Shown here: one piece after another, positions 1 to 64,000 of the stretch | Position numbering within the stretch: the first letter of the stretch is position 1 | Layout: each line of letters starts with the position of its first letter | DNA from: an uncultured Paraprevotella sp. | GTDB taxonomy: Bacteria > Bacteroidota > Bacteroidia > Bacteroidales > Bacteroidaceae | Assembly (NCBI GenBank): GCA_944321365.1 | Contig: CALULA010000004.1 | Location: 42,907 to 106,906, forward strand | Direction of reading: 5' to 3' | Length of the DNA: 64,000 bases | The notes under the pieces: model-generated | Seen by the model: the letters and a program-made list of their open reading frames with translations, nothing else | Told to the model about the DNA's origin: nothing | Databases searched by the model: none | Translations under genes and position numbers: made by a program

Positions 1-1452
1 TGCCTTGCTGTAGGTTTCTTTGCTGAACTCTACCGGACACTTGACAACTGCAACATCATATTTGTCTATCATGGCGCGGCGGTCGGTCACCTGGGCAATG
101 ACGCAGCCTTGTGAGAAATCTATTTTCTCGATGGCGTTGACAGGCATGTTGGTGACGGTCTTGATGTATTTCATGTTTTCTGCATCCATTGTCGTGCCTT
201 CGTAATTACGCGATGTGATCCACAGCTTTTCGCCGGTCTGATTGTATTTTTTTGCAATGGAGTCGAAAGGCGTGCCGTTGTTGAGTGCGGTCATGATGCT
301 GTCGGCGGTTTTCTTCGCTGCTTCCACGTCTGCTCCTGCCACTTGGATCTGTCGCAATTGGATGGAGTCCGGAGCGCTCACTTTGTTGAGCAGTTTGATG
401 ATGTTCATCGTGTTGTCTGCGGCATAGTAGTAGGGGGCTTTCATCTGTCCTGTCGTCATTGAATCCAGTTGTGATGCAATGTCGTGCGGGAAGATGTTTT
501 TGCTCACCGGCAGTTCGCTGTAGGCTATGACGGAACCGCTTTCGCGCACAATCTTTGCGATGTCGCCGCCTGCGGCCAGAGCCTGAGCCGTTTCGTTCAT
601 GTCTTTGTCCAATGCGGCTTTGTCGGCTGCGCTGGCTTTCACCTGGACGGTGATGTATTTGATGTCGCGGCTTTCTACCGTTTGCTTGAACCGCTCTTTC
701 ATTTCCTCATATTTGGCTTTCAGCTCGCTGTCATCCACTTTGATGTCTACGTCGTTGACGGTGCTGTAAGGCAGTGCGGCCATGTGTACGTTGTACTCAT
801 TGGTACGGTCGTTAAAGGTTGCCGTGTTGCAGATCTTGTTGCTGATCAGTGCCTGACTGAGCAGGACCTGGTATTTTTGTGCCAGACATTCCTGCCGGAG
901 AGACTTTTCAATGAACAACCAGTAGCGGTAAAGTCCGTTTACATATTCCAGATATTCGTTCGGCATCTGTGACGCATTGTTCTGCATTTCCTTATGATCG
1001 GTCAGGAATTTGTCCAATACGGTGACGTCGAACCGTCCTGTCTTTTCGTTGCGGAACGGAGTCTGGGCCAGCAAAGGGTTGTTGCCCGCAACCACGATAG
1101 CCCGCAGTTCTGCGTCGGTTACGGTGAGGCCCAGTTTTTCTGCCTCGTGTTCGATCAGCTTGCTGTTGACATAAGTGTTCCACACTTGGTCGCGGAGCTG
1201 GGTCATCTGCGCGTCGTTCAGTGATGCGTTTCCGTTGGTGAATCGGATGATTTCAGCATATTCGTCCACCATATTCTGAAATTCGTGGACGGAAAGTTTC
1301 TTTCCGTAAATCTCTCCGACTTGTTGTCTGCTTTCGTTGGAGGCCGATTGTATGGATCGCATCGCTTCTTCTGCAATGAAAGCAAAAAGAGCCACGCCGA
1401 TTACGATGACCAATAACGGGCCTTTGGATCTGATTTTTTGTAATGTTGCCAT
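1..1452 (-). CDS. ppiD: SurA-N/PpiD-type periplasmic chaperone / peptidylprolyl isomerase (3'-truncated by window edge)
   Basis: Not in the ORF track because it has no stop in the window. Manual translation from ATG at 1452 gives MATLQKIRSKGPLLVIVIGVALFAFIAEE..., the typical Bacteroidales PpiD N-terminal anchor. Frame consistent at the points checked down to base 1. Confidence 0.85.
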   Translation of the reverse strand, partial: MATLQKIRSKGPLLVIVIGVALFAFIAEEAMRSIQSASNESRQQVGEIYGKKLSVHEFQNMVDEYAEIIRFTNGNASLNDAQMTQLRDQVWNTYVNSKLIEHEAEKLGLTVTDAELRAIVVAGNNPLLAQTPFRNEKTGRFDVTVLDKFLTDHKEMQNNASQMPNEYLEYVNGLYRYWLFIEKSLRQECLAQKYQVLLSQALISNKICNTATFNDRTNEYNVHMAALPYSTVNDVDIKVDDSELKAKYEEMKERFKQTVESRDIKYITVQVKASAADKAALDKDMNETAQALAAGGDIAKIVRESGSVIAYSELPVSKNIFPHDIASQLDSMTTGQMKAPYYYAADNTMNIIKLLNKVSAPDSIQLRQIQVAGADVEAAKKTADSIMTALNNGTPFDSIAKKYNQTGEKLWITSRNYEGTTMDAENMKYIKTVTNMPVNAIEKIDFSQGCVIAQVTDRRAMIDKYDVAVVKCPVEFSKETYSKA

Positions 1453-1555
1453 TGGTTTAGATGATTTATTTTTGATTATTTTCTTTGTCCGATTTAAGCG
1501 CACGAAGATACTAAAATATTCTCACATATCCGGCGTGTTGCGGAATAAAATTTAG

Positions 1556-2824
1556 TTATTCGATGATTTTCAACTTCACCAGTTCGATTTTCGTCGTTGT
1601 GCTTTTGAGAATCTTGAATTCAAAATGCCCGAAACGGATCACTTCATTGAGCTTGGGGAAGCTCTGATATTGGTGCAGAATGAGTCCGCTGACGGTGAGA
1701 TATTCCTCGGATTCCGGAAGGTGCAGTCCCAGAAGTTCGTTGGCTTTTTCTATTTCGAGGCGTCCGGACAGGACAAACTCGTTGCCGCTGAGTTGCTTGG
1801 CCACGTAGTTGGTGTTGTCGTGTTCGTCTTCTATGTCGCCGAATATCTCTTCTACCAGATCTTCCATGGTGACTAATCCGGCTGTTCCGCCGAATTCGTC
1901 TACTACAATGGCCAGTGATTTCTTCTGCTGCATGAACTTTTTCAGCAGCTTTTGTGCTGTCATGGTTTCCGGAACAATGGGAATTTCCTTGATGCATGAG
2001 GTCCAGTCGTCCGGATTGCGGAACATCTCTGAGGAGTGTATAAAGCCTACGATATGATCGATGTCCTCTCTGTAGACGATAATCTTGGAGTTTCCGCTCT
2101 CGATGAAGCGGTTTTTCAGGTTTTCTATAGACGAATTGATTTCCACGGCTTCTATTTCAGTGCGTGGCACCATGCAGTCTCTCACTTTGATTTCTGAGAA
2201 ATAGAGAGCATTTTGGAATATCTTTATCTCATCGGTAACGTCTTGATTGTCTTCTGTCGATTCGATACTGGACTGGATCAGGTTGTCCAAGTCTATTTTG
2301 GTGAAGGCATGTTCGGAAGCATTCTTGTTCACCTTGACGCCTGCTATTCGTAACAGGCCTCTGGACAATGCACTGGTAAGTTTGGAGATGGGGTAGAGAA
2401 GTACATAGAAGAGGAAGGCCGGGACGGCAAAGATTTCCATCATCCTGTTGGGATTGATCTTGAAGAGCGTCTTGGGCAGGAACTCTCCCGTGACCAGTAC
2501 GATAAGAGTAGCTATGACGGTTTGGAGCAAGATTCGTATGGTCTCGTTGCCTGTCCAATGCAGGGGCGTAAGGACAAACTGGTCGATGATGTGGGCCATG
2601 AGAAGGCCGTAGACGACCAATGCGATGTTATATCCTACCAGCATGGTGGAGATGAAGTCATTGGGACGGCCATAGAAGATGTTCAGTATTCTTGAGGTTA
2701 CGCTGGTTTTGTTGCGGTCCAGTTCCACGCGCAGTTTGTCGGAGGCGACAAATGCGATTTCCATGCCTGAGAAGAATGCGGAGAACAGCAGGATGGCGAT
2801 GATGTTTATGAACGGCTGCGTCAT
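1556..2824 (-). CDS. CNNM/DUF21-CBS-CorC family (hemolysin-family/TlyC-like) membrane protein
   Basis: FSAFFSGMEIAFV (DUF21), GEFLPK, CBS pair ending VVDEFGGTAGLVTMEDLVEEIFGDIEDEHD, C-terminal CorC domain. Confidence 0.93.
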   Translation of the reverse strand: MTQPFINIIAILLFSAFFSGMEIAFVASDKLRVELDRNKTSVTSRILNIFYGRPNDFISTMLVGYNIALVVYGLLMAHIIDQFVLTPLHWTGNETIRILLQTVIATLIVLVTGEFLPKTLFKINPNRMMEIFAVPAFLFYVLLYPISKLTSALSRGLLRIAGVKVNKNASEHAFTKIDLDNLIQSSIESTEDNQDVTDEIKIFQNALYFSEIKVRDCMVPRTEIEAVEINSSIENLKNRFIESGNSKIIVYREDIDHIVGFIHSSEMFRNPDDWTSCIKEIPIVPETMTAQKLLKKFMQQKKSLAIVVDEFGGTAGLVTMEDLVEEIFGDIEDEHDNTNYVAKQLSGNEFVLSGRLEIEKANELLGLHLPESEEYLTVSGLILHQYQSFPKLNEVIRFGHFEFKILKSTTTKIELVKLKIIE

Positions 2825-3471
2825 GGCTGAATAGGTTTTGATGGTGCCGTACGGCTCACGGTGTCGTTGGCTGTTGTCGGACTGTCGTCCTTGAACGGCG
2901 TTTCGGCGTTGGCGTTAGTGACCGAATAGCGCGTCATTTGTTCATTGGACCGGAAGTTGTAGCCTTGCAGGAACTCATCAGGTTTGCGGATTGTCATGAA
3001 CTGCGTGGAATACATTTCATGGCGGTCCATGTCCCAGAAGAGTTCCTCGCTGGTGAAGACCGTGCCTTCCTGGTTGCGGATGACGACCCTTCCGCGCAGT
3101 TCCCAAAGTTTCTGGTTGTGGCAATATGCTGTGTCAGACTGTACGAACCAGTCGATGTGGAACGTAGAGTCGAATTTTTCCAGCAGGATGCCTTTTAGGA
3201 ATGTCCAGCGTGGCGGTTTGGTATTGTTGTAAATGTTCCATTCCTCTGCGATGATTTTGTAGCGGATGACACCGGAGTCGGATATGAATGTAGATACTCC
3301 CCATGATTGCATGAACGGGAAAGAGTCGTTTTCACTGACTGCCGGTGCGCGGTTGGTTTCCTCAGAACCGCAGGCCGAAATGCAACATAGTATGATGGCT
3401 GTCCATACAAAAACCGTTATGCGGGTGAGCCTTGCAAATGCTTCCGGAGGGCATTTGTGGTTTACTTGCAT
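2821..3471 (-). CDS. lptC: LPS export protein LptC
   Basis: N-terminal hydrophobic segment with SAC, beta-jellyroll pattern (SDTAY...LWELRGRVVI...SEELFWD). Start placed at the ATG overlapping the upstream stop (TAATG at 3469-3473). Confidence 0.85.
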   Translation of the reverse strand: MQVNHKCPPEAFARLTRITVFVWTAIILCCISACGSEETNRAPAVSENDSFPFMQSWGVSTFISDSGVIRYKIIAEEWNIYNNTKPPRWTFLKGILLEKFDSTFHIDWFVQSDTAYCHNQKLWELRGRVVIRNQEGTVFTSEELFWDMDRHEMYSTQFMTIRKPDEFLQGYNFRSNEQMTRYSVTNANAETPFKDDSPTTANDTVSRTAPSKPIQP

Positions 3472-4778
3472 TATTGTATCCTCCTCTTCATAAACCATCT
3501 TTCGTTGAACGTAATCCCAACGCTCAGACGCAGGTAGTTCTCACTCATCAGGGATGAATTGCCCGGAGCTGACCGCAGCCACTGGAATGAGACGTTGACC
3601 ATGGAGCGGTTGCTGGCGTTGCGTGATACCGGCAGGCCCAGACCTGCCGAGACACCGAATTCCTTGGGCCCGTCCACTCCGTCTACTTTATAGTAAGATG
3701 TGGCGAACGAAGCTCCGAGGCGGTATTGGACACGGCGGAGATATTTGTTGCTGTATGCGTCAGGTTGCCATTCGCCGCCTACGGCGACCTTGGTGCGGTT
3801 GTGGTAATTTGTGTTCGTGCTGACGAACTGGTCATTGATGATTTGAGGAATATTGGCATTCCCCCAACGTTGGTGTGTTACGTCCAGCCCGACTTTCCAT
3901 TGTTCCTTATGCGCCCAGGCCAGTCCTGCGCCGAACGAAGTGGGCAGGTCGAAAGCTTTCTCTATAGTAGATTTGGCCGTGTCGCCGTTGGTCATGTAGT
4001 TGTAATAGTGCGCCGGTGAGTCGATGGTATGTCCAATGCCGTACGTTACACCGGGAGTCAGTATGTCGTCTTTCCCTATTTTTATAGGGTATTGCAGTCC
4101 GATGTCTATTTTATAGGTAGACAGGTCGGCCTGAATTTGACGGTGCAGTCCGTTGCTCGAACTGGTGGCGGTTCCGCCTTCATAGAAAGTCTGCGTGATG
4201 TCCTGACTGTAGCTTCCCCACAGATATCCGATGTTGGCTCCTATGGAAAGGTCGGCGAACGGGTTCCAGCCCAGTCCCACAAATACTTCATGCAGGCCGC
4301 CGTCTCCCGAATAAGTGCTGGTGTAACTCATGGCGGTTCCGCTGTTGAAGTGGTTTCCCAGATATGTGCTTTCCGAGAAATTATATCCGATGCTGGAGTA
4401 GGGGATGAAGCCGAGTGAGAATCCCAGTCCGGGGGCCAGCCGGAAACCGGCATGGATATAGTCCAAAGTCGTGTTGTGGGCATTCACACTGTTGTTTCCG
4501 CTTTTGAAGTTCGCGTTTTGCAGGGTGATGCCGACATCGAAGATAAAAGCCAGAGAGTCTATGGCAGAGTAGGACGCCGGGTTTTGCATGTTGATACGGT
4601 GCCCATTGCGGAATCCCAGGGCAACGCCGCTCATGGCCTTGTTGAAACCTTGCGACTGGTCGGACAGATTTCCCAGTCCGAAGCGGGAGTAGGGCGAGTT
4701 GGAGCCGTTTGTTTGGGCTGAAACATATAGTGTTGACAGGACCATCAACACGTAGATTATGAGTTTTCGACTATTCAT
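3471..4778 (-). CDS. Outer-membrane beta-barrel, FadL/long-chain fatty acid transport-like
   Basis: Signal peptide, NSPYSRFGLG and NPASY motifs, amphipathic beta-strands, ends GITFNERWFMKRRIQ. Confidence 0.8.
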   Translation of the reverse strand: MNSRKLIIYVLMVLSTLYVSAQTNGSNSPYSRFGLGNLSDQSQGFNKAMSGVALGFRNGHRINMQNPASYSAIDSLAFIFDVGITLQNANFKSGNNSVNAHNTTLDYIHAGFRLAPGLGFSLGFIPYSSIGYNFSESTYLGNHFNSGTAMSYTSTYSGDGGLHEVFVGLGWNPFADLSIGANIGYLWGSYSQDITQTFYEGGTATSSSNGLHRQIQADLSTYKIDIGLQYPIKIGKDDILTPGVTYGIGHTIDSPAHYYNYMTNGDTAKSTIEKAFDLPTSFGAGLAWAHKEQWKVGLDVTHQRWGNANIPQIINDQFVSTNTNYHNRTKVAVGGEWQPDAYSNKYLRRVQYRLGASFATSYYKVDGVDGPKEFGVSAGLGLPVSRNASNRSMVNVSFQWLRSAPGNSSLMSENYLRLSVGITFNERWFMKRRIQ

Positions 4779-5496
4779 TATTAAATGCTAATATGCGGTT
4801 CAGCCCTTTGGGCACTATATATTTGTCTGCAAATATGAGGTTTTTTATTTTACTATCAAAGTTAAAAATGTCACCGCCGGTTAAAAAAACCAAAAGCGAC
4901 GGGTATTTCTCCTGGAAATATTTGATACGTCCTTCAATCTCGAATTTCATACCTTGAATGACGCCGGTGCGGATGGAGGTTTCCGTGTCGTAGCCCAGCT
5001 CCGGCAGCGGGCCTTCGCTGTCGATAAGAGGAAGTTTGGCGGTGAAAGCCCGCAATCCTTTCAGACGCATCTGCAGTCCGGGCGAGATGCAGCCGCCTTT
5101 GTAGTGTCCCTCTTTGTTGATGAACTCGTAAGTCAGGCATGTTCCGGCATCTACGATCAGAATGTCCCTGCCCGGAAACTGCGTGTATGCTCCTACGGCT
5201 GCTGCCAGACGGTCGGCACCGAGCGTATCGGGCGTGCGGTAATCGTTGACGATGGGGATGGGGGTGGAGGAATTCAAGTAGAGCAGAGGGAAACGGAGCC
5301 GTTTCAGCTGGCGTTCTGCCTCGACAGTGATGCCGAAGACCGTGCCTACGATGCCCCGTTCGAACGGATATTTCTTGATGAACTCCGGAAGCCGGTCTAA
5401 TGTCTCGTTGGAAGTCTTTAGCTCTTCCACCGGAATATCGCCGTCGAAAGCCACTAATTTGGCCAAGGTATTTCCTATGTCGATAATCAGATTCAC
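4771..5496 (-). CDS. coaX: Type III pantothenate kinase
   Basis: IIDIGNT, TLGADR, VDAGTCLT, GGCISPG, LTGGD motifs. GTG start chosen downstream of the promoter at 5517-5524. Confidence 0.95.
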   Translation of the reverse strand: MNLIIDIGNTLAKLVAFDGDIPVEELKTSNETLDRLPEFIKKYPFERGIVGTVFGITVEAERQLKRLRFPLLYLNSSTPIPIVNDYRTPDTLGADRLAAAVGAYTQFPGRDILIVDAGTCLTYEFINKEGHYKGGCISPGLQMRLKGLRAFTAKLPLIDSEGPLPELGYDTETSIRTGVIQGMKFEIEGRIKYFQEKYPSLLVFLTGGDIFNFDSKIKNLIFADKYIVPKGLNRILAFNNE

Positions 5497-5516
5497 GTGT
5501 TCATGATTTGCGCCTG

Positions 5517-5626
5517 CAAAGTTAATCAAAAATCACCATGCGCGGAGATTTCTTTGTCAAAAAGATGCTCCGGGCGTTTTTTTCCTGTATCGTGAGTGGC
5601 GGAAAGTTGAAAAAAACTTAACTTTG
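5517..5626. promoter_or_regulatory. Divergent Bacteroidetes housekeeping promoters (-7 TAACTTTG on each strand)
   Basis: CAAAGTTA at 5517-5524 (minus, coaX operon) and TAACTTTG at 5619-5626 (plus, lnb operon). Confidence 0.8.
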
Positions 5627-5647
5627 CAAGGCAATTATCACGATGCG

Positions 5648-6835
5648 ATGAACAGATTGAGAATTGGTGCCGTATTCACCTTATTATATATATGCGGTTG
5701 GCTGAAAGCGATGTCTTTCGATGCTATGGAGGTCAGTTTGCTGACCTGTTCGCCGGGACCTGCGATATATGAGCTGTATGGCCATACGGCTATTCGTATG
5801 AATAATCCTTCTACGGGTGAGGATTGGGTATTCAACTATGGCATGTTCAGCTTCAACCGTCCGCATTTTGTCTGGCGTTTTGTGTGCGGAGAGTGCGATT
5901 ACCAGATCGGTGCCGTGCCGTTTGCCTACTTCGCAAGGGAATACGCGGAGCGAGGATCAGCCGTATATCAGCAGGACTTGAACCTGACACCGGAAGAAAA
6001 AGAGCGGCTGTGGAATCTGCTCTTGGAAAACATGCGCCCGGAGAACCGTGTATATCGCTATAACTTTCTTTATGACAACTGCACCACGCGGGCACGCGAC
6101 CGGATAGAAGAGGCCATAGCGGGTGTGGTGGTCTATCCTGAGCCGGACACGCTTCGCTCTTTCCGCGAGATTATTCATCAGTACACCCGCGACTATCCTT
6201 GGGCCGAGCTGGGTGATGATCTCTGTCTGGGTGCTGAGGCAGACCGTCCGGTCAGCGTGCGTGAGCAGATGTTTGCGCCCTTTTATCTGCTGCGTTATGC
6301 CGACGAGGCCGTGATTCGCGACAGTGCGGGCGGAGAACGCCCTCTGGTGTTGCGCAAGAGTGAGGTGGTTCTTGCGCAAGAACGTGCGGAGTCTTCCGCA
6401 AAGACTTTGTCACCCGCCTGGTGCGCCTGGCTGCTGTTGGCGGCAGTTGCGGTACTGACAGCGGTGGAACGCCGTCGCCGGTGCTGTTTCTGGTGGGCGG
6501 ATGCCCTCCTCATGGCGGCTACGGGGCTGGCGGGCATTGTGGTGACATTCCTGTTCTTCTTTTCCGTTCATCCCACAGTGGATTCCAACTGGCAGATTTG
6601 GGTGTTCAATCCGTTGCCTTTGCTGGCCATGCCGAGAGTCGTCTGGTGCGCAGTCCGGCGCAAAAAGACTTGCTATCATGCAGTGAACATGGCCGTTTTA
6701 ACTTCTTTTGTGATTTTTTCTATCTTTATACCGCAAGATTTTTGCGCGGTCGTTGTACCTTTGGCACTGGCTTTGTTGCTACGCTCATGTAGCTATTGGA
6801 TGAGCTATCGGAAAGAAAACAAAATAAAGGACTGA
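5648..6835 (+). CDS. lnb: DUF4105 protein / lipoprotein N-acyltransferase Lnb
   Basis: SLLTCSPG...YGHTAIR...FNYGMF...YDNCTTR (His/Cys catalytic motifs) plus C-terminal TM helices; position beside PafA-like gene and secA as in Bacteroides. Confidence 0.8.
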   Translation: MNRLRIGAVFTLLYICGWLKAMSFDAMEVSLLTCSPGPAIYELYGHTAIRMNNPSTGEDWVFNYGMFSFNRPHFVWRFVCGECDYQIGAVPFAYFAREYAERGSAVYQQDLNLTPEEKERLWNLLLENMRPENRVYRYNFLYDNCTTRARDRIEEAIAGVVVYPEPDTLRSFREIIHQYTRDYPWAELGDDLCLGAEADRPVSVREQMFAPFYLLRYADEAVIRDSAGGERPLVLRKSEVVLAQERAESSAKTLSPAWCAWLLLAAVAVLTAVERRRRCCFWWADALLMAATGLAGIVVTFLFFFSVHPTVDSNWQIWVFNPLPLLAMPRVVWCAVRRKKTCYHAVNMAVLTSFVIFSIFIPQDFCAVVVPLALALLLRSCSYWMSYRKENKIKD

Positions 6836-6840
6836 AGAAG

Positions 6841-8427
6841 ATGCACTATAAAGGCCATCGTTTCCTGACACCGCTGTTGCTGGTATTGGTTTGGGCGAAT
6901 GTGGAAGCCCAGACGGCGCAGCCCGTGCCCCGTCTGGTGGTCAATGTGATGGTCGACCAGTTGCGTACGGATTATCTGGAGGCTTTCTCTTCGCTCTTCG
7001 GGCCGGACGGCTTCAACCGCATGTTGCGTGAGGGCCGCACGTATGTGGATGCGTCCTATCCCTTTTCCAACATCGACCGTGCTTCGGCCGTAGCCAGCGT
7101 CATGACCGGCAGTGTGCCTTATGACAACGGCATCGTGGGAGAGCGGTGGATGGACAGGAAAACCCTGCGTCCGATGTTCTGTGTGGACGATGCTTCTTGT
7201 CAGGGATGGCTGACATCCGAAAAATATTCGCCCTCCACGCTGAATGTTTCAACGATTACCGACGAGTTGAAAGTGGCTACGAACGGTCGTGCCCTGGTCT
7301 ATGGCATAGCCCCCGAACCGGACGCCGCGATTCTGTCGGCCGGTCATGCTGCCGACGGGGCGTTCTGGATTGACAATGCATCCGGGCAGTGGAGCAGCAC
7401 TTCCTATTACGGAGAATATCCCAATTGGGCCTTGTCGTATGAGGCTTCCGAGCGTCTGGCCAGCCGGATTTCCGATCTCTCGTGGACGCCCATCAGCTCT
7501 ATTGTCGGCAATTTCAATTATTTCATTTCCCCTCAGGAGAGCAAACGTTTCCATCATAGCTTTACGGGCGACCAGCGTTTCCGCGAGTTCAAGACCAGTG
7601 CCTGTGTGAATGACGAGGTGAACCGCTTTGTGCGTCATTGCCTGAACAGTACGGAGTTGGGCACCGACCGTGTGACGGATTTCCTGTCAGTGACTTATTA
7701 TGCCGGAACGTTCTGCCACAAGCCAGTTGCGGAGTGCCCCGTGGAGTTGCAGGACACTTATGTGCGGCTCGACCTGAAGCTGGCAGAACTGTTTTCCATG
7801 TTGGAAAAGAAAGTCGGGGCGGGCAACTACCTCGTGGTATTGACCTCGACGGGCTATGCCGATAATGAGGTGGTGGATTTCTCCAAATACCGCATTCCGA
7901 CGGGAACATTCAGCATTACGCGGGCTTCGGCCTTGCTGAACATGTATCTGATGGCTGTCTACGGACAAGGGAAATACGTGGAGACAGAATTCGGTTCACA
8001 GCTGTTCCTGAACCAGAAACTCATAGAAGACAAGCAGCTTAATCTGAGCGACATATTGACCCGTTCGCAAGCCTTTCTGATTCAGATGGCCGGAGTGAAA
8101 GACGTCTACACGTCGGAACGTCTGGCACTTTCGGCTGCCATGCCGGATATTAGACGCTTGCGCAACAGTTTTAACCAGATGCGTTCGGGAGATATTTTCA
8201 TCGAAGTGTCTCCGGGATGGAAGATGGTGAACGAAGAAACCTACGAACAGACGCTGGAGAGAGCGTCCTACGTAGGCTTCCCGTTATTTTTCTTCGGTTG
8301 CAATGTGCGCCCTGAGACGGTCAAAGTTCCCGTAACGGTGGACTGCATTGCTCCTACGGTGGCGCGTTTCATGCGCATTCGCGCTCCCAATGCCTGTTCT
8401 TCGGCTCCGCTGTCGGCAGTACGTTGA
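6841..8427 (+). CDS. Alkaline phosphatase (PafA) family protein, catalytic residues degenerate
   Basis: Signal peptide, VMVDQLR, AAILSAGH and overall PafA layout; nucleophile and metal ligands not recognisable. Confidence 0.85.
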   Translation: MHYKGHRFLTPLLLVLVWANVEAQTAQPVPRLVVNVMVDQLRTDYLEAFSSLFGPDGFNRMLREGRTYVDASYPFSNIDRASAVASVMTGSVPYDNGIVGERWMDRKTLRPMFCVDDASCQGWLTSEKYSPSTLNVSTITDELKVATNGRALVYGIAPEPDAAILSAGHAADGAFWIDNASGQWSSTSYYGEYPNWALSYEASERLASRISDLSWTPISSIVGNFNYFISPQESKRFHHSFTGDQRFREFKTSACVNDEVNRFVRHCLNSTELGTDRVTDFLSVTYYAGTFCHKPVAECPVELQDTYVRLDLKLAELFSMLEKKVGAGNYLVVLTSTGYADNEVVDFSKYRIPTGTFSITRASALLNMYLMAVYGQGKYVETEFGSQLFLNQKLIEDKQLNLSDILTRSQAFLIQMAGVKDVYTSERLALSAAMPDIRRLRNSFNQMRSGDIFIEVSPGWKMVNEETYEQTLERASYVGFPLFFFGCNVRPETVKVPVTVDCIAPTVARFMRIRAPNACSSAPLSAVR

Positions 8428-8532
8428 CGGACGGTCATCCCCTTTTACTTATTCATTTGCGCTTCAGTGGTGCGTTCCATCGCCGGAGCGTGTTTTCCCC
8501 CTTTTGCATAAATAAAAACAAAACAACAGATT

Positions 8533-11500
8533 ATGGATATAAACAAGTTCTTAAGCAAGCTGTTCGGAAACAAGTCGACCAGAGACATGAAGGAGATTCA
8601 GCCATTGGTTGAAGAGGTGAAGAAAGCTTATCCCGCCATTCAGGCACTCAGCAATGACGAGTTGCGTGCCAAGACACAGGAAGTAAAAAAGTATGTGCAG
8701 TCTTCGGCAGATGACATCAAGGAGAAGATCACCGGTTTGAAAGCCAAGGTGGAGGAAACTCCCATAGAGGACCGTGCCTCGCTCTTTTCGCAGATAGACA
8801 AACTGGAAAAGGACGTGCTGGAGCGGTATGAACAGGCACTGAACGAGGTGATGCCCGTGGTGTTCTCTATCGTGAAGTCCACAGCCGAACGGTTCGCCAC
8901 GCACGAAGAAGTATGCGTGACGGCCAATGACTTCGACCGTGAGCTGGCTGCCAAGTTCGACTTTGTGGATATTGACGGCGAAACGGCCCGTTACCATAAC
9001 CATTGGACGGCAGGCGGCAACGACACGGTGTGGAACATGATTCACTATGACGTGCAGCTCTTCGGCGGTGTTGTATTACATCAAGGCAAGATTGCCGAGA
9101 TGGCTACGGGTGAGGGTAAGACGTTGGTCGCTACCTTGCCGGTATTTCTGAATGCCTTGACAGGCAACGGTGTGCACGTGGTGACGGTGAACGACTATCT
9201 GGCCAAGCGTGACTCCGAATGGATGGGGCCGCTTTACATGTTCCATGGCCTGAGCGTGGATTGCATCGACAAGCATCAGCCCAACAGCGATGCGCGTCGT
9301 CGTGCTTATCTGGCAGATATTACTTTCGGAACAAACAACGAGTTCGGCTTCGATTATCTGCGTGACAATATGGCTACCAATCCTAAAGATTTGGTGCAAC
9401 GCGCACACAACTATGCCATCGTGGACGAGGTGGACTCCGTGTTGATAGACGATGCCCGTACGCCGTTGATTATTTCCGGTCCGGTACCCCAGGGAGACAA
9501 TCAGCTCTTTGAGCAATATCAGCCGTTGGTGGAGAAACTGGTGAGCGTCCAGAGGCAGTTGGCCACACAGTATCTGGCTGAAGCCAAGCAGATGATAGCC
9601 TCAGGAGACAAGGAACAGGTGGAGAACGGTTTCCTGCAACTCTTCCGCAGTCATAAAGCCCTTCCCAAGAACAAGCCGCTGATCAAGTTCCTGTCGGAGC
9701 AAGGCATCAAGTCCGGTATGTTGAAGACTGAGGAAATCTACATGGAGAACAACAACAAACGTATGCCGGAAGCCGTGGAGCCGCTTTATTTTGTGGTGGA
9801 CGAGAAGTTGAACAGTGTAGATCTGACCGACAAGGGATTTGCCTGGCTGGCCAATGCCACGTCGGATCCTGACCTGTTTGTCATGCCTGACATCACGTCG
9901 GCCATGTCTGCGCTGGAGGCCGACAAGTCGTTGGGCGATGAAGAACGACTGATTAAGAAAGACCAGTTGTTCTCAGAATACGCCGTGAAGAGCGAGCGTA
10001 TGCACACGTTGCAGCAGCTTCTGAAGGCTTATACGATGTTCAATCGGGATGATGAATACGTCGTGATCGACGGCGAGGTGAAGATCGTTGACGAGCAGAC
10101 AGGCCGTATCATGGACGGACGTCGCTGGAGCGACGGTCTGCATCAGGCCGTGGAAGCCAAGGAGCATGTGAAAGTGCAGGCTGCTACACAGACATTCGCC
10201 ACCATCACCTTGCAGAACTACTTCCGTATGTATCACAAACTGGCCGGTATGACAGGTACGGCAGTGACGGAGGCCGGCGAGTTCTGGAGCATTTATAAAC
10301 TGGATGTCGTGGAGATTCCTACCAACCGTCCGGTGGCACGTATCGACATGGAAGACCGCGTGTATCGCACACAACGCGAAAAATATAAGGCCGTCATCGA
10401 GGAGATAGAGAAATTGGTCAAGGCCGGTCGCCCTGTTCTGGTCGGCACTACGTCCGTAGAAATCTCGGAAATGTTGAGCAAGATGCTGCAGATGCGCAAG
10501 ATTCCGCACAACGTGTTGAACGCGAAGCTGCACCAGCAGGAGGCCGAAATCGTGGCCAAGGCGGGCCAGACAAGTACGGTGACCATCGCCACCAACATGG
10601 CCGGTCGTGGTACCGATATCAAGTTGAGCGACGAGGTGAGAAAAGCCGGCGGTCTGGCCATTATCGGTACAGAGCGTCACGAGAGCCGCCGTGTGGACCG
10701 TCAGTTGCGCGGTCGTGCCGGTCGTCAGGGAGATCCCGGCTCTTCGGTGTTCTTTGTTTCGTTGGAAGACAAGTTGATGCGTCTGTTTGCCAATGAACGG
10801 ATAGCCAAGGTGATGGATCGTCTGGGCTTCACGGAAGGAGAGATGATTGAGCATAAGATGATCAGCAAGGCCATCGAACGTGCACAGAAGAAGGTGGAGG
10901 AGAACCACTTCGGCGTGCGTAAGCGTTTGCTGGAGTACGACGATGTGATGAACAAACAGCGCACGGTGATCTACGAGAAGCGTCACCACGCCCTGATGGG
11001 AGAGCGTATCGGCATGGACATTGCCAACATGATCTGGGACCGCTGCGTGAACATCATTGAGAATAATGACTATGACGGCTGCAAGGAAGGCTTCATCAGC
11101 ATCATGGCCATGGAGGTGCCTTTCACCGAGGAAGAGTTCATCAACATGAAGCGTGAAGATTTGTGCGAAAAGGCGTTCCAGGCCGCTATGGCGCGTTTCA
11201 AGCAAAAGACAGAGATGCTGGCCGGTGTGGCATGGCCTGTTATCAAACAAGTGTACGAAACCAGCGGCCACATGTACGAAAACATTCTGGTTCCCATCAC
11301 GGATGGACGCCGGATGTATCAGATCTCTACCCCGCTGAAGGAGGCGTATGAGACGGAAAGCCGTTCGGTGGTGAAAGCTTTCGAGAAAGCCATATTGCTG
11401 CACACGATAGACGAAGCGTGGAAAGAGAACCTGCGTGCACTGGACGAACTGAAGCATTCGGTGCAGAACGCCAGCTACGAACAGAAGGATCCGCTGCTGA

Positions 11501-11829
11501 TCTTCAAGCTGGAGAGCGTGAAGTTGTTCGACAGCATGGTGGACAAAATCAACAACCAGACCGTGAGTGTGCTCATGCGCGGACAGATTCCGGTGCAACA
11601 GCCGGAACAGGTGCGCGAGGCTGCTCCGGAACCGGCACGTAAACCGGAAAAATATGTGGAGTCGCGCGAGGACCTTACCGACCCCGATCAGGAGGCTGCA
11701 GCCCGTCGGGATACGCGCGAGCAGCAGAAGCAGCAGCCGGTGGTGGCCGAGAAAGTGCCGGGCCGCAACGACCCCTGTCCTTGCGGTAGCGGGAAGAAAT
11801 TCAAGAACTGCCACGGACGCGGGCTGTAA
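8533..11829 (+). CDS. secA: Preprotein translocase ATPase SecA
   Basis: [41 protein letters not shown]-terminal [19 protein letters not shown]. Confidence 0.99.
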
Positions 11830-11861
11830 GCCGTTGCACTGCGTGCCGTGATATGACAGAC

Positions 11862-11898
11862 GAGAGGGACGTTGCCGGATGACGGCGGCGTCCCTCTT
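11862..11898 (+). terminator. Intrinsic terminator after secA
   Basis: GAGAGGGACGTTGCCG-gatga-CGGCGGCGTCCCTCTT hairpin followed by T-rich bases. Confidence 0.7.
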
Positions 11899-12134
11899 TC
11901 GGTTTCGGGATGGAGCGTGACCTGCCTTTCCGTTCGCGTCGAGGTAGCTGTGCAGCCTTAGGTTGTGTGTCTGCTCCGATGATGAGGCACGGATGTCGTT
12001 CCGGAGATAATGCTTCCGGTGGGCGGGCAAGGGGCAACTTCTTGCGTCCTTTTTATGCATTTTCCGGCCAAAGTCTATGCTTTTTCTTGTTTTTTTTGTA
12101 CTTTTGGTTGTAATAAGGACCAATAAGGAATGAT

Positions 12135-12575
12135 ATGAAACCCACATCACAGACCATTCAACAGATAGAACGCGCACTGAGGAAAGTAGCCGCCAAATAT
12201 CCGCCGGGCCGTGAAGACCTGTTACTGACGGACATCCACCTTCAGGTCAAGGCGGAATCAGGAGAGCTGCTGGCCTTTAATGACGATGACGAGGAACTGA
12301 CACGTTGCGTGATAGAGCAATGGATAGGAAACCAGGACGAGGATTTCTATGCCGAGGTAACGCCCGTGCTGCGTCAGTGCATTCAGAACATGCGCGACAT
12401 GTTGGAGACTTTGTGCATCCTGAAGCCCTATTCTTTCGTATTGGTAGACGAGGACAAGGAGACCGTGAGCGACCTTTATCTGGTGGATGACGATACACTG
12501 ATTCTGGACGGTGAGTTGCTGAAAGGGCTGGATGAAGACCTGGATGCTTTCCTGAAGAACTTGTTGGCAGAGTAG
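12135..12575 (+). CDS. Acidic hypothetical protein (Bacteroidales-type)
   Basis: Own -7 promoter TACTTTTG at 12099-12106; plausible composition; no recognised domain. Confidence 0.75.
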   Translation: MKPTSQTIQQIERALRKVAAKYPPGREDLLLTDIHLQVKAESGELLAFNDDDEELTRCVIEQWIGNQDEDFYAEVTPVLRQCIQNMRDMLETLCILKPYSFVLVDEDKETVSDLYLVDDDTLILDGELLKGLDEDLDAFLKNLLAE

Positions 12576-12798
12576 GTCTGCCTCTTTTTCCTCCGCATCG
12601 GAACGGACGGTTCCGGTGCGGAGAGCTGTTTCTATAGAGCGGTTTCCTGTGCCTGTCCTTTTGTTAAGGTGTTGTGGCGGTGGTGGCGATGTGCATTGCT
12701 CCATCTTGTCCGTATGGATTCCGTATTCCGTATAGGTTTTCGGTATGTGTGCTTGTCTGCGACCGCGCGGGCGGCTGTCTGCACGGCGTGTTGTCACT

Positions 12799-12916
12799 AT
12801 GCGGAAAGGGCACGGATTTCTTGCGCAAGATTTGTTCCGGTCTTGCGCAATACCGGAATGTTTTTTGCGCAACACTTGTTTCGGTTTTCCGCATGACGGA
12901 AAGCAGTCGTGCGTAG
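12799..12916. repeat. 22-bp-period TTGCGCAA-like palindrome array (locus A)
   Basis: Cores at 12799 atgcggaa, 12821 ttgcgcaa, 12843 ttgcgcaa, 12865 ttgcgcaa, 12887 ttccgcat, 12909 gtgcgtag. Confidence 0.85.
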
Positions 12917-12920
12917 GGCT

Positions 12921-12966
12921 TAAAGTAAACCTCCCCCGCATACGGGCAAACCGGGTGCGGGGGAGG
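12921..12966 (-). terminator. Intrinsic terminator after hppA
   Basis: CCTCCCCCGCA...TGCGGGGGAGG stem with a T-rich tail on the minus strand. Confidence 0.75.
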
Positions 12967-12993
12967 TGGCATTTCAGGCCGTCTGGCCGCGTG

Positions 12994-15198
12994 TCAGAAC
13001 AGACTCCAGGAGACGGTCAGCCCTGCCATGACGATAGCCACCATGGACATCAGTTTGACCAGGATGTTCAGACTCGGACCGGAAGTATCTTTGAACGGGT
13101 CGCCCACGGTGTCGCCCACCACGGTGGCGCGGTGCACTTCGCTGCCTTTTCCGCCCAGATGGCCTTCCTCAACGTATTTCTTCGCATTGTCCCACGCACC
13201 GCCGGAATCGGCCATGAAGATGGCCAGTACGAAACCGGCTGACAGACCGCCTACGAGCAGGCCGAGCACGCCCGGCACGCCGAAGATCAGTCCCGTGGCT
13301 ACAGGGGCGATGATGGCCAGCAGCGACGGGAACACCATTTCGCGCTGCGCCCCTTTCGTGGAAATCTGTACGCAACGGGCGTAGTCCGGTTCGGCCTCAC
13401 CCGTCAGGATGCCCTTGATTTCGCGGAACTGCCGGCGCACTTCTTCCACCATGTGGGCTGCCGCACGCCCCACGGCGTTCATCGTCAGACCGCAGAACAG
13501 GAAGGCCATCATGCTGCCGATGAACATGCCGGAGAGCACGGTGGGGTTCATGAGCGTCACGTTGTAATAGCTCATGAAGTCGGTGAACGACGCTTCATGT
13601 ATGGGCAGCAGGGAGCCGTCCGGCATCTGGAGCGTGGTCTCTCCCAGACGGGTCAGCCCGATGCGTATCTCTTCGATGTAGGATGCCAGCAGTGACAGTC
13701 CGGTCAGTGCGGCCGAGCCTATGGCAAAGCCCTTGCCCGTGGCGGCGGTGGTGTTGCCCAGCGAGTCCAGCGCATCGGTGCGTTTGCGCACCTCTTCGCC
13801 CAGACCGCTCATCTCGGCGTTGCCGCCCGCATTGTCTGCTATGGGTCCGTAGGCGTCAGTAGCCAGCGTGATGCCCAGCGTGGACAGCATGCCCACGGCG
13901 GCTATGCCGATGCCGTAGAGGCCCATGCTCACGTTCGTCAGGTCGAAACCGGCGGCCAGCCAGTAGGACAGGATGATGCCTGCTACCACGGCGATAACCG
14001 GTATGGTGGTGGACACCATGCCCAGCCCGATGCCGGAGATGACGACGGTGGCCGGACCGGTCTTGCCGCTTTCAGCCAACTGGCGGGTGGGGCGGTAAGA
14101 CTGCGAGGTGTAGTATTCTGTGGAACGTCCGATGATGATGCCCACCAGCAGTCCGACGATAACCGCAAAGGAGATGTTCAGCCAGTTGTCTATCTGCAGC
14201 GTCCATAAGATAAGGAAGGTGGCGACGACTATCAGGGCGGAACTGAGGTTCGTGCCGGTGGACAGCGATTGCAGGAGTTGTTTCATGCCGGCGTCCTCTT
14301 TGGTGCGTACGGAGAAGATGCCTATGATGGACAGCAGGATGCCTACGGCGGCGATGAGCATCGGGGCGATGACGGCCTTGAACTGCATGTCCGTGTCGCC
14401 GCTCGCCATGAAAGCTGCCGCACCGAGGGCCGAAGTGGCCAGAATGGAACCGCAGTAGGACTCGTAGAGGTCGGCTCCCATGCCGGCCACGTCGCCCACG
14501 TTGTCGCCCACGTTGTCGGCAATGGTGGCCGGGTTGCGCGGGTCATCTTCCGGGATGCCGGCCTCCACCTTGCCCACAAGGTCGGCTCCCACGTCGGCAG
14601 CCTTGGTATAGATGCCGCCGCCCACGCGGGCGAACAGGGCCTGCGTGCTGGCTCCCATGCCGAAGGTGAGCATCGTGGTAGTGATCATGCAGAGCTTGGC
14701 TCCCGGAGCGTCAGCCGTAGAGGGGACGAACGTGTCCAGCAGGATGTACCAGAACGAGATGTCCAGCAGACCGAGTCCTACGACCACCAGTCCCATGACG
14801 GCACCGCTGCGGAAGGCAATGCGCAGACCTTTGTTGAGCGAGGTGCGCGCCGCGTTGGCCGTCCGTGCGGAGGCGTAGGTAGCTGTTTTCATACCGAGGA
14901 ATCCGGAGAGGCCGGAGAAGAAGCCGCCGGTGAGGAAAGCCACCGGCACCCATGAGTTCTGCAGGTTGAAGCCGTAGGCCATGACAGAGAAAATCAGGCA
15001 TAGCACGATGAACACGATGCCCACCACCTTGTACTGTTGTTTCAGATACGACATGGCGCCCTGGCGCACGTGTGATGCGATTTTCCGCATTTGCGCAGTG
15101 CCTTCGCTTTCTTTCATCATCTGCTTGTAGAAGAACCAGGCCAGCAGCAGGGCCAACAAGGATGATACGGGTACCATCCAGAAGAGGAGATGTTCCAT
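12994..15198 (-). CDS. hppA: Membrane-bound pyrophosphatase, K+-dependent, Na+,H+-pumping subfamily
   Basis: [35 protein letters not shown] (K+-dependent Ala), [14 protein letters not shown]; promoter at 15228-15235. Confidence 0.97.
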
Positions 15199-15333
15199 GG
15201 TTGTTTAACGTTAATTTAAAGTTCACCCAAAGTTACGGAAAAGATGTAAAGTGACGGCCCCCCGCAAACCCTTTTTCTGTTATTTATACACTTTTTATCG
15301 TTTGCCCGCACAATCGGGTGGGACAGGGTATGG

Positions 15334-15372
15334 AAAAAGGGCTGCAAAACACCCCGAAGATGCCCTGCAGCC
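15334..15372 (-). terminator. Intrinsic terminator of the lipoprotein-OMP operon
   Basis: GGGCTGCA...TGCAGCCC stem preceded by an A run on the plus strand. Confidence 0.6.
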
Positions 15373-15394
15373 CTGATGAAGATGGGAAATTGTT

Positions 15395-16069
15395 TCAGAA
15401 ATTCAATCCGGCCCGCAGGCTGAACGTGTTGAAGCGGGCTTCCGGAGCCATCTTGTTGAAGTCTATGCCGTAGCCGATGCCGAAGTTATACTGTCCGTAG
15501 TCGGCGGTGATGCCGATCTGCCAGCCGGCCTGGAAGCGTTTCCAGTCGCAGCCGTCCTCACCGTACACGCTGTAGGAGTCCGATGCCGTGTTCCCTTCCA
15601 CGCCGGCCTCATACTTCTCTTTTCCCAACAGTCCGAGGCGCAGGTAGATGCCGGTGTAAGGTTTGAGGGCCAGCTTGTCGTTGATGCTGATTTTATAGAC
15701 TACGTTGGCCGGGATGTACAGTCCGAGCAGGTTGTGCGAGGTCTTCAGCGTGATGTTTCCCTCCGAACTGTCGAAGCTGTGACGCGAGAAGCTCAGACCG
15801 CCTCCGGCTTCCACGAAGAGCGGCAGCCGCTTGCTGATGTTCCAGGCCTGCACGTAGCTGACGGTGAGTCCGTTGAATCCCTGTTTCAGGTCGCTGTCGT
15901 CGCTGGTGGACTTCAGTATGGAGCGGTCGTAAGCCAGCCGCAGGCCTCGCCATGTGGAGCGGTCGCTGTCGGTGAGTGTGCTTTTAGTCTTTTCTACGAA
16001 CTGGGCGTGCAGCAGGGTCTGTCCGCACAGGAGGCAGACCAGCAGGAAAAATATTCTTGAAGTTTTCAT
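15395..16069 (-). CDS. Small outer-membrane beta-barrel (PorT/OmpA-like porin family)
   Basis: Signal peptide, alternating beta-strand pattern, C-terminal aromatic residue (RAGLNF). Confidence 0.8.
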   Translation of the reverse strand: MKTSRIFFLLVCLLCGQTLLHAQFVEKTKSTLTDSDRSTWRGLRLAYDRSILKSTSDDSDLKQGFNGLTVSYVQAWNISKRLPLFVEAGGGLSFSRHSFDSSEGNITLKTSHNLLGLYIPANVVYKISINDKLALKPYTGIYLRLGLLGKEKYEAGVEGNTASDSYSVYGEDGCDWKRFQAGWQIGITADYGQYNFGIGYGIDFNKMAPEARFNTFSLRAGLNF

Positions 16070-17172
16070 TTTTGTGTGTCGTTAATGTTTAAACTTGTCC
16101 TTGGGCTTTGTCTTGCAAGCTGTTCCTTTCGCATCTTTCTGTGGAGGCGGGATTTTGGTCCGCGTGTCCTTTCAGTCGTGCTTTGCCCGTTGATGCTGCG
16201 GTTGGTATAATTCAAGGTCCAGTCGTCATTCCATTCTTGGTTATAGCCGTAAGACACGATGCTCATCCCCGTACCTTTGCCGCTCCAACTACTGGTATAA
16301 GAATATTGCGAGCGGATTTGGGAAATGGAATTGTCTTGGTTGTAGTATACTCCTGTTATGGTGTAGGTATTGTATTGCTCATCGAAATACTGATATTCGT
16401 TATAGGTCGTGGGTATGTTCTTGCTGGGCTTTCCCAACATGCCGCCATACAGGAAAATGTCGTAGAACAAGCCTCCGTATCCGCACGCTTGGTAGTCGCA
16501 GAAATGCCATACACCGCTATTGATATAGGTGGGTTCTTCGTAAGTCATTTCTTCCCGGTAGTGGTATTCATCTGTTTCTCCCTCCCATTCGTAATACTCT
16601 TTATAATCCATTTCTGTCAGATTGCCGTCCACCCATGTGAATGTACCGGTTCCGTTACCCGTCTCTCCGTCCGAACACGAATAGGTAAACCGTTCAAGGA
16701 TGAGATGTCCGTCGCCATCATACGCGAGAGTAACGGAGTAGTTTTCCACGTAATCTTCATCATCGTCATAATCTTCCCGGCATTCATAGTCGCAGGATGT
16801 GATAAAGCCGTCGCTGTTGACCTTTATATTCTTGTATTCCTGCACCTCATCATATGAAGAATTAGTGCGGGTGACTCTTACGGTCAGCGGGTTGGAGGTG
16901 ATGGTGATGCTCTCGTTGTTCAGCCTTTCAAAGCCTCCCGATATGCATCCGTTTTGATAGGTGTAGGCTTCTGCCAGGTTGTTGTTGTGATAGATGCTTG
17001 TCACCGGAAACTCTATTCCCGCATTGGCCACTGGCGGTGTGCTTGCGGCGTTCTTGCCGTAGCTGGCCACTCCGCCTCCCTCTTCGTCCTCATTGCTGCA
17101 GGCCGGCAGGACCGCGGTCAGCAGTGCCGCGGTGCAGACCATGAGGCATCCTTTCGTAAAGTTCTTTTTCAT
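16066..17172 (-). CDS. Surface lipoprotein, DUF4595-like
   Basis: MKKNFTKG...LPAC lipobox, acidic +2 region CSNEDEE, FTWVDGNL and LYGGMLGKPSKNIP motifs; 4-bp overlap with the OMP gene. Confidence 0.75.
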   Translation of the reverse strand: MKKNFTKGCLMVCTAALLTAVLPACSNEDEEGGGVASYGKNAASTPPVANAGIEFPVTSIYHNNNLAEAYTYQNGCISGGFERLNNESITITSNPLTVRVTRTNSSYDEVQEYKNIKVNSDGFITSCDYECREDYDDDEDYVENYSVTLAYDGDGHLILERFTYSCSDGETGNGTGTFTWVDGNLTEMDYKEYYEWEGETDEYHYREEMTYEEPTYINSGVWHFCDYQACGYGGLFYDIFLYGGMLGKPSKNIPTTYNEYQYFDEQYNTYTITGVYYNQDNSISQIRSQYSYTSSWSGKGTGMSIVSYGYNQEWNDDWTLNYTNRSINGQSTTERTRGPKSRLHRKMRKEQLARQSPRTSLNINDTQK

Positions 17173-17541
17173 GTGCTGTAAGTTTTTGTGCCGACAGAAA
17201 GCCCCGGATCCGGCGGGTTCATAATTAGTGAAAAGGAAAGACGTGGGCATCTGTACTTTCGCTCATCCCGCATCCAGGCCCTCGCATTTGCCTTTCCCAA
17301 GGATAAGCAACGCAGCCAGCCCACGTCGAGATATTATTATGCCAACGCACGGAAAGGCTTCACAAAGAAGCCGCCCGGACGGGTATAATGCACCCTACGT
17401 GGACGTTCCGTTGCCGTCACTTCCTGGGATTTCAGACTTGCGAGGTTTGAATGCAGAAGCAAACGTCCGTAAACGTCCTTTTACCATCGAAGATGGACTG
17501 TGCCCACCCCTCCGGGCTGGCTGTGTCCGAGGCAAAGGTTT
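17173..17541 (-). promoter_or_regulatory. Long (~360 nt) structured 5' leader, candidate attenuator
   Basis: Non-canonical -7 AACCTTTG at 17534-17541; mutually exclusive stems 17514-17523/17313-17322 and 17319-17327/17240-17248 with a U-rich tail. Confidence 0.4.
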
Positions 17542-17629
17542 GTTTTTATGACAAATTATGCAAATTTTCTTTTGTTTTTCTGAAAAAAAGTAAGAAAAGG
17601 ACGCGCGGGGATGTTGACGTAGGGAGCAA

Positions 17630-17668
17630 AAGAAAGGGCTGTTTCCAAGAGAGGATGGAAACAGCCCG
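17630..17668 (-). terminator. Intrinsic terminator after valS
   Basis: GGGCTGTTTCCA-agagagga-TGGAAACAGCCC stem with an A run upstream on the plus strand. Confidence 0.8.
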
Positions 17669-17695
17669 ACGGGCGGACCGTGAAGAGGTTCGGCA

Positions 17696-20344
17696 TTATT
17701 TCTTCAGACGGGCGAGGCTTTCCTTCAGCGCCGCAATCTTGCTTTCGGCGTCCGACTGCTTCTTGCGCTCCATGGCCACCACGGCTTCGGGGGCGTTGGC
17801 CACGAAACGTTCGTTGGAAAGCTTCTTCAGAACGCCTGCCAGAAAACCTTCCAAGTGCTTCAGCTCTGCCTCCTGACGGCTGATTTCGGTTTCCACGTCT
17901 ATCAGGCTACCGAGCGGCACGGCGTATTCGGTGGTCCCTACCATGAACGAGGCCGAGCCTTCGCCTTTCTGTTCTACTGTTGTGACGCTCTCCACATTGG
18001 CCATTTTCTTCGTGATGCAGGCAAAGGCTGCTTCGGGATCGTTGCCCACCACCTCCAGTGTCAGCACCTCTTTCTGGGCGATGTTTTTCTGGTTGCGCAC
18101 CATGCGTACGCCTGCCACGATGTCCTTCACATTTCCGATATGGGCTATCAGTCCGGCGTCTTCCGCAGTGGGGGCTGCCGTGTGGAGCGGAGAAATCATG
18201 ATGCTCTCGCCCGGCAGACGGTCGTAGAGGTGCTGCCACAGCTCTTCGGTGATGAAAGGCATGAACGGATGGAGCAGTTTCAGCAGCGTGTCGAAGAACG
18301 ACAGCGTCTGGTCGTAAGTCGTTTGGTCGATGGGTTGCCCGTAGGCCGGTTTGATCATTTCAAGATACCAGCTGGAGAACTCGTCCCAGAACAGCTTGTA
18401 CACGGCCATCAGAGCTTCGCTCAGACGGTATTTGCCGAACAGGTCGGCCACTTCGGCAGCGGTGGTGCGCAGCACGGCGGCGAACCACTTAGTGGCAATG
18501 GCCGAACTCTCCGGTTGGGCCATGTCGGCCGTCTGCCAGCCTTTCACGAGGCGGAAAGCATTCCATATCTTGTTGTTGAAGTTGCGTCCCTGCTCGCAGA
18601 GTGCGTCATCGAACAGAATGTCGTTTCCGGCAGGAGCGGAAAGCATCATGCCCATGCGCACGCCGTCTGCTCCATAGCGTTCTATCAGTTCGAGCGGGTC
18701 GGGGCTGTTGCCGAGCGACTTGCTCATCTTGCGTCCCAGCTTGTCGCGCACGATGCCCGTGAAGTAGACGTCCTTGAACGGCATCTTGCCTTCGTATTCG
18801 TAGCCCGCCATGATCATGCGTGCCACCCAGAAGAAGATGATGTCCGGACCGGTGACGAGCACCGATGTGGGATAGTAGTAGCTGATTTCCTCGTTGCCGG
18901 GGTTGTTGATGCCGTCGAACAGCGAGATGGGCCAGAGCCAGCTGGAGAACCACGTGTCGAGCGCGTCCTCGTCCTGACGCAGGTCGGCCAGTGTCAGTGC
19001 CTCGTTGCCCGTCTTTTTCCTGGCCATTTCAAGGGCCTTTTCCGCAGTTTCGGCCACCACGAAGCCTCCTTGCGGCAGGTAGTAGGCCGGGATGCGGTGT
19101 CCCCACCACAGTTGGCGGCTGATGCACCAGTCCTTGATGTTCTCCATCCAGTGGCGGTAAGTGTTCTTGTATTTTGCAGGATAGAACCGGATTTCGTCCT
19201 TCATCACCGGTTCCAGTGCGATTTTGGCCAGATGCTCCATCTTGAGGAACCACTGCATGGAGAGCTTCGGCTCGATGGGCACATTGGTGCGCTCGGAGAA
19301 ACCTACCTTATTATTATAGTCTTCTGTCTTCTCCATCAGACCGGCTTCCTGCAGGTCGATGGCAATCTGACGGCGCACGTCGAAACGTTCCATTCCGACA
19401 TATAAGCCGGCGGCTTCACTGATGGTGCCGTCATCGTTGAAGATATCTATGGAGGGCAGGTTGTGCTTCTCGCCCAGCATATAGTCATTCACATCGTGGG
19501 CCGGGGTCACTTTCAGACAGCCCGTTCCGAACTCGATGTCCACATAGTCGTCTTCAATGACCGGAATGCAGCGGTTCACCAAGGGTACGATGACCCGTTT
19601 GCCCTTCAGCCACGTGTTCTTCGGGTCGGCCGGGTTGATGCACATCGCCGTGTCGCCCATTATTGTTTCGGGACGGGTGGTGGCCACCACTGCGTAGCGT
19701 CCGCTGCCGTCGGGCTGTCCGTTTTCACCGGCCACCATATATTTCAGGTAGTACAGCTTGCTGTGCTCTTCCTTGTAGATCACCTCTTCGTCCGACAGGG
19801 CGGTCAGGGCCTTGGGGTCCCAGTTCACCATGCGTACGCCGCGGTAGATCAGTCCTTTCTCATACAGGTCGCAAAATACCTTGATGACGCTCCGGCTGCG
19901 AGCCTCGTCCATGGTGAATGCCGTGCGGTCCCAGTCGCAGCTGGCACCCAGCCGGCGCAGCTGTTTGAGGATGATGCCGCCATGTTCGTCTGTCCACTCC
20001 CAGGCATGTTTGAGAAATTCCTCGCGGCTCAGGTCGGTCTTCTTGATGCCTTTCTCGGCCAGGCGGTTCACCACCTTGGCTTCTGTGGCGATGGAAGCAT
20101 GATCAGTGCCGGGCACCCAGCAGGCGTTCTTCCCGTCCATACGTGCACGCCGGATCAGAATGTCCTGAATGGTCTCGTTGAGCACGTGCCCCATGTGGAG
20201 AACGCCCGTCACGTTGGGAGGCGGTATGACGATAGTATAAGGTTCGCGTCCGTCGGGTTTAGAACTGAACAGCTTGTTGTCGAGCCAGTACTGATACCAT
20301 TTGCCTTCCACTTCGGCAGGGTTGTATTTGCTTGCTAATTCCAT
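17696..20344 (-). CDS. valS: Valine--tRNA ligase
   Basis: [13 protein letters not shown] (HIGH), [21 protein letters not shown]-terminal coiled-coil arm; promoter at 20383-20390. Confidence 0.99.
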
Positions 20345-20468
20345 TGTTTATAATGTTTTTATGTATTTCCGTTCTGAACTTGCAAAGTTACGCAAATTCG
20401 TCGTAAAACAAGAATAAAACGGAAAGAATGAAGACCGTGCGGGGTGTGAATTTTTTCCGGCGGGAACG

Positions 20469-20564
20469 TTGCGGAAGACCGGCAGAAGTCTTGCGGAAAA
20501 CCAACTGAAGTCTTGCGGAAAACCAACTGAAGTCTTGCGGAAGACCGGCGGAAGTCTTCCGCAA
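20469..20564. repeat. 22-bp tandem repeat array (locus B)
   Basis: Four full units ttgcggaa(g/a)acc...gaagtc at 20469, 20491, 20513, 20535, then ttccgcaa at 20557. Confidence 0.95.
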
Positions 20565-20642
20565 GAAATTTCCGGGTGGCGGGCGGTGGTGTCTTTTCCG
20601 CTGGTTTTGCGGTGCGCCGTGCGTGCGGAACGCGCCACCGCC

Positions 20643-23600
20643 TTATTTCCATCCTCCGCCCAAGGCTTTGTAGAGCTGGATGAGAGTCACCTGCTTGTCG
20701 CACACGGCATTGCTCAGCGACACCTGGGCGTCGAAGTAACTGCGCTGGGCGTCCAGCAGGTCCAGATAGCCGATCACTCCGTTGATGTATTGCAGCTGTG
20801 CCAGTTGCACGGCGGTATGTGCGGCCTCCGCCAGTTGGCGTCGCGACTCGTAGATGTCCTTCATCTTATTGAAACTGGTGATGGCGTCGTGCACTTCCCT
20901 GAATGCCTGTAGGACTACTTTCTCGTAGTGGGCCACAGCACCTTCGTAGGCCGCCTTGCTGGCTTTCAGCCGTGCCCGGTTTTTCCCGACGGAGAACAGC
21001 GGGCTGAGCAGTCCGCCTGCCACATAAGTGTAGGGCGACTTCAGCACATCCTTCAGCGCGTCGCTCTCTGTTCCCAGCGTGGCGGTCAGTGATAGTCGCG
21101 GAAACATGTTGGTGTAGGCCTGTCCTATGGCGGCATGGGCGGCGATGAGCTGCTGTTCGGCCTGCCGGATGTCGGGACGGCGTTCCAGCAGTGTCGAGGG
21201 AATGCCCATGGGCAGTGTGTCGGGCAGGTTGATTTCTGTGGGCAGAATGCTCCGTCTGATGGCATGAGGGTAGTCGCCGACGAGCAGTGAGATCTCGCTC
21301 TCCTTCAGGGCAATCTGTTGTTCCAGGTCGGGAACCATCGTGGCTGTTCTGGCCAGTTCCACTTGTGCCTGCTGATAGACGATTTCGGAGGTGAGTCCGC
21401 CCTTGAACCGGATTTCGGCCAGCCGGACACTTTCGCGGCGTGCATCAAGGGTGTGGCGCACGATGGTCAGTTCGTTGTCCAAGGCCATCAGTTCAAAATA
21501 GGCTTGTGCCACTTGGGCGACGATTGCCATACGTATGGCGCGGCAGTTCTCCACCGAAGCCAGAAATTCGGCCATGCTGCGGTCGCGTGCCCAACGCAGG
21601 TTGCCCCAAAGGTCAAGCTCCCACGAGATGTTGGCTTTCAGTCCGAATTCCGGGTCGGGGTCCAGATTGTGTCCTCCGTAATTGGTGGCTTCGCGGTTGG
21701 CTCCGGCCTCGGCGGTGGCCTGCGGGAACAGGTTGGCCACGTCTATGCGTCTCAAGGCTCCCAGCTCACCCATGCGCGAGGCGGCCTGCTTCAGGTCTTT
21801 GTTGTAGGTAAGGGCCTGCGTGAGCAATTGCTGCAGCGTGGTGTCGTTGTACAGTTCCCACCACGACAGGTCGGCTATGGAGGCCGAGTCGGTCTGCAGG
21901 CTGTCCGTCTGCTGTGGCAGGCGGAGGTCCGGACGGACATAGTGTTGGCCGAGCTGACAGGACGACAGGCCCAGACCGGCGGCGAGCAGCAGCATGCCGG
22001 TTTTCACGGATTTGTGGGCCAGCTTCTTGCGGGCCTTGTAGATCATGACGAAGAAGAACGGTACCAGCAATATGCCGACGGCCACCGCTGTTATCATGCC
22101 GAAGAATACGCCCGTGCCGATGGCGCGGCGGCTGGCAGAGCCTGGTCCCTCGGCGATGACCATGGGGAGCATGCCCAGGATGAAGGCCAGTGAGGTCATC
22201 AGGATGGGGCGGAAGCGGAGCCGGGCCGCATGCAGGGTGGAGGCCACCAGCTCGCCGCCGCGGTCTACTTCGTCCTTGGCGAACTCTACAATCAGAATGG
22301 CATTCTTGGCAGCCAGTCCGACCAACATCACCAGCCCGATCTGGAAGTAGATGTCGTTCTCCAGTCCGCATACCGCCACGCCGACATAGGCACCGAGTGC
22401 GGCTACAGGTAGCGACAGCAATACCGCGACAGGCACGGTCCAGCTCTCATACAGGGCCGAGAGGAAGAGGAATACGAACAGGAACACCAGGGCCAGGACC
22501 AGTCCGGTCTGCCCGCCGGCTTGTTTCTCCTGATAAGACAGTCCGCTCCATTCCACGCCGATGTTATCCGGCAGATGCTCGCGGGCAATCTGCTCGATGA
22601 TGTCCATGGCCTGTCCGGAACTGTAACCGTCGGCGGCGTTGCCGCGGATGACGGCACTGTTGAACATGTTGAAGCGTTTGATGCTGCCCGGTCCTGTGGT
22701 GTAGGAGGTAGTTCCCAGCGACGTAAGCGGTATCATGGAGCCGTCCTCTCCGCGGACAAAGAAGAGGTTGATGTTCTCCGGATGGGCGCGGTAGGGAGCT
22801 TCGGCCTGGATGTATACGCGGTAGATGCGGTTGAACATGTTGAAGTCGTTCACGTAGACCGACCCTGTGTAGGCTTTCATGGTGGAGAACACGTCCGACA
22901 TTGGCACGCCGGACAGGCGCACCTTGTCGCGGTCCACGTCGAAATAGAGCTGCGGAATCTCGGCCTGCAGCGAGGACGACACGCCGGAAAGCTCCTTGCG
23001 CTGCGCGGCATAGTGCAGCAGGGTGTCGGTGGCCTGCACCAGATTGTCGAACGTGGCATCGCCGCGGGCCTCCAGCTGCATCTCAAAGCCGCCGGAGGTG
23101 CCCAGTCCGGGGATGACCGGCGGTGTGGACAGATAGACTTTGCATTCGGGATATTCCGTGAAGTGTGCTTTCACCTCGGCCATGATGTTGTCTATTGTCG
23201 TGTGGTCGCGTTCCTTATAAGGCTTCAGAATGACGGTCAGTTCGCTGCGCGACTGGCTGGTGCCCACGCGAGGGCTGGTGCCGGTGACGTTCTGCACATA
23301 CTCTACGGCAGGATGCTTCATCAGGTAGCGGACGGCCCGGTCTGTGACCTGGCGCGTGCGTTCCAGCGTGGCACCTTCCGGCAGTTCCAGCTCCACCTTG
23401 AAATATCCCTGGTCCTCCACCGGCAGGAAGCTGGATGGCACAAGGCGGTGCAGAATGAAAATCAGGCCGATGATGAGACAGAAGTTCAGAATGATTCTTT
23501 TGGGATGGGCCAGCACGTGCTCTATACCTTTTATATAATGGTTGTTGCCGGAGGCCAGCCATTGGTTGATTTTGCGGAACACGACGTTTTTGGGACGGTC

Positions 23601-25109
23601 GGGATCGGCGGGTTTCAGGATGAGCGAGCACATCACCGGACTGAGGGTCAGGGCCACGATGGTGGAGATGAGCACCGAAACGACGATGGTGATGGTGAAC
23701 TGCCGGTAGAGCTGCCCCGTGATGCCCGGCAGGAAGCTCACGGGCACAAACACGGCGGCCAGCACCAGCGAGGTGGCTATCAAGGCACCGGCCAGTCCGT
23801 TCATGGCTTTCTTGGTGGCTTCGTAGGCCCCGATGCGTTCCTGCTGCATGATGTGTTCCACATTTTCCACTACCACGATGGCGTCGTCCACCACGATACC
23901 GATGGCCAGGATGAGGCCCAGCAGGGTGAGCATGTTGAGCGAGAAGCCGAAAATCAGCATGAATCCGAACGTGCCGATCAAGGAGATGGGCACGGCGATG
24001 ACCGGTATGAGTGTGGCGCGCCAGCTTTGCAGGGAAAGGAACACCACGAAGATGACCAGCACCAAAGCCTCGAACAGCGTCTTGTAGACCTCATGGATGG
24101 ATTCCGATATGTAGGTAGTCATGTCGAACGGCACTTCATACGTCAGTCCTTCAGGGAAATTCTTGCTGATGTCTTCCATGGCGTTCTTCACGTTGTCGGC
24201 CACTTCCATGGCGTTGGCTCCCGGCAGCATGTAGATGCCCAGCACGGCGGCATTTCCGCCGTTGATGCCGCTCTCGGTGTTGTACGACTGTGCTTCGAGC
24301 GACACACGCGCCACATCGCGCAGACGGATGAGCGAGCCGTCGGCATTGGCCCGCAGAACAATCTCCTCGAATTGCCCGACAGTGGACAGACGTCCCTTGG
24401 TGGAGACGGGAATGGTGATGTCCAGTCCGCTGACCGGTTGCTGTCCGAAGACGCCGGCTGCCGACTCGCGGTTCTGGTCCTTCAGCGCGTTCTGGATGTC
24501 CTGGACGGTCAGGCCGAAGTTGGCCAGCTTGTCGGGCTGCACCCAGATCTGCATGGCGTAGTAGCGGCTGCCGATGTTGGACACGCGCCCCACGCCCGGA
24601 ATGCGCCGCAGCACGTCCACCACGTTGATGGTGGCGAAGTTGCTCAGGTAGATTTCATCGAACTTCGGGTCGTCCGAGGTCAGACAGATGGTCATCAGCT
24701 GGCTGGGGGCCTGTTTCTCTACCGAGATTCCGTTCTGTATCACTTCGGCAGGCAGGCGCGATTCGGCCAGCTTCACGCGGTTCTGTATCTCTACGGCGGC
24801 CAGGTCGGGGTCGGCAGAGATGTCGAAGGTCACGGTGGCCGAGAAACCGCCGGAGTTGGAGCTGTTGGACTCCATGTAGAGCATGCCCGGCGTGCCGTTC
24901 AGCTCCTGCTCGATGGGCGTGGCCACGGCCTGCGACACCGTGAGCGCACTGGCTCCCGGATACGATGCGCTGATCTTGACCACCGGAGGAGTGATTTGCG
25001 GATATTGGTCTATGGGCAGCAGGGTCAGTCCGATGAAGCCCACGATGACTATCAGGATGGAGATGACCGCAGAGAGTACCGGACGGTCGATGAAATAGGT
25101 CACTTTCAT
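20643..25109 (-). CDS. RND efflux permease (AcrB/HAE1) fused in-frame to a TolC/NodT outer-membrane factor
   Basis: AIGIVVDDAIVVVEN, KNAILIVEF, RFRPILMTSLAF (AcrB); then LGLSSC lipobox, SWELDLWG and YINGVIGYLDLLDAQ...LYKALGGGW (OMF). Confidence 0.92.
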   Translation of the reverse strand: MKVTYFIDRPVLSAVISILIVIVGFIGLTLLPIDQYPQITPPVVKISASYPGASALTVSQAVATPIEQELNGTPGMLYMESNSSNSGGFSATVTFDISADPDLAAVEIQNRVKLAESRLPAEVIQNGISVEKQAPSQLMTICLTSDDPKFDEIYLSNFATINVVDVLRRIPGVGRVSNIGSRYYAMQIWVQPDKLANFGLTVQDIQNALKDQNRESAAGVFGQQPVSGLDITIPVSTKGRLSTVGQFEEIVLRANADGSLIRLRDVARVSLEAQSYNTESGINGGNAAVLGIYMLPGANAMEVADNVKNAMEDISKNFPEGLTYEVPFDMTTYISESIHEVYKTLFEALVLVIFVVFLSLQSWRATLIPVIAVPISLIGTFGFMLIFGFSLNMLTLLGLILAIGIVVDDAIVVVENVEHIMQQERIGAYEATKKAMNGLAGALIATSLVLAAVFVPVSFLPGITGQLYRQFTITIVVSVLISTIVALTLSPVMCSLILKPADPDRPKNVVFRKINQWLASGNNHYIKGIEHVLAHPKRIILNFCLIIGLIFILHRLVPSSFLPVEDQGYFKVELELPEGATLERTRQVTDRAVRYLMKHPAVEYVQNVTGTSPRVGTSQSRSELTVILKPYKERDHTTIDNIMAEVKAHFTEYPECKVYLSTPPVIPGLGTSGGFEMQLEARGDATFDNLVQATDTLLHYAAQRKELSGVSSSLQAEIPQLYFDVDRDKVRLSGVPMSDVFSTMKAYTGSVYVNDFNMFNRIYRVYIQAEAPYRAHPENINLFFVRGEDGSMIPLTSLGTTSYTTGPGSIKRFNMFNSAVIRGNAADGYSSGQAMDIIEQIAREHLPDNIGVEWSGLSYQEKQAGGQTGLVLALVFLFVFLFLSALYESWTVPVAVLLSLPVAALGAYVGVAVCGLENDIYFQIGLVMLVGLAAKNAILIVEFAKDEVDRGGELVASTLHAARLRFRPILMTSLAFILGMLPMVIAEGPGSASRRAIGTGVFFGMITAVAVGILLVPFFFVMIYKARKKLAHKSVKTGMLLLAAGLGLSSCQLGQHYVRPDLRLPQQTDSLQTDSASIADLSWWELYNDTTLQQLLTQALTYNKDLKQAASRMGELGALRRIDVANLFPQATAEAGANREATNYGGHNLDPDPEFGLKANISWELDLWGNLRWARDRSMAEFLASVENCRAIRMAIVAQVAQAYFELMALDNELTIVRHTLDARRESVRLAEIRFKGGLTSEIVYQQAQVELARTATMVPDLEQQIALKESEISLLVGDYPHAIRRSILPTEINLPDTLPMGIPSTLLERRPDIRQAEQQLIAAHAAIGQAYTNMFPRLSLTATLGTESDALKDVLKSPYTYVAGGLLSPLFSVGKNRARLKASKAAYEGAVAHYEKVVLQAFREVHDAITSFNKMKDIYESRRQLAEAAHTAVQLAQLQYINGVIGYLDLLDAQRSYFDAQVSLSNAVCDKQVTLIQLYKALGGGWK

Positions 25110-25119
25110 GGCGGTCGTC

Positions 25120-26322
25120 TTACTGGATTGCGGTTGTTGTCGTATCTTTCTTCTCCTCCGCTGTCTGGCGGCTGCGTCTGACCTTCATGCCCGGCGTGAG
25201 CTTGTGGTAGCCTTCGGTGACGATCTGTTCCTGCGGGGCCAGTCCGCGTTCCACCACCACATTGTTGCCGAACTCAGGTCCCAGCTCGATGAAACGCCGT
25301 TCTACGGTGGAGTCCTTGCGCACGACGAAGATATAAGCACCGCCCTTCTCGATGATGAGAGCCTTTTGCGGAACAACCGTAGCGTTCTCGCGGACGTCGA
25401 GCAGGGCCTTGACTTTGGTGAACTGTCCGGGCAGCAGCACGTGTCCGGGGTTAGGCATCTCGGCGCGGACGGAGAATGTGCCCGTGCGCGGGTCTACCTG
25501 CGGTTCGGCGAAATCCACCAGACCTTCGTAGGGATAGGTCGTGTTGTCCGGCAGGGTGATGGTCACCGTGGGCTGCCAGGAGCGGTTCTGGTCTTTCTGT
25601 CCGATGTTGACGTTGCGTTCCTTGCTCTTCAGGTAGTCCAGTGCTGTCATGCTGAAGTCCACCAGTACGGTATCGCTCTTGACAATGGTGGCCAGCAGCG
25701 ACTTACCCCCCGTGCCTACCAGTGTGCCGAGGTCTACATGCCGCTCGCTGATGTGTCCGGAGATGGGGGAGCGCACGATGGTGTAGCCCAGTTCCTGTTC
25801 CGCCTGATCCAGGTCGGCCTGGCTCATGCCCACGCTGGCCACCGCCGTCTCGTAGGCGGCTACGGCGTTGTCCAGATCCAGCTGGCTGGCTGCGTTCTGT
25901 TCGTATAGCGGGCGGATGCGGTCCAGATCCCGTTTAGCTTTCCGTGCCTGCGCTTCGTCCTTTTTCAGCTGTGCCCGTGCCTTGTCGGCCTTGGCGCGGT
26001 ACTGCCGCTGGTCGATGATGAACAGCACCTGGTTGCGGGTGACATACGTGCCCTCCTCGAACAGCATCTGTTCCAGGAATCCCTCTACGCGGGCCCGCAC
26101 TTCCACGAACTGCTGGGCGCGTATGCGGCCTACGTATTCGCCGTAGATCTCAACGTTCTGTTGCTGTACGGGCATGACGGACACGACCGGATATTCCGGT
26201 TCCGGCTGTTTCTCCCTCGTCAGGAAATAGTAAAGGACGAAAAGGGCTGCCATGCACAGCAGGGCATACATCAGTCTTTTCTTTCTGAGTCTGAAGTTTC
26301 TCTTATAAGACAGATATTTCAT
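25120..26322 (-). CDS. RND membrane fusion protein (AcrA family)
   Basis: VEVRARVEG, IVRSPISG, VDPRTGTFSVRA, VPQKAL; promoter at 26458-26465. Confidence 0.95.
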   Translation of the reverse strand: MKYLSYKRNFRLRKKRLMYALLCMAALFVLYYFLTREKQPEPEYPVVSVMPVQQQNVEIYGEYVGRIRAQQFVEVRARVEGFLEQMLFEEGTYVTRNQVLFIIDQRQYRAKADKARAQLKKDEAQARKAKRDLDRIRPLYEQNAASQLDLDNAVAAYETAVASVGMSQADLDQAEQELGYTIVRSPISGHISERHVDLGTLVGTGGKSLLATIVKSDTVLVDFSMTALDYLKSKERNVNIGQKDQNRSWQPTVTITLPDNTTYPYEGLVDFAEPQVDPRTGTFSVRAEMPNPGHVLLPGQFTKVKALLDVRENATVVPQKALIIEKGGAYIFVVRKDSTVERRFIELGPEFGNNVVVERGLAPQEQIVTEGYHKLTPGMKVRRSRQTAEEKKDTTTTAIQ

Positions 26323-26620
26323 GATGAAAAACCGATAAAGTCATGTGCCATGTGGATTTTTCGCACCGGTACGAAACGGCGAAGCGTTGCAGCTGCATCT
26401 TTGGGTTGTCAGTGCCGGATGGGTTGCCGTTCCGTCTGCACATGCCGAAATGACGTGCAAAAGTAGTGCGTTTCCGGCTATTTACGCAAATATTCTTTCT
26501 AAAAAAAGGCTAATGGCAATCTTTTTTTGACGTGCCCATGGTTGCGTGAGGCCGGGAGGGCACCGGGATGGAAAACCTCCGTTTCCGTCAGAAAAATCCG
26601 GCGGAGGGCCGTCCGTTTCT

Positions 26621-26704
26621 TTATCTCTAACCTAAAGATATATATCTTTAGCCTGGACATATATATCCTTAGGCTGGAGATGCATATCCTTAGCCTGAGG
26701 ATAG
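26621..26704. repeat. Four 21-bp degenerate tandem repeats (ATATCyTTAGsCTG...)
   Basis: Units start at 26621, 26642, 26663, 26684; contains the perfect palindrome TAAAGATATATATCTTTA (26633-26650). Confidence 0.85.
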
Positions 26705-26831
26705 AGTTTCCGGCGGCGGCTCTGCAGGTTTGTCTCCGCAGCCGTCGTTTTGTCATTCACGTCGTCTGCGTTTTGGGGTTTCTGCCCGTCCGGGTCTGTT
26801 TCTGCCTGATGGCCTCTGGGCGACCGTCTTT

Positions 26832-27737
26832 TCAGTCCGGAATGTTGCGCATGCGTCTGCGGATGGCGTTCGATTCGCCGAGCAATTGGATGAACTTCAA
26901 GGCTGAATGTTTGTGGTAGGCGTTTTTCAGTGTATGGATGCATCCTTCCATTTCGTTCTCTTTGATGTCCAGGGGGATGGCTTTCACGCCGGGCGTGTCG
27001 TGGATGGTTGCTTCGGAAAGGATGGAGACGAGGTCGCTTTGTTTGAGGAGTTTCAGCAGGATGTTCACTTCATTCAGTTCCACCCGTACCTGAAAATGGT
27101 AGTCTTTGTTCTGGAAGAACTGTTCGAGCGTGTTCCGTGCCTGCAGTCCTTTGGCCGGCATGGCGAACTCATATTGTTCCAGTTCGCTGAGTGACACTTT
27201 GGTTTTCCGGGCCAGTTTGTGTCCGGAGCGGACGATGACGGACAGATGGTTGTCGAACAGAATCTGCGACTCTATCTGCTCGTAACGGCGTGTGGGCTTG
27301 AAGGCCAGCACGAAATCCACTTCGCGCCGCACCAGCATCTGCATGAGTTCCGTCATGGTCTTGTAGTGTATGTTGAGCTGCACTTTCGGGTATTGCTTCA
27401 TGAAGGTCAGGACGGTCTCGGTCAGGATGGGGCTGAAAGAGTAGGTCACGCCGATGTTGAGCGTTCCGGTGAGCAGCTGTTGCAGGTCGCGCAGGTGCTC
27501 TTTGCAGGTTTGGGCGGCGTAGAGCGTCTCTTTGGCATAGGGCAGCAGTTCGTTGCCGGCTTCTGTCAGTGCCACTTCATGGCTGTTTCGTTGGAACAGC
27601 TGGATGTCCAGTTCGTTCTCCAGCTGTCTGATTTGCTGTGACAGCGTGCTTTGTGTGATGAACAGCTGTTTGGCGGCTTCGGAGAAGTTGAGCGTCTCTG
27701 CCGCCTTGACGAAATATCGGAGTTGTCGTAGTTCCAT
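26832..27737 (-). CDS. LysR family transcriptional regulator
   Basis: MELRQLRYF...NFSEAAKQLFITQSTLSQQIRQLENELDIQLFQR HTH plus substrate-binding domain. Confidence 0.97.
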   Translation of the reverse strand: MELRQLRYFVKAAETLNFSEAAKQLFITQSTLSQQIRQLENELDIQLFQRNSHEVALTEAGNELLPYAKETLYAAQTCKEHLRDLQQLLTGTLNIGVTYSFSPILTETVLTFMKQYPKVQLNIHYKTMTELMQMLVRREVDFVLAFKPTRRYEQIESQILFDNHLSVIVRSGHKLARKTKVSLSELEQYEFAMPAKGLQARNTLEQFFQNKDYHFQVRVELNEVNILLKLLKQSDLVSILSEATIHDTPGVKAIPLDIKENEMEGCIHTLKNAYHKHSALKFIQLLGESNAIRRRMRNIPD

Positions 27738-27750
27738 GTCGTTGAGTCTG

Positions 27751-28242
27751 TTAGCGGGTGGCTTTGAATGAGGTGTTCTTGAACAGGAAGATGGGGACCG
27801 TTGCCCCGATGACCATGCACAGGATGATGAACGTGCACGTCAGTCCGTTGTAGGATAAGAGATAGAAGTAGTGGCTGAATGCTTCTTCTTCCTGATGGGT
27901 CAGGCAGAGCAGCAGGGCTTCTATGGTGCGGTAGGCGTACATGCCCGGAATCATGGGCAGCAGGGCGGGGAAGGAGAAGGTCTCGGCCGGGCATTTGGCG
28001 CGCGGGGCAAGGAATACGGTCAGCACGCCGATGGCCAGCGATGCGATGAAGCTGGCACCGATGATGTGCATCTCGCCATACGGGTTGTGGGTCAGCACGT
28101 AGCGCGTGGCGTGCCCTATGGCGGCGATGAGGGCGCAATATCCGTACGCCTGGCGCGGCGGGTTGCTGATGCTGGCGAAGCCTATGGCGGCTATGGCTGC
28201 GAAGAAACCGTCCTGGAGGATGTGAAAAAAGTAGGTCGTCAT
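27751..28242 (-). CDS. Threonine/serine exporter family protein (ThrE C-terminal half)
   Basis: PALLPMIPGMYAY motif, TM helices. Confidence 0.88.
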   Translation of the reverse strand: MTTYFFHILQDGFFAAIAAIGFASISNPPRQAYGYCALIAAIGHATRYVLTHNPYGEMHIIGASFIASLAIGVLTVFLAPRAKCPAETFSFPALLPMIPGMYAYRTIEALLLCLTHQEEEAFSHYFYLLSYNGLTCTFIILCMVIGATVPIFLFKNTSFKATR

Positions 28243-28245
28243 GTT

Positions 28246-29061
28246 CTAAAGCCATTTGATGTTCATGAGTAGAAGGCCGCCGCACAGACCGGCCGACAGG
28301 CAGGCTGTCAGGACTATTGCGTTCATGAGGCGGCTGAAAGAGCTGATGTAGTGGCCGTCCAGCAGGTCGCTCACCGAGTTGATGTAGGGAATGCCCGGAA
28401 TGAGGTAGAGCACACTGGTGGCCAGTGCGACGTCCGGTGTTTCGCCCCATTGGAACACATATCCGGCGGAGCCGATGACGGAAGAGAAAAATGCGCAGCA
28501 GAAGAAGACGAAGCGCGCGTCCAGCCCGTCTTCCAGCATGATTTGTTTCAGTCGGTAACCGGCAAGGGTGCCTGCCAGCACTGTCAGCATGGCCGTAAAG
28601 TCCCCGCCGAACAGCCGGCAGAAAGACATGTTTGCCAAAGAAGCCAGCAGCCATACCATCCATTTGTTGGCCGGACGGGTGCAGGTGATTTCCCTGTATG
28701 TGCGGCGGGCTTCCTCGAAATCCGTCTTATTGTCGGCTATGGCCCAGCTGAGTTTGCTCAACTGCGTGTTGATGTTGAAGCTGATGCCGGTGTGGCGCAG
28801 CCTGACGATGTTGCTGTAAGAGTGGCTGCGGTCTTTGTTCCATACGGTCATGTGGATGTGCGAGGGCAGAATGGTCATTTCAGACAGGAGCTCCCAGCGT
28901 TCGGCCATGCGCCTCACGTTCTTCTCGATGCGTATGCATGTGGCGCCGCAACCCAGCAGGCATGCCGCATAGTCCGAAAGGAATATGCAGGCTGTTTTGG
29001 GGTCGGGGAGGTTTTCTCCGGCATGGTTGTCCTCACACCTCTTCGTCGTCGTAGTCGTCAT
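28246..29061 (-). CDS. Threonine/serine exporter ThrE family protein (N-terminal half)
   Basis: LLGCGATCIRIE, LYLIPGIPYINSVSDLLDGHYISS. Confidence 0.88.
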   Translation of the reverse strand: MTTTTTKRCEDNHAGENLPDPKTACIFLSDYAACLLGCGATCIRIEKNVRRMAERWELLSEMTILPSHIHMTVWNKDRSHSYSNIVRLRHTGISFNINTQLSKLSWAIADNKTDFEEARRTYREITCTRPANKWMVWLLASLANMSFCRLFGGDFTAMLTVLAGTLAGYRLKQIMLEDGLDARFVFFCCAFFSSVIGSAGYVFQWGETPDVALATSVLYLIPGIPYINSVSDLLDGHYISSFSRLMNAIVLTACLSAGLCGGLLLMNIKWL

Positions 29062-29401
29062 ACAGGGCGTTTTCGTTTTCTATTTCCAATATTTTGCTGT
29101 CGCCGGTCTCTCTGCGCATTTTCTGTATGCTGCGGATGATGAACACCAAAAGTAGGAATCCTACGGTTAAAATCCAAACAGTAGTCTGATTATTCATGAC
29201 AATTTTATTTTTCCGGCTGCAAAAGTAAGGGGAATCTGCAGGAAAACGAAATTTTCATGTACGGAAGTTTCGATAACCGCTATCGCTGCAATCTGACGTT
29301 TGCTATCGAAAATAATTATCGTCAAAAAGTATTTCCCGACCTTGGCTGTCTGCAAAAAAACGCTATTTTTGCAGACACTTGTTTAACGTGGAGACGAATT
29401 T

Positions 29402-30199
29402 ATGCATACAAGAGAAGAGAAGTTGGAAGCATTCGGGCGTTTTCTCGACGTGCTCGATACGCTGCGCGAGAAATGCCCGTGGGACAGAAAGCAGACCAAC
29501 GAGAGCCTGCGCCCCAATACGATTGAGGAGACGTTTGAACTGTGCGACGCCCTGATGAAGAACGACAAGGCGAACATCTGCAAGGAGCTGGGCGACGTGC
29601 TGCTGCACGTGTGCTTCTATGCCAAGATTGCGAGCGAGACGGACGATTTCGACATTGCAGACGTGTGCAACCGGTTGACGGACAAACTGATATTCCGCCA
29701 TCCGCATGTCTATGGCGAGGTGAAGGCCGACACGGCCGGCGAGGTGACGCAGAACTGGGAGCAGATCAAACTGAAAGAGAAAGGCGGCAACAAGAGTGTG
29801 CTGGGCGGTGTGCCTGATGCCTTGCCGTCGCTCATCAAGGCATATCGCATACAGGACAAGGCCCGCAACGTGGGCTTCGACTGGGAACAGAAGGAAGACG
29901 TGTGGGACAAGGTGCGCGAGGAGCTGGGCGAGCTGGAGACTGAACTGGCCGGAGAAGACCGCGACAGGGCCACGGACGAGTTCGGCGACTTCCTGTTCAG
30001 CGTCGTCAATGCCGGGAGGCTCTATCACATCAATCCCGACAATGCGCTGGAGCGCACGAACCGCAAGTTCATCCGCCGCTTCAACTACGTGGAGCAGCAC
30101 TCCATCCGCCAGGGACGTCCGCTCAAGGACATGACGCTGGCCGAGATGGACGCCCTCTGGAATGAGGCCAAAGAACTGGAGCGGCGCGGCGAGCTGTGA
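29402..30199 (+). CDS. mazG: Nucleoside triphosphate pyrophosphohydrolase MazG
   Basis: LREKCPWDRKQT, EETFE, ELGDVLL, KLIFRHPHV, EFGDFLF; promoter at 29364-29371. Confidence 0.97.
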   Translation: MHTREEKLEAFGRFLDVLDTLREKCPWDRKQTNESLRPNTIEETFELCDALMKNDKANICKELGDVLLHVCFYAKIASETDDFDIADVCNRLTDKLIFRHPHVYGEVKADTAGEVTQNWEQIKLKEKGGNKSVLGGVPDALPSLIKAYRIQDKARNVGFDWEQKEDVWDKVREELGELETELAGEDRDRATDEFGDFLFSVVNAGRLYHINPDNALERTNRKFIRRFNYVEQHSIRQGRPLKDMTLAEMDALWNEAKELERRGEL

Positions 30200-30218
30200 C
30201 AGGCTGCGGTGTCGGCGG

Positions 30219-30263
30219 CAAAGGTCTCCCCGCTCTATTCGTTGTGGAGCGGGGAGACCTTTG
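30219..30263. terminator. Bidirectional terminator between mazG and the DUF1593 gene
   Basis: 17-bp perfect stem CAAAGGTCTCCCCGCTC/GAGCGGGGAGACCTTTG. Confidence 0.8.
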
Positions 30264-30268
30264 TATGT

Positions 30269-31636
30269 TTATGCGGGATGCACTCGTTTCACATGCAGGA
30301 CGCACCGTTTGTATGCCGTCAAGGCAGGAGTCCCGTTGTCGCTCACGTAAAGGATGATGTGCAGGGTGGTTCCCGCCGCGTCCGTGGGGATGGCGACGCG
30401 GCAACGCGGGGAGTCCGCTTCTTGTATGGCAATGTCCCCTGCATAGGTGCCGGGGGCTTTGTAGTATTCCCAGCGGTAGGTCAGGGAGTCGCCGTCGGGG
30501 TCTTCAGATGCCGAGGCGTCCAGGGAGAGCGTGCTGCCGGCTTTAACTTTCTTTTCGATGTGGACGGGACGGTCGTCACCGTCAACAATGGCTATGGGAT
30601 GATGGTTCACGGCGGAATAGTCGTCTGTTGTGCTCCATTGCATCCGGGCGGCAAAGTCGTTCCATATCTGCTCTTTCCACTTCGCGATGGCTTCCACCCC
30701 TTCCCCGGTGGCGGCATGCATGTGGTAAGGGTCGTACCGGGCCTCGTCCTTATGACTTCTGACAATGAAGTCCATTCCCCGTATGCCGGGCTCTTTTTCG
30801 GCCTTGAACCGTCCGCCCCAACCGCCGTAGGTCACTTCTTCCGGTACATTCAGTCCGTTGGCATACACGTAGAGAAACGACGGGGAGTCGCCTTCCGTGG
30901 CCCATATCCGGTCGGGATAGTGGCGGCCAAGCGGCAGGCAGTTTTGGATGTTGTCTTTTGTCCATTCATCGGATGGTGCCCATCTGTAGACGGCTTTGTT
31001 ACGGATGTAGAGGAGCGTGGGAAAGTTCCTGGCCACCCATGCGCCGGCATCGTCCTGCCCCAGCACATCATAGACGCGCAGTTTGCTGATGAACTGTTCC
31101 ACTTCTGCCGGGGTGCGTGTGTGCGACACTTTCCAAAGAGCCTGCGCTACGTTGTTCATTCCGCCCCATGCCGCCACCCACACGGGACGTTTGTCGTGCC
31201 GACGGTCCACGGCCTCGATGATGAGTTCCGAGCCGGGAGAGTCTTTTCCGTCGCCCACTCCGTCCATGTTCGCATGCGTCTGCCCCTGCCGGATGATGGA
31301 GTGCAGGTAGTCCTCGCTGGGGTAACCTCCGGCATGCCGACGCAGGTTGGGCAGGACTTCTCCGAAATGGTCCACCGTCTTGTGCAGTTGGTCTGTGTGG
31401 TGGGGCATGTCGGCCCACACCTGCGAGCTGATGATGCCCTCAATGTCTATGACGTTGGAGCATACCAGCAAATGAATCATGGACTGGATGTCATCGGGGT
31501 CCGTTCCGCCCAGGTCCGTGGTCACGATGAGCCTTTGTTTGTAGTTGTCGTTTTGGGAGGCGCGGGCTGTACCGTTGTAAAAGAATGTCAGGCCGGCCAG
31601 TCCGATGCTGAAGATGATGTGAAATTTGTTTCCCAT
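30269..31636 (-). CDS. Secreted DUF1593 (nucleoside-hydrolase-like) protein with C-terminal Ig/PKD-like domain
   Basis: Signal peptide; TDLGGTDPDDIQSM, VWVAAWGG, ATEGDSPSF, GGWGGRF, LDASASEDPDGDSLTYRW; promoter at 31662-31669. Confidence 0.85.
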   Translation of the reverse strand: MGNKFHIIFSIGLAGLTFFYNGTARASQNDNYKQRLIVTTDLGGTDPDDIQSMIHLLVCSNVIDIEGIISSQVWADMPHHTDQLHKTVDHFGEVLPNLRRHAGGYPSEDYLHSIIRQGQTHANMDGVGDGKDSPGSELIIEAVDRRHDKRPVWVAAWGGMNNVAQALWKVSHTRTPAEVEQFISKLRVYDVLGQDDAGAWVARNFPTLLYIRNKAVYRWAPSDEWTKDNIQNCLPLGRHYPDRIWATEGDSPSFLYVYANGLNVPEEVTYGGWGGRFKAEKEPGIRGMDFIVRSHKDEARYDPYHMHAATGEGVEAIAKWKEQIWNDFAARMQWSTTDDYSAVNHHPIAIVDGDDRPVHIEKKVKAGSTLSLDASASEDPDGDSLTYRWEYYKAPGTYAGDIAIQEADSPRCRVAIPTDAAGTTLHIILYVSDNGTPALTAYKRCVLHVKRVHPA

Positions 31637-31846
31637 GGCTTTTGTCTGATAGGTTGCGGGGGCAAATATAGGCAATAAGACATTTCCTCATTTTGTACTA
31701 TGTAACAGATTGCTTTATGTGGCGTTACATGGTGGATTTTCGTGGATGACGGGAGCCGGTATGGCAGCAGCCCGACATTCCGCAGGCAGCGTTTTCCTTT
31801 TGCTTCTGCCTGCGGAATGCGCCGCGTATGGCGGGGTGGTTGCGGT

Positions 31847-33709
31847 TCAGAACGGGAAAAGCAGCGGCAGCGTGAACACCATCACTATGCCCATGATGAT
31901 TTGCAGCGGCAGGCCTACCTTTACGTAGTCCATGAACGTGTACTGTCCGGCGGGCATGACCAGTGCGTTGGGCGGCGTGGAGAACGGCGAGGCGAAACAC
32001 ATGCTGGCCGCCACCGTCACGGCAAAGAGGAACGGCACGGGACTGACGCCCAGTTGTTGTGCGCTCTGCAGGGCGATGGGGGCCAGCAGTACGGCAGTGG
32101 CCGTGTTGCTGATGAACATGGTCATCAGCGAGGTGGTGAAGTAGATGCCCGCCATGAGTGCTATCGGTCCGTAGGCACCCAGCCCGCTGACCAGTCTGTC
32201 GGAGATGAAAGCCGACGTGCCTGTCTTTTCCAATGCCAGCGACATGGGCAGCATGGCGGCAATCAGCACGATGCTTTCCCAGTTGATGGTTTTGTAGGCC
32301 GCCTCGACGTTGCGGAAGCAACCCGTGAGCACCATCAGCAAGCCCGCGATCATCACTGCCGTGACGGGGTCCACAGGAATGAAGTCAAACACCATCATGA
32401 CTACCATCAGCAACATGATGACGGCTGCCAGCGGTGCCTTGTAGTCCAGCGTCACTTTGGCCGCTTCGTCCAGCGGCTGTCCCAGTACGACCCATTCCTC
32501 GTCCTCGCTGCTCAGCCGGGCTATGTCGTTCCATGTGCCCTGCACCAACAGGACATCCCCGGACTGGATGCGGGTGTCGCCGAGCTGCTGCAGCAGATAT
32601 GCGGTCTTGCGCCGTATGCCCAGTATGTTCACGTTGTATTTGTCGCGGAATCCGGCTTCCTTGATGGTCCGGTTGATGAGACGGGAAGAGGGCATGAGCA
32701 CGATTTCCGCTATGCCGATGTCATAGAAGTCCAGTGACTGTCCGGCATGGGAGGCCTCTTCGGTTGTGTGGCCGTCCACCAGCACCAGTCCGCATTCTTT
32801 TGCCAAGGTGTCGATATGTTCTATCTCTCCTTTCACGTAGAGTATGTCTTCGGCTTGCAGCACGGTGTCCGGTTCGGCCAGTTTCTGCGTAATGGTTTTC
32901 AGGAAACGGTGCTGCGAGGCATCACCGCGCCGTACCTCCAGAACGTTCACACCGTATTTGTGCCGGATGTCCAGCTCGATGATGGTCTTTCCTTTCAAGG
33001 GTGAATGCGCCGGAACTTTCAGGCGGAACAGATTGTCGGACAGACCGTACTCCTTCACCAGTTCCTTGAGCGATTTGCCTGCGTGGCCGGTCCCGTCGCT
33101 TGTTTTCTTCTTTTTGGAGAGGAACAGCTTGCTGAGCGGAAGCAGGACTACTATACCCACAGCGATGCAGATGAGGCCCACCGGCAAGAAGGAGAAGAAC
33201 GACAGTGCAGGGTAGCCGGCTCCGGTCAGCGTGTCCTGGATGACAAGGTTGGGCGGCGTACCGATGAGGGTCATCATGCCGCCCATGCTGCTGGCAAAGG
33301 CCAGGGGCATGAGCAGCCGGCTGGCGGACATGTTGGTGTTGGCTGCCAGGCTGACCACGATGGGAAGCATCAGGGCCACTGTCCCGGTGTTGCTGACAAA
33401 AGCACCGATGGCCGCCGTGACGATCATGACCAGAAGGAACAGGCGCAGCTCGCTTTTTCCCGCCAGTTTCAGGATGCGTGCGCTGATCATCTTGGCCAGT
33501 CCGGTCTGGAAGATGGCTCCGCCCACGACGAACAGTCCGATCATCATGATGACTACGGAGCTGGAAAAGCCGGAAAGGGCCTCTTCCGGAGTCAGGATGT
33601 GGAAGATGAGCAGTGCCACCAGTGCGCAGAGTGCTACGATATCTGAGCGGAGCTTGCCATTGATGAAAAAGATGGCGGAGAGCACCAGGATGCAAATTGT
33701 TGTCAGCAT
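31847..33709 (-). CDS. SLC13/CitMHS-type permease with two TrkA-C domains
   Basis: FVSNTGTV, LIGTPPNLV, two soluble TrkA-C segments, FISNTATAV, FASPFSTPPNALV. Confidence 0.93.
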   Translation of the reverse strand: MLTTICILVLSAIFFINGKLRSDIVALCALVALLIFHILTPEEALSGFSSSVVIMMIGLFVVGGAIFQTGLAKMISARILKLAGKSELRLFLLVMIVTAAIGAFVSNTGTVALMLPIVVSLAANTNMSASRLLMPLAFASSMGGMMTLIGTPPNLVIQDTLTGAGYPALSFFSFLPVGLICIAVGIVVLLPLSKLFLSKKKKTSDGTGHAGKSLKELVKEYGLSDNLFRLKVPAHSPLKGKTIIELDIRHKYGVNVLEVRRGDASQHRFLKTITQKLAEPDTVLQAEDILYVKGEIEHIDTLAKECGLVLVDGHTTEEASHAGQSLDFYDIGIAEIVLMPSSRLINRTIKEAGFRDKYNVNILGIRRKTAYLLQQLGDTRIQSGDVLLVQGTWNDIARLSSEDEEWVVLGQPLDEAAKVTLDYKAPLAAVIMLLMVVMMVFDFIPVDPVTAVMIAGLLMVLTGCFRNVEAAYKTINWESIVLIAAMLPMSLALEKTGTSAFISDRLVSGLGAYGPIALMAGIYFTTSLMTMFISNTATAVLLAPIALQSAQQLGVSPVPFLFAVTVAASMCFASPFSTPPNALVMPAGQYTFMDYVKVGLPLQIIMGIVMVFTLPLLFPF

Positions 33710-33806
33710 AGGTCTGTCGTGTCGTATTTGTGATTCGTGAATGTTTCAAAATTACGAAAATAGTGCGGCATGGTCAAAGCTTTTATTGTTTTTTTTGATT
33801 TGGGCG

Positions 33807-33880
33807 TTGCACGGAACTGCCGGTGTTCATGCGCAAAGACGCCATCGTTTTTCCGCAAGACTGTGTCTGTTCTTGCGGAA
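33807..33880. repeat. 22-bp-period palindrome array (locus C)
   Basis: Cores at 33807 ttgcacgg, 33829 atgcgcaa, 33851 ttccgcaa, 33873 ttgcggaa. Confidence 0.75.
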
Positions 33881-33996
33881 AAAAACAGTGGAGAGGCTCG
33901 GAGGTGGAATGCCGGTGTTTGCAGATGAAAAAAAGACTCCGTGCGGCGGAAAGCAGCCTGGGGCTGCGGGTTGCACAGAGTCTTGTCCTTTTAATC

Positions 33997-34488
33997 CTAT
34001 TTATTGCGGGCGGATGGGGGTGCGGGCGGCGGTGCCTGTTTTTTTGCCGTCCGGTTGCTGAAGTTCCGCAGCATGCGCCGGTGGAATCTGTCTTCCGCCT
34101 TCATGGCCTTGTGCACTTTCTTGGCGGGAATGGTCTTGCACATTTTCCGGTAGTAAGTGTCCTCCACTTCGGCCAGCTCTATCTTCAGTTTGTTGATCTC
34201 GCATATAAGATTATAATATTCCTTGTCTGCGGCATTGGCCGGAAGCGTCCTCTTTTTCAGCTCGCGTATTTGCCAGTTGATGCCGCGCTGTTTGTCGTGC
34301 ATCTCGTGGAAAATCGGGAAGAATGCGGTGGACTCCGCAGGAGTCAGGCAGGCTTCTTGAACGATGAAGCTCTCTAGTTTCCTGACAAAGTCCTGTGGCG
34401 AGAACGATTTCCTGCGCGGTTGTGCGCTGACAGATTGGAATGTATATGCCAGAAAGAGACAAAGCAGAGTGATTATCGTTTTATACAT
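33997..34488 (-). CDS. Exported helical protein, Spy/CpxP-like
   Basis: Signal peptide; LTPAESTAFFPIF motif; predicted all-helical. Confidence 0.65.
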   Translation of the reverse strand: MYKTIITLLCLFLAYTFQSVSAQPRRKSFSPQDFVRKLESFIVQEACLTPAESTAFFPIFHEMHDKQRGINWQIRELKKRTLPANAADKEYYNLICEINKLKIELAEVEDTYYRKMCKTIPAKKVHKAMKAEDRFHRRMLRNFSNRTAKKQAPPPAPPSARNK

Positions 34489-34510
34489 ACGCGATGATTA
34501 GGTTTGAGTG

Positions 34511-34894
34511 TTAATAGGCTTCTGTCAGGTATAGGGCGATTTCGTTGTTGCTGACCATGGCATAGTCGAGTGCGTCTTCTATATAAGCATCGTCCGTATC
34601 TGCCGGGTCGGGGGTATAAGTGGCCACGGCATTCCCCTCGGCATTGCTGTGGCGGTTGGTGAGGCGCAGTGTGCCGAAAGCGATAATTCCGCACACCACT
34701 GCCGCTGCGGCGGCATATCTGATGAAAGTCAGCCTTAGTTGCCGTCCGTAACGGCGTGGCTGCATGCTGCCGGGGCTGTCTTTTTCCGGCAGCTGTTCCA
34801 TCAGGCGGGCCGTGAATTGCTCGAAATAGCCTTCCGGAACCTTGAACGGATCGCGGTTTCCGCATTTTCTTCTGATGAAATCTTCTTCTTTCAT
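34511..34894 (-). CDS. Putative membrane anti-sigma factor
   Basis: PFKVPEGYFEQF motif plus a single TM helix; directly downstream of the ECF sigma gene. Confidence 0.7.
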   Translation of the reverse strand: MKEEDFIRRKCGNRDPFKVPEGYFEQFTARLMEQLPEKDSPGSMQPRRYGRQLRLTFIRYAAAAAVVCGIIAFGTLRLTNRHSNAEGNAVATYTPDPADTDDAYIEDALDYAMVSNNEIALYLTEAY

Positions 34895-34942
34895 AGTGTC
34901 ATTCTTTTCTTTATTTATTGGATGTCCGGCAGTAGAAAAGGT

Positions 34943-35488
34943 TTAATCACCGGACTGAAAAAAATCATATATCTTTTTGACTGCGTGATGATATGAGGCT
35001 TTCAACGCTCCGATACTGGTGTCCAGGATGCGGCTCATCTCCTCGTATTTCATCTCTTCGTAGTACTTGAGCTGAAATACGGTCCGTTGTTTTTCCGGCA
35101 GACGGGCGATGGCCCGTTGCAGTTGCAGCTCGGTCTCGTCGCCGTCGAAGTAACAGTCGGCGGTGAGACGGTTAATGAGATTGTCCGGCGTGTCCTCTAT
35201 GGCGGTGGTGCTCCTGTTATGTTGCATGAGGTTAAGTGCTTCGTTGACGGCTATCCGGTAGAGCCATGTGCTCAGTCGTGCGTCTCCGCGAAAGGTTTCC
35301 AGGTGTGTCCAGGCTTTGATGAAGGTGTTTTGCAGCACGTCATTGGCGTCATCATGGTCGTAGACCATACGGCGGATCTGCCTGTATAGTTGCGGACTGT
35401 ATATGCGTACTACATCCTCGAAAGCTTCACGTTGCGACTGAGGCTGGCAGAGTCTGCTGATGAGTGAGGATTCTTCCTTTGCGTTCAT
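34943..35488 (-). CDS. ECF RNA polymerase sigma-70 factor
   Basis: DANDVLQNTFIKAW, LSTWLYRIAVN, RLPEKQRTVF, SIGALKASYH. Confidence 0.96.
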   Translation of the reverse strand: MNAKEESSLISRLCQPQSQREAFEDVVRIYSPQLYRQIRRMVYDHDDANDVLQNTFIKAWTHLETFRGDARLSTWLYRIAVNEALNLMQHNRSTTAIEDTPDNLINRLTADCYFDGDETELQLQRAIARLPEKQRTVFQLKYYEEMKYEEMSRILDTSIGALKASYHHAVKKIYDFFQSGD

Positions 35489-35536
35489 GCTGCTGAATGT
35501 CGTTCTTTGATTTAGATATTTGCGGTTCGGAATGGT

Positions 35537-37072
35537 TTAAAAGCAGTTGAACTTTTTTAACAGAAGCTGGTCATAACCATAAGGATCCCCGCTTTCATGC
35601 AGCTGGCCTGCAGTGTCGGGATAGAGGGTATAGTATTGGATGAACACCGGTACGGGCGGTTGGAAACGTTGCACGCCGGTAATCGGAGCCGGATCGGGCT
35701 GGTCGGCTGTGTCTGACTGTCGGGGAACGGGTTCATATAATGGGGGTAGCCCTATGGCTGTCCTGAGCCGGTCGATGGCTTTTTCGTCGTGTTCGGGCAG
35801 CAGGAATATGGCCAGTTCCAGTGGCTGTTCCACTCTGATGCAACCGTGGCTGATGGCTCTGTTCTTGCGTTTGAAGGCTTGCCGGTTGTTGGTGTCATGC
35901 AGAAAGATGGAGAAGTCGTTGGGAAACCGGAAGATGAGTCTGCCCAGCGAGTTGCCCTCTCCGTTGTCCTGTCTGATGCGGAAGTTGCCGCTTAGGAGCA
36001 TGCCGGCAGTTACTGAAACCGGGTCAAGCTCCTCGCCGGTAGTTTTGTCTATGATGCGGTAACGGTTACGGCTGAAGTAGGCCGCGTCTTGTGCATGTCG
36101 CGGGGCTATCTCTTTCTTGATGATGCTATATGGGATGTTCCAGTAAGGATTCATTTCCACCTTTTCTATGCGGCTGTTCAGCATCGGGCTTTTGTTTTTC
36201 GGACTGCCGCAACATATTCTCATGTGCAGCTTCCGGTTTTCTTTTTCATCCACTGCGGTCAGTGTCATATCGGCCAGGTTGACCCATACGTACTTGCCTT
36301 CGGGCCTTTCGGACTGCCAGCGGCTGCGTTCCATGTTGGCAGCTATTTTTTTTCGTCGCTGTTGGTCCTTTTCGGTCTGGTAGGCGGTTTTGAGTGTCTG
36401 GTAGAGTTTGTTGTCGGGCTGTACGCTTTGCAGGAACGGCGGGAGCTGTCGGCCTTTCAGCGCGTTCAGGGCCTGGCGGATGAATGTCGTGTCCGGGCTC
36501 TCTGTCGGTATGGCATATAGTGTGTGGTATGCGGCATGTTGCGTGGTGTCTGTCTTTTCAAGTGTGTTGAATAATGTAGCGGGGCGGATATAACCGAAAC
36601 GTTGTCCGCAGGCATACCGCAGGTAGGCCTGCGTCAGCAGATACTCTGTCTGTCCGAATATCGTATTGACAGGGTGTTGTCTGTCGAAGTCAAGCTGACG
36701 GATTCGTCGGATACCTTCTTTAATGTGTTCAGTCTGGAAGATCTGCTCAGGAATGCCGTCTGTTGTTGCCGTTGTGATATGGCGGAGCAGTGTGTCGGCC
36801 TTTTCATCGACTCCATAGCGTGTAATCCACAGAAACGTTCCCTTACCGGCATAGTATTCCCGGACGAATTTGTCGGCATGCATTCGGGTGGGGCGCAGGC
36901 GCATGCTGTCTATCGTGTAGCGTATTTTACGGCTGTTCAGTTCATAAGCGGCAGTATCCCATGCGGCAAAGTCGTCCCGTTCGATGGATATATGGGATTC
37001 ATTCTTCATTTCTCCACACGAAATGAAGAGAACCATGCACAACAGATGGACAGGAAAACGGGAGAGAGGCAT
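35537..37072 (-). CDS. L,D-transpeptidase (YcbB/YkuD family) lipoprotein
   Basis: ISC lipobox; NPYWNIP, IFLHDT, ISHGCIRV catalytic motif. Confidence 0.92.
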   Translation of the reverse strand: MPLSRFPVHLLCMVLFISCGEMKNESHISIERDDFAAWDTAAYELNSRKIRYTIDSMRLRPTRMHADKFVREYYAGKGTFLWITRYGVDEKADTLLRHITTATTDGIPEQIFQTEHIKEGIRRIRQLDFDRQHPVNTIFGQTEYLLTQAYLRYACGQRFGYIRPATLFNTLEKTDTTQHAAYHTLYAIPTESPDTTFIRQALNALKGRQLPPFLQSVQPDNKLYQTLKTAYQTEKDQQRRKKIAANMERSRWQSERPEGKYVWVNLADMTLTAVDEKENRKLHMRICCGSPKNKSPMLNSRIEKVEMNPYWNIPYSIIKKEIAPRHAQDAAYFSRNRYRIIDKTTGEELDPVSVTAGMLLSGNFRIRQDNGEGNSLGRLIFRFPNDFSIFLHDTNNRQAFKRKNRAISHGCIRVEQPLELAIFLLPEHDEKAIDRLRTAIGLPPLYEPVPRQSDTADQPDPAPITGVQRFQPPVPVFIQYYTLYPDTAGQLHESGDPYGYDQLLLKKFNCF

Positions 37073-37080
37073 TCCCTTGC

Positions 37081-37386
37081 TTAGCGAATGGAAACTTTCC
37101 GGACTACTTTATCGACCTTTAATATATAACAGCCTTTCTTCAGTGTGAGGTTCACGGTCTCTTCGTTGCTCGTAATTCTTACGGCAGCAACCTTTGTACC
37201 CGTCAGGGAAAAGACCTCAAGTGTGCTTCCGCTTGCGTTATATATGGAGAAAGTAGTCCCTTTTACAACTATGGATACTGCCGAAAGCTCAGTGTCCGGC
37301 ATGCTTTTTTCGGCCTGTGCGCGGCATACTGCAGAAGAGTCCAGCAGGAAGACCGCCAATACCAAAAGAAGTGTTTTTTTTACCAT
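37081..37386 (-). CDS. Small exported protein consisting only of a T9SS C-terminal-domain-like module
   Basis: Signal peptide followed by LEVFSLTGTKV...LKKGCYILKV...RKVSIR. Confidence 0.65.
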   Translation of the reverse strand: MVKKTLLLVLAVFLLDSSAVCRAQAEKSMPDTELSAVSIVVKGTTFSIYNASGSTLEVFSLTGTKVAAVRITSNEETVNLTLKKGCYILKVDKVVRKVSIR

Positions 37387-37477
37387 AGTTCTTGTTCTCT
37401 GTATTTTTCTAAGGACAAATATAGAGATTCCCAACGAAAAAAACAAACTTTATTGTGTAAAACTCATTCTTTTTTGC

Positions 37478-38392
37478 TCAAATTTTAATGGTGAGTCCTT
37501 CTTTAGCCAGTACAGTATTGGGAAACAGCGTTTTGGCTTCGGCCAATAAAGGGGCTTCATTTTCATACCGCGCAGAAAAATGGCCTATGCAGAGCTGTTT
37601 CACTTTGCTGTCACAGGCCAGCTGTGCGGCTTGCAGTGCGGTGGTGTGAAAGGTTTCCCTGGCGCGGGCTGCGTCTTCATTTATGAATGTCGCTTCGTGG
37701 AACAGGAGATCTGTTCCGCGGATGAGTTCCGCGATTTCCGGCAGATAGACCGTGTCGGAGCAGTAAGCATAGCTGCGTGGCGGGTCTGCGGGTGTGGTCA
37801 GCCGGGTATGGGGGACGGTCTGGCCCTCTTCCGTTGTCCAGTCTTTGCCGTTTTTGATGTTGTTGATTTCGCACAGCGGGATGTGGTAGAAATCAATCAT
37901 GTCCCGTCGGATGTGCGGCAGTGAGGGTTTTTCTCTGAAAAGGAATCCGGCACAGGCTATGCGGTGTTTGAGCGGAATGGAGTAAACGCTCACGGAACGG
38001 TCCTCGTGAATCAGCGTGTGAAGGGAAGTGTCTATGGGGTGAAACTCGACGTCGTATTCCAGTCCCTGGCAGAAGAAGTCCAGCTGGCTTCTCAGCTGTG
38101 TCCCGAAAGCCGCAGGGGCGTGTACGTGCAGTGTGGCCGTACGTCCCAGCATGCCGAGTGTGGACAGCAGTCCGATCAGTCCGAAGCAATGGTCGCCGTG
38201 CAGATGGGAAATGAATATATGGTTCAGGCGGTTGAATTTGAGCCGTGAGCGGCGCAGTTGTATCTGCGTTCCTTCGCCGCAATCTATCATATATAGTTTT
38301 TCGCGGATATTCAATACTTGCGAGGTGGGGAAGTGGCGTGTGGTGGGTAGTGCTGAACCGCACCCTAATATCGTGACTTCAAATTTTTCCAT
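37478..38392 (-). CDS. rnz: Ribonuclease Z
   Basis: LGCGSALPT, DCGEGTQ, SHLHGDH, HEATF, GHFSARY; promoter at 38421-38428. Confidence 0.96.
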   Translation of the reverse strand: MEKFEVTILGCGSALPTTRHFPTSQVLNIREKLYMIDCGEGTQIQLRRSRLKFNRLNHIFISHLHGDHCFGLIGLLSTLGMLGRTATLHVHAPAAFGTQLRSQLDFFCQGLEYDVEFHPIDTSLHTLIHEDRSVSVYSIPLKHRIACAGFLFREKPSLPHIRRDMIDFYHIPLCEINNIKNGKDWTTEEGQTVPHTRLTTPADPPRSYAYCSDTVYLPEIAELIRGTDLLFHEATFINEDAARARETFHTTALQAAQLACDSKVKQLCIGHFSARYENEAPLLAEAKTLFPNTVLAKEGLTIKI

Positions 38393-38430
38393 ATACCTTA
38401 TTATATTAGACCGGTTTCCGCAAAAGTACA

Positions 38431-38468
38431 TAAAAAAAGGACGATGAAGAAGAATCATCGTCCTTTTC
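38431..38468 (-). terminator. Terminator after rpsA
   Basis: AAAAGGACGATGA...TCATCGTCCTTTT inverted repeat. Confidence 0.8.
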
Positions 38469-38485
38469 TTGTATGCAGGTTTTAA

Positions 38486-40273
38486 TTATTCACCTTTTTC
38501 CATTTGAGCTTTCAGGGCTGCCAGAGCGTCGATGTCGCCCAATGTGGTAGAGGCTGCCTGGTTCTGGATAACGGGAGTCTCTTCCTTCTTGCTGCTCTTC
38601 TTGGCACTGGTGGTCTTCTTGGCCTCCTTGGCCTCAGCACGCTGTGCATCTTCGTAGATGCGGCTGTGAGACAGGATGATGCGCTTGCTGTCCTTGTTGA
38701 ATTCTATGACTTTGAAAGGCAGTTTCTCGTTCAGCTGAGCCTGGCTTCCGTCTTCCTTCACCAAGTGTTTGGGAGTGGCGAAACCTTCCACGCCGTATTC
38801 CAGTTGGATCACAGCACCTTTGTCCAGCATCTCGACAATCGTACCTTCGTGGATAGAGTTCACGGTGAAGATGGTTTCAAAGACATCCCACGGATTCTCT
38901 TCAAGTTGCTTGTGGCCTAAGCTCAGACGACGGTTCTCTTTGTCGATTTCCAGCACTTGCACTTCTATTTCTGCACCGATCTGGGTGAACTCAGAAGGAT
39001 GTTTGATCTTCTTCGTCCATGACAGGTCTGAGATATGAATCAGGCCGTCGACTCCCTCTTCGATTTCGACGAATACGCCGAAATTGGTAAAGTTGCGCAC
39101 CTTGGCTGTGTGTCTTGAACCAACAGGATATTTCTCTTCGATATTCTCCCATGGATCCGGTTTCAGCTGTTTGATACCCAAAGACATCTTGCGCTCTTCG
39201 CGGTCCAGGGTCAGGATGACGGCTTCTACCTCGTCGCCCACTTTCATGAAGTCCTGTGCCGAACGCAGGTGTTGGCTCCATGACATCTCTGATACGTGGA
39301 TCAGGCCTTCTACGCCCGGAGCGATTTCGATGAATGCGCCGTAGTCTGCCATAACGACAACCTTGCCTTTCACCTTGTCGCCCACCTTCAGGTTCGGGTC
39401 CAGAGCATCCCACGGGTGCGGAGTCAGCTGTTTCAGACCCAGAGCGATGCGCTTCTTCTCGTCGTCGAAGTCGAGAATAACCACATTGATTTTCTGGTCG
39501 AGCTGCACCACTTCCTTCGGATCGCTTACGCGGCCCCAGGAGAGGTCGGTGATGTGGATCAGACCGTCTACGCCGCCCAAGTCGACGAATACGCCGTAAG
39601 AGGTGATATTCTTGACCGTACCTTCAAGCACTTGTCCTTTTTCCAGCTTGCTGATGATTTCTTTCTTCTGCTGTTCCAGTTCGGCTTCGATGAGAGCCTT
39701 GTGTGAAACAACCACGTTGCGGAATTCCTGGTTAATCTTCACAACCTTGAATTCCATGGTCTTGCCTACGAAAATGTCGTAGTCGCGGATGGGCTTCACG
39801 TCGATTTGCGAACCCGGCAAGAAGGCTTCAATGCCGAATACGTCCACAATCATACCGCCCTTGGTGCGGCACTTGATGTAGCCCTTGATGATTTCTTCGT
39901 TTTCAAGTGCCTGGTTCACGCGTTCCCAAGAGCGTGAAGCGCGGGCTTTCTTGTGTGAAAGAACCAACTGGCCTTTCTTGTCTTCCTGGTTCTCGATATA
40001 AACTTCCACTGTGTCTCCTACTTTCAAGTCGGGGTTGTAGCGGAATTCGCTCATCGGGATGATGCCGTCGGATTTGAAGCCGATGTTCACCACCACTTCG
40101 CGTTTGTTCATTGCGATCACCGTACCGTCCACTACTTCGTGGTCGTTTACTTTGTTCAAAGAACCTTCATAGGCCTTTTCTTCGGCCTCGCGGTTCGTGT
40201 TTACAGAGCTGTTGCCTGATTCGTAAGCATCCCAATCGAAGTCTGCCAACGGTTTTACTTCTGAATTTGTCAT
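38486..40273 (-). CDS. rpsA: 30S ribosomal protein S1
   Basis: Six S1 repeats (YGVFVDLGGVDGLIHITDLSW etc.); promoter at 40333-40340. Confidence 0.99.
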   Translation of the reverse strand: MTNSEVKPLADFDWDAYESGNSSVNTNREAEEKAYEGSLNKVNDHEVVDGTVIAMNKREVVVNIGFKSDGIIPMSEFRYNPDLKVGDTVEVYIENQEDKKGQLVLSHKKARASRSWERVNQALENEEIIKGYIKCRTKGGMIVDVFGIEAFLPGSQIDVKPIRDYDIFVGKTMEFKVVKINQEFRNVVVSHKALIEAELEQQKKEIISKLEKGQVLEGTVKNITSYGVFVDLGGVDGLIHITDLSWGRVSDPKEVVQLDQKINVVILDFDDEKKRIALGLKQLTPHPWDALDPNLKVGDKVKGKVVVMADYGAFIEIAPGVEGLIHVSEMSWSQHLRSAQDFMKVGDEVEAVILTLDREERKMSLGIKQLKPDPWENIEEKYPVGSRHTAKVRNFTNFGVFVEIEEGVDGLIHISDLSWTKKIKHPSEFTQIGAEIEVQVLEIDKENRRLSLGHKQLEENPWDVFETIFTVNSIHEGTIVEMLDKGAVIQLEYGVEGFATPKHLVKEDGSQAQLNEKLPFKVIEFNKDSKRIILSHSRIYEDAQRAEAKEAKKTTSAKKSSKKEETPVIQNQAASTTLGDIDALAALKAQMEKGE

Positions 40274-40520
40274 TGAATAAATTTGATAATGAATTTAATA
40301 ATGTTAGACATTATGTTGTTTCTAATCGGGCGCAAAGATACGATAAAAACTATAAACGAGCAATTAAAAGGATAAGAAAATGAGTCTTTTCCTGCTTTTT
40401 TGTCTGTACTTATCCGCTGAGGGGCCTGAAAGTTTCTCCGGTTTTGACGGCGGGGATTTGTCTGTCTGTCCGTGGCGGGCGCAGGGTGGTTTGTGTGGTC
40501 CGACTGCCTGTTTGTCCGTC

Positions 40521-40638
40521 TGCCGGAATGGTGCGGATTTTTTTGCGCAAGACTTTGTGCGGTCTTGCTCATGATGGCCTCCGTTCTTGCGCAAGACCGG
40601 TCGGGGTGTTGCCGGACTGTGGTCTGACCGGTGCGGGG
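40521..40638. repeat. 22-bp-period palindrome array (locus D)
   Basis: Cores at 40521 tgccggaa, 40543 ttgcgcaa, 40565 ttgctcat, 40587 ttgcgcaa, 40609 ttgccgga, 40631 gtgcgggg. Confidence 0.8.
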
Positions 40639-40807
40639 AAGTGCGTTTGGCCTCACGGGCTGGTGAAAGTTGAAATCCTTTTGAAACTTCAGAATGTTAC
40701 GGCAGGTTGATATGCCGTCAGTATTGTTCCGTTGGACTAATTTTCGGTGATTTGCCCTGCTGTTCACTTTTTTATATTATCTTTGCAGGGTCAAATTACA
40801 TATCAAA

Positions 40808-41785
40808 ATGGGAAAGATTAATTGTATAGGTATTCTGACGTCTGGAGGCGATGCGCCGGGCATGAACGCGGCTATCCGTGCGGTCACGCGGGCCGGCATC
40901 GCAGCCGGATTGAAGGTGAAAGGTATTTACAGGGGGTATGAAGGATTGATTAATAATGAAATCAGAGATTTCACCACGGAGGATGTGAGCAACATCATCC
41001 AGCGGGGCGGTACGATATTGAAGACGGCCCGGAGCAAGGAGTTCATGACGCCCGAAGGCCGGAAAAAGGCTTATGACAATATGGTGGAGCAGGGGGTGGA
41101 CGCGCTGGTGGTCATCGGCGGAAACGGCTCCCTGGCGGGAGCGCGCATCTTTGCCGAAGAGTTCGACGTGCCGTGTATCGGTCTGCCGGGTACCATCGAC
41201 AATGACCTGAGCGGGACGGACTCGACCATCGGTTACGACACGACGCTGAACACCATCGTGCAATGTGTGGATAAGATACGCGATACGGCCACCTCGCACG
41301 AGCGCATTTTCTTCATCGAGGTGATGGGACGCGATGCCGGCTTCCTGGCGCAGAACAGTGCCATTGCAAGCGGGGCCGAGGCGGCTATCATTCCGGAGGA
41401 CAGCACCAATGCCGACCAGCTGGAGCAATTCATCAGCCGCGGCATCCGTAAGAGCAAAAGTTCCAGTATGGTCATCGTTTCGGAAAGTCCGAAGTGCGGT
41501 GCCATGTATTATGCAGACCGGGTGAAGACCGAATATCCGGAGTTCGACGTACGGGTGTCCATTCTCGGTCATTTGCAGCGTGGCGGATCGCCCAGTGCTT
41601 CCGACCGCATTCTGGCTTCCCGCCTTGGAGTGGGGGCCATCAATGCCTTGCGCGAAGGACAGCGCAACGTGATGATCGGCATTAGGAACGACGAGGTGGT
41701 CTACGTGCCGTTCTGCAACGCCATCAAGAGCGATAAGCCCATTAAGAAAGAACTGATCAACGTGCTGGGCATCTTGTCTATCTGA
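40808..41785 (+). CDS. pfkA: ATP-dependent 6-phosphofructokinase
   Basis: [40 protein letters not shown]; promoter at 40778-40785. Confidence 0.98.
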
Positions 41786-41810
41786 TGCCCTGACAGCGGG
41801 AATATACAGG

Positions 41811-41856
41811 CATAAAGGCCGGAGGTGCGCATGGCGCTTCCGGCCTTTATGTTTTC
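41811..41856 (+). terminator. Terminator after pfkA
   Basis: CATAAAGGCCGGA...TCCGGCCTTTATG plus T tail. Confidence 0.8.
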
Positions 41857-42055
41857 AGTTTCCGTGTGGACCGGCTGCCGTGTCGTCCGGACGGGATGTG
41901 CAGCCGGGCCATGCGGGCAGACAGATGCCGCCCCGTCGGCGCGTGTCCGGCGGGGCGGTGGTTTTCGGTTCTGCAGGAGTGACTTTTAATAACCTAAAAC
42001 AATTGACACAGTTTGCAGCCCGGTCTTTCCTGTCCGGCTAGTGGACTGTGGTTTC

Positions 42056-42238
42056 TTACCACAAGTCCCAGCCGTTGTTGCGGTTGGCGTCGGCCGCATC
42101 GATGCCGAAATCGGAGGCATCTCCGCCGAAGTCTATACCCAGATCGTCCGACTTGATGCCGGAAACGGCCTGCATCAGCACCTCGCCCTGCAACTCTGTC
42201 TGCTCCACGGCGGGAGCCACATATATTTTCTTTTCCAT
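42056..42238 (-). CDS. 60-aa YxxP-motif micropeptide (KKIYVAPAVE...VSG...NGWDLW)
   Basis: A-rich initiation region 48 bp after the large gene; pattern matches small peptides I recall following T9SS cargo genes in Prevotellaceae. Confidence 0.8.
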   Translation of the reverse strand: MEKKIYVAPAVEQTELQGEVLMQAVSGIKSDDLGIDFGGDASDFGIDAADANRNNGWDLW

Positions 42239-42286
42239 GTTTGTCTTTTATTATCGAATGGTTATATAATCTGTCTTAAAACGTTC

Positions 42287-45200
42287 TCACTTGGTCATCT
42301 TCTGGCCGTCCACGATGTAGATGCCGCGCTGCAGGCCGTCCAGTGCCTCGGCTTTCTTCACGCCGCTCTTCACCTTCACGCCGCTCAGGGTGTAGACGTC
42401 TACGGCTTTTGCGGAATCAGCTGCGCTCTCGCCCAGAACATCCTCAATGGCGGTCACTTCACCGTCGATGTCGATGAGCAGGCGGTTCACCTGTGATGCC
42501 TCATTTCCGCCCTCGACAGTGATATAGGCGCGGAAGCCGTTCAGGGTAACGTTGGCTTCTGCATCTGCCACGTAGAATACGTTGTCGCTGATGAAGTATG
42601 CGCCCTGCGGCACGGTGGTGGCGGAATAGTTACCAGTGATGTATACTTGTCCTACCGCATCGGCATAACCGATGGCCTGTGCCGTCGGAGCTGCTGCCTG
42701 AACCGTCACGCCTTCAACCTTGATTTCGGAAACGTTGCTGTTCACCTGGACGATGTACGGAACGCCTGCCTTCACACCGTCTGATACCGTTTCGGCAGTC
42801 AGAATGACGCTGTTGCCGCTGGTCGATACGCCGGAGAAGCGGCGCACTTCGCTGATGCCGTTGTCCGTGAGCTGTTCAGCCGTCATGTCGAAGGGCACGC
42901 AGAAGGTGTTCCACTTGCCGTCGGCCTTCAGGCTGCGCGTCAGGGTGACGTTGGCGTAGGTGTCGGCAGTCACACTGTAAGCCTGTGTCTCGTTCAAGGT
43001 CAGGTCTACGGCTACGGGAGCCAGTTTGTAGAGTTTCATGTCGTTACAGCCGACCCAGTTGGCATCGTTTCCTTCTTCTGTCTTTATGCCCAGCTGAACG
43101 CTTTCACCCTCATTTGAAGTTACAAGGAAAGCCACCTTATATACATTGTCCAATGTCCGTCCATCGGCGATGGCCTCACCCTTGATGTCACCGGCATATA
43201 TGGAAGCGGCCAATTTGTTTCTGTCGCCGATGTTTGCTCTTGTGCCGAAAGCTTTCAGTGTCATTTCGTAAGATCCTGCCGGGATTTGTACGGTCTGGTA
43301 CAGAACCCACGTGCCAGCTGCGAATTCTGAGTTCTGATAACTTTCATAGAACTGGCTCGGATCCCCGTTGTTGGCGAAATTGTTGCTCCAAGAATTGGTG
43401 CAAGACACCCAACCGAAAGAGGAAACCGTAGCTTTGGGTAGGTCTGTCACGTCCGGAGTGTTTAGCAGGAACGTCATGTCGAACTGCTGGTCACCGGTCG
43501 GGGTGGCTATTCGGGCGTAGGTCTGACGGGCAGTTTCCAGTGTGTTGTAGCACTCTTGCAAGGCTTCCACTGTAGTCAGGGCTTCGTAGCCTTCAGCCGC
43601 ACTGATGGCATCGCTGAGGGCGGTTCTGGCCGTTTCGTCAGCTACTCTGGAGTTGTCCACATAAGCCTGGCATTCCTGCAACAGGGCGGGCAGGGAAGTC
43701 TGGAGTTCGAATGCGGGAGCACATACGGCCATAGCCTCGTTGAGTGCGTTGTATGCCGTGTAATATTCAGCCGTAGTGGTCACCGGTTTTGCCAAAGCCT
43801 CATTCAGCTGAGTGGCAAAAGTCCCGGTCAGTTCGTCCTTGATGGCGTCGGCTTCAGCCTTCAGTGCGTCATACAGTGCTTTGATTTCGGTTGCGCCGTC
43901 GTTGACATAGGTCAGGCGGAAGTTGTCAAATTTGAGCGTTTCTGCGTCTTTTATCCATTCCACACCCATGGTAATCTGTCCGTCGATGACCAATACGTTG
44001 CCTACACTGCTTCTTTGGGCTTCCTTGTTCGCTGCCCATGACGCCAGAATGTCTGCGTCATCCATGGCACCGGTCCACTTGAACAGATAGGTCTGTTTCT
44101 GATAAGAACTTTCCAAGAACACCTGATTGCGGTCGCTTTGCGCGAAGCCAATCTGCACTGACATGGAGTATACACCGTTGGGCACTGCCATGGTCTGTGC
44201 CACGCGCCAGTTCCTTCCACCTTTTCTTACCATGTGTTCCGTCCCGTCTTCATTGGCATAGATGTCGGCGTCGGACAAACCGGTCCAGCCGTTAATCGGC
44301 GTTTCATCCTCAAATCCCGGATTCACTACCAATAATGTTGTGACGTCAAAGTTTGTCACACCCTCGTTCATGCCCGTGTTTGCGGCATAGTAGGTTTTGT
44401 ATGCGGCGGTCAGGATTTCGGCCTGTGCGGTCCATACCGTCTCATCGTCAGAAGCCAGGGCTGTGGCTGTCGCTGTGCTGATGGCACTCTGCAGAGTGGT
44501 CTTGGCGTCCTCTGCGGCTGCGAAAGCGGCCAGAACGGTTTCGGCATACTCTTTCGTGTCGAGGAACGCATCAGCGAACGGTTTCACTTTTGCTTGGGCT
44601 TCCTCTATGTTCACTTCAATCGCGTTGATGGCTGCGACGTATTCTTCTACCGTTGCGGGTGAACCGGAAGCCCCTTCGGTCAGTGCGTCCGTATAAGCCG
44701 TCGGCACTTTACCCTCCAGTTTTGTGGCTAAGGCTGTTGCTTCGGCTACTTTCGCTGTCAGGGCAATGGCATAGGCCGTCACATCGCTGCCGACAGACGT
44801 CAGCTTGACATTGGATATGGCTACCCAGTTGTTGCCGTTGTCGGCAGCAGCCTGCAGACCGATGCGCAGTGTGCCGTCGGTCACTATGCCCGTGGCGCTC
44901 ACTGTGCCCCAGACGTTGGTGGTCACTTGTGCGCGTCCGTCGTTGGCAAAGAGGTACAGGCCGTCCGCGCAGACGTCACCGCCGCCTTGGTTGCGCCCCA
45001 TGGCTACAGCCGTGATGGTGTATACACCGTTGGGCAGGTCTGTGATGTCCTGATAGATGAGGTCGGCATCCTGAGTGGCTCCGCCGGTCCAGAACTCTAT
45101 GCCTATGCCGGAGTAGTCATCGCTGTTCAGGGCTGAGTTGTTGACATTGTAGCTGGCCGAAGCGTTGGCACCGTCTTTTAACCAGCCGTCTCCCCCGGTG

Positions 45201-45406
45201 CAGTCTGCGTTGACGACTTTTGAAGCGGTGATGTCTTCCGATTGTCCGGCCGTTTCGTTTTCCTGTGATGTCGCATCATCAGGAGCGGCCCATGCGGTTG
45301 CGGTGATTCCGGTGGTTTTCTGCGTCGGAGTTGTACCCCAAGCACGCTGTACAGTCATGGTGGATGTGCCCATCAACACCGCCATGAATAGTAGTTTTGT
45401 TTTCAT
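42287..45406 (-). CDS. Large secreted protein: three CBM-like beta-sandwich repeats with helical linkers and a T9SS-type C-terminal domain
   Basis: Signal peptide; repeats YQDITDLPNGVY / AQTMAVPNGVY / YQTVQIPAGSY; WNTFCVPF domain; terminal TAIEDV...VYTLSGVKV...RGIYIVDGQK. Confidence 0.85.
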   Translation of the reverse strand: MKTKLLFMAVLMGTSTMTVQRAWGTTPTQKTTGITATAWAAPDDATSQENETAGQSEDITASKVVNADCTGGDGWLKDGANASASYNVNNSALNSDDYSGIGIEFWTGGATQDADLIYQDITDLPNGVYTITAVAMGRNQGGGDVCADGLYLFANDGRAQVTTNVWGTVSATGIVTDGTLRIGLQAAADNGNNWVAISNVKLTSVGSDVTAYAIALTAKVAEATALATKLEGKVPTAYTDALTEGASGSPATVEEYVAAINAIEVNIEEAQAKVKPFADAFLDTKEYAETVLAAFAAAEDAKTTLQSAISTATATALASDDETVWTAQAEILTAAYKTYYAANTGMNEGVTNFDVTTLLVVNPGFEDETPINGWTGLSDADIYANEDGTEHMVRKGGRNWRVAQTMAVPNGVYSMSVQIGFAQSDRNQVFLESSYQKQTYLFKWTGAMDDADILASWAANKEAQRSSVGNVLVIDGQITMGVEWIKDAETLKFDNFRLTYVNDGATEIKALYDALKAEADAIKDELTGTFATQLNEALAKPVTTTAEYYTAYNALNEAMAVCAPAFELQTSLPALLQECQAYVDNSRVADETARTALSDAISAAEGYEALTTVEALQECYNTLETARQTYARIATPTGDQQFDMTFLLNTPDVTDLPKATVSSFGWVSCTNSWSNNFANNGDPSQFYESYQNSEFAAGTWVLYQTVQIPAGSYEMTLKAFGTRANIGDRNKLAASIYAGDIKGEAIADGRTLDNVYKVAFLVTSNEGESVQLGIKTEEGNDANWVGCNDMKLYKLAPVAVDLTLNETQAYSVTADTYANVTLTRSLKADGKWNTFCVPFDMTAEQLTDNGISEVRRFSGVSTSGNSVILTAETVSDGVKAGVPYIVQVNSNVSEIKVEGVTVQAAAPTAQAIGYADAVGQVYITGNYSATTVPQGAYFISDNVFYVADAEANVTLNGFRAYITVEGGNEASQVNRLLIDIDGEVTAIEDVLGESAADSAKAVDVYTLSGVKVKSGVKKAEALDGLQRGIYIVDGQKMTK

Positions 45407-45553
45407 TCTTTTGGGTTTTAGAAATTAAGTTAATAATATGATTTAAACAGTCTTACTTTTCAAGTCTTGCCTGTTCGGGCGTGACGGAAGGCGTTTCATT
45501 CGGTCGTAATTTGCGCTTTTCATGCCCGCTTGTCCGGGAATACGGTTGTCCGC

Positions 45554-45765
45554 TCTCTTCGGAAGAGATACATCGAATGCACTATTGAGTGTATCTTTCG
45601 CAGCAAATATAGGATTTTCACAGAAAATATCCAACAGATTTCCGCCTTTTTTTAAAAAAAGTTTAGAAAACGGACGTCGTATGAGCAGATGTTCTCTGTT
45701 TGTTTCCTTGTAATCAACGGCTTGACGTCTGTTGTAAGGTTCGCGATGTATCTTTTCCGAAGAGA
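45554..45765. promoter_or_regulatory. Candidate invertible promoter 1 (ON toward the large T9SS-type gene)
   Basis: 22-bp inverted repeats with 21/22 identity (45554-45575, 45744-45765) enclose a minus-strand TTG-N20-TATATTTG promoter (-7 at 45604-45611). Confidence 0.7.
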
Positions 45766-45890
45766 AAGACAGACGTAAGGCATGTTGTATATCTTGATGG
45801 TTCTGTATTTGTGAGTTACTTTTCTTAGGGTTATATCACTCATTGCAGGGTGCTTCTTTGGGGAATGCTTATTCCATGGGTGTTTTTTTG

Positions 45891-45942
45891 TTGCGCAAAA
45901 CGTTCTGACGGTTTGTGCAAGCCATGCGGACATGTTGCGTCC
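45891..45942. repeat. 22-bp-period palindrome array (locus F)
   Basis: Cores at 45891 ttgcgcaa, 45913 ttgtgcaa, 45935 ttgcgtcc; extra atgcggac at 45924. Confidence 0.65.
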
Positions 45943-46128
45943 GATTGTTTCTTATGTGGGTTGTGGTGGTGGATTGTGAGAAGTACGGTGTACAGGTGTG
46001 TCTTGTTGTGGAGCTGGCCATAGTGCGGAGACAAGAAAATCGGAGGCTTGATTTTGTTTGAAAATGACCGGCAAAAAGTGGAGTGAAGTTGTAATAAGTG
46101 CTGAAAAAGAATGAGAAAAATCGTAGAA

Positions 46129-46298
46129 CTCTTAGTAAGAGATATATTTCTCTCTGCAAATATAGTGAATACGACAGTCTTTTCCAATCTTTTTGTTACA
46201 TATTTAAACAAATACGAGTGTAGGGCATCTGCTTATGTTGTTGATATACAATAGCCTGTTAAGGCTGGCCTTTGTTGCGGTATATCTCTTACTAAGAG
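46129..46298. promoter_or_regulatory. Candidate invertible promoter 2 (OFF relative to the 46328 lipoprotein gene)
   Basis: Perfect 18-bp inverted repeats (46129-46146, 46281-46298) enclose a minus-strand TTG-N20-TATATTTG promoter (-7 at 46157-46164). Confidence 0.78.
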
Positions 46299-46327
46299 AA
46301 CGCTTTCTTTCTGTGTGTTTGTAAGGT

Positions 46328-47290
46328 ATGAATCCAATGTGGTCTATGAAGAAACGAGTTGACAGTTGGCTTTGTGTCAGTATATATATAATAGGTATAG
46401 TGGGAACTGTTATGATTTCTTGTAATGGCAGTGGACGCCGTAAGGTGGAAGGCCGTCGGGCGATGTGCACTCCGTTGTTGGGCAAACAAGGGATGGATTG
46501 TCCGGTGGCGGAAGTGGCTTCTCCTGCCGGACAGGTCTCTTTGTTCCGATTTCACGAAGGGCGACTGGTCGGAGGATACAGTACCGACTATGGTGTGCTG
46601 ACTATTGATGTCAGGCCATTGGAGATGGAGGTGGAGGAGCGGACGGCGGGTTCCGTCCGTATGGCATCGGGGCATGCGGTGTATAGGCATATACGTATGA
46701 CGCAGGAGGGGTATGTTACCGCCATGAGCTTCAGGCAGCGGCATACAACCACGGCCGGGACTGGCTATGTGCGCAGCGGTTATGTCCATGCGTCGTATAC
46801 TTCGGAGGGGCAGATAAGTCGTTTGCAGTATGTGTATGACGACAGTCGCGGATTTCGTGCTAAAAACAGCATGAAGTATAGCTGGAAAGATGGCGATTTG
46901 CAGTACGTGGTGTCGGATTTCTTCCACTCGGATGATTTGTATGAAAAGCACTATATGATTTCTTTTGTCTATAGTGAGCCTGATACGCTCCTCCCCAACA
47001 GCGGCATCTACTGGGAGCAGATGATGCCGCCGTCTGGCGTGCTGCATGATTTCATGTGGTATGGCGGGATGCTGGGAAAGCCCACCGCGCATGTTCCGGT
47101 GCGGGTGCGCCGCGAGACGGTGGGCGACGGGACGCATCACAGCGAGCAGTGGGACATCCGTACAGAGCGTGATGACCATGGGCGTGTGTGCGCTGTTTAC
47201 TACGGCGACCGTCTGTACCGCAGGTATGCCTATGACCGGACGGGCTGTCCGGACAACGTGGCGGAGGATGGTCCGGGCGGTGCGGAATAA
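46328..47290 (+). CDS. Lipoprotein, DUF4595-like (paralog of 16066-17172)
   Basis: MISC lipobox; YSWKDGDL, PNSGIYW, WYGGMLGKPTAHVP; start could be at 46346. Confidence 0.72.
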   Translation: MNPMWSMKKRVDSWLCVSIYIIGIVGTVMISCNGSGRRKVEGRRAMCTPLLGKQGMDCPVAEVASPAGQVSLFRFHEGRLVGGYSTDYGVLTIDVRPLEMEVEERTAGSVRMASGHAVYRHIRMTQEGYVTAMSFRQRHTTTAGTGYVRSGYVHASYTSEGQISRLQYVYDDSRGFRAKNSMKYSWKDGDLQYVVSDFFHSDDLYEKHYMISFVYSEPDTLLPNSGIYWEQMMPPSGVLHDFMWYGGMLGKPTAHVPVRVRRETVGDGTHHSEQWDIRTERDDHGRVCAVYYGDRLYRRYAYDRTGCPDNVAEDGPGGAE

Positions 47291-47348
47291 ACCTGTTGCC
47301 CGATGGCGGAAGCATTGATTCTTTCCCCTTTTCCGCCCGGTGCACAGT

Positions 47349-47380
47349 ACCGCCGCCGGCAGAGGTCCGGCGGCGGTTTT
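47349..47380 (+). terminator. Terminator after the 46328 gene
   Basis: ACCGCCGCCGG-cagaggt-CCGGCGGCGGT followed by TTT. Confidence 0.75.
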
Positions 47381-47397
47381 CTGTGGGGCGGGACGTG

Positions 47398-47491
47398 ACA
47401 AAAGAAATGCGGGCCGCTTCCCAGCGACCCGCATTCTTTAGTTTTTTAGGTATTAGTTTTGTTTAAGGTAAAAAGATTGTTTTCAGGATAA
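47398..47491 (-). ncRNA. Candidate ~95-nt sRNA
   Basis: TTG-N20-TATCTTTG promoter (-7 at 47497-47504), AU-rich body, 13-bp GGGA-tetraloop terminator 47406-47435 with UCUUUU tail. Confidence 0.55.
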
Positions 47492-47587
47492 CGATGCAAA
47501 GATAAGCCCAATTTTATGGGCATGCAAGTAATTAATTATGCTTTATAGCATGTTTTGTATAAAACCTTGCATTTTCCTTAAATTTCC

Positions 47588-48487
47588 TTATCCGATTCCG
47601 TCTTTCTGTTCTTCCGTCAGGTGAAAACGGGTGATCTCCTGTATGGGTTCCTGCAGGATGTGTCCGATGTCGTAACCGGCTGCATATACTGCTGCAGACA
47701 GTTCGTCACGGAAGTGCCATGCGATGCTTCCCACGAAATGGATGGGAAGGTGCCCCGGAGCGTAGGGGGCTACATTTCGTTGCAAAAAGCTGTTAAAACA
47801 GTCGTACAACAGCGTATGTAGAGCAGGGTGTGTGCGGTGTTCATACACGAACGGAGCCAGTGAGGCCAGGAAGCGGTTGGCTTCCGGCTCACGGTATACC
47901 CGGCGGATGATGTCGGCTTCGCTGAGGCCGAACGTCTCGTGGAACTGCCGGCGGATCTCGTCAGGCAGAAGTCCTTTCAGGACATCAGCCACCAGCCGTT
48001 TGCCTATGGCCGTACCACTGCCTTCGTCTCCCAGAATGTAGCCCAGCGGCGGAGTCTGCTGTATGATGCTTTTGCCGTCATAGCGGCAGGAGTTGGATCC
48101 GGTGCCCAATATGCAGGCAATGCCGGGGGTGTGCCCACAGAGGGCGCGGGCCGCTCCCAACAGATCGGAGTCTGCTGATACATCAGCCAGTCCCATGGTC
48201 TGCCGGAGCAGATCTGCCATGCGCTGTCTCACGAAAGGCAGGCATCCTGCGCCATAATAAAATAAGGTAATGGCAGAGTCTTTATCCGGCAGTAAGGCTT
48301 TCAGTTGTGGACTTACCTCTGTCTGCAATATGGCAGTCAGGGTGGCATCGTCTTGCAGGGCCGGGTTCATGCCGCGACTGACAAACGTATGTTGCTGCCC
48401 TCCGGAGAGGGTCAGTTGCCAGGCGGTTTTGGTGGACCCGCCGTCGGCTACCAGCAAATGTACGAGGTTATGATGTTGCATTTTCAT
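47588..48487 (-). CDS. BadF/BcrA-family ASKHA sugar kinase (GlcNAc/MurNAc kinase-like)
   Basis: ADGGSTKT, GMNP, YYGAGC, ILGTGSNS, LGDEGSG, VGSIA. Confidence 0.85.
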   Translation of the reverse strand: MKMQHHNLVHLLVADGGSTKTAWQLTLSGGQQHTFVSRGMNPALQDDATLTAILQTEVSPQLKALLPDKDSAITLFYYGAGCLPFVRQRMADLLRQTMGLADVSADSDLLGAARALCGHTPGIACILGTGSNSCRYDGKSIIQQTPPLGYILGDEGSGTAIGKRLVADVLKGLLPDEIRRQFHETFGLSEADIIRRVYREPEANRFLASLAPFVYEHRTHPALHTLLYDCFNSFLQRNVAPYAPGHLPIHFVGSIAWHFRDELSAAVYAAGYDIGHILQEPIQEITRFHLTEEQKDGIG

Positions 48488-49796
48488 GACGGTTCTTTTT
48501 TCCGAATTCAGGATCGATTTTCAGTAAGGCCGTTACGCCCACCGTGACCAGGCAGCAAGCCATGACGATGAGGAAGAAGTTGGAGTAGCCCACGGCTTCC
48601 TGCAGCTCACCGGCGATCAGTCCGGGCAGCATCATGGACAGTGCCATGAAGGCCGTGCAGAGGGCGTAGTGCGAGGTCTGCTGCTCGCCTTGCGAGTAAT
48701 AGAGCAGGAACAGCATGTAGGCCGTGAAGCCGAAGCCATAGCCGAACTGCTCGATGAAGATCAGTACGTTGATGAGCAGGAAGTCCGTCGAGTGGAAATA
48801 GCTCAGATATACATATACCAGGTCGGGAATGGTTATGCTCCACACCATGGGCCATAGCCAGCGGCGCAGCCCGTGGCGGGCGGCGGCCACACCGCCGATG
48901 ATGCCTCCCAGTGTCAGGCCGAACACGCCTACCGTTCCTTGTACGAATCCCACTTCCTGTGTGGAAAGTCCGAGACCTCCGGCACTGGGGGGGTCCATCA
49001 GGAATACGTTAGACATTTTGATGAGCAGGGCTTCCGGCAGACGGTAGAGCAGCATGAAGAGAATGGCGGTTACCGCATGAGGCTTCTGCACGAAGGAAAG
49101 CAGGGTTAGTCCGAAGTCCTTCAGCAGTCTGCCCGGCGGTGTGTGGCGCGTGCGGTCGCAGGCAGGACGGGGCAGCTTGAAGATGTGGTAGGCCAGCGCG
49201 AGCGCGAAAAAGGCAGACAAGGCATAGAACGTCACGGACCAGGAGAACGCCACGCGGCGGGTGTAGGTCTCCAGAGCACCGGCCAGCATGATGAGTACCC
49301 CGCCGCCGGCAATGGTGGCGATGCGATAGAAAGTGCTTCTGATGCCCACATAAAGTGTCTGTTCGTGCGGATTGAGGGCCAGCATGTAGAATCCGTCGGC
49401 GGCAATGTCGTGTGTGGCACTGCAAAAAGCCATAAAGGCGAAAAACAGCAGTGTGGACCACAGAAAGTGTGTTGAGGGTATGGTGAAAGCCACACCGGCA
49501 ATGCTTGCGGCGATGAGCAGCTCCATGACCAGAATCCACCAGCGTTTGCTCTTCATGAGATCGATGAAAGGGCTCCACAGCGGTTTGATGGTCCAGGGCA
49601 GATAGAGCCAACTGGTGTAGAAGGCAATCTCTGCATTCGACAGTCCCAGCCGCTTGTACATGACGGTAGATACGGTCATGACTGTCACGTAGGGCAGTGC
49701 TTCAGCAAAGTAGAGTGTGGGTATCCATTTCCACGGATTGGTCCGAGTGGAAACGGTTGTCTGACTGTCTGCCGGATTTTGTTTCATTTCATTCAT
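48468..49796 (-). CDS. AmpG-like MFS transporter
   Basis: [31 protein letters not shown], ~12 TM helices. Confidence 0.85.
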
Positions 49797-52700
49797 ATAC
49801 TTGTTGTATGTCAGCTCCGTCGTAATAGTGTTTCAGAATCTCGTCATAGTGGTAACCTTTGGCACCCATCACGGCTGCGCCGATCTGACACATGCCCACT
49901 CCGTGTCCCCAACCGGCTCCTGTCAGGGTAAATGTGCCCGGAATGTCGTCTTTTATGTCGCTTTTTTCTACGATGAATGCCGAACTATACAGGTGGTTTT
50001 TACTCAGGACACGGCGGATTTCCAGCTCTTTTCCGATGATGAGTTGCTTGAGGCTGCCGATGATCTTCAGTTTACAGATATGTCCGCCCCGTCCTCGTTC
50101 TATCGGAATGAGGTCGATAATGTTGCCGAAATCCGTTTTCAGATTATCTGTTATGAGGCCGGCCAGTTCTTGCTGGCTGTATTTTACTTTCCAGCGGTAG
50201 AAGTCATGCGTCTCACAGTCGTAGTCGTTCAACACCTGTTGCAGGATTGTTCTGTCGCTGGTGTTGCAAAACGAGGGCGGATTGCTCTGTATCCATTTCG
50301 CAGCCTCGTCCTCTCGTGTCAGGTCCGGGACGGGCGGGCGTTTTCCCCGTGTGGCGACAGGTGCTGTGTCTCTCACGCTGGACAGGTAGGGCAGATGCTT
50401 GTCTTCCCAGCAATATTCAAATTCTTCTGTCACACCGCCGCAGCATTTGGAAAAGCGGGCGTCGCAGATTTCATTGTCCGAAATCAGTATTTGTCCGCGC
50501 GTGGCCTTGACGGCCTTTTCCACGGTAGCGTTGCTGGCGCGGGTGATGCCTTGGTAGCGTTGGCAGTGGTCGTCGGCACAGACATCGAATATGGTGTGAT
50601 CTTCGCGGTCATACCAGCGCACCAGTTCACCTTCAGTCCGGTTGAACGAGAAAAAGCCGCGGTCGTTGCCGCTCATTCGTTTGCGTTTTTCCATTTGGGC
50701 ATAGAGCCAGCTGCGGCTGATGACGGCCGATGCTTTCAGAAACTCCATGGAAGCCGTGGCATTCATTTCGCTGGAAATGACGCTGACAAGGTAGGATTCT
50801 ACGGGCAATACGTTAATAGCCACGATTTTCTCTTCTTCCACTACCAGTTTCAGCGTGCCGCAGAATGTTTGGGTCTCTTGGCGTTCCCAGTGAAAGTTTA
50901 TGCCGATGGTAACCTCATGAAGTGAGAAAGATGCTGCGGGTTCCTGCGGGACGAATGCCAGTTCGCGGTACAGATTACCGTTCCACAATATGCCGCCTTC
51001 GCTGTATTCTACGGTCTGGTCTCCCCGGACGGTCTCTCCCTTGGCGGTATAGGTGGCGTTGAGTGAAAAATGGATAACCGTGCGGCTCATGATGCCAACG
51101 CTGACTTCCGGTTCACTCTGAGCGTTCTTGAGGACGTCGGCCGGCTTCTTTTCGGTCGTGGCAGACGTTTGGTCTTGTTCGCTGCGTCCGGTGATTTTTT
51201 CTGATATAGCGTCGATCTCTTCCCGGCTAAGCGTAACTTCCCGTAGAATGGAGGCCGCTTGTTCTGCTGTCAGGCGGTTGAAGTCCTCCTCGCGTGGCGT
51301 AATGAGCAATCCGCCCATATCGAGTGCTCCCGGACTGATGAGCATCTGCCTGCTCCCGGTTTGCGTGTAGCAGTCCGGCCGATGCTTTTTGCGCGGGAAA
51401 ATGATGACGACAATTTCATCTTCCCTTCCGGCATTCCATGATTGCCGCCAGGCTATGACATTCATCCGCGGCTCGTTTTCTCCTGCAAGTAAGGGAAGTG
51501 CATGGTAGAGCTTCCTGAATAAGGTGCATTCCTGTTGCTCGGTCGGAAGAGTCCGGATGACGAAAGCCGGGCATACATAGCCGCCAAGCAGATAAAGTCC
51601 GCAGTGGCTGTTTTGTGCGATCGTTTCGTCCAGTGACTGCTCTTCTCCGGGATACAAGGGGAAAAGTTTCTTTAGAGTCGTTTCATAGCTCTTCCAGTCG
51701 CGTTCTATGGGTACGATACCCCGTAGTCCGGCTTGCAGATGGGCGTGATCGGGCGCCGAGGCTCCACAGTGCGGCCCGTTGTAGAAAAAAATATGATCGG
51801 GAAGATTCCAGGCCAGTCTCTTCAGCGTTTCGAAGTGAGGCAGAATGTTTTGTGGGGTATGCCGTCGTGTGGGAATGGTGAAGTGTTCAGGAAGAATAGG
51901 GAAAGGGTTGACCAGCAGTTCGTAGCGGTTCTCTATCGGCAGGGAATTCTGTTTGGACGGGCGATTGAGGGGACACAGGAAGCAGGGCCTTTTCGACAGG
52001 TTGCGGCTGCTGATGTCGGCTGTGGTTGAATTTATGCGTGCGGGATTAAACTGGGCTGCAAGTTGATGGTCGCCTGTAGTGAGGGGCTTGACCTGTACCT
52101 GTTGCAGGTCTTCATAGCGCAGACGGGCTTCGTCCCATTCTTCCAATTGCTGTTGGAAGAACATTTCCAGTTCTTCTGCGGTGAGCTGATGTGCCCGTTG
52201 TCTGTTCAGGCGTTGCCGGGCTTTCACTTCGATAGTGCGCAGGCGGTCCTTATAAAGGTTGTTGGCATTGACTCGTTCTGTGCTCAGTGCGGCATCGGAG
52301 TTCCCTTCCCATCTGCGGCAAAGGTAGATTTCGTCATATATGCGTCCGATGCGGTAGAAACGTGAGAAGCACAGTCCCAGGGCATAGTCCTCGCCATAGC
52401 TGGTGTTGGGGACTTGTATTTGCCGCAGGACAGGGGTGAAGAAGGCGCGTGGTGCTCCCAGCCCGTTGATGCGCAGGGCGTTGTTGCGGCCGTTTTCGGG
52501 CGTCCATTCTCTGTGGTCTATGCGTCCGGGCGGGAGTGTGTGCAGGGAAAAGTCCGTCATGCGGTAAGAGCCGATGACCATGGCTGCCTTTTCCTTGTAG
52601 AAGGTGTCGACGATACGCTGCAGCGTGTCGGGCCCGCTGTACAGGTCATCTGAGTCAAGCTGTATGGCAAACCGTCCGCAGCGTGCGTCGTGTATGGCCA

Positions 52701-53682
52701 TGTTCCAGCAGCCGCCAATGCCCAAGTCATTGCGGTCGGGTATAAGGTGAATCAGACGTGGCTGGTTGGCAAACTGGCGTAATATGTCTGTCGTTCCGTC
52801 ATCGGAATGGTTGTCCACAACAATCAGGTTGAAATCGAAATCAGTCTGTTGGGAGAGGACGCTCTCTACGGCTTGTGCGATGGTCCGTGCACGGTTCTTC
52901 ACGGGAATGACTACCGTGGCTTCACAGGGAAAGTCTTCCGCATTGAAATTCACATCATCGAATTCGTCGGGAGGAAGGTAAGCCCCGATTTCTTTGAGAT
53001 GTGCCGTACAGGCTGTTTCCATCTCTGTTTGTACGGAACGGTTTTTCGGATCCACATAGTCGAAATTCTTTTCTCCGCTTTTCCGAAAATCGGTTGCCAC
53101 TTCCGTGTAGAGGGGTTCATTCAGATGGAACAGCTCTCCGTTACGGCTGAGGTATAGGCGCAGGTCGTACCAGCCGGCAAAGCGATAGTCTGGCAGTTGT
53201 TCTTGCCGCACGTAAGCTTGCAGGTATTCATTGCGTATCAGAACGAGAGGTCCGAAGTCGAAATCGTCTCGCAGGCTTCCCGGCTGGTAGTCGATGAGGG
53301 GATGCGGGACGCGAGTCGTTCCCGTTATGCTGTAATGGTCGGCATAGATCATTGCAGCCTGACTGTCGTCAGCCACGTGCAACAGGCGGTCTATGGCGTG
53401 AAATCCCAGTTCTAAGGGCAGCGGCTTCTGATAAAACAGGCAGTATTCAGTTTTACAATGTGCAGCTATGGCTTGCAGGGAGGCTGTGCTGAAAAGACTG
53501 TCTACGGGCAATAATGAGTTTTGAGCCGTAGCGGCATCTGCCCCCTTGTCAGTCGTGTATAATCCGTAAATACGGTGTATGTGTCTGCTGTTTGCCAGAA
53601 CTTGCGATAAACAGGCGAACAAATCTGCGTTCCCGTATGGGACAAAGCAGTCGATTCGAGCAGGGTATAGTGGTTTTCCCAT
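49789..53682 (-). CDS. Triple fusion: GT2 glycosyltransferase + DUF4922 (HIT-like nucleotidyltransferase) + SpoIID/LytB domain
   Basis: [24 protein letters not shown] (GT2); [23 protein letters not shown] (DUF4922); [38 protein letters not shown] (SpoIID); promoter at 53707-53714. Confidence 0.88.
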
Positions 53683-53787
53683 CTTAAAATAATATATTAT
53701 TAGGTGCAAATATACTAATAGAAGTCTAATATTGTCGACAGTTTTCTCTTTTTTCCTTAACTTTGTCTGCAAAATCAAGAAGAAAAG

Positions 53788-54834
53788 ATGACCGGACAGG
53801 CTAAAATATCGTTGTTAGGAATGACGCTGGCTGAATTGAGAGGCGTGGCGGCAGAGATGGGATTACCTGTTTTTTCGGCCCGCCAAATGGCGGAATGGAT
53901 TTACGGAAAGAAGGTAAAGTCTATCGATGAAATGACAAACCTGTCGGTGAAAAACCGTGAAAGGCTTAAGGCGCATTATACTGTGGGGTGCTCAAGCCCG
54001 GCGGACGGGCAGCGTTCGGCCGATGGTACGGTGAAGTATCTTTACCGTACGGCGGGCGGTGGATATGTGGAAACGGTCTATATTCCGGATGGAGACAGAG
54101 CCACATTGTGTGTCTCTTCTCAGGTAGGCTGTCGGATGAATTGTCGTTTTTGCATGACAGGCAAGCAGGGATTCGCAGGAAATCTGACGGCTACGGATAT
54201 CTTGAATCAGCTGTATTCATTGCCGGAGCGAGACACGCTGACGAATGTTGTCTTTATGGGACAAGGAGAACCATTGGATAATCTGGAAGAGGTGTTGCGT
54301 GCAACGGATATCTTGACGGCGGATTACGGTTATGCCTGGAGTCCGAAGAGAATCACCGTGTCTACGGTAGGGCTACGCAAGGGCTTGAGACGCTTTTTGG
54401 ATGAGAGTGAATGCCATTTGGCTGTCAGCCTTCATAATCCTTTTCCGGAGCAGCGGGCAGCGTTGATGCCTGCGGAAAAGAGTTTCGGCATTCATGAAAT
54501 AGTAACCTTGTTGAAGACGTATGACTTTACACATCAGCGTCGCCTTTCGTTTGAATATACAATGTTCGATGGCGTAAACGATACTATGGCGCATGCCCGT
54601 GAGCTGCTGAGGCTGTTGAGCGGATTGGAATGCCGGATTAATCTGATTCGTTTCCACCCCATTCCCGGAAGCGAGCTGAACGGCACGCCAGAGGAGCGGA
54701 TGCTGCAGTTTAGGGACTATCTGACTCGTCATGGCATATTCACAACCGTGCGGGCTTCGCGCGGGCAAGACATATTCGCCGCATGTGGCTTGTTAAGTAC
54801 GGCGAAACAACAGGAACAGAATCTCAAAAAATAG
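53788..54834 (+). CDS. rlmN: 23S rRNA/tRNA adenine C2-methyltransferase RlmN
   Basis: [28 protein letters not shown]; promoter at 53758-53765. Confidence 0.97.
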
Positions 54835-54841
54835 AAAGGAT

Positions 54842-55897
54842 ATGAGAAGAAGTTGGATTATTTTTAGAAGTTGGCTGTTATTGTCATTCTTGATGATGCT
54901 GGCAGCTTGTGACCACTTCACTACGCCAACCTCCAGCGGACGGCCGTACGAGGTGCTGGTGGTGATTGATAATCAGATGTGGGAACGTCCGTCAGGGCGC
55001 GCCTTGTTTGGTGTGCTGGATATGGATGTTCCGGGACTTCCGCAGCCGGAGCGTTCTTTCCGGATTTCACAGACGGATCCGAAACGCTTCAGTCAGGCGA
55101 TGAGGCTCTTCAGAAGTATTATTAAGGTAGAGATTGACTCTACGCAATATACTCAGTCAAAGATGAAATTCTCCCGCAATGTCTATGCCCGTCCACAGGT
55201 GATTCTGACCATTCAAAGTCCTAATGAACGCGAGTTTGCCTCCTTCGTGCAGAAAAATACACAGAACATCATTGATTTCTTGGTTCGTATAGAGATGAAC
55301 CGTCAGATTAATGAACTGCAGGATAAGCATTCAGAACTTGTCTCGCAATTGGCACAACAGCTTTTCAATTGCCAGTTGTGCGCTCCGCCTGAGATACAGA
55401 GTTATAAAAAAGGAAAAGACTTTTTCTGGGCTTCTTCCAACAGCGCCTCGGCAATGGTGAACATTTGCATGTATTCTTATCCTTATGAAGGGCCACAAAC
55501 TTTTAACAAACAGTATGTGTTGGCCAAGAGGGATTCTGTGATGAAAGTGAATATTCCCGGTGCGGAACCTTATATGTATATGACGACTGACACCTTGTGT
55601 ACGGCTGTGAAACCTATAGTCGTAAAGGATAATTATGCAATGGAAATCCGTGGTCTGTGGCAGATGGAGCGTGACGCTATGGGAGGACCGTTTGTGAGTC
55701 ACTCACGGGTGGACACCGCGGCCAACCGAGTGGTGGTGGTAGAAGGCTTTGTCTACGCACCTGAAAAGATGAAACGCGGACTGATACGGCGTCTGGAGGC
55801 TGCCCTCTACACGCTTTGTCTGCCGGGGGAACAGCAGCGTGAGCTGAAAGCTAATATTCCGGAGGTGACCGTTGTGGTGAATGAGAAAAACGAATAA
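54842..55897 (+). CDS. DUF4837 family lipoprotein
   Basis: LAAC lipobox; SSGRPYEVLVV, PGLPQPE, MGGPFVS, EGFVYAP. Confidence 0.8.
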   Translation: MRRSWIIFRSWLLLSFLMMLAACDHFTTPTSSGRPYEVLVVIDNQMWERPSGRALFGVLDMDVPGLPQPERSFRISQTDPKRFSQAMRLFRSIIKVEIDSTQYTQSKMKFSRNVYARPQVILTIQSPNEREFASFVQKNTQNIIDFLVRIEMNRQINELQDKHSELVSQLAQQLFNCQLCAPPEIQSYKKGKDFFWASSNSASAMVNICMYSYPYEGPQTFNKQYVLAKRDSVMKVNIPGAEPYMYMTTDTLCTAVKPIVVKDNYAMEIRGLWQMERDAMGGPFVSHSRVDTAANRVVVVEGFVYAPEKMKRGLIRRLEAALYTLCLPGEQQRELKANIPEVTVVVNEKNE

Positions 55898-55912
55898 TAT
55901 CAAAGATAGATT

Positions 55913-57004
55913 ATGAAGAATGGTAAAATATTGGTGGGGATCACCCACGGTGATATCAATGGTATAGGATATGAGATTATTCTGAAACTGTTTAGCGAGC
56001 CGATGATGCTGGATCTGTGTATACCTATTATATATGGATCGCCCAAGGTCGCCACTTATCATCGCAAGGCGATGGAATTGACCACGAACTTTGTGACGAT
56101 ACAGCAGGCGGAAGAAGCCGCGGAGGGCCGTCTGAATCTGGTCGATTGTCTGCCGGATGAGGTGAAGATCGATTTCGGCCAACCGTCTGTCGAGAGCGGG
56201 AAAGCAGCCTTGAATTCATTGGAACGGGCTTTGAAAGATTATCGTGCCGGATTGTTTGATGTGCTGGTCACGGCACCGATCAATAAGGCTGCCATACAAA
56301 GTGAGACGTTTCACTTCCCCGGACATACGGAATATATACAGGAACGTGCGGGTGAGGGCCATGAAGCCCTGATGATTCTGATGAACGATGTGTTGCGCGT
56401 TGCGCTGGTGACTACGCATTTGCCTCTCCGGGATGTGGCACAAGCCATAACCAAAGATGCCATTGTGCGTAAAGTCAGAATCTTTTATGAAGCATTGCGT
56501 AAAGATTTCAGCGTATCAACGCCGCGTATTGCCATATTGGCTCTGAATCCTCATGCCGGTGATGACGGCTTGTTGGGAACAGAAGAGAAAGAAATTATCC
56601 TTCCTGCTATTCAGGATTTAGAGAAAGAAGGCATTATTTGTTTCGGCCCGTATGCAGCCGATGGCTTTTTCGGTAATCGTACTTATGAATATTTTGACGG
56701 CGTGCTGGCCATGTATCACGATCAGGGATTGGCACCGTTCAAGGTGCTGGCTATGGAGAACGGTGTGAATTATACAGCCGGACTCCCCATCATACGCACC
56801 TCTCCCGACCATGGAACAGCCTATGACATTGCGGGGCAAGGCAAAGCGGATGAGACGTCCTTGCGGCAGGCCGTCTATACGGCTATGGACATTTACCGTA
56901 ATCGTTTGCGGTATGAGGAGGCGCATGCACATCCTTTGCGCAAGCAGTTCCATGAGAAACGGGACGATAGTGACAAACTTAAGCTGAATGCACCGGAAGA
57001 ATAG
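55913..57004 (+). CDS. pdxA: 4-hydroxythreonine-4-phosphate dehydrogenase
   Basis: GDINGIGYE, VTAPINK, NPHAG, AMYHDQG, RTSPDHGTAYDIAG. Confidence 0.96.
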   Translation: MKNGKILVGITHGDINGIGYEIILKLFSEPMMLDLCIPIIYGSPKVATYHRKAMELTTNFVTIQQAEEAAEGRLNLVDCLPDEVKIDFGQPSVESGKAALNSLERALKDYRAGLFDVLVTAPINKAAIQSETFHFPGHTEYIQERAGEGHEALMILMNDVLRVALVTTHLPLRDVAQAITKDAIVRKVRIFYEALRKDFSVSTPRIAILALNPHAGDDGLLGTEEKEIILPAIQDLEKEGIICFGPYAADGFFGNRTYEYFDGVLAMYHDQGLAPFKVLAMENGVNYTAGLPIIRTSPDHGTAYDIAGQGKADETSLRQAVYTAMDIYRNRLRYEEAHAHPLRKQFHEKRDDSDKLKLNAPEE

Positions 57005-57005
57005 C

Positions 57006-58022
57006 ATGAAGTCTTTGTATAGAAACATCTTTCTGGTTATTGGTGTGGTGGCTATAGTCATCATGCTGTGCACTTCGGATTTGTCTTACGAAGAGATGTG
57101 GGCCAACATACGACGTGCGGGATATTGGTTCCCGGCTGTCGTCTTTCTGTGGGCACTCATTTACTTGGTGAATGCATGGTCGTGGTCGGTGATCATCAAT
57201 GACGGGGAAGCGCCTAAGGTTCCTTTCCGGACGGTTTACAAATACACCATCAGCGGATACGCCTTGAATTACGTCACTCCTGTGGGATTATTGGGCGGGG
57301 AGCCTTACCGCATCATGGAGCTTACGCCTTATGTGGGGGCTTCTAAGGCCACATCCAGTGTGATTCTATATGCGATGATGCATATTTTTTCCCATTTGTG
57401 TTTTTGGGGCTTCTCCATCTTGCTTTATCTAGTGTTTTATGGGCGGAACATGTCCGCAGGAATGGCTTTTTTCCTGTTGGTCTGTGCGGTTTTCTGTGGA
57501 CTGGCCATTTATTTCTTTCTGAAAGGGTATAAAAATGGGCTGGCCATGAGAGTGCTGCGTTTCCTTTCTCATATTCCGGGGCTTAGAGGACGGCTGACTC
57601 GTTTTATTGTGAACAAAGAAGATTCCATACGTAAGGTGGATGCTCAGATTGCCGAGCTGCATGCGCAGCGTAAGTCTACTTTTTATTTGTCTCTTTTTCT
57701 GGAGTTTGGTGCGCGTGTGGCCGGGTGTCTTGAAGTGCAGTTTATCCTGCTGATTCTGACAGACCATGTTTCTTTCCTTAACTGTCTGCTGATTCAGGCT
57801 TTCACATCCTTGTTTTCCAATTTGTTCTTCTTCGTTCCCATGAGTATGGGAGCGCGTGAAGGTGGTTTTGCGCTGGCTGTCGGCGGACTGTCTATGGCCG
57901 GTGCTTATGGGGTGTACACCAGTCTGATTGTGCGTATCCGTGAACTGATATGGATAGCTATCGGGTTGTTGTTGATAAAGATCGGCAATAAATCCCCGTT
58001 GCAGGCTCAGAAGGTTGATTGA
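57006..58022 (+). CDS. Lysylphosphatidylglycerol synthase TM / UPF0104 flippase-like membrane protein
   Basis: NYVTPVGLLGGEPYR, VPMSMGAREGG, multiple TM helices. Confidence 0.8.
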   Translation: MKSLYRNIFLVIGVVAIVIMLCTSDLSYEEMWANIRRAGYWFPAVVFLWALIYLVNAWSWSVIINDGEAPKVPFRTVYKYTISGYALNYVTPVGLLGGEPYRIMELTPYVGASKATSSVILYAMMHIFSHLCFWGFSILLYLVFYGRNMSAGMAFFLLVCAVFCGLAIYFFLKGYKNGLAMRVLRFLSHIPGLRGRLTRFIVNKEDSIRKVDAQIAELHAQRKSTFYLSLFLEFGARVAGCLEVQFILLILTDHVSFLNCLLIQAFTSLFSNLFFFVPMSMGAREGGFALAVGGLSMAGAYGVYTSLIVRIRELIWIAIGLLLIKIGNKSPLQAQKVD

Positions 58023-58120
58023 TGAGGACATGGGAAGCGTTAGTTTTTTTGGGGAAAAGTTGTGTCACACCGGATTTTTTTATGTAATTTTGTCCGTAAT
58101 AGCATTTTAGGAACGAATAT

Positions 58121-59365
58121 ATGAATACATCTGATGTTCAGGCTCAGAAGCGGAGATATGGCATTGTCGGCAATTCCGAGGGGTTGAATCATGCTGTGGA
58201 TATAGCCTTACAGGTAGCAAAGACGGAGCTCTCCGTATTGATTACCGGTGAAAGTGGTGTGGGAAAGGAGGTGATACCCCGCATTATTCATGATAACAGT
58301 TTGCGCAAGAGCAAGAAATATTTTGCCGTGAACTGTGGTTCGATTCCTGAAGGCACCATCGATTCGGAGTTGTTTGGGCATGAGAAAGGGGCTTTTACCG
58401 GAGCGGTCGGCGAGCGTGAGGGCTATTTCGGTGCTGCCAACGGAGGAACATTGTTTCTGGATGAAGTGGGAGAGTTGCCTCTGGCCACGCAGGCCCGTCT
58501 GCTCAGAGTGCTGGAAACAGGAGAATATATCCGGGTAGGGTCGAGCGATGTGCGCAAGACCGATGTGCGTATCGTGGCGGCTACGAACGTCAATATGGTG
58601 CAGGCCATTCGCGATGGACGTTTTCGTGAAGATCTGTTCTATCGTCTGAATACGATTCCTATCAAGATGCCTGCTTTGCGTGAGCGTGGCGATGATGTGG
58701 TGCTGCTCTTCAAGAAGTTTGCGATGGACACGGCGGAGAAGTATAATATGCCTGATCCTGTTGAGCTGACCGAGGCCGCGCAGCAGCGATTGAAAAGCTA
58801 TCCCTGGCCGGGTAACGTGCGTCAGCTGAAGAATGTGACGGAGCAGATTTCCATTTTGTCGCGTGAGCGGGTGATTACGCCGGAGATTCTTTCGGAATAT
58901 ATTCCGGATACACCGGTTACGCGCGATATTGTGCCGGTGAATGCGCCGCGGAAAGAGACGCACAGTTTTGAGAGTGAGCGCGAGCTGCTGTATAAGATCC
59001 TGTTCGACCTGCGCAACGATGTGACTGAATTGAAGAAACTGGTCAATGAGCGGCGTGGAGAACATACGGCTCCGGTCGTTTCGGCAGAAAAAGTGTCCGG
59101 CGAGCAGGCGGTGACCTATTATCCGTCAAAAGTGCCGGCTTATCCGGTGTCATCACATACGCTGAAAGGAGATGAAGACTTCCAGACACCTGAAGAATAT
59201 GTGGAGGAGTCCGTTTCGTTGGATGATTTGGAACGCCAGATGATAGTGAAAGCTTTGGAAAAAAATAAAGGTAAAAGACGGAAAGCGGCTCAGGAGTTGA
59301 ATATATCTGAGCGGACGCTTTACCGTAAAATCAAGGAGTATGGCTTGGACAAGGAGAATTTGTAG
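58121..59365 (+). CDS. Sigma-54-interacting AAA+ regulator with Fis HTH and no sensory domain
   Basis: GESGVGKE, GAFTGA, LFLDEVGE, FREDLFYRL, WPGNVRQL, C-terminal HTH; promoter at 58085-58092. Confidence 0.93.
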   Translation: MNTSDVQAQKRRYGIVGNSEGLNHAVDIALQVAKTELSVLITGESGVGKEVIPRIIHDNSLRKSKKYFAVNCGSIPEGTIDSELFGHEKGAFTGAVGEREGYFGAANGGTLFLDEVGELPLATQARLLRVLETGEYIRVGSSDVRKTDVRIVAATNVNMVQAIRDGRFREDLFYRLNTIPIKMPALRERGDDVVLLFKKFAMDTAEKYNMPDPVELTEAAQQRLKSYPWPGNVRQLKNVTEQISILSRERVITPEILSEYIPDTPVTRDIVPVNAPRKETHSFESERELLYKILFDLRNDVTELKKLVNERRGEHTAPVVSAEKVSGEQAVTYYPSKVPAYPVSSHTLKGDEDFQTPEEYVEESVSLDDLERQMIVKALEKNKGKRRKAAQELNISERTLYRKIKEYGLDKENL

Positions 59366-59870
59366 ACTGTGCGGCATATCGGCATTGGTGTCGGGAATGA
59401 TGGTGTTGGCGGCTTGTTCCATTTCTTACAAGTTCAATGGAGCGTCTATTGACTACACCAAGACGAAGACCATTCAGATTTCACAATTCCCCATTCGTTC
59501 GGCATACGTCTGGGCCCCCATGCAGGCTATTTTCAACAATCAGCTGACAGATATCTATGCACGCCAGACAAAGTTGCAGCAGGTGAACCGTAACGGCGAC
59601 TTGCAGCTGTCGGGCGAGATCGTGGAGTACAGTCAGTTCAATAAAGCTGTTTCGGCTGACGGTTATTCTGCCCAGGTTCAGTTGAAAATGACAGTTAATG
59701 TGCGCTTTGTGAACAATGCCAATCATGATGAGGACTTTGAACAGAAGTTCAGTGCAACGACTCAGTATGACTCTTCTCAGCAGCTGACTGCCGTTCAGGA
59801 GGAGCTGGTTACGCAAATGGTGGAGGATATAGTAGATCAAATCTTTAACGCCACAGTGGCAAATTGGTAA
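59340..59870 (+). CDS. lptE: LPS assembly lipoprotein LptE
   Basis: LAAC lipobox; ASIDYTKTKTI, LQLSGEI, DIVDQIFNATVANW. Confidence 0.85.
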   Translation: MAWTRRICRLCGISALVSGMMVLAACSISYKFNGASIDYTKTKTIQISQFPIRSAYVWAPMQAIFNNQLTDIYARQTKLQQVNRNGDLQLSGEIVEYSQFNKAVSADGYSAQVQLKMTVNVRFVNNANHDEDFEQKFSATTQYDSSQQLTAVQEELVTQMVEDIVDQIFNATVANW

Positions 59871-59877
59871 GAGGCGT

Positions 59878-60621
59878 ATGGAGTTGAGTTTGTCTGAGTA
59901 TATCAAACATCCGGAGCTGTTGGACAAGAACTCTCTTGGAAGACTGCAGAAGTTGGTGGCTGATTTCCCTTATTTCCAACCGGCCCGGTTGCTTTACTTG
60001 CGTAATCTTTATCAGTTGCATGACGCTGCATTTGATAAAGAGTTGCGGCGTGCTGCTTTTTTCCTGTCAGACCGTAAGGCACTCTTTTTGTTGATTGAGG
60101 GCATGCATTACCGGTTGGAACCGCAGAAGAAGCATCAGCCCAAGGCCGTGGCTTCAGGCGGGGAAGCGGACCGCACCTATTCGCTTATCAGCGATTTTCT
60201 GGCTAATCTGCCTGAAGAGAAGCCCCGACGTCCCAAGCCTGTAGATGCTTCCACTGATTATATGGCCTATCTGCTGCAAAATGAGGAACTGCCCGATGTG
60301 ATGGCGTCTGTTCCCCGCATGCAGCATCAGGAGCTCATCGATGATTTTATAGGGCAGGGAGATAAGCGAATTGTGCTGACTCAGCGTTCCGATGAGGAGA
60401 TGCAGCTGCCGGAACTTCCTGAAGAGAATGAAAATGCGGAAGAAGAGGACTATTTCACGGAGACGTTGGCCAAAATCTATATAAAACAAGGCCGATATAC
60501 GAAAGCTATGGAAATAATCAGGCGTTTAAGCTTGAAATATCCAAAAAAAAATCGTTACTTTGCAGACCAGATTAGATTTTTGGAGAAATTGATCATAAAT
60601 AATAAGAATAAAAAAGCGTAA
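59878..60621 (+). CDS. TPR-like hypothetical protein
   Basis: PYFQPARLLYL; TETLAKIYIKQGRYTKAMEIIRRLSLKYPKKNRYFADQI helical repeat. Confidence 0.75.
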   Translation: MELSLSEYIKHPELLDKNSLGRLQKLVADFPYFQPARLLYLRNLYQLHDAAFDKELRRAAFFLSDRKALFLLIEGMHYRLEPQKKHQPKAVASGGEADRTYSLISDFLANLPEEKPRRPKPVDASTDYMAYLLQNEELPDVMASVPRMQHQELIDDFIGQGDKRIVLTQRSDEEMQLPELPEENENAEEEDYFTETLAKIYIKQGRYTKAMEIIRRLSLKYPKKNRYFADQIRFLEKLIINNKNKKA

Positions 60622-60623
60622 AA

Positions 60624-61046
60624 ATGTACACATTATTGGTTATTCTCATCGTTATTGTTGCGATTCTGATGTGTCTGATCGTACTCATTCAGGAATCCAA
60701 AGGCGGCGGTCTGGCATCCAGTTTTTCTGCCTCCAATCAGATCATGGGCGTGCGGAAGACTACAGATCTGGTGGAGAAGATTACGTGGGGACTGGCTGCG
60801 GCCATGGTGGTGTTCAGCGTGATGTCGGTGTTTTTCATCCCCACACTTCATACTGAAGAGTCTATCATGATGAAGTCTGCCACAGAGCAAAAGGCTGTCA
60901 ATTCCAATAACTTGCCGGGATTCGGTGCCAGTCAGCCGCAAACGAATGCAACAGGACAGAGCGCTCCCGCGCAAGGGACGTCTGCCGCTCCGGCCGCAGC
61001 AGGTGATGCTGCTCCGGCTCAGAATGCCGCGACGCCTGCACAGTAA
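60624..61046 (+). CDS. secG: Preprotein translocase subunit SecG
   Basis: VLIQESKGGGLASSF, DLVEKITW, two TM helices, Ala/Pro/Gln-rich tail. Confidence 0.95.
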   Translation: MYTLLVILIVIVAILMCLIVLIQESKGGGLASSFSASNQIMGVRKTTDLVEKITWGLAAAMVVFSVMSVFFIPTLHTEESIMMKSATEQKAVNSNNLPGFGASQPQTNATGQSAPAQGTSAAPAAAGDAAPAQNAATPAQ

Positions 61047-61185
61047 ACAGCCTGGTCTGTCAGGGAATTGGACTACAGGTCGTGAGAATAAGACATTGTC
61101 GCCTTTCTGCAGAGAGGTGATGCGTTATAAAGGAGGAAGATGCCGCAAGGTTTCTTCCTTTTTTTGTATGTATATGGTATTTTCT

Positions 61186-61259
61186 TTGCGCAAGGATGCC
61201 AGCGGTCTTGCGCAAGAATGCAGATGAGCTTGCGCAAAACCGGATAAGGTATAGCGCAA
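61186..61259. repeat. 22-bp-period palindrome array (locus E)
   Basis: Cores at 61186, 61208, 61230 (all ttgcgcaa) and 61252 tagcgcaa. Confidence 0.9.
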
Positions 61260-61307
61260 GGCCGTCCGCCGTCTGGGCCGGCCGCTGTACAGATGCAGGG
61301 CCGAGTG

Positions 61308-61901
61308 TTATGATTTCATGCTGTCCGTCGCGTCTGTCAATGAGTCCGGCGGGGACAGTTTTTTCTTAATCACGGCCGGATTGCCTGCGGCCATACAGTC
61401 CGACGGGATGTCGTGCACCACTACGCTTCCTGCGGCGATGATGCAGCGGTCGCCGATGGTTACGCCCGGACAGATGGTGACATTGCCGCCTATCCAGCAG
61501 TCTTGCCCGATGCTGACGGGGTAGGAATATTCTTTGGATGTGCGCCGTTCCGCCGGGTCGATGGGATGATGGGGGGTATAGATTTGTACGGACGGGCCGA
61601 CCAGTGTGTGTGCACCGATTGTGATGAGGCCGCCGTCGAGGAACGTACAGTTGGCGTTGACGAATACGTGTTCGCCCAACCGTATGCCGTGTCCGTGGTC
61701 GCAGTGGAACGGTGGGCATATTATGGAAGAAGGAGGAATGTCCGGGATCAGCTCTTCCAGCAGGCTGCGGTAGTCGTTGTCGTAGGTGCTGCGTGTGCGC
61801 ATTTGGGCCAACAGACGTTTGCAGTGCCTGAAGCTGTCTTGTATCTCCGGTGCGTTCATGTCGGCCAGTAAGCCGTTGCGCATTTTTTCCATCTCATTCA
61901 T
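61308..61901 (-). CDS. Sugar O-acetyltransferase (maltose O-acetyltransferase family)
   Basis: [34 protein letters not shown] hexapeptide repeats. Confidence 0.93.
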
Positions 61902-61934
61902 AGGCGTATGTTGTTGTGTGGCATGTCGGTGTGT

Positions 61935-64000
61935 TCAGGCCGGTGTTGTGCCGGTGTCTTCCGCAAGTTTGCTCTTGAGGTACCGTCCGGTGTAGCTTTG
62001 AGGGCAGGCAGCCACCTCTTGCGGTGTGCCGCACACCACGATGTTGCCCCCGTTGTTGCCCCCTTCCGGTCCGAGGTCGATGATGTAGTCGGCACATTTG
62101 ATGACGTCCAGGTTGTGTTCGATGATGATCAGCGTGTGTCCGCGTTCGATGAGTGCGTTGAACGAGTCCAGCAGTCGCCTGATGTCGTGCAGATGAAGCC
62201 CGGTGGTCGGTTCGTCAAAGATGAATATGGTGGGTTCTGTTTTCTCCATGCCGAGGTAATAGGCCAGCTTGACGCGCTGGTTCTCACCGCCGGAGAGCGT
62301 GCTGGATGACTGTCCCAGTTTGATGTATCCCAGGCCCACGTCCTGAAGTGTCTTGAGTTTTGCCGCGATTTTTTCCTGCCGGTGTTCATTGAAAAACTCG
62401 ATGGCCTGGTTCACGGTCATGTTCAGAATGTCATTGATGTCCTGTCCTTCAAATTTCACTTCCAGCAGGTCTTTCTTGAAACGTTTGCCGTGGCATGATT
62501 CGCATTCCAGTACAAGGTCGGCCATGAATTGCATTTCCACTTTCACCGTTCCCTCTCCTTTGCATTCTTCGCACCGTCCGCCCTCGGTGTTGAAGGAGAA
62601 GAAGCCGGCCGTATAGCCCATTTGTTGTGCCAGTGGCTGTGAAGCGAACAGCTTGCGTATCTCATCATAGGCTTTGACATAGGTGACGGGGTTGCTCCGT
62701 GAAGACTTTCCGATGGGGTTTTGGTCTACGAACTCTATGTTTTTGACCATCTGCAGGTCGCCGCCCAGTTTGAGATACTCACCCGGCAGGTCGGCTGCTT
62801 TGTCCAGTTGACGCATCATGGCGCGGTAGAACGTGTCGCGCACCAGGGTGGATTTCCCGGACCCGCTCACACCGGTGACTACGGTCATGACATTGAGCGG
62901 GAAGATGACGTTGATGCCTTTCAGGTTGTTGCTTCTTGCGCCTTGCAGCTCGATGCGGTTGTTCCAGGGGCGCGGGCTGTCGGGCAGTGCTATTCGCTCT
63001 TGTCCGGTCAGGTATTTCACGGTGTAGCTTTTGCTGTCGGTCTGTTGTCCTTTGTCGAGCATCTGTTGCAGATTGCCTTGGAACACGACTTCACCGCCCA
63101 GCCGTCCGGCTTTGGGACCGATGTCGATAATATAATCTGCGGCGCGGATGATTTCTTCGTCGTGTTCCACTACGATGACGGTATTCCCTATTTGTTGCAG
63201 TTGCCGCAGTACGTGGATGAGCCGGTCGGTGTCGCGGCTGTGCAGTCCGATGCTGGGCTCGTCCAGGATGTAGAGCGATCCCACCAGACTGCTGCCCAGT
63301 GAGGTGGCCAGATTGATGCGCTGGCTTTCACCGCCGGAAAGGGTGTTGCTCGGTCGGTTCAGCGTGAGATAGCCCAGTCCGACGTCCAGCAGGAACTGCA
63401 GGCGGTTGTTGATTTCGTCCAGCAACCGCTTGGCAATCTGCTTTTCGTTGTCGGTGAGCACCAGCGTGTCGAAGAACTGTTTCAGGATGTTGACAGGCAG
63501 TTCGGTCAGTTCGGAGATGGAGCGTCCGCCGATTTTCACGTAGCCGGCTTCAGGGCGCAGGCGTGTGCCGTGGCATTGCGGGCAAGTGGTCTTCCCCTGA
63601 TAGCGTGCCAGCATGACCCGGTATTGTATTTTGTATGATTCGCTTTTCAGCATCTGGAAGAAATTGTCCAGACAAGGTTCGGTCGGGTGATCCGGTGAGT
63701 CCGGATGCCCGTGCCACAGATAGTCTTTCTGTTCGCGGGTCAGTTCATAGTAGGGCGTGAATACGGGGAAGTTGGTTTTCAGGGCTTCGCGGCAGAAATC
63801 TGTTTTCCATTGCCCCATGACTTCTCCTCGCCAACAGGCTACGGCTCCCTCATATATGCTGAGCGTGCTGTTGGGAATGACCAGTTTTTCGTCCGGACCG
63901 ATGATTTTGCCGAAACCTTCGCATCTCGGACATGCTCCGACCGGTGAGTTGAAAGCAAACATGTGGTCTGACGGCTCCTCGAAAGTCATGCCGTCGGCTT
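61935..64000 (-). CDS. uvrA: Excinuclease ABC subunit A (5'-truncated by window edge)
   Basis: FAFNSPVGACPRC, LSGGESQRI, GVSGSGKST, FSFNTEGGRCEEC, LSGGENQRVKLA. Confidence 0.97.
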   Translation of the reverse strand, partial: ADGMTFEEPSDHMFAFNSPVGACPRCEGFGKIIGPDEKLVIPNSTLSIYEGAVACWRGEVMGQWKTDFCREALKTNFPVFTPYYELTREQKDYLWHGHPDSPDHPTEPCLDNFFQMLKSESYKIQYRVMLARYQGKTTCPQCHGTRLRPEAGYVKIGGRSISELTELPVNILKQFFDTLVLTDNEKQIAKRLLDEINNRLQFLLDVGLGYLTLNRPSNTLSGGESQRINLATSLGSSLVGSLYILDEPSIGLHSRDTDRLIHVLRQLQQIGNTVIVVEHDEEIIRAADYIIDIGPKAGRLGGEVVFQGNLQQMLDKGQQTDSKSYTVKYLTGQERIALPDSPRPWNNRIELQGARSNNLKGINVIFPLNVMTVVTGVSGSGKSTLVRDTFYRAMMRQLDKAADLPGEYLKLGGDLQMVKNIEFVDQNPIGKSSRSNPVTYVKAYDEIRKLFASQPLAQQMGYTAGFFSFNTEGGRCEECKGEGTVKVEMQFMADLVLECESCHGKRFKKDLLEVKFEGQDINDILNMTVNQAIEFFNEHRQEKIAAKLKTLQDVGLGYIKLGQSSSTLSGGENQRVKLAYYLGMEKTEPTIFIFDEPTTGLHLHDIRRLLDSFNALIERGHTLIIIEHNLDVIKCADYIIDLGPEGGNNGGNIVVCGTPQEVAACPQSYTGRYLKSKLAEDTGTTPA

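What the first reader, a model, noticed from the sequence alone, without database searches (positions are those of the whole stretch)
12799..61259. Family of six intergenic arrays with TTGCGCAA-like palindromes at an exact 22-bp period
Arrays at 12799-12916, 20469-20564, 33807-33880, 40521-40638, 45891-45942 and 61186-61259 each have 3-6 cores (TTGCGCAA/TTGCGGAA/TTCCGCAA, often extended to TCTTGCGCAAGA) exactly 22 bp apart, with mostly variable 14-bp spacers. That is about one per 10 kb, in convergent, divergent and tandem gaps alike, so the pattern does not look promoter-specific. Inference: 22 bp is about two helical turns, placing sites on one DNA face, as expected for cooperative binding by a nucleoid-organising or DNA-bridging protein. 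A REP/MITE-like selfish repeat is the alternative. The spacers are too short for CRISPR and no cas genes are present.
Basis: partly seen in the sequence, partly recalled or inferred. Interest (0 to 1): 0.72.

Follow-up and report, generated by a model that had tools for sequence, protein, structure and literature searches.

The report
Evenly spaced phased palindrome arrays
This gut Bacteroidales genome carries about 200 short arrays of the palindrome TTGCGCAA repeated exactly every 22 bases, placed at the ends of transcription units about every 10-12 kb and conserved in a distant sister species, which suggests docking sites for an unidentified DNA-binding protein and matches nothing I found in the literature.

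Summary
Genome-wide, TTGCGCAA-like cores pair at 22 bp 397 times, against about 1-2 at neighbouring spacings. A PWM detector finds 201 arrays of 3-8 units and none in shuffled DNA. Units are about 18-20 bp dyads whose arms do not covary, so they read as double-stranded DNA sites, not hairpins.

Arrays avoid coding sequence (6% genic) and promoters. They occupy 47% of eligible convergent gaps, usually beyond the terminator, and are spaced far more evenly than chance (CV 0.55 versus 0.92).

A sister species (about 79% nucleotide identity) has arrays in 11 of 12 orthologous gaps. Core identity is 90% and the phase is kept, but spacers are randomised. Twenty-nine congeners and 400 other Bacteroidota species lack the arrays, while a Kiritimatiellia MAG carries a young MITE-like version.

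Best reading: arrays that spread as dispersed repeats and are now retained as cooperative docking platforms for a dimeric protein acting on DNA at transcription-unit ends. The protein is unknown. RAYT, HU-HIG, ORF6N and m5C methylase all failed phyletic tests.

A purely selfish REP/BIME-like repeat is the main rival. I found no published description.

The parts
6350..6401 (.). Three-unit array (TTGCGCAA, TTGCGCAA, TTCCGCAA at 22 bp) inside the Lnb gene 5624-6835(+), in the linker between its two domains. It is 66 bp, or 22 codons, and in frame.
   Evidence: PWM score 55.5; Lnb_N at aa 26-166, 5TMH_Lnb at aa 258-397; the array covers about aa 242-259
12799..12916 (.). Array of 4 strong units (12821-12894) plus weak outer units. 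It lies in the convergent gap between 12135-12575(+) and 12994-15198(-), about 180 bp beyond the terminator hairpins at 12566-12623.
   Evidence: An orthologous array is present in G009 with unrelated spacers and is absent in the other congeners.
20469..20564 (.). Five-unit array (TTGCGGAA x4, then TTCCGCAA) whose spacers are still similar (86% matches), so the units duplicated recently. It lies in a tandem gap, 79 bp downstream of the 3' end of 20643-25109(-) and 125 bp upstream of the start of 17696-20344(-).
   Evidence: (TRF period 22, 4.5 copies)
33807..33880 (.). Three-unit array (strong part 33829-33880) in the tandem gap between 33997-34488(-) and 31847-33709(-). An orthologous array is present in G009.
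   Evidence: (G009 C1:12624 maps to G000 C4:76735)
40521..40638 (.). Array with two perfect cores (40543, 40587) and a degenerate middle core. It lies in the divergent gap between 38486-40273(-) and the phosphofructokinase gene 40808-41785(+). The orthologous gap in G009 has no array.
45891..45942 (.). Weakest member: two good cores (TTGCGCAA, TTGTGCAA) and one poor third core. It lies in a divergent gap and falls below the PWM threshold, so its membership is doubtful.
61186..61259 (.). Four-unit array in the convergent gap between 60624-61046(+) and 61308-61901(-). It follows a hairpin plus T-run at about 61133-61168 that I identified by eye.

Best explanation
The arrays are a lineage-restricted, genome-wide family of about 200 docking platforms for a sequence-specific homodimeric DNA-binding protein. 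Each 22-bp unit is an 18-20 bp dyad (consensus CGkTyTTGCGCAArAmCG). The exact 22-bp (two-turn) spacing puts 3-6 dimers, most often 4, side by side on roughly one face of the helix, so they can bind cooperatively as a 66-130 bp nucleoprotein complex. The complexes sit on DNA that is mostly untranscribed, beyond the terminators at transcription-unit ends and especially between convergent genes, about once every 10-12 kb. There they most plausibly act on the DNA itself as an insulator, a supercoil-domain barrier or a chromosome-structuring anchor. The arrays probably first spread as a dispersed or mobile repeat and grew by unit duplication, and the host has since retained them. Shown: anatomy, exact phase, location, even spacing, and conservation of cores and phase. 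Inferred: protein binding, cooperativity and the function. The protein is not identified.
For: The 22-bp spacing is exact and unique (397 pairs versus about 1-2). There are 201 arrays and 0 in shuffled DNA. The consensus is a dyad, and arm complementarity equals the column-shuffled expectation at all 8 arm positions (z<2, 726 units), so each half-site is read independently, as on double-stranded DNA. Arrays are excluded from coding sequence and concentrated at transcription-unit ends: convergent 76, tandem 71, divergent 18, truly genic 12; 47% of eligible convergent gaps are occupied; in tandem gaps they lie nearer the upstream 3' end. Where a terminator is detectable it lies before the array in 53 of 73 cases (for the window). 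Spacing is even: CV 0.55 versus 0.92 under a null restricted to eligible gaps and weighted by gap type (minimum 0.73 in 2000 simulations); gaps under 4 kb are 4% versus 21%. Across species with about 79% nucleotide identity, 11 of 12 G009 arrays with collinear flanks have an array in the orthologous G000 gap. Core identity is 90% versus 39% for spacers and 34% for the outer 8 nt, and the phase is kept. The same core and period recur in other Bacteroidota and in Kiritimatiellia with lineage-specific flanks. In four low-copy genomes the array lies 71-285 bp from a DNA-binding (HU-HIG) gene, which shows that such arrays can be linked to a DNA-binding protein gene.
Against: No binder was found. 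HU-HIG is absent from array-rich G009 and from the Kiritimatiellia genomes but present in array-free congeners. ORF6N shows the same mismatch. There is no m5C methyltransferase in G000. The very patchy distribution (2 of 31 congeners, 0 of 400 other Bacteroidota species), the young MITE-like family in Kiritimatiellia, the 610-bp dispersed element and the turnover between G000 and G009 (6 G000 array loci, 7 array calls, are empty in G009, against 9 array calls with a G009 counterpart) all fit a selfish repeat.
Confidence: 0.55

Rival explanations
1. The arrays are a purely selfish dispersed repeat, REP/BIME- or MITE-like. They spread by an unidentified transposition or insertion mechanism into neutral safe havens, mainly gaps beyond terminators, and have no function for the host.
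For: The distribution is patchy, including within the genus and across phyla. The Kiritimatiellia MAG has uniform 4-unit copies with conserved end modules. G000 has a 10-copy 610-bp element carrying an array. There is presence/absence turnover between G000 and G009. Nine of the 12 genic arrays have exactly 3 units (66 bp, in frame) against 35% overall (binomial p about 0.006 by hand), as expected for insertions filtered by selection. The bias toward 3' ends and convergent gaps resembles REP/BIME.
Against: There is no RAYT/Y1 transposase in a 99.9%-complete genome. Ordinary arrays have no conserved flanks, terminal inverted repeats or target-site duplications, and about 185 arrays share no spacers. 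Cores and exact phase are kept at orthologous sites while spacers are randomised, which neutral decay does not predict. Indels are essentially absent (3 pairs at 21 bp and 1 at 23 bp versus 397 at 22 bp). The even spacing is not expected from random insertion unless there is target immunity.
Confidence: 0.27
2. The arrays act as RNA or single-stranded DNA hairpins, for example as 3'-UTR stabilisers or bidirectional terminators like REP hairpins. Each palindrome, or adjacent palindromes, would fold into stems.
For: The units are palindromic and adjacent units could pair. The arrays lie downstream of genes. Arm complementarity is weakly in excess in the Kiritimatiellia and Flavobacteriia/Cytophagia units (z 2-3).
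Against: In G000 there is no covariation at any of the 8 arm positions across 726 units. An exact 22-bp period is not needed for hairpins. Detectable terminators mostly precede the array (53 of 73), so most arrays lie outside the transcripts. Rfam finds nothing.
Confidence: 0.08
3. The arrays are operator sites of an ordinary transcription-factor regulon that controls the adjacent genes.
For: Phased palindromes are typical of cooperative repressors. In low-copy genomes some arrays lie upstream of genes: 83 bp upstream of phd-parE in L021, and upstream of HU-HIG genes in L010 and L044.
Against: Divergent (promoter-containing) gaps are the least occupied class (10% versus 47% for convergent gaps). 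In tandem gaps arrays lie nearer the upstream stop codon. The neighbouring genes are functionally unrelated. About 200 evenly spaced sites is not how a regulon is laid out.
Confidence: 0.05

Closest known systems
REP / BIME elements of Enterobacteria and Pseudomonas (with RAYT transposases; survey in PMC3733652)
   Same: Both are hundreds of short extragenic palindromic units, often in tandem clusters. Both lie at the 3' ends of transcription units and between convergent genes, are patchy among species, and occasionally occur in frame inside genes.
   Different: REPs are 20-40 bp imperfect hairpins with a GTAG or CGTC tag and are linked to RAYT. Here the units are 8-20 bp dyads without arm covariation, on a strict 22-bp phase with free spacers. 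There is no Y1 transposase. Spacing along the chromosome is even, and cores and phase are conserved at orthologous sites.
Iteron and centromere arrays of plasmids and phages (RK2, R6K and pPS10 iterons on about 22-bp spacing; the four dyad iterons of the lambda origin bound by O protein; F sopC 43-bp repeats with inverted-repeat cores). This comparison is from my own knowledge.
   Same: Both have several phased sites at whole helical turns, bound cooperatively by dimers. Typical arrays have about 4 units, with conserved cores.
   Different: Iterons and centromeres are one or a few loci next to the gene for their binding protein. Here there are about 200 chromosomal loci with no linked gene, and viral contigs are essentially negative (1 hit).
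HU-HIG-adjacent periodic palindrome arrays of Bacteroidota. This class comes from an earlier AI note, not from the literature. HU-HIG proteins are described in PMC5499826.
   Same: The core (TTGCGCAA) and 22-bp period are the same. I confirmed that 4 of 11 arrays in low-copy Bacteroidota genomes lie 71-285 bp from an HU-HIG gene.
   Different: In the focal clade the link fails. G009 and the Kiritimatiellia genomes have arrays but no HU-HIG gene, array-free congeners do have one, and the two HU-HIG genes of G000 are not next to arrays.
DNA uptake sequences (USS/DUS) and Chi/KOPS-type chromosomal words. This comparison is from my own knowledge.
   Same: Both are over-represented short words distributed more evenly than chance along the chromosome and often found in terminator regions.
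   Different: Those are single oriented words at about 1 per kb or per 5 kb, not phased arrays of palindromes. No uptake or translocase link was tested here.

Membership tests
REP/BIME | Units are imperfect palindromes that fold as stem-loops, so their arms covary | tested here: not met
   In 726 G000 units arm complementarity equals the shuffled expectation at all 8 positions (z<2)
REP/BIME | Conserved GTAG or CGTC tag at one end of the unit | tested here: not met
   The unit logo is a symmetric dyad with no GTAG. CG at -5/-4 reaches only about 47% and is mirrored on the other arm
REP/BIME | An associated RAYT (Y1/IS200-like) transposase in the genome | tested here: not met
   PF01797 gives 0 hits in G000, which is 99.93% complete
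REP/BIME | High-copy extragenic location biased to 3' ends and convergent gaps | tested here: met
   201 arrays: convergent 76, tandem 71, divergent 18, truly genic 12
MITE | Terminal inverted repeats, target-site duplication, and copies similar along their whole length | tested here: not met
   In G000 there is no conserved flank motif, about 185 arrays share no spacers, and filled-versus-empty sites show no TSD. The Kiritimatiellia copies do have conserved end modules, so the test is inconclusive for that lineage.
Replication iterons / plasmid centromeres | One or a few loci adjacent to the gene for the cognate initiator or partition protein | tested here: not met
   There are about 200 dispersed loci. 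No recurrent neighbouring gene was found in G000 or in the Kiritimatiellia loci. Viral contigs give 1 hit.
CRISPR | Repeats of about 23-48 bp with spacers of about 26-72 bp, at one or a few loci with cas genes | tested here: not met
   The unit is 22 bp in total (8-bp core, 14-bp spacer), with 3-8 units at about 200 loci. I did not search for cas genes.
HU-HIG-linked arrays | An HU-HIG gene adjacent to the array, or at least present in every array-bearing genome | tested here: not met
   The two HU-HIG genes of G000 are more than 2 kb from any array. There is none in G009, G061 or G062, and only sub-cutoff matches in G063 and G064; the profile of array-adjacent proteins finds none in G009 or G061-G064. 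The feature is met in L010, L011, L044 and L049.

The most novel reading that the evidence does not exclude
The arrays are sequence-encoded chromosomal domain boundaries. An unidentified dimeric protein assembles on each array at transcription-unit ends and divides the chromosome into units of about 10 kb, for example as supercoil-diffusion barriers, loop anchors or transcription insulators. This would be a hard-wired counterpart of the roughly 10-kb topological domains that are thought to be stochastic in E. coli. The system would have been acquired horizontally and spread through the genome as a mobile array.
Probability: 0.2. Interest if true: 0.9.

Novelty: new variant of a known kind. Interest (0 to 1): 0.74.

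Why it matters
Bacterial chromosomes are divided into roughly 10-kb topological domains, and their boundaries have never been tied to a DNA sequence. This genome offers about 200 defined, conserved and evenly spaced candidate boundary elements. They have a simple testable grammar (an 8-bp core on an exact 22-bp phase), natural controls (29 array-free congeners and one array-bearing sister species) and a young mobile version in another phylum. Identifying the reader protein would either reveal a new kind of chromosome-organising system in a major group of gut bacteria, or define a new class of dispersed repeat that differs from REP/BIME in not forming hairpins and not depending on RAYT. Either way, annotation pipelines currently miss this feature entirely.

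Tried and rejected
1. Hairpin or cruciform selection: rejected for G000, because the arms do not covary.
2. REP/RAYT mobilisation: no Y1 transposase is present.
3. HU-HIG as the binder: this was a lead from an earlier AI note. Adjacency is real in four low-copy genomes, but the phyletic pattern contradicts it in the focal clade, using both the Pfam model and a custom profile.
4. ORF6N as the binder: its phyletic pattern does not match.
5. m5C methylation of GCGC: G000 has no PF00145 gene.
6. Phage or plasmid iterons: viral contigs give 1 hit.
7. A known RNA family: Rfam finds nothing in the window or in the 610-bp element.
8. A different-core 22-bp family in congeners: none found in about 400 kb from three species.
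9. A recurrent gene next to arrays in the Kiritimatiellia loci or next to the largest G000 arrays: none.
10. G000 proteins compared by tblastn with array-bearing loci of other phyla: only housekeeping matches.
11. Conserved flank motifs: none.
12. Target-site duplications at filled versus empty sites: unreadable at this divergence.
13. Arrays as synteny-break hotspots: 44% of breakpoints lie near an array, but this equals the expectation if both simply prefer large gaps at transcription-unit ends.
14. Literature searches for the motif, for phased arrays or for a binder: nothing relevant.
Full report
**Observation.**
- A motif scan of the window shows in-phase TTGCGCAA-like cores at each of them.
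- The array at 45891-45942 is marginal, with only two good cores.
- The window is C4:42907-106906 of a 2.74-Mb, 28-contig, 99.9%-complete genome with about 52% GC.

**The period is real and unique.**
- Genome-wide, pairs of cores (<=1 mismatch) number 397 at 22 bp, 243 at 44, 85 at 66 and 18 at 88. Other spacings give 0-6, with 3 at 21 bp and 1 at 23 bp.
- Chaining seeds gives 188 arrays.
- A symmetrised PWM detector gives 201 arrays of 3-8 units (3: 71, 4: 78, 5: 34, 6 or more: 18) and none in 1.6 Mb of locally shuffled sequence.
- The near-total absence of 21- and 23-bp neighbours, although spacers are randomised, means that indels within arrays are not tolerated.

**Anatomy.**
- The unit logo extends the 8-bp core to a degenerate dyad of 18-20 bp, CGkTyTTGCGCAArAmCG. 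Only about 2-4 positions per 22-bp unit are unconstrained.
- I tested whether the arms covary, as they would for hairpins. In 726 G000 units, Watson-Crick complementarity at each of 8 arm positions equals the column-shuffled expectation (z<2). Each half-site therefore drifts independently toward the consensus, which is the signature of a dimeric protein reading double-stranded DNA and not of a selected stem-loop.
- Some arrays have near-identical neighbouring spacers (20469-20564 in the window, 86% matches; C13:8711). So arrays grow by duplication of 22-bp units and the spacers then diverge.

**Location.**
- A crude dicodon gene caller gives 2014 genes and 89% coding. After correcting longest-ORF start artefacts, the 201 arrays fall as follows: convergent gaps 76, tandem 71, divergent 18, 5' ORF-extension artefacts (really intergenic) 15, truly genic 12, 3' tails 3, contig edges 6.
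- Occupancy of eligible gaps (>=120 bp) is 47% for convergent, 26% for tandem and 10% for divergent.
- In tandem gaps the array lies nearer the upstream stop codon (median 124 bp) than the downstream start (224 bp).
- Of 223 gene 3' ends facing an array, a strict terminator-like hairpin is detectable at 73. At 53 of these it lies between the stop codon and the array, a median of 81 bp before it, and terminator density is about 3 times higher before the array than after it.
- In the window, terminator hairpins at 12566-12623 precede the 12799 array.
- The arrays therefore sit at transcription-unit ends, mostly on untranscribed DNA, and not in promoters.

**Even spacing.**
- Inter-array gaps have a median of 11.0 kb and a CV of 0.55 (gamma shape 2.9).
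- Random placement gives a CV of 0.95.
- A stricter null places arrays only in real eligible gaps, weighted by gap type. It gives a CV of 0.92, with a minimum of 0.73 in 2000 simulations.
- Gaps under 4 kb are 4% of the total, against 21% expected and a minimum of 11% in the simulations.
- In the G009 sample the 14 gaps between arrays listed have, by my hand calculation, a mean of 17 kb and a CV of about 0.4, and none is below 9 kb.

**Phyletic distribution.**
- Exact phased pairs number 140 in G000 and 73 in one congener, G009. The other 29 congeners have none, and 30 further genomes of the same family or order have 0-1.
- None of 400 other Bacteroidota species (180 genera) has more than one pair.
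- An unbiased periodicity scan of about 400 kb from three array-free congeners found no dispersed 22-bp family with any other core.
- G009's contig lengths identify it as 'uncultured Paraprevotella sp. SRP141132_co1_113'.
- Elsewhere the same core and period occur with these counts of exact pairs: a Kiritimatiellia MAG 126, Bacteroidaceae RUI569 29, Reichenbachiella 15, a Cyclobacteriaceae MAG 10. Several other Bacteroidota and Kiritimatiellia genomes carry one or two arrays.
- The flanks are lineage-specific: G000 tcTTGCGCAAga, G009 ccTTGCGCAAgg, Kiritimatiellia aaTTnnnTTGCGCAAnnnAAtt.

**Conservation.**
- G000 and G009 share only about 79% nucleotide identity in alignable, mostly coding, DNA and are heavily rearranged.
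- Even so, 11 of 12 G009 arrays with collinear flanks have an array in the orthologous G000 gap.
- In nine intergenic orthologous pairs, core identity is 165/184 (90%), spacer identity is 39%, and identity in the outermost 8 nt is 34%, which is close to random. The phase and approximate unit number are kept.
- The one orthologous array inside a coding sequence also keeps its spacers.
- This pattern is what purifying selection on cores and phase predicts. Neutral decay of selfish DNA does not predict it.
- There is also turnover. G009 has an array for 9 of the 16 G000 array calls with collinear flanks. The other 7 calls (6 loci) fall in empty G009 gaps, including the window array at 40521.
- Filled-versus-empty alignments show the arrays accompanied by 175-780 bp of extra intergenic DNA, with no readable target-site duplication.

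**Evidence for a mobile past.**
- In the Kiritimatiellia MAG the arrays are uniform. 26 of 34 have exactly four units, the arms come from a small vocabulary, and conserved end modules bound each copy (GTCAAATCCCCCCGACATCCGG ... CCCAAATCNCCCCGACACTTGAC). This looks like a young MITE-like family.
- In G000, spacer-similarity clustering finds only one true subfamily. About ten copies of a roughly 610-bp non-coding element (for example C1:41375-41987) are 70-75% identical to each other and carry a 6-7-unit array at their centre. One copy is absent from the orthologous G009 gap.
- The remaining roughly 185 arrays share neither spacers nor flank motifs.
- Nine of the 12 truly genic arrays have exactly three units (66 bp, 22 codons), against 35% overall (binomial p about 0.006 by hand).
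- The window example lies in the inter-domain linker of Lnb.
- The genome has no Y1/RAYT transposase.

**Search for the reader protein.**
- An earlier AI note suggested HU-HIG proteins. I confirmed that in four low-copy genomes from three orders (L010, L011, L044, L049) an HU-HIG gene (84-100 bits) lies 71-285 bp from the array. With 5-10 such genes per genome this is far more than chance would give.
- However, array-rich G009 and the Kiritimatiellia genomes have no HU-HIG gene by the Pfam model or by a profile of the four array-adjacent proteins. Array-free congeners do have one, and the two G000 copies are not next to arrays.
- The defining paper calls HU-HIG proteins enigmatic, rapidly diversifying and without conserved gene linkage (PMC5499826).
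- ORF6N, which neighbours one Kiritimatiellia array, and m5C methyltransferases also fail the phyletic test. G000 has no PF00145 gene at all.
- No gene recurs next to the arrays in the Kiritimatiellia loci or next to the largest G000 arrays.
- Viral contigs are essentially negative, and Rfam finds nothing.
- The literature searches found no description of such arrays and no protein reported to read this palindrome.

**Interpretation.**
- The data fit best a two-stage history. Arrays of phased dyad sites first spread as a dispersed repeat. The G000/G009 lineage has since retained them as cooperative docking platforms for a dimeric DNA-binding protein at transcription-unit ends.
- The even spacing of about 10-12 kb and the position beyond terminators point to a role on the DNA itself, such as insulation, a supercoil-domain barrier or chromosome structuring. 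That step is inference.
- A purely selfish REP/BIME-like repeat remains a serious rival. It explains the patchiness and turnover but not the conservation of cores and phase or the even spacing.
- RNA-hairpin and regulon explanations are unlikely.

**Verdict.**
- The closest known kinds are REP/BIME elements and iteron or centromere arrays, but the defining features of each were tested and not met. I therefore class this as a new variant of a known kind, with about a 20% chance that it is a categorically new, sequence-encoded chromosomal domain system.

Noticed in passing
G000 C1:41375-41987 (locus L141); also C4:117108-117675 (L142), C14:34732-35216, C25:11105-11591, C3:31764-32304, C8:13005-13440, C2:106244-106754, C2:204443-204925, C7:90962-91229, C19:26595-26961. 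All lie outside the window.: A non-coding dispersed element of about 610 bp, in about 10 copies that are 70-75% identical. It has a 6-7-unit TTGCGCAA-type array at its centre and conserved GTCAGC...hairpin-like modules on both sides, and it fills 800-1000 bp gaps. There is no Rfam hit and no long terminal inverted repeat. One copy is absent from the orthologous gap in G009.
   Followed up: partly
window 6350-6401; G000 genic arrays listed: Arrays that are truly inside genes are mostly exactly 3 units (66 bp, 22 codons): 9 of 12. The window case lies in the linker of an Lnb protein between its periplasmic and membrane domains. Another (C1:304612) is conserved, spacers included, in G009.
   Followed up: partly
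loci L001-L075 of Kiritimatiellia MAG LOHA37_bin.013 (G061): A uniform 4-unit element of about 130 bp with conserved, oriented end modules (GTCAAATCCCCCCGACATCCGG / CCCAAATCNCCCCGACACTTGAC). Its arms are drawn from about six 3-nt variants that combine independently on the left and right. It looks like a recently amplified MITE-like family. No linked gene was found.
   Followed up: partly
L021:204-277, L050:7125-7176: In Kiritimatiellia genomes with a single array, the array lies 83 bp upstream of a phd/yefM-parE toxin-antitoxin pair (L021) and 268 bp upstream of an ORF6N-domain gene (L050). These are contexts typical of mobile or defence islands.
   Followed up: partly
G000 versus G009, 389 kb sample: The two congeners are extensively rearranged, with 45 synteny breaks in 389 kb. 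44% of the breakpoints have a G000 array within 700 bp of an endpoint. This is roughly what is expected if both simply prefer large gaps at transcription-unit ends.
   Followed up: partly
L107:11803 (G001, array-free congener): A single 22-bp-phased triple of a different palindrome, GAGTACTC, with diverged spacers. It is the only such case in 200 kb.
   Followed up: no
G000 whole genome: There is no cytosine-5 DNA methyltransferase (PF00145) anywhere in the genome, although most congeners have 1-7.
   Followed up: no
G000 C7:137089-137220 and C6:141034-141140 (contig ends): Two contig ends carry the same array with the same flanks, and 6 arrays lie at contig edges. The arrays, or the repeats around them, may cause assembly breaks.
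   Followed up: no
window 26638-26697: An unrelated 21-bp tandem repeat (ATATATATCCTTAGCCTGGAC, 2.9 copies, 84% matches) reported by TRF.
   Followed up: no

Follow-up and report, generated by a model that had tools for sequence, protein, structure and literature searches.

In the 64,000-nucleotide stretch of an uncultured Paraprevotella sp. genome analysed here (the window), positions 45554-46298 carry two promoter-bearing segments, each bounded by an inverted repeat, and in gut metagenomes both segments invert at exactly the proposed repeat arms, each independently of the other. We put the probability at 0.85 or higher that they are two invertons that flip independently, through a tyrosine recombinase that is encoded elsewhere. 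The locus works like the classical invertons of Bacteroidales, the testable defining features of which are all present: (i) both segments are short, intergenic and bounded by inverted repeats; (ii) each contains one match to the Bacteroides consensus promoter (-33 TTTG/TTG, -7 TAnnTTTG); (iii) both orientations, joined at the repeats, occur in natural populations; and (iv) the genome encodes a candidate cognate tyrosine recombinase, whose family is linked in cis to the same repeat class elsewhere.

Architecture of the two switches and their flanking genes

A repeat search of the window found two inverted-repeat pairs, side by side, at 45554-46298. Switch 1 consists of arm L1 (45554..45575; TCTCTT-CGG-AAGAGA-TACATCG) and the 22-nt arm R1 (45744..45765), complementary to L1 at 21 of 22 positions (95%), on either side of a 168-bp invertible segment (45576..45743) that carries promoter P1 on the minus strand. 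Beyond a 363-bp spacer (45766..46128), switch 2 is formed by the 18-nt arm L2 (46129..46146; CTCTT-AGT-AAGAGA-TATA) and its perfect complement R2 (46281..46298; 18/18, 100%), which enclose a 134-bp segment (46147..46280) carrying promoter P2, likewise on the minus strand. The arms of pairs 1 and 2 read TCTCTTCGGAAGAGATACATCG and CTCTTAGTAAGAGATATA. Their conserved unit is a 15-bp palindrome, TCTCTT-N3-AAGAGA (6-3-6), plus a few inner bases, and the direction of an arm is set solely by the N3 core and the flanks, the core being CGG in pair 1 and AGT in pair 2. When at most one mismatch is allowed, CTCTTNNNAAGAGATA matches only L1, R1, L2 and R2 in the 64-kb window, against an expectation of 0.10 from shuffled sequence, and four sites were reached in none of 100 shuffles. 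In the window's strain, position 45754 in R1 is T (AAAAGA, not AAGAGA), which breaks the palindrome and accounts for the 21/22 repeat; in the metagenome samples X5, X9, X10 and X12 described below, this position is C and the repeat is a perfect 22/22.

A single promoter of the form TTG-N20-TATATTTG lies on the minus strand of each segment: P1 at 45604-45634 (TTG at 45634-45632, TATATTTG at 45611-45604) and P2 at 46157-46187, both pointing left. The looser pattern TTG-N18-22-TAnnTTTG has a genome-wide background of 0.135 per kb, and a pattern search of the spacer (45766-46128) found no consensus promoter. The spacer does contain a weak terminator-like hairpin on the plus strand (45927-45943) with a T-rich tail, as well as a short TTGCGCAA-like array (45891-45942); an Rfam search of the locus gave no match in the switches or the spacer. 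Two ORFs of 93 and 47 aa placed across the switches by gene callers were judged spurious because they straddle repeat arms. An initial annotation of the window had proposed four related sites arranged as two inverted pairs, with cores CGG and AGT and a left-pointing TTG-N20 promoter inside each pair, and all of this is borne out by the repeat search, the pattern counts and the arms as read directly. Its generalized core, nGn, fails, as the other switches of this genome have GGA, AAG, CGT, ATG, AAT and CGC.

The switches lie between two divergent genes. To the left, on the minus strand (42287..45406), is a gene whose 1039-aa product, a secreted protein, has a signal peptide and DUF5013 repeats (Pfam DUF5013, E 3e-8; no NCBIfam match). 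Its C-terminus resembles a type IX secretion system (T9SS) sorting tail at a level below threshold, with no match to the TIGR04183 or PF18962 sorting domains at E<=0.01. Over the C-terminal 210 aa, it is 29% identical to a 938-aa DUF5013 protein encoded on contig C25; this paralogue has a weak TIGR04183 match (E 0.009), and its tail aligns with that of the 1039-aa protein. The label "T9SS-type", which the initial annotation gave to the left gene product, is accordingly sub-threshold only. To the right, on the plus strand (46346..47290; alternative start at 46328), is a gene for a 314-aa putative lipoprotein with a lipobox-like VMISC; the start at 46346 is used by gene callers in three other assemblies. 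Its similarity to DUF4595 is weak (E 2.3e-4; 21.6 bits, under the 34.2-bit cut-off). A search of PDB sequences found no relative of either the 1039-aa or the 314-aa protein.

The geometry of promoters and genes suggests a simple expression logic. P1 begins about 10 nt inside L1, the outer end of which is 147 nt from the ATG at 45406, and in the state of the window its transcript would read across the L1 arm toward this ATG. P1 faces the gene for the 1039-aa protein, and the window therefore represents the putative ON orientation of switch 1. P2 would point left into the spacer, away from the lipoprotein gene, and the window therefore represents the putative OFF orientation of switch 2; a P2 transcript would have to traverse three repeat arms before it reached the left gene. 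In B. fragilis, a larger number of repeats between promoter and gene results in less transcript (PMC4747536). Inversion of switch 1 would direct P1 into the spacer, where the weak hairpin at 45927-45943 sits, and turn the left gene off, and inversion of switch 2 would place P2 just inside R2, with 47 nt between the outer end of this arm and the downstream ATG at 46346, and turn the right gene on. Independent flipping would thereby generate up to four expression states within a clonal population. The one run labelled RNA (X15) has a flat, DNA-like depth profile, and we therefore infer promoter activity and the ON/OFF effects from motif and geometry.

The repeat class and its candidate recombinase

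The assembly (2.74 Mb, 28 contigs, rated 99.93% complete) contains 13 exact TCTCTT-N3-AAGAGA sites in the whole genome, compared with none for a reversed control pattern. In all, the genome has about eight switches of this class, four of which are located at contig breaks. A genome scan revealed two further complete pairs, both on contig C5 (54791/54975 and 100735/100941), and several sites at contig ends: those at the start of C1 and the end of C16 have the core CGT in common, those at the end of C13 and the start of C25 the core ATG, and single sites are found at the start of C19 (core AAT) and the end of C21 (core CGC). Sites at contig ends are to be expected because assemblers break where both orientations met. 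The start of C25 retains a leftover segment with a promoter almost identical to P1 (GAAAATCCATATATTTGC), which faces the gene for the 938-aa DUF5013 paralogue of the left gene product. All the switches neighbour genes for secreted or surface proteins. Their other neighbours are an M6 metalloprotease that has BACON and choice-of-anchor J domains, a PD40 propeller and, after it, an outer membrane protein (OMP) beta-barrel, an operon encoding an LpoB/CsgG-like lipoprotein and a DUF6175 protein, and a hybrid two-component regulator. Neighbours of this kind are what phase variation usually controls in Bacteroidales. For this chicken-gut member of the Bacteroidaceae, whose nucleotide sequence is best matched in Paraprevotella, the outcome is a surface regulon of about eight phase-variable loci, together with a probable invertase (see below).

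The central trinucleotide is the variable part of the repeat, and its distribution is informative. In pairs taken from other species, one core is the exact reverse complement of its partner in 111 of 123 cases, where chance would give 1 in 64, and 26 of the 32 possible core classes occur across the switches. This fits N3 being the putative strand-exchange region, matched between partners and otherwise free. It is reasonable to suppose that unlike cores (CGG versus AGT) would block pairing between the two switches of the locus, which fits the absence of cross products (see below). All eight or nine cores of the genome differ, an outcome with a probability of about 0.3 by chance alone; genome G081 uses the core CGT twice, and Phocaeicola massiliensis has two switches only 1.4 kb apart that are both AGT/ACT. 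Given this chance value and these reused cores, we rejected distinct cores as a design rule.

The initial annotation found no recombinase in the window, and a profile search agrees: the genome has five Phage_integrase matches, none of them on the contig of the window. These five tyrosine recombinases are XerC and XerD (both above equivalog cut-offs), a protein on C3 cut by the contig edge, a 405-aa protein (C7:512-1735), which has its own inverton, with a promoter inside, 29 bp beyond the gene, and a 401-aa orphan protein (G000:C14:3330-4532), referred to below as C14. The repeat of the C7 inverton is a distinct 25-nt sequence, TTGTTGTATATTATGAAGCGACGGA. C14 has Arm-DNA-bind_5, Phage_int_SAM_5 and Phage_integrase domains; its gene has ordinary genes on either side, no adjacent repeat and no tRNA nearby. 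At least nine species of the family have a gene for a C14-like protein (45-58% identical) that stops 21-44 bp short of an inverton, about 190-225 bp in size, with TCTCTT-N3-AAGAGA at its bounds. One genome per species was then scanned for pairs of palindromes with a spacing of 150-180 bp, which gave at least 120 loci; among 120 listed loci from named genomes, 31 had a C14-like gene (mostly 48-66% identical) within the fetched stretch (<=8 kb), and at 23 of the 120, from other species, the 3' end of such a gene lay within 150 bp of a site (20-80 bp). The genome scan and the search for a linked recombinase that the initial annotation had suggested have thereby yielded about eight switches and a candidate tyrosine recombinase family.

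In a phylogenetic tree, C14 groups with three orthologues from the same genus (62-71% identical), all of them orphans, with 100/100 support; the C7 clade (100/100) is tied to a TATGAAGCG-type repeat, a third clade of the same genus is tied to a TCTCC variant, and the recombinases linked to TCTCTT sites are scattered over an unresolved backbone. Because of this backbone, the specificity of C14 is assigned by association and elimination, on which grounds C14 is probably the invertase acting in trans on all the switches. Its presence or absence does not track the motif count cleanly among 151 genomes of the family because paralogues of about 55% identity are everywhere, and one genome of the same genus has 17 sites and no close C14 orthologue. 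The assembly is in 28 contigs, and another recombinase could therefore be missing from it.

In the mechanism that we propose, the enzyme is a tyrosine recombinase built of Arm-binding, SAM-like and catalytic domains, and it would bind the palindromes, pair the two arms of one switch and exchange strands in or around the asymmetric N3 core, the place of the crossover being deduced, and the exchange would reverse the segment. The invertase would be encoded elsewhere, and C14 would serve all eight or so switches of the class. A more ambitious scheme, in which an orphan "master" invertase, kept across one genus with no home switch of its own, runs all TCTCTT-N3-AAGAGA switches, N3 acts as a heterospecific spacer and the T at 45754 slows switch 1 or locks it ON, is tentative when taken as a whole. 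If it is true, heterospecific N3 would let two switches 363 bp apart flip without inverting or deleting the sequence between them. There is precedent for heterospecific spacers in the lox variants. The link between the widespread TCTCTT-N3-AAGAGA class and one protein clade, which databases name "site-specific integrase", should aid the annotation of invertons and invertases in metagenome-assembled genomes.

The other recombinase with which this assignment has to contend is the C7 protein, which might flip the switches either instead of C14 or redundantly with it. It is a paralogue of C14 with the same domain architecture and 43% identity, GCGAC occurs in its repeat and also next to several TCTCTT-N3-AAGAGA sites, and in Phocaeicola vulgatus two Tsr proteins are redundant on two promoters (PMC12940148). 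However, the C7 clade (100/100) is linked in cis to a different repeat (the TATAWTATGAAGCG type) in two genomes, all recombinases on the tree that adjoin TCTCTT-N3-AAGAGA sites fall outside this clade, and most of them are closer to C14 (45-58%) than C7 is (43%). A role for C7, whether alone or shared, is therefore doubtful, and C14 remains the preferred candidate.

Both orientations occur in gut metagenomes

Twelve chicken or bird gut metagenome runs were compared with the window. The comparison used assembled contigs in place of raw reads, and such contigs do not show a minority orientation of less than about 10%. The exact junctions predicted for inversion are present in these contigs for both switches. 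In a comparison by script, all five predicted junction strings equalled the observed ones letter for letter, the strains' own SNPs included, and every loose end was the reverse complement of what lies across the segment from it. Five samples (X1, X2, X3, X9 and X11) are mixed for switch 2 and four for switch 1, X6 being a fifth in which switch 1 is fully inverted. The orientation mapping proposed by the initial annotation has thus recovered inverted junctions for both switches.

Samples X1-X4 have exactly the sequence of the window. Both arms of pair 2 are contig breakpoints in X1 and X3, where 42-nt unitigs carry both inverted junctions; in unitigs of X1, X3 and X9, position 46146 continues into CCGCAACAAAGG, the reverse complement of 46269-46280, and the loose end that precedes 46281, TGCAGAGAGAAA, corresponds to 46147-46158 read as the reverse complement. 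The depths of the inverted and reference forms of switch 2 at the two junctions are 10.2 versus 15.7 and 9.5 versus 10.7 in X1, and 6.7 versus 20.8 and 6.1 versus 14 in X3. X2 has one of the two inverted junctions of switch 2, and X4 has the reference form only. X5 and X9 represent another strain, in which both inverted junctions of switch 1 are present with the strain's own flanking SNPs (CGAACCTT after 45575, and TCAGTCTT or TCAGTATT before 45554); in X9, pair 2 varies too. In X6, a single contig of 4601 nt (depth 20.5) spans the locus with 45565-45743 on the opposite strand to both flanks, the inversion joint at L1 and switch 2 in the reference orientation. Contigs of X5, X9 and X11 break at L1, those of X11 at the arms of both switches, and loose ends of inverted switch 1 are found in X5, X9 and X15, the last with one inverted junction. 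X10, X12 and X16 show the orientation of the window, as do all three further assemblies that have the lipoprotein gene.

The two switches flip independently, since X1-X3 mix switch 2 only and X6 inverts switch 1 only, which agrees with the two independent switches of the initial annotation. Three of the four possible states were seen, namely (left, left), (left, right) and (right, left), written as the directions of P1 and P2; the both-flipped state was not seen on one molecule in the contigs of the twelve runs, and the proposal of up to four states accordingly stands for three of them. Junctions between arms of different switches (L1xR2 inversion or L1xL2 deletion), for which a check had also been proposed, were absent from all 12 runs.

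It could be argued that old inversions have become fixed in different strains that live side by side, with no ongoing phase variation within a clone: all of the evidence is metagenomic, the samples carry different SNP alleles, and X6 contains only the inverted form of switch 1. We consider this improbable on several grounds: (i) in X1-X3, both orientations of switch 2 are present, the inverted one at about 25-40% of total depth, and no other letter differs over 1.9 kb; (ii) the same exact junctions recur across several independent studies and at two switches; (iii) at four other switches of the class, the assembly of this genome is interrupted; and (iv) promoters bounded by inverted repeats flip in cultured Bacteroides (PMC4611039, PMC4747536, bioRxiv 10.1101/521070).

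Among the samples with T at 45754, none of four showed variation of switch 1, although all four come from one study; switch 2 was mixed in three of them. Among the eight remaining samples, switch 1 varied in five; the allele at 45754 was read directly in four of the eight. That the T slows switch 1 or locks it in the putative ON orientation is a lead, and the counts are suggestive only.

Relation to known phase-variation systems

By the occurrence of its sites, the TCTCTT-N3-AAGAGA class is widespread in Bacteroidales: carriers among the matches listed are Phocaeicola massiliensis, P. sartorii, Paraprevotella clara, P. xylaniphila, Bacteroides stercorirosoris, Alistipes timonensis, Muribaculaceae, Odoribacter and Parabacteroides, and also Ignavibacteria. 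Since cultured, named species carry the motif, the repeat class has likely been catalogued already by PhaseFinder surveys; the examined portion of the supplements of PMC11892184 does not contain it. The result leaves the current view of phase variation in Bacteroidales unchanged, and the locus is a clear but ordinary case of this process, by which gut members of the order vary their surface.

A close parallel is offered by the S-layer/OmpA invertons of the BT1927 type in B. thetaiotaomicron (Taketani 2015, PMC4611039; Porter 2020, bioRxiv 10.1101/521070), of which Tsr26/BF4087 is the B. fragilis counterpart. In these, the promoter is carried by a segment roughly 250-300 bp long, the short palindromic inverted repeats vary only in the central trinucleotide across the eight loci of one genome, the cargo is surface lipoproteins or OMPs, the enzymes are tyrosine recombinases, and mutation of one half-site locks the switch. 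Their repeat, however, is GTTAC-N7-GTAAC (17 nt), which is absent from the arms described here, and a recombinase gene adjoins the switch in seven of the eight loci and also at BT1927 itself, whereas the present locus has shorter segments (134-168 bp) and an orphan candidate enzyme. In the Tsr19/BF2766 system of B. fragilis (PMC4747536) and the BVU2677/BVU2684 system of P. vulgatus (PMC12940148), one tyrosine recombinase acts on a local and a distant promoter, and the combined states of the two switches (ON/ON etc.) give distinct phenotypes. In contrast to the present pair, the promoters of these systems are far apart on the chromosome and the recombinase has a "home" switch; their repeat, TACTTNNNANGTAANNGAA (the Tsr19/BF2766 repeat; PMC12940148), is absent from the arms of both pairs.

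Two adjoining invertible promoters with similar repeats, thought to share one invertase, have been described as IP-ARG-2 (Yan, Hall & Jiang 2022, PMC8748976). There, the invertase lies upstream of the two promoter regions, which are directed at a single operon (resistance or glycan genes on an ICE), whereas the switches here are situated between two divergent genes with no invertase nearby. The fimS element of E. coli (FimB/FimE) likewise has a promoter on a short invertible segment, tyrosine recombinases and ON/OFF surface expression; it differs from the locus in having just one switch, repeats of 9 bp, short enzymes of the FimB/E type encoded next to it and another type of promoter.

The Mpi system of B. 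fragilis resembles the proposed arrangement in that a single enzyme works in trans on promoter switches for surface molecules at many dispersed sites; it differs in its repeat consensus and in using a serine recombinase, which is not encoded here. What we take to be the Mpi consensus is absent from the arms. The palindromic repeat core and the many dispersed switches without an adjacent recombinase might suggest, by analogy with the Mpi regulon (PMC4747536), that flipping is due to a global serine invertase of this type, which acts at the capsule promoters of B. fragilis. This is very unlikely: a search for Resolvase (PF00239) gave no match in the genome, the same search being positive in 12 of 14 control genomes. 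The least tenable reading, that the palindromes are transcription factor sites or RNA hairpins and that no DNA rearrangement takes place, can appeal to the perfect 6-3-6 palindrome of each arm, as operators often have, and to the lower transcription that results in B. fragilis when repeats separate a promoter from its gene (PMC4747536), but the directly observed inversion junctions refute it as the sole explanation, and an operator would not need matched cores in 111 of 123 pairs. An arm hairpin may nevertheless have a second role as an attenuator. What is particular to the locus, among all these systems, is the divergent, back-to-back layout together with an orphan enzyme conserved across the genus, and the pair would constitute a compact natural four-state switch in which the role of the trinucleotide in partner choice could be tested.

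Sequence features around the two switches

The left cargo of the switches, a gene for a secreted DUF5013 protein of 1039 aa (42287-45406, minus strand), is itself variable: at 43930-44306 a single contig of the metagenome run X6 carries 375 unrelated letters in place of the 375 nt of the window, and this replacement is an allelic cassette within a switch-controlled surface protein. The spacer that separates switch 1 from switch 2 contains a short array of TTGCGCAA-like units that recur every 22 bp (45891-45942); this array, one among six such arrays in the initial annotation, overlaps a terminator-like hairpin on the plus strand (45927-45943).

A candidate sRNA that had been proposed separately in the initial annotation is accounted for by a full-length Rfam match to the Bacteroides sRNA BTnc060 (RF04184; 47404-47604, minus strand), the score of which (99.6 bits, E 4.9e-16) lies below the gathering score of 228.9. 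In four metagenomes, the core of this match (47437-47505) was covered at 10-20x the depth of its flanks and showed many distinct loose ends in the metagenome contigs; the core is therefore conserved across many co-resident Bacteroidales.

Other switches and solitary sites of the class

Two switch-plus-cargo pairs of the window's own genome, at C5:54953-58686 and C1:848-4126, recur in Paraprevotella genomes (L115, L118, and L082) at ~68-71% nucleotide identity, with an LpoB/CsgG-like plus DUF6175 operon and a hybrid two-component regulator as the recurring cargo. The pairings therefore appear to be older than the split between these species. A further switch bounded by TCTCTT-N3-AAGAGA palindromes (C5:100735-100941, locus L020) has no obvious cargo among its neighbors: in one orientation it points toward a convergent gene, at its 3' end, and in the other toward a hairpin and an antisense tRNA, both of which precede asnA, a gene with a promoter of its own. 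Two solitary sites with the core GGG, at C2:235532-235547 and, inside a 545-aa ORF, at C12:15905-15923, are without a nearby partner site and could be either relics or long-range inversion partners.

In other species, several invertons (L089, L134, L136, L162, and L167) carry a third repeat copy with an identical core 20-180 bp past one arm, recalling B. fragilis IVp-I, a multi-repeat region in which the repeat number tunes expression. Switches of the class (L072, L073, L125, L154, L163, and L165) were located on contigs of MAGs labeled Oscillospiraceae, Lachnospiraceae, Eggerthellaceae, Micrarchaeota, Acetatifactor, and Clostridia; some of these switches lie alongside a Bacteroidales-type recombinase, and the contigs are most likely mis-binned Bacteroidales sequence.

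A second class of inverton in the window's genome

A distinct class of inverton is found at C7:512-1976 (locus L003), where a gene for a 405-aa tyrosine recombinase is followed, after a gap of 29 bp, by a 209-bp element that has the 25-nt repeat TTGTTGTATATTATGAAGCGACGGA at both bounds and a TAcaTTTG promoter within it. The same pairing of recombinase and TTGTTGTATATTATGAAGCGACGGA-type element is also present in a relative of the same genus (L047).

Follow-up and report, generated by a model that had tools for sequence, protein, structure and literature searches.

The stretch of DNA analyzed here, which we call the window, is 64 kb long and comes from the genome of an uncultured gut Paraprevotella species. 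On its minus strand lies the gene of a large protein of 1039 amino acids (42287-45406). An exact look-up of this form returned no record because the public gene calls start from the second methionine; the resulting 1032-aa form is on record. Gut metagenomes contain hundreds of homologues of the protein, and hardly any of these is named. In a confident AlphaFold model (mean pLDDT 83) the N-terminus consists of a signal peptide and a disordered linker. These are followed by jelly-roll modules at residues ~60-206, 355-502 and 640-795, which alternate with helical bundles; the C-terminal part contains a further beta domain and then a small beta unit. A single-domain fold search showed that the jelly-rolls resemble CBM61, CBM16 and CBM22, with TM values of 0.6-0.7 on the target. 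Matches of the whole chain, for example to the C-terminal protoxin halves of Cry proteins, which also alternate beta-roll and helical domains, were set aside because of their TM values of 0.1-0.2. On the basis of the model the modules can be described as CBM-like, and we draw no functional conclusion beyond that.

A preliminary description of this DNA had called the product a T9SS-type protein, and this view holds in part. At the C-terminus, a tail of 40 residues (…VDVYTLSGVKVKSG…GLQRGIYIVDGQKMTK) resembles the final part of a T9SS C-terminal domain. SprA is present in the genome and 13 proteins exceed the TIGR04183 cut-off. An HMM built from 13 over-cut-off T9SS C-terminal domains of this genome gave a weak match to residues 997-1037 (17.2 bits, i-E 4.7e-4); paralogues with the same tail reached 16-33 bits on the same HMM. 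The general profiles, in contrast, miss the tail: a search against NCBIfam and Pfam gave no match even at E <= 1-10, the tail is absent from the 23 genomic TIGR04183 matches, and it stays below the TIGR04183/Por_Secre_tail type A cut-off. It is likely, rather than established, that the large protein is T9SS cargo, and its sequence suggests that it would be exported through this system.

Between strains the large gene varies by segment replacement, and it does so more than its surroundings. When the 42287-45406 gene was compared with its counterparts in two other same-species contigs (L011 and L013), the aligned parts were 94-96% identical and 375-719 nt could not be aligned, while the flanks with their housekeeping genes were 98.6-100% identical. 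Segment replacement in the gene next to conserved flanks fits diversifying selection on a presumably exposed protein.

A gene for an acidic peptide of 60 aa (42056-42238, minus strand) follows 48 nt after the large gene. Neither a terminator nor a promoter consensus was found in the 48-nt gap, and the peptide gene is probably co-transcribed with the large gene. The peptide ORF mentioned in the preliminary description proved to be genuine: in other Paraprevotella MAGs it is conserved immediately behind homologues of the large gene. Small peptide genes of the type 'MEKK.Y..P…NNGW(D/T)LW' recur beside genes for large proteins with a T9SS-like tail (42056-42238, C28:6127-6306 and C21:16560-16718), and in other MAGs of the genus they likewise come after the homologues (63% and 42% identity). 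Peptide genes of this kind also come after paralogues of the large gene within this genome. These peptides gave no match to any family.

Upstream of the large gene a repeat search of the 64-kb window found a pair of inverted repeats of 22 nt, which are 168 nt apart and define the element named Switch 1. The left, gene-proximal arm is located at 45554-45575 (TCTCTTCGGAAGAGATACATCG) and holds the dyad core TCTCTT-CGG-AAGAGA; the right, distal arm is located at 45744-45765 (CGATGTATCTTTTCCGAAGAGA). The arms are 95% complementary with one mismatch, as had been reported before. According to our own rough estimate fewer than 0.001 arm pairs of this kind are expected by chance in 64 kb. The core CTCTTNNNAAGAGATA, allowing for two or fewer mismatches, has 10 matches in the window versus 0.93 expected, and 8 of the 10 are in Switch 1 and in a second element, Switch 2.

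The 168 bp between the arms (45576-45743) constitute the invertible, promoter-bearing segment. Its -7 box TATATTTG (45604-45611, minus strand) is an exact match to the Bacteroidetes motif TAnnTTTG, which is the -7 consensus of Bacteroides (PMC4747536, PMC8748976). A TTG located 20 nt upstream of this box (45632-45634 in plus-strand coordinates, minus strand) resembles a -33 element; it is a partial match, one T short of the consensus TTTG. The resulting layout TTG-N20-TATATTTG on the minus strand faces the gene starting at 45406, and the claim that Switch 1 is ON in the window is correct on the level of the sequence. Between the ATG at 45406 and position 46300 a scan for minus-strand TAnnTTTG returned only this box and the one of Switch 2 (46157-46164). 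Since the only other box in this stretch belongs to Switch 2, Switch 1 contains the sole consensus promoter close upstream of the 45406 gene, in agreement with the preliminary description. A leader of 147 nt (45407-45553, minus strand) extends from the left repeat to the start codon; it is 99-100% conserved across the other assemblies.

Switch 2 is a second inverton of the same class (46129-46298). Its arms (46129-46146 and 46281-46298) are perfect over 18 nt, and its core CTCTT-AGT-AAGAG has the same dyad as Switch 1 with another central triplet. A spacer of about 363 bp (45766-46128) lies between the two elements. The -7 box of Switch 2 (46157-46164, minus strand) points left, away from a divergent lipoprotein-like gene on the plus strand (46328-47290; 292 aa in public gene calls, weak DUF4595 match), which is the gene that Switch 2 would serve. 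A minus-strand ORF of 380 aa at 46292-47434 was considered as an adjacent recombinase and rejected; it has no match in Pfam or any other family and an implausible composition, rich in Arg and His. This ORF is an artefact, and the public gene calls use the plus-strand lipoprotein gene there.

In the window the -7 boxes of both elements (45604-45611 and 46157-46164) are on the minus strand, and Switch 2 may also feed the large gene; Switch 1 is then possibly not the sole determinant of its expression. The spacer contains two terminator-like hairpins (45837-45852 and 45927-45943), identified by pattern match only and both on the plus strand. These could stop rightward transcripts from Switch 1 in the OFF state, and they would not be expected to stop leftward transcripts from Switch 2. 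A crude pattern scan predicted no minus-strand terminator between the Switch 2 promoter and the 45406 gene. Adjacent double invertons under a single invertase are found in the IP-ARG-2 class (PMC8748976). Together, these features are compatible with a scenario in which the Switch 2 promoter also drives the 45406 gene, so that the paired invertons form a combinatorial unit with four states and Switch 1 alone is not an ON/OFF switch. However, the terminator scan is only pattern-based, the leader of such a transcript would be roughly 750 nt long, and the divergent gene at 46328, directly downstream of Switch 2, is a simpler target. We consider this scenario unlikely but far from negligible.

Both orientations of Switch 1 in nature

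The orientation of Switch 1 was tested on public assemblies of the same species, including metagenome assemblies, which were retrieved by exact look-up of neighbouring proteins. The region was cut into flank, leader, arms, inner segment and spacer, and each piece was aligned to each contig. Six assemblies span Switch 1. Five of them have it in the orientation of the window, namely the window genome itself, ERZ24773490, ERZ28614450, ERZ16268074 and ERZ16268164; in the sixth it is OFF. In this assembly (ERZ16268169 scaffold_32, L011/L084) exactly the inner 168 bp are on the opposite strand, while the gene, the leader, the spacer and Switch 2 keep their strand with 99-100% identity. The promoter box, read directly from this contig, faces away from the gene. 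The promoter is invertible, as had been proposed, since an assembly of the same species has it in the opposite orientation between flanks that are about 99% identical. The DNA itself shows the repeats and the promoter with its direction, and both orientations exist in nature. Switch 2 is flipped in ERZ16268164 (L013).

Further searches covered the OFF form and more distant DNA. The look-up of a spurious 59-aa ORF, which is unique to the OFF form, returned just the one OFF contig already known, and a 26-nt query of the left junction found no match in the JGI metagenomes. When the intergenic DNA was searched in 60 relatives, conservation was limited to the start of the region coding for the signal peptide. 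In this comparison the Switch 1 sequence itself is species-specific.

Several contigs end at these elements. The contig of ERZ28614448 (L014) starts at the first base of the left arm of Switch 1, the contig of ERZ16268231 (L088) starts 17 nt inside the Switch 1 cassette, and the contig of ERZ24773489 (L087) begins exactly at the right arm of Switch 2. Assemblers break where reads carry both orientations. Promoter inversion accounts for assembly breaks at these sites in Paraprevotella genomes, and the breaks, together with the differences in orientation between samples, point to ongoing switching within a population.

The same data can be used to judge whether the difference in orientation might be a fixed strain polymorphism, left by an old inversion in an element that no longer switches. 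Each full-length assembly shows one orientation, and only one of the six spanning assemblies is OFF, as such a polymorphism would have it. The left arm (45554-45575) is identical in every same-species contig; in the distal arm of the window strain, the inner half-site reads AAAAGA owing to a G-to-A change. This mismatch is present in the window strain and in two other assemblies, and all three are ON. The change in the distal core might slow flipping in the lineage of the window, although the numbers are small. On the other hand, the arms are still perfect (22/22) in three strains (L011, L012 and L013), and the inner segment is 98-100% identical between assemblies in both orientations. Furthermore, three independent samples gave contigs that break off at the repeats of one of the two switches or just within them, and the assembly of the window's own genome is broken at several sister invertons, as mixed orientations would do. 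A fixed polymorphism is very unlikely in view of these observations.

A dyad site shared across the genus

Each arm of Switch 1 holds the dyad CTCTY-N3-RAGAG. Among the genomes of 31 Paraprevotella species, 23 contain the pattern CTCTYNNNRAGAG-N80-300-CTCTYNNNRAGAG, with up to 16 occurrences per genome; a control with the reversed pattern gave 0 in all 31 genomes. The 2.74-Mb genome of the window has four intact pairs of this class, Switch 1, Switch 2, C5:54791-54975 and C5:100733-100943, each of which encloses a TAnnTTTG box. In addition, six contig ends of this genome are in, or 64 nt or less from, sites of the same class. Matching arms are found at the end of C13 and the start of C25 (triplet CAT) and at the start of C1 and the end of C16 (triplet ACG). 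From the four intact pairs and the site-bearing contig ends it follows that the genome has at least eight such elements. Among the listed hits in the genus a CAAAnnTA box is commonly located within a few tens of bases of the inner edge of one arm, which is the geometry of Switch 1.

The half-sites of the dyad are conserved, while the central triplet is asymmetric and different at all loci examined; with about nine loci in this genome the occurrence of all-distinct triplets is statistically unremarkable (estimated chance probability about 0.3). In the core site of a tyrosine recombinase an asymmetric overlap region is placed between two binding elements in inverted orientation, and these enzymes require identical overlap regions. 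Because the same dyad occurs at both ends of each element of the class, with the half-sites kept and the middle variable, we read it as a recombinase core site. By analogy, the polarity of a site would be given by its central triplet, which would also let the arms of one locus recombine only with each other.

The preliminary description had also suggested a structured leader as an alternative or additional role of the left repeat, and the observations from which it started are correct. It follows from the position of the promoter that the transcript reads through the left repeat, and two small hairpins are present in the sequence in or near this repeat (TCTCTTC-G-GAAGAGA, and AGATACA with TGTATCT). 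The dyad of the left repeat can self-pair, and AGATACA (45565-45571) pairs with TGTATCT (45590-45596) in a stem that is part of the minimum-energy fold. A study of B. fragilis reported that transcription is lowered by the number of repeats which separate a promoter from its operon (PMC4747536). One could thus imagine that the repeats act mainly as RNA, with a structured 5' leader of the attenuator or riboswitch type controlling the gene and the inversion being incidental. However, the 195-nt leader RNA is no more stable than its shuffled versions (z = -0.94; 30 of 200 shuffles fold as well), and a search for Rfam families in the Switch 1 region returned no match at E <= 1. Furthermore, the dyad flanks many promoter cassettes in the genus on either side and varies in the triplet alone, which is the behaviour of a protein-binding site, and the segment has been observed physically inverted. 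A control that acts mainly through RNA is highly improbable. On the basis of its sequence the CTCTY-N3-RAGAG dyad in each arm is better explained as a recombinase core site, with a structured leader as a minor possible modifier.

One might take the Switch 1 repeats for the termini of a miniature transposable element (a MITE or the remnant of an IS) with a chance promoter, since ~20-nt terminal inverted repeats enclose a short non-coding segment and the genome has several copies. This is scarcely credible: when the four intact copies were aligned, their interiors showed no relationship except for the arms and the promoter box, the central triplet varies by locus, the inner segment alone changes orientation with the site fixed and the flanks unchanged, and neither empty sites nor target duplications were seen. 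Judged from these alignments, the same-class elements are not copies of a mobile element.

Elements of this class also occur upstream of relatives of the large gene. The paralogue C25:171 (938 aa, same tail) has a same-class inverton upstream, which broke the assembly, and the same arrangement of inverton and gene is found for a homologue in a sister species (L051; G030:C7), which is 35% identical. The closest orthologues in sister species (60% identity; L047, L048 and L050) have no repeat pair upstream; hence Switch 1 is not ancestral in this orthologue group.

Some further sites were noted. The inverton at C5:54791-54975 is located upstream of three small lipoprotein-like genes (C5:55029-56862), and its promoter now faces away from them. 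Two lone core sites, at C2:235532-235547 and C12:15905-15923, share the same 15 nt (CTCTTGGGAAGAGAT) and are placed mid-contig on different contigs. Recombination between the two, should they be true partners, could invert a large part of the chromosome. At 57080-57098 the window contains a single core-like site, GTCTTACGAAGAGATG, with two mismatches to the motif; its partner is absent from the window.

Candidate invertase

No recombinase gene adjoins Switch 1, and a search of the 99.9%-complete genome for serine recombinases (PF00239) gave no match. Tyrosine recombinases are represented by five matches. Two of these are Xer-like and one looks like the integrase of a mobile element that is cut by a contig end. 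The gene C7:521-1738 (405 aa) is positioned directly before an inverton of its own, which has different arms of 30 nt, and before a capsule locus led by UpxY. This region (C7:521-1979) represents a second inverton class, in which the arms TTTTTGTTGTATATTATGAAGCGACGGACT are separated by 155 nt. An ORF that resembles a recombinase, C7:5093-5956, was rejected as an invertase, since it ends just after the ARHSW motif and is without the catalytic tyrosine. Short copies of this kind are found near the capsule-type recombinase in several sister species.

The tyrosine recombinase C14:3327-4532 has 401 aa and comprises an Arm-binding, a SAM_5 (SAM-like) and a catalytic domain; no inverton is nearby. 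In sister species, paralogues of C14 with 50-57% identity are encoded ~45 nt upstream of invertons with the same dyad (L066, L070 and L081; also L080 and L068). No inverton was found within 1.5 kb of the nearest C14 orthologues (59-72% identity), which are orphans like C14 itself. The assignment of this enzyme hence relies on the paralogues and on co-occurrence. A close C14 homologue is present in all 22 of the pattern-positive relatives and in 3 of the 8 that lack the pattern (Fisher p = 4e-4), and site counts increase as the homologue becomes more similar to C14 (rho = 0.73), a co-occurrence which is confounded by phylogeny and genome completeness. We regard C14:3327-4532 as the best candidate for an invertase of Switch 1 that would act in trans, with a roughly even chance that this is correct.

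A broader version of this proposal is possible but rather doubtful. It holds that the orphan C14 is the master invertase of 8-16 dispersed invertons per Paraprevotella genome, which have dyad arms of ~19 bp (GCTCTCTT-NNN-AAGAGAGC-like) and in which the locus-specific triplet serves as an address that blocks recombination between loci. The regulon would include several paralogous CBM-repeat proteins with T9SS-like tails, and the back-to-back pair of Switch 1 and Switch 2 would generate four expression states for two divergent surface genes. If this is true, it would be, within the literature that could be searched, the first phase-variable repertoire of T9SS cargo.

Proposed mechanism and relation to known systems

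Switch 1 is very probably a phase-variation inverton, in which a promoter cassette of 168 bp is flipped by a site-specific tyrosine recombinase. Each arm would represent a complete dyad site with half-sites around …CTCTT NNN AAGAG…, and the enzyme would exchange strands between the inverted 22-bp sites and flip the cassette. In the ON state transcription would begin around 45597, a few bases past the -7 box, and the transcript, after crossing the left repeat and the leader of 147 nt, would enter the 1039-aa gene and then the 60-aa peptide gene. In the OFF state the promoter would fire into the spacer with its terminator-like hairpins on the plus strand, and the operon would be left without a proximal promoter. 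The orphan recombinase C14 would act in trans on at least eight such invertons. We infer the identity of the invertase, the position of the crossover and the effect on transcription.

Promoter inversion is the main route of surface variation in gut Bacteroidales and affects phage resistance, immune recognition and colonisation. The present analysis adds an uncultured Paraprevotella species to the known cases. It also adds a gene family that has not been linked to phase variation in the searchable literature, namely large CBM-repeat proteins with a T9SS-like tail, each followed by a small conserved peptide. The motif, pairs of CTCTY-N3-RAGAG, is searchable; it yields dozens of candidate switches across the genus, and one candidate for a trans-acting invertase can be named. 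In the literature that could be searched, nothing relevant was found on invertons of Paraprevotella, nor on a T9SS with an invertible promoter or phase variation.

The closest parallels are the promoters of Bacteroidales that are inverted by tyrosine recombinases (PMC8748976). Common features are a short promoter cassette between inverted repeats with -33 TTTG and -7 TAnnTTTG elements, a tyrosine recombinase family of ~400 aa, members of which are located directly upstream of same-class invertons in sister species, and the occurrence of adjacent double invertons. The comparison covers the layout and the enzyme family. In the glycan-locus/IP-ARG clade the invertases are encoded directly upstream of their invertons (PMC8748976), whereas Switch 1 has no adjacent invertase; the candidate is encoded on a different contig, and its orthologues are likewise orphans. 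The targets differ as well: a large CBM-repeat protein that ends in a T9SS-like tail here, and operons for glycan synthesis or resistance there.

In B. fragilis the master invertases Mpi, Tsr0667 and Tsr19 act on local and on distant promoters (PMC4747536). As in that system, one enzyme is proposed here for many dispersed cassettes, which share a motif and control surface structures. Mpi, which acts on the fin regions, is a serine recombinase, whereas the Paraprevotella genome has no enzyme of this type; Tsr19 adjoins one of its targets, while action in trans is what we infer for C14. The S-layer invertons BT1927 and BF4087 (Tsr25/26 class) have repeats with the core GTTAC-N7-GTAAC (PMC4611039). 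As in Switch 1, the repeats are 22 bp long and contain a dyad, the promoter cassette measures a few hundred bp, and a phase-variable protein of the outer surface is concerned; that this class can be locked by mutating one half-site is counted as a further shared feature. The core of Switch 1, however, is CTCTY-N3-RAGAG and not GTTAC-N7-GTAAC, its arms read TCTCTTCGGAAGAGATACATCG, no recombinase genes are adjacent, and the protein family is unrelated.

A more distant counterpart is fimS of E. coli, a tyrosine-recombinase inverton of FimB and FimE that carries the promoter of a surface-adhesin operon. It differs from Switch 1 in phylum, promoter type and site sequence; furthermore, the fim recombinases are adjacent, and fimS is a single locus and not a family. 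In comparison with these systems Switch 1 is well supported but an ordinary instance of phase variation in Bacteroidales, and it leaves the understanding of such switches unchanged. What is modestly new is the Paraprevotella-wide site motif, the family of the target protein, a likely trans-acting orphan invertase and the back-to-back layout of the two switches.

Follow-up and report, generated by a model that had tools for sequence, protein, structure and literature searches.

The window analysed here is a 64-kb stretch of contig C4 from a Paraprevotella genome of 2.7 Mb with 52% G+C. It contains a 920-bp intergenic region lying between two divergent genes, 42287-45406 on the minus strand and 46328-47290 on the plus strand, and this region holds two pairs of inverted repeats, designated switch 1 and switch 2. 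The features of the region, in order, are as follows.

42287-45406, minus strand: gene for a 1039-aa secreted protein with a DUF5013 match, served by switch 1
45554-45765: switch 1, with 22-nt arms at 45554-45575 and 45744-45765 (one mismatch) around a 168-bp segment
45604-45611, minus strand: -7 box of switch 1, facing the 1039-aa gene in the reference
45766-46128: spacer of 363 bp between the two switches, without a conserved gene or a repeat array
46129-46146: left inverted repeat of switch 2, 18 nt, arms 100% complementary in an inverted-repeat search; holds the core ACTCTTAGTAAGAGA at 46128-46142
46147-46280: invertible segment of switch 2, 134 bp between the arms
46157-46164, minus strand: -7 box TATATTTG of switch 2, of the Bacteroidetes promoter consensus, 14 nt from the core and pointing left through the left repeat
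46185-46187, minus strand: TTG of a -33-like element, 20 nt upstream of the -7 box, read from the sequence; a sigma-70-type scan flags the same site
46252-46267, plus strand (the strand of the gene, in the reference orientation): weak terminator-like hairpin in the switch 2 segment, 6 pairs, 3 of them G-C, of putative function
46281-46298: right inverted repeat of switch 2, 18 nt; holds the core TCTCTTACTAAGAGA at 46285-46299
46328-47290, plus strand: lipoprotein gene, likely start ATG 46346 (MKKR...), lipobox VMISC, beta-rich product with a weak likeness to DUF4595
47349-47377, plus strand: strong intrinsic terminator after the lipoprotein gene, 11 pairs, 10 of them G-C, with a T-run

The sequence-only reading of this DNA had described perfect 18-nt inverted repeats around a 134-bp segment whose promoter faces away from the adjoining gene, and both parts of that description were borne out. 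The repeat of switch 2 reads CTCTTAGTAAGAGATATA; by simple arithmetic, the chance of a perfect 18-mer inverted pair less than 600 bp apart in a 64-kb window is about 6e-4. The promoter has the form TTG-N20-TATATTTG on the minus strand and faces outward through one repeat, as in Bacteroidetes-type TTTG / TAnnTTTG promoters. TATATTTG is the sole TAnnTTTG box in the segment and is directed away from the lipoprotein gene at 46328. The intergenic region contains two TAnnTTTG boxes, both on the minus strand (45604-45611 and 46157-46164), and a pattern search found no plus-strand copy at 45400-47453, a range wider than the 45766-46328 for which its absence had been claimed. Inversion of the segment in silico moves the box to 46263-46270, upstream of the ATG at 46328 by 57 nt and of the likelier start at 46346 by 75 nt, in agreement with the earlier prediction that a flip would place the promoter just upstream of the ATG.

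The product of the gene at 46328-47290 belongs to a very small family. Only two homologue clusters exist among 5.8 billion proteins, and the near-identical one has 38 members; an exact look-up of the 320-aa ORF product gave no match, gene callers starting later, and the cluster members matched are of 292, 314 and 317 aa. A related-locus search of metagenome contigs confirmed no relatives of the lipoprotein. Its Pfam match to DUF4595 is sub-threshold, and its AlphaFold model, built from a 7-sequence alignment, is all-beta and poor (mean pLDDT 54.7). The fold matches of this predicted model are weak, the best (TM-score 0.37-0.45) being to 3tzg and 4ghb, 'porin-like' structures of DUF4595, and others to Rhs/teneurin shells, and they may be taken to agree loosely with the sub-threshold DUF4595 match. 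The terminator at 47349-47377 follows the gene, which indicates a single-gene unit. The only distant homologue (38% identity) comes from another organism (locus L116) and a different gene neighbourhood. A switch lies directly upstream of that homologue gene as well, with 25-nt perfect repeats, the core TCTCTTGGTAAGAGA and the N14 spacing kept. Since this homologue has its own switch of the same design, the pairing of the lipoprotein family with this switch type is conserved in two organisms. For the 1039-aa protein on the other side of the intergenic region, DUF5013 is the sole Pfam match; no NCBIfam model matched at E <= 0.001, and hence no type IX secretion tail model.

The sequence-only reading had placed a repeat array in the spacer between the two switches, which did not hold: Tandem Repeats Finder reported none, and a low-threshold direct-repeat search returned a single 10-nt pair. 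A 93-aa minus-strand ORF (45652-45933) called by some pipelines was rejected as a gene, its frame being broken between strains by poly-T lengths; several strains have 1 or 2 more bases in the poly-T run near 45882 than the reference does. No known RNA family was matched in either switch or in the spacer by Rfam. Outside them, Rfam matched BTnc060, a Bacteroides sRNA family, at 47404-47600 on the minus strand (95 bits, E = 2.8e-15), a match that falls short of the gathering score and is truncated where the searched stretch ends. The intergenic DNA had no match in 40 related genomes, so the locus is species-specific at the DNA level.

Same-species contigs from public metagenomes show that switch 2 inverts in nature. 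Thirty such contigs from many samples were collected via look-ups of eight members of the near-identical lipoprotein cluster. BLAST of the inner segments placed switch 2 in the reference orientation in 24 of 28 contigs, which come from independent metagenome assemblies and are 97.8-100% identical, and in the exact predicted flip in the other four (L010, L017, L018 and, in part, L032), where the orientation of a contig represents the majority state per sample and says nothing of switching rates. The inversion junctions in the flipped contigs coincide exactly with the repeats. L010, L017 and L018 each differ from the in-silico flip by 2 mismatches, and those of L017 and L018 are the two SNPs of the un-flipped L013, which encodes a protein identical to that of L017 and L018. 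With SNPs in common and orientations that differ, L013 and L017/L018 represent one lineage found in both states. In addition, the 58-kb contig behind L006 stops precisely at the first base of the right repeat of switch 2. Switch 2 is a genuine, naturally inverting promoter segment of the Bacteroidales inverton type. Switch 1 was in the reference orientation in 17 contigs and inverted in 6 (L010 in part, L012, L014-L016 and L031). Where both switches could be read, 15 contigs had both in the reference orientation, 5 had switch 1 inverted only, 2 had switch 2 inverted only and 1 had both inverted. All four combinations are therefore present with no sign of linkage, and the coupling of the two switches put forward in the sequence-only reading found no support.

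Both switches contain the core TCTCTTnnnAAGAGA, which occurs 13 times without mismatch in the genome, compared with 0-2 times for seven permuted controls. In each repeat an asymmetric 3-nt centre (AGT / ACT) separates the half-sites TCTCTT and AAGAGA, and the 18-nt repeats are complete recombination sites. In this genome the TCTCTTnnnAAGAGA sites are paired, 157-197 bp apart and with complementary centres. Four pairs are intact (two on C4 and two on C5), two are split between contigs (C1 start and C16 end; C13 end and C25 start; complementary centres ACG/CGT and ATG/CAT), and two sites are singletons at contig ends (C19 start and C21 end); together they make up at least eight switches, several of them at contig ends. 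Six contig ends fall on TCTCTTnnnAAGAGA cores, at core-to-end distances compatible with a 77-mer assembly graph that presumably branched at the core, which points to a mixture of orientations in the sequenced material as the cause of these breaks. The contig-end switches (C1, C16, C13, C25, C19 and C21) adjoin genes for large signal-peptide proteins of 1302, 938 and 851 aa. All four intact switches have exactly one outward TAnnTTTG box near one arm, the genome background being 0.31 per kb per strand, and the genes adjoining the switches mostly start with signal peptides. In 24 further genomes from the genus there are either 0-1 or 4-28 copies of the core, the pairs having complementary centres and a spacing of 150-210 bp. 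Of 200 genomes sampled evenly across the order, the majority contain 0-4 copies, and at least 10 are found only in this genome and one other.

Natural sequence markers in the repeats narrow down the crossover. In switch 1 a single base of the inner half-site distinguishes the two repeats (AAGAGA vs AAAAGA), and in the inverted contigs L012 and L014-L016 the mismatch base has moved to the opposite junction with the segment. In switch 2 it is core position 1 that differs between the outer half-sites (A vs T), and this base remains with the flank in L017. Since the switch 1 marker moves with the segment and the switch 2 marker stays behind, strand exchange takes place within CTCTTnnnAA, an exchange region of about 10 nt that fits a tyrosine-recombinase overlap centred on the 3-nt spacer. 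Because a 3-nt centre can never equal its reverse complement, each site has a polarity, and by the tyrosine recombinase mechanism two inverted sites give inversion and not deletion; with its two sites in inverted orientation, recombination at switch 2 flips the segment and does not delete it. The inner half-site of the switch 1 right repeat (45744-45765) is strain-variable, reading TCTTTT, TTTCTT or the perfect TCTCTT, and such strain differences might change switching rates.

No recombinase gene was recognised among the ORFs adjoining the switches. A serine invertase of the Mpi type was rejected, as the genome has no PF00239 / Resolvase-family match. Five tyrosine recombinases are present, namely XerC and XerD (which both exceed the NCBIfam cut-offs), an integrase at the start of C3 that is truncated, and two paralogues of about 400 aa on C7 and C14. 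The features on the last two contigs are as follows.

C14, 3327-4532: tyrosine recombinase of 401 aa with Arm-binding, SAM-like and catalytic domains
C7 (L019), 1768-1792 and 1952-1976: repeat pair of a second, different inverton class

The 405-aa recombinase on C7 (521-1738) is followed by its own 25-nt perfect repeat pair, TTGTTGTATATTATGAAGCGACGGA, with 159 bp between the arms. It is an unlikely enzyme for switch 2, the repeat pair beside it being a different one. The ORF after the C7 repeats resembles, by eye, a UpxY-type capsule-locus regulator. The C14 recombinase, of which the closest named relatives are from Paraprevotella xylaniphila and uncultured Paraprevotella MAGs, aligns over its full length with the invertases of IP-ARG-2 (46% identity, E = 2e-130) and IP-ARG-3 (48% identity, E = 9e-137). 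Its homologues were followed through 80 Bacteroidales loci from species-representative genomes (mostly 53-60% identical; Bacteroides, Prevotella, Phocaeicola, Parabacteroides, Dysgonomonas, Alistipes, Odoribacter and other genera). In 54 of the 80 a TCTCTTnnnAAGAGA site or pair lies downstream of the stop codon of the homologue, at a distance of about 20-400 nt and often 20-50 nt, and the 841 kb of homologue loci contain 79 such sites where about 0.05 would be expected by chance. The switches at these loci keep the spacing of switch 2 (core-N14-CAAAnnTA), and nearly all face the recombinase gene, i.e. are in the off state. The loci link the recombinase family of C14 to the TCTCTTnnnAAGAGA-type site. 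Their cargo comprises NusG/UpxY-like regulators, DUF3575, OmpA-family proteins, SNF2/ResIII helicase, DUF6079 and an Hsp70-like protein. At L048, L050, L056 and L095, from other Bacteroidales, the switches lie beside the invertase and before genes for SNF2/ResIII helicase, DUF6079 proteins and an Hsp70-like protein, a cargo that might be a putative phase-variable phage defence.

In the present genome the C14 gene is on another contig than the window and has no adjoining switch, and its Paraprevotella homologues (L036-L040) are likewise without a site within their flanks. Within the genus, nine of nine other genomes with a homologue of at least 60% identity have 5-28 sites and four genomes without a homologue have none, and genomes with homologues of 46-59% are mixed; homologue identity is thus an imperfect guide to site count. 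The cultivable P. xylaniphila and P. clara have 26-28 sites together with recombinase orthologues of 71-72% identity. On the basis of association and elimination, C14 is most likely the invertase of switch 2.

We propose, with a probability of roughly 85%, that switch 2 is a phase variation device in which a tyrosine recombinase inverts the 134-bp segment carrying the only consensus promoter of the lipoprotein gene. The unlinked C14 recombinase would act in trans on the at least eight switches with the same core, each of which adjoins a gene for a secreted or surface protein. As oriented in the reference, the promoter would fire leftward, away from the gene, and the lipoprotein would be off or at a basal level. 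After inversion, with the -7 box at 46263-46270, transcription would begin some 7 nt downstream of TATATTTG, run through the right repeat into the gene and give a leader of about 50-70 nt. We infer from the arrangement of promoter and gene that orientation sets the expression of the lipoprotein, and that in the reference orientation the gene is off or basal, since its only consensus promoter faces away.

Inverted forms that are assembly artefacts, or ancient rearrangements that became fixed, would simulate such a device without active switching. The orientations do come from assembled contigs and not from reads, and switch 1 is inverted in all four samples of one SNP lineage (L012, L014-L016). 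Repeats of just 18-22 nt should nevertheless be below typical assembly k-mers, the same exact junctions recur in contigs whose naming styles suggest several assembly pipelines, L013 and L017/L018 share their SNPs and differ in orientation alone, and contigs break exactly at the repeats both in some samples and in this genome's own assembly. The published family has moreover been found invertible by experiment (PMC8748976), and we regard an artefactual or fixed origin as extremely improbable. A different objection concerns expression, in that the lipoprotein gene might be constitutive from a fixed non-consensus promoter, the switch merely adding to or modulating its level. A one-mismatch box, TGTGTTTG, does lie at 46314-46321, in DNA that does not invert and 24 nt ahead of the likely start (46346), and basal transcription could arise from it. 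Its mismatch, however, affects the A at position 2 of TAnnTTTG, a base that is strongly conserved, and one-mismatch boxes are common (about 5 per kb per strand). That two organisms have a switch paired with a gene of this family points to the switch as the principal control, and constitutive expression appears improbable.

The preferred reading, an invertible promoter that turns the lipoprotein gene on and off, could carry a further layer if the away-facing promoter of switch 2 transcribed leftward over the spacer, through switch 1 and on into the 1039-aa gene. Switch 1, when inverted, would similarly fire at the lipoprotein gene, and the level of each gene would depend on both switches. Such cross-talk is compatible with the main explanation. 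The switches are only 363 bp apart between divergent genes, and no terminator-like site is predicted on the minus strand between 46150 and 45470, so that leftward read-through is possible; the three hairpins with T-rich tails that are predicted, at 45837-45852, 45927-45943 and 46252-46267, are weak and on the plus strand. These hairpins are, however, no commoner than in shuffled sequence, the spacer contains neither a repeat array nor a conserved ORF, and the two orientations vary in an unlinked manner (15, 5, 2 and 1 contigs). At L116 the promoter of the homologous switch also points away from its gene and no gene is called within 1.3 kb on that side, which speaks for the away-facing state being just an off state. 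Across most loci of the wider family, the promoter in its away position reads into the recombinase gene from the 3' end, so the away state is normally without a target. We consider cross-talk possible but rather unlikely. A still more elaborate version, in which the back-to-back switches form a two-bit unit whose four states give four graded patterns of two surface proteins under a single orphan 'master' invertase, is speculative and in our view distinctly unlikely. If it were true, the 1039-aa gene would be fed by switch 2 in its reference state and the lipoprotein gene by switch 1 in its inverted state, the tyrosine invertase would have become detached from its ancestral local switch in Paraprevotella, and the choices would not be independent on/off decisions.

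The locus is a clean example, at the level of sequence, of phase variation in an uncultured Paraprevotella of the gut, documented in natural populations, with the recombination core TCTCTTnnnAAGAGA defined and the crossover narrowed to about 10 nt by natural markers. One unlinked recombinase is the probable controller of at least eight surface-protein switches. For annotation, a simple motif suffices to recognise such intergenic elements and the contig breaks that they cause; for the reading of metagenomes, orientation can be treated as a trait that is heritable yet reversible.

The closest known systems are the invertible promoters of the IP-ARG / glycan-locus clade, catalogued with PhaseFinder by Yan, Hall and Jiang in 2022 (PMC8748976), where two adjacent invertible regions with similar repeats were also noted. 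The core motif as text is absent from the main papers searched and was found in a supplementary table of that study, Supplementary Data 2, which lists the repeat of IP-ARG-1 (TCTCTCTTTAAGAGA), those of IP-ARG-2 (ATCTCTCTTTAAGAGATGT and ATCTCTCCGTAAGAGATGT) and that of IP-ARG-3 (TCTCCTTCTAGGAGA) and also gives the invertase sequences. The likeness extends to the enzyme, C14 being homologous to the published invertases over the full length (46-48%); to the sites, which are of the TCTCT(C/T)-nnn-AAGAGA type in both (published TCTCTCTTTAAGAGA, ATCTCTCCGTAAGAGATGT and TCTCCTTCTAGGAGA, compared with TCTCTTnnnAAGAGA here); and to the layout, a segment of about 130-200 bp with a TAnnTTTG promoter near one arm and most copies in the off orientation. 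Given these published repeats and homologous invertases, the switch type and the enzyme family were already known. The differences are that the published invertase lies immediately upstream of its switch, often on a conjugative element, whereas here it is unlinked and apparently serves at least eight scattered chromosomal switches; that the published cargo consists of glycan-synthesis or resistance genes and here of a rare lipoprotein; and that the two neighbouring switches here serve two divergent genes, not one operon.

Three further systems share parts of this design. In Bacteroides fragilis, the master tyrosine invertases Tsr19/BF2766 and Tsr0667 act on local and distant promoters, each orientation combination giving a distinct phenotype (PMC4747536). 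As proposed here, one tyrosine recombinase thereby governs several distant promoters, in that case of surface proteins and polysaccharides, but the motif of the Tsr19 switches, TACTTNNNANGTAANNGAA, is absent from the switch 2 repeats. The BT1927 S-layer/lipoprotein loci of Bacteroides thetaiotaomicron (PMC4611039; bioRxiv 10.1101/521070) resemble switch 2 in that an invertible promoter controls an outer-membrane lipoprotein; their sites are imperfect palindromes, the promoter is off in the assembled genome, and mutation of a half-site locks the switch. Their consensus is GTTAC-N7-GTAAC, however, and not the TCTCTT-N3-AAGAGA found here, the regulated proteins are unrelated, and the recombinases BT1928/BT1929 (Tsr26 homologues) adjoin the switch. 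The Mpi regulon of B. fragilis, which comprises capsular polysaccharide promoters, likewise has one enzyme in global trans control of many invertible promoters, but Mpi is a serine recombinase and the present genome is without a Resolvase-family gene. Set beside these systems, switch 2 reveals no new mechanism and is an ordinary though well-documented case of Bacteroidales phase variation. It differs from what has been published in its unlinked, apparently multi-target invertase, its different cargo and the back-to-back arrangement of two switches between divergent genes.
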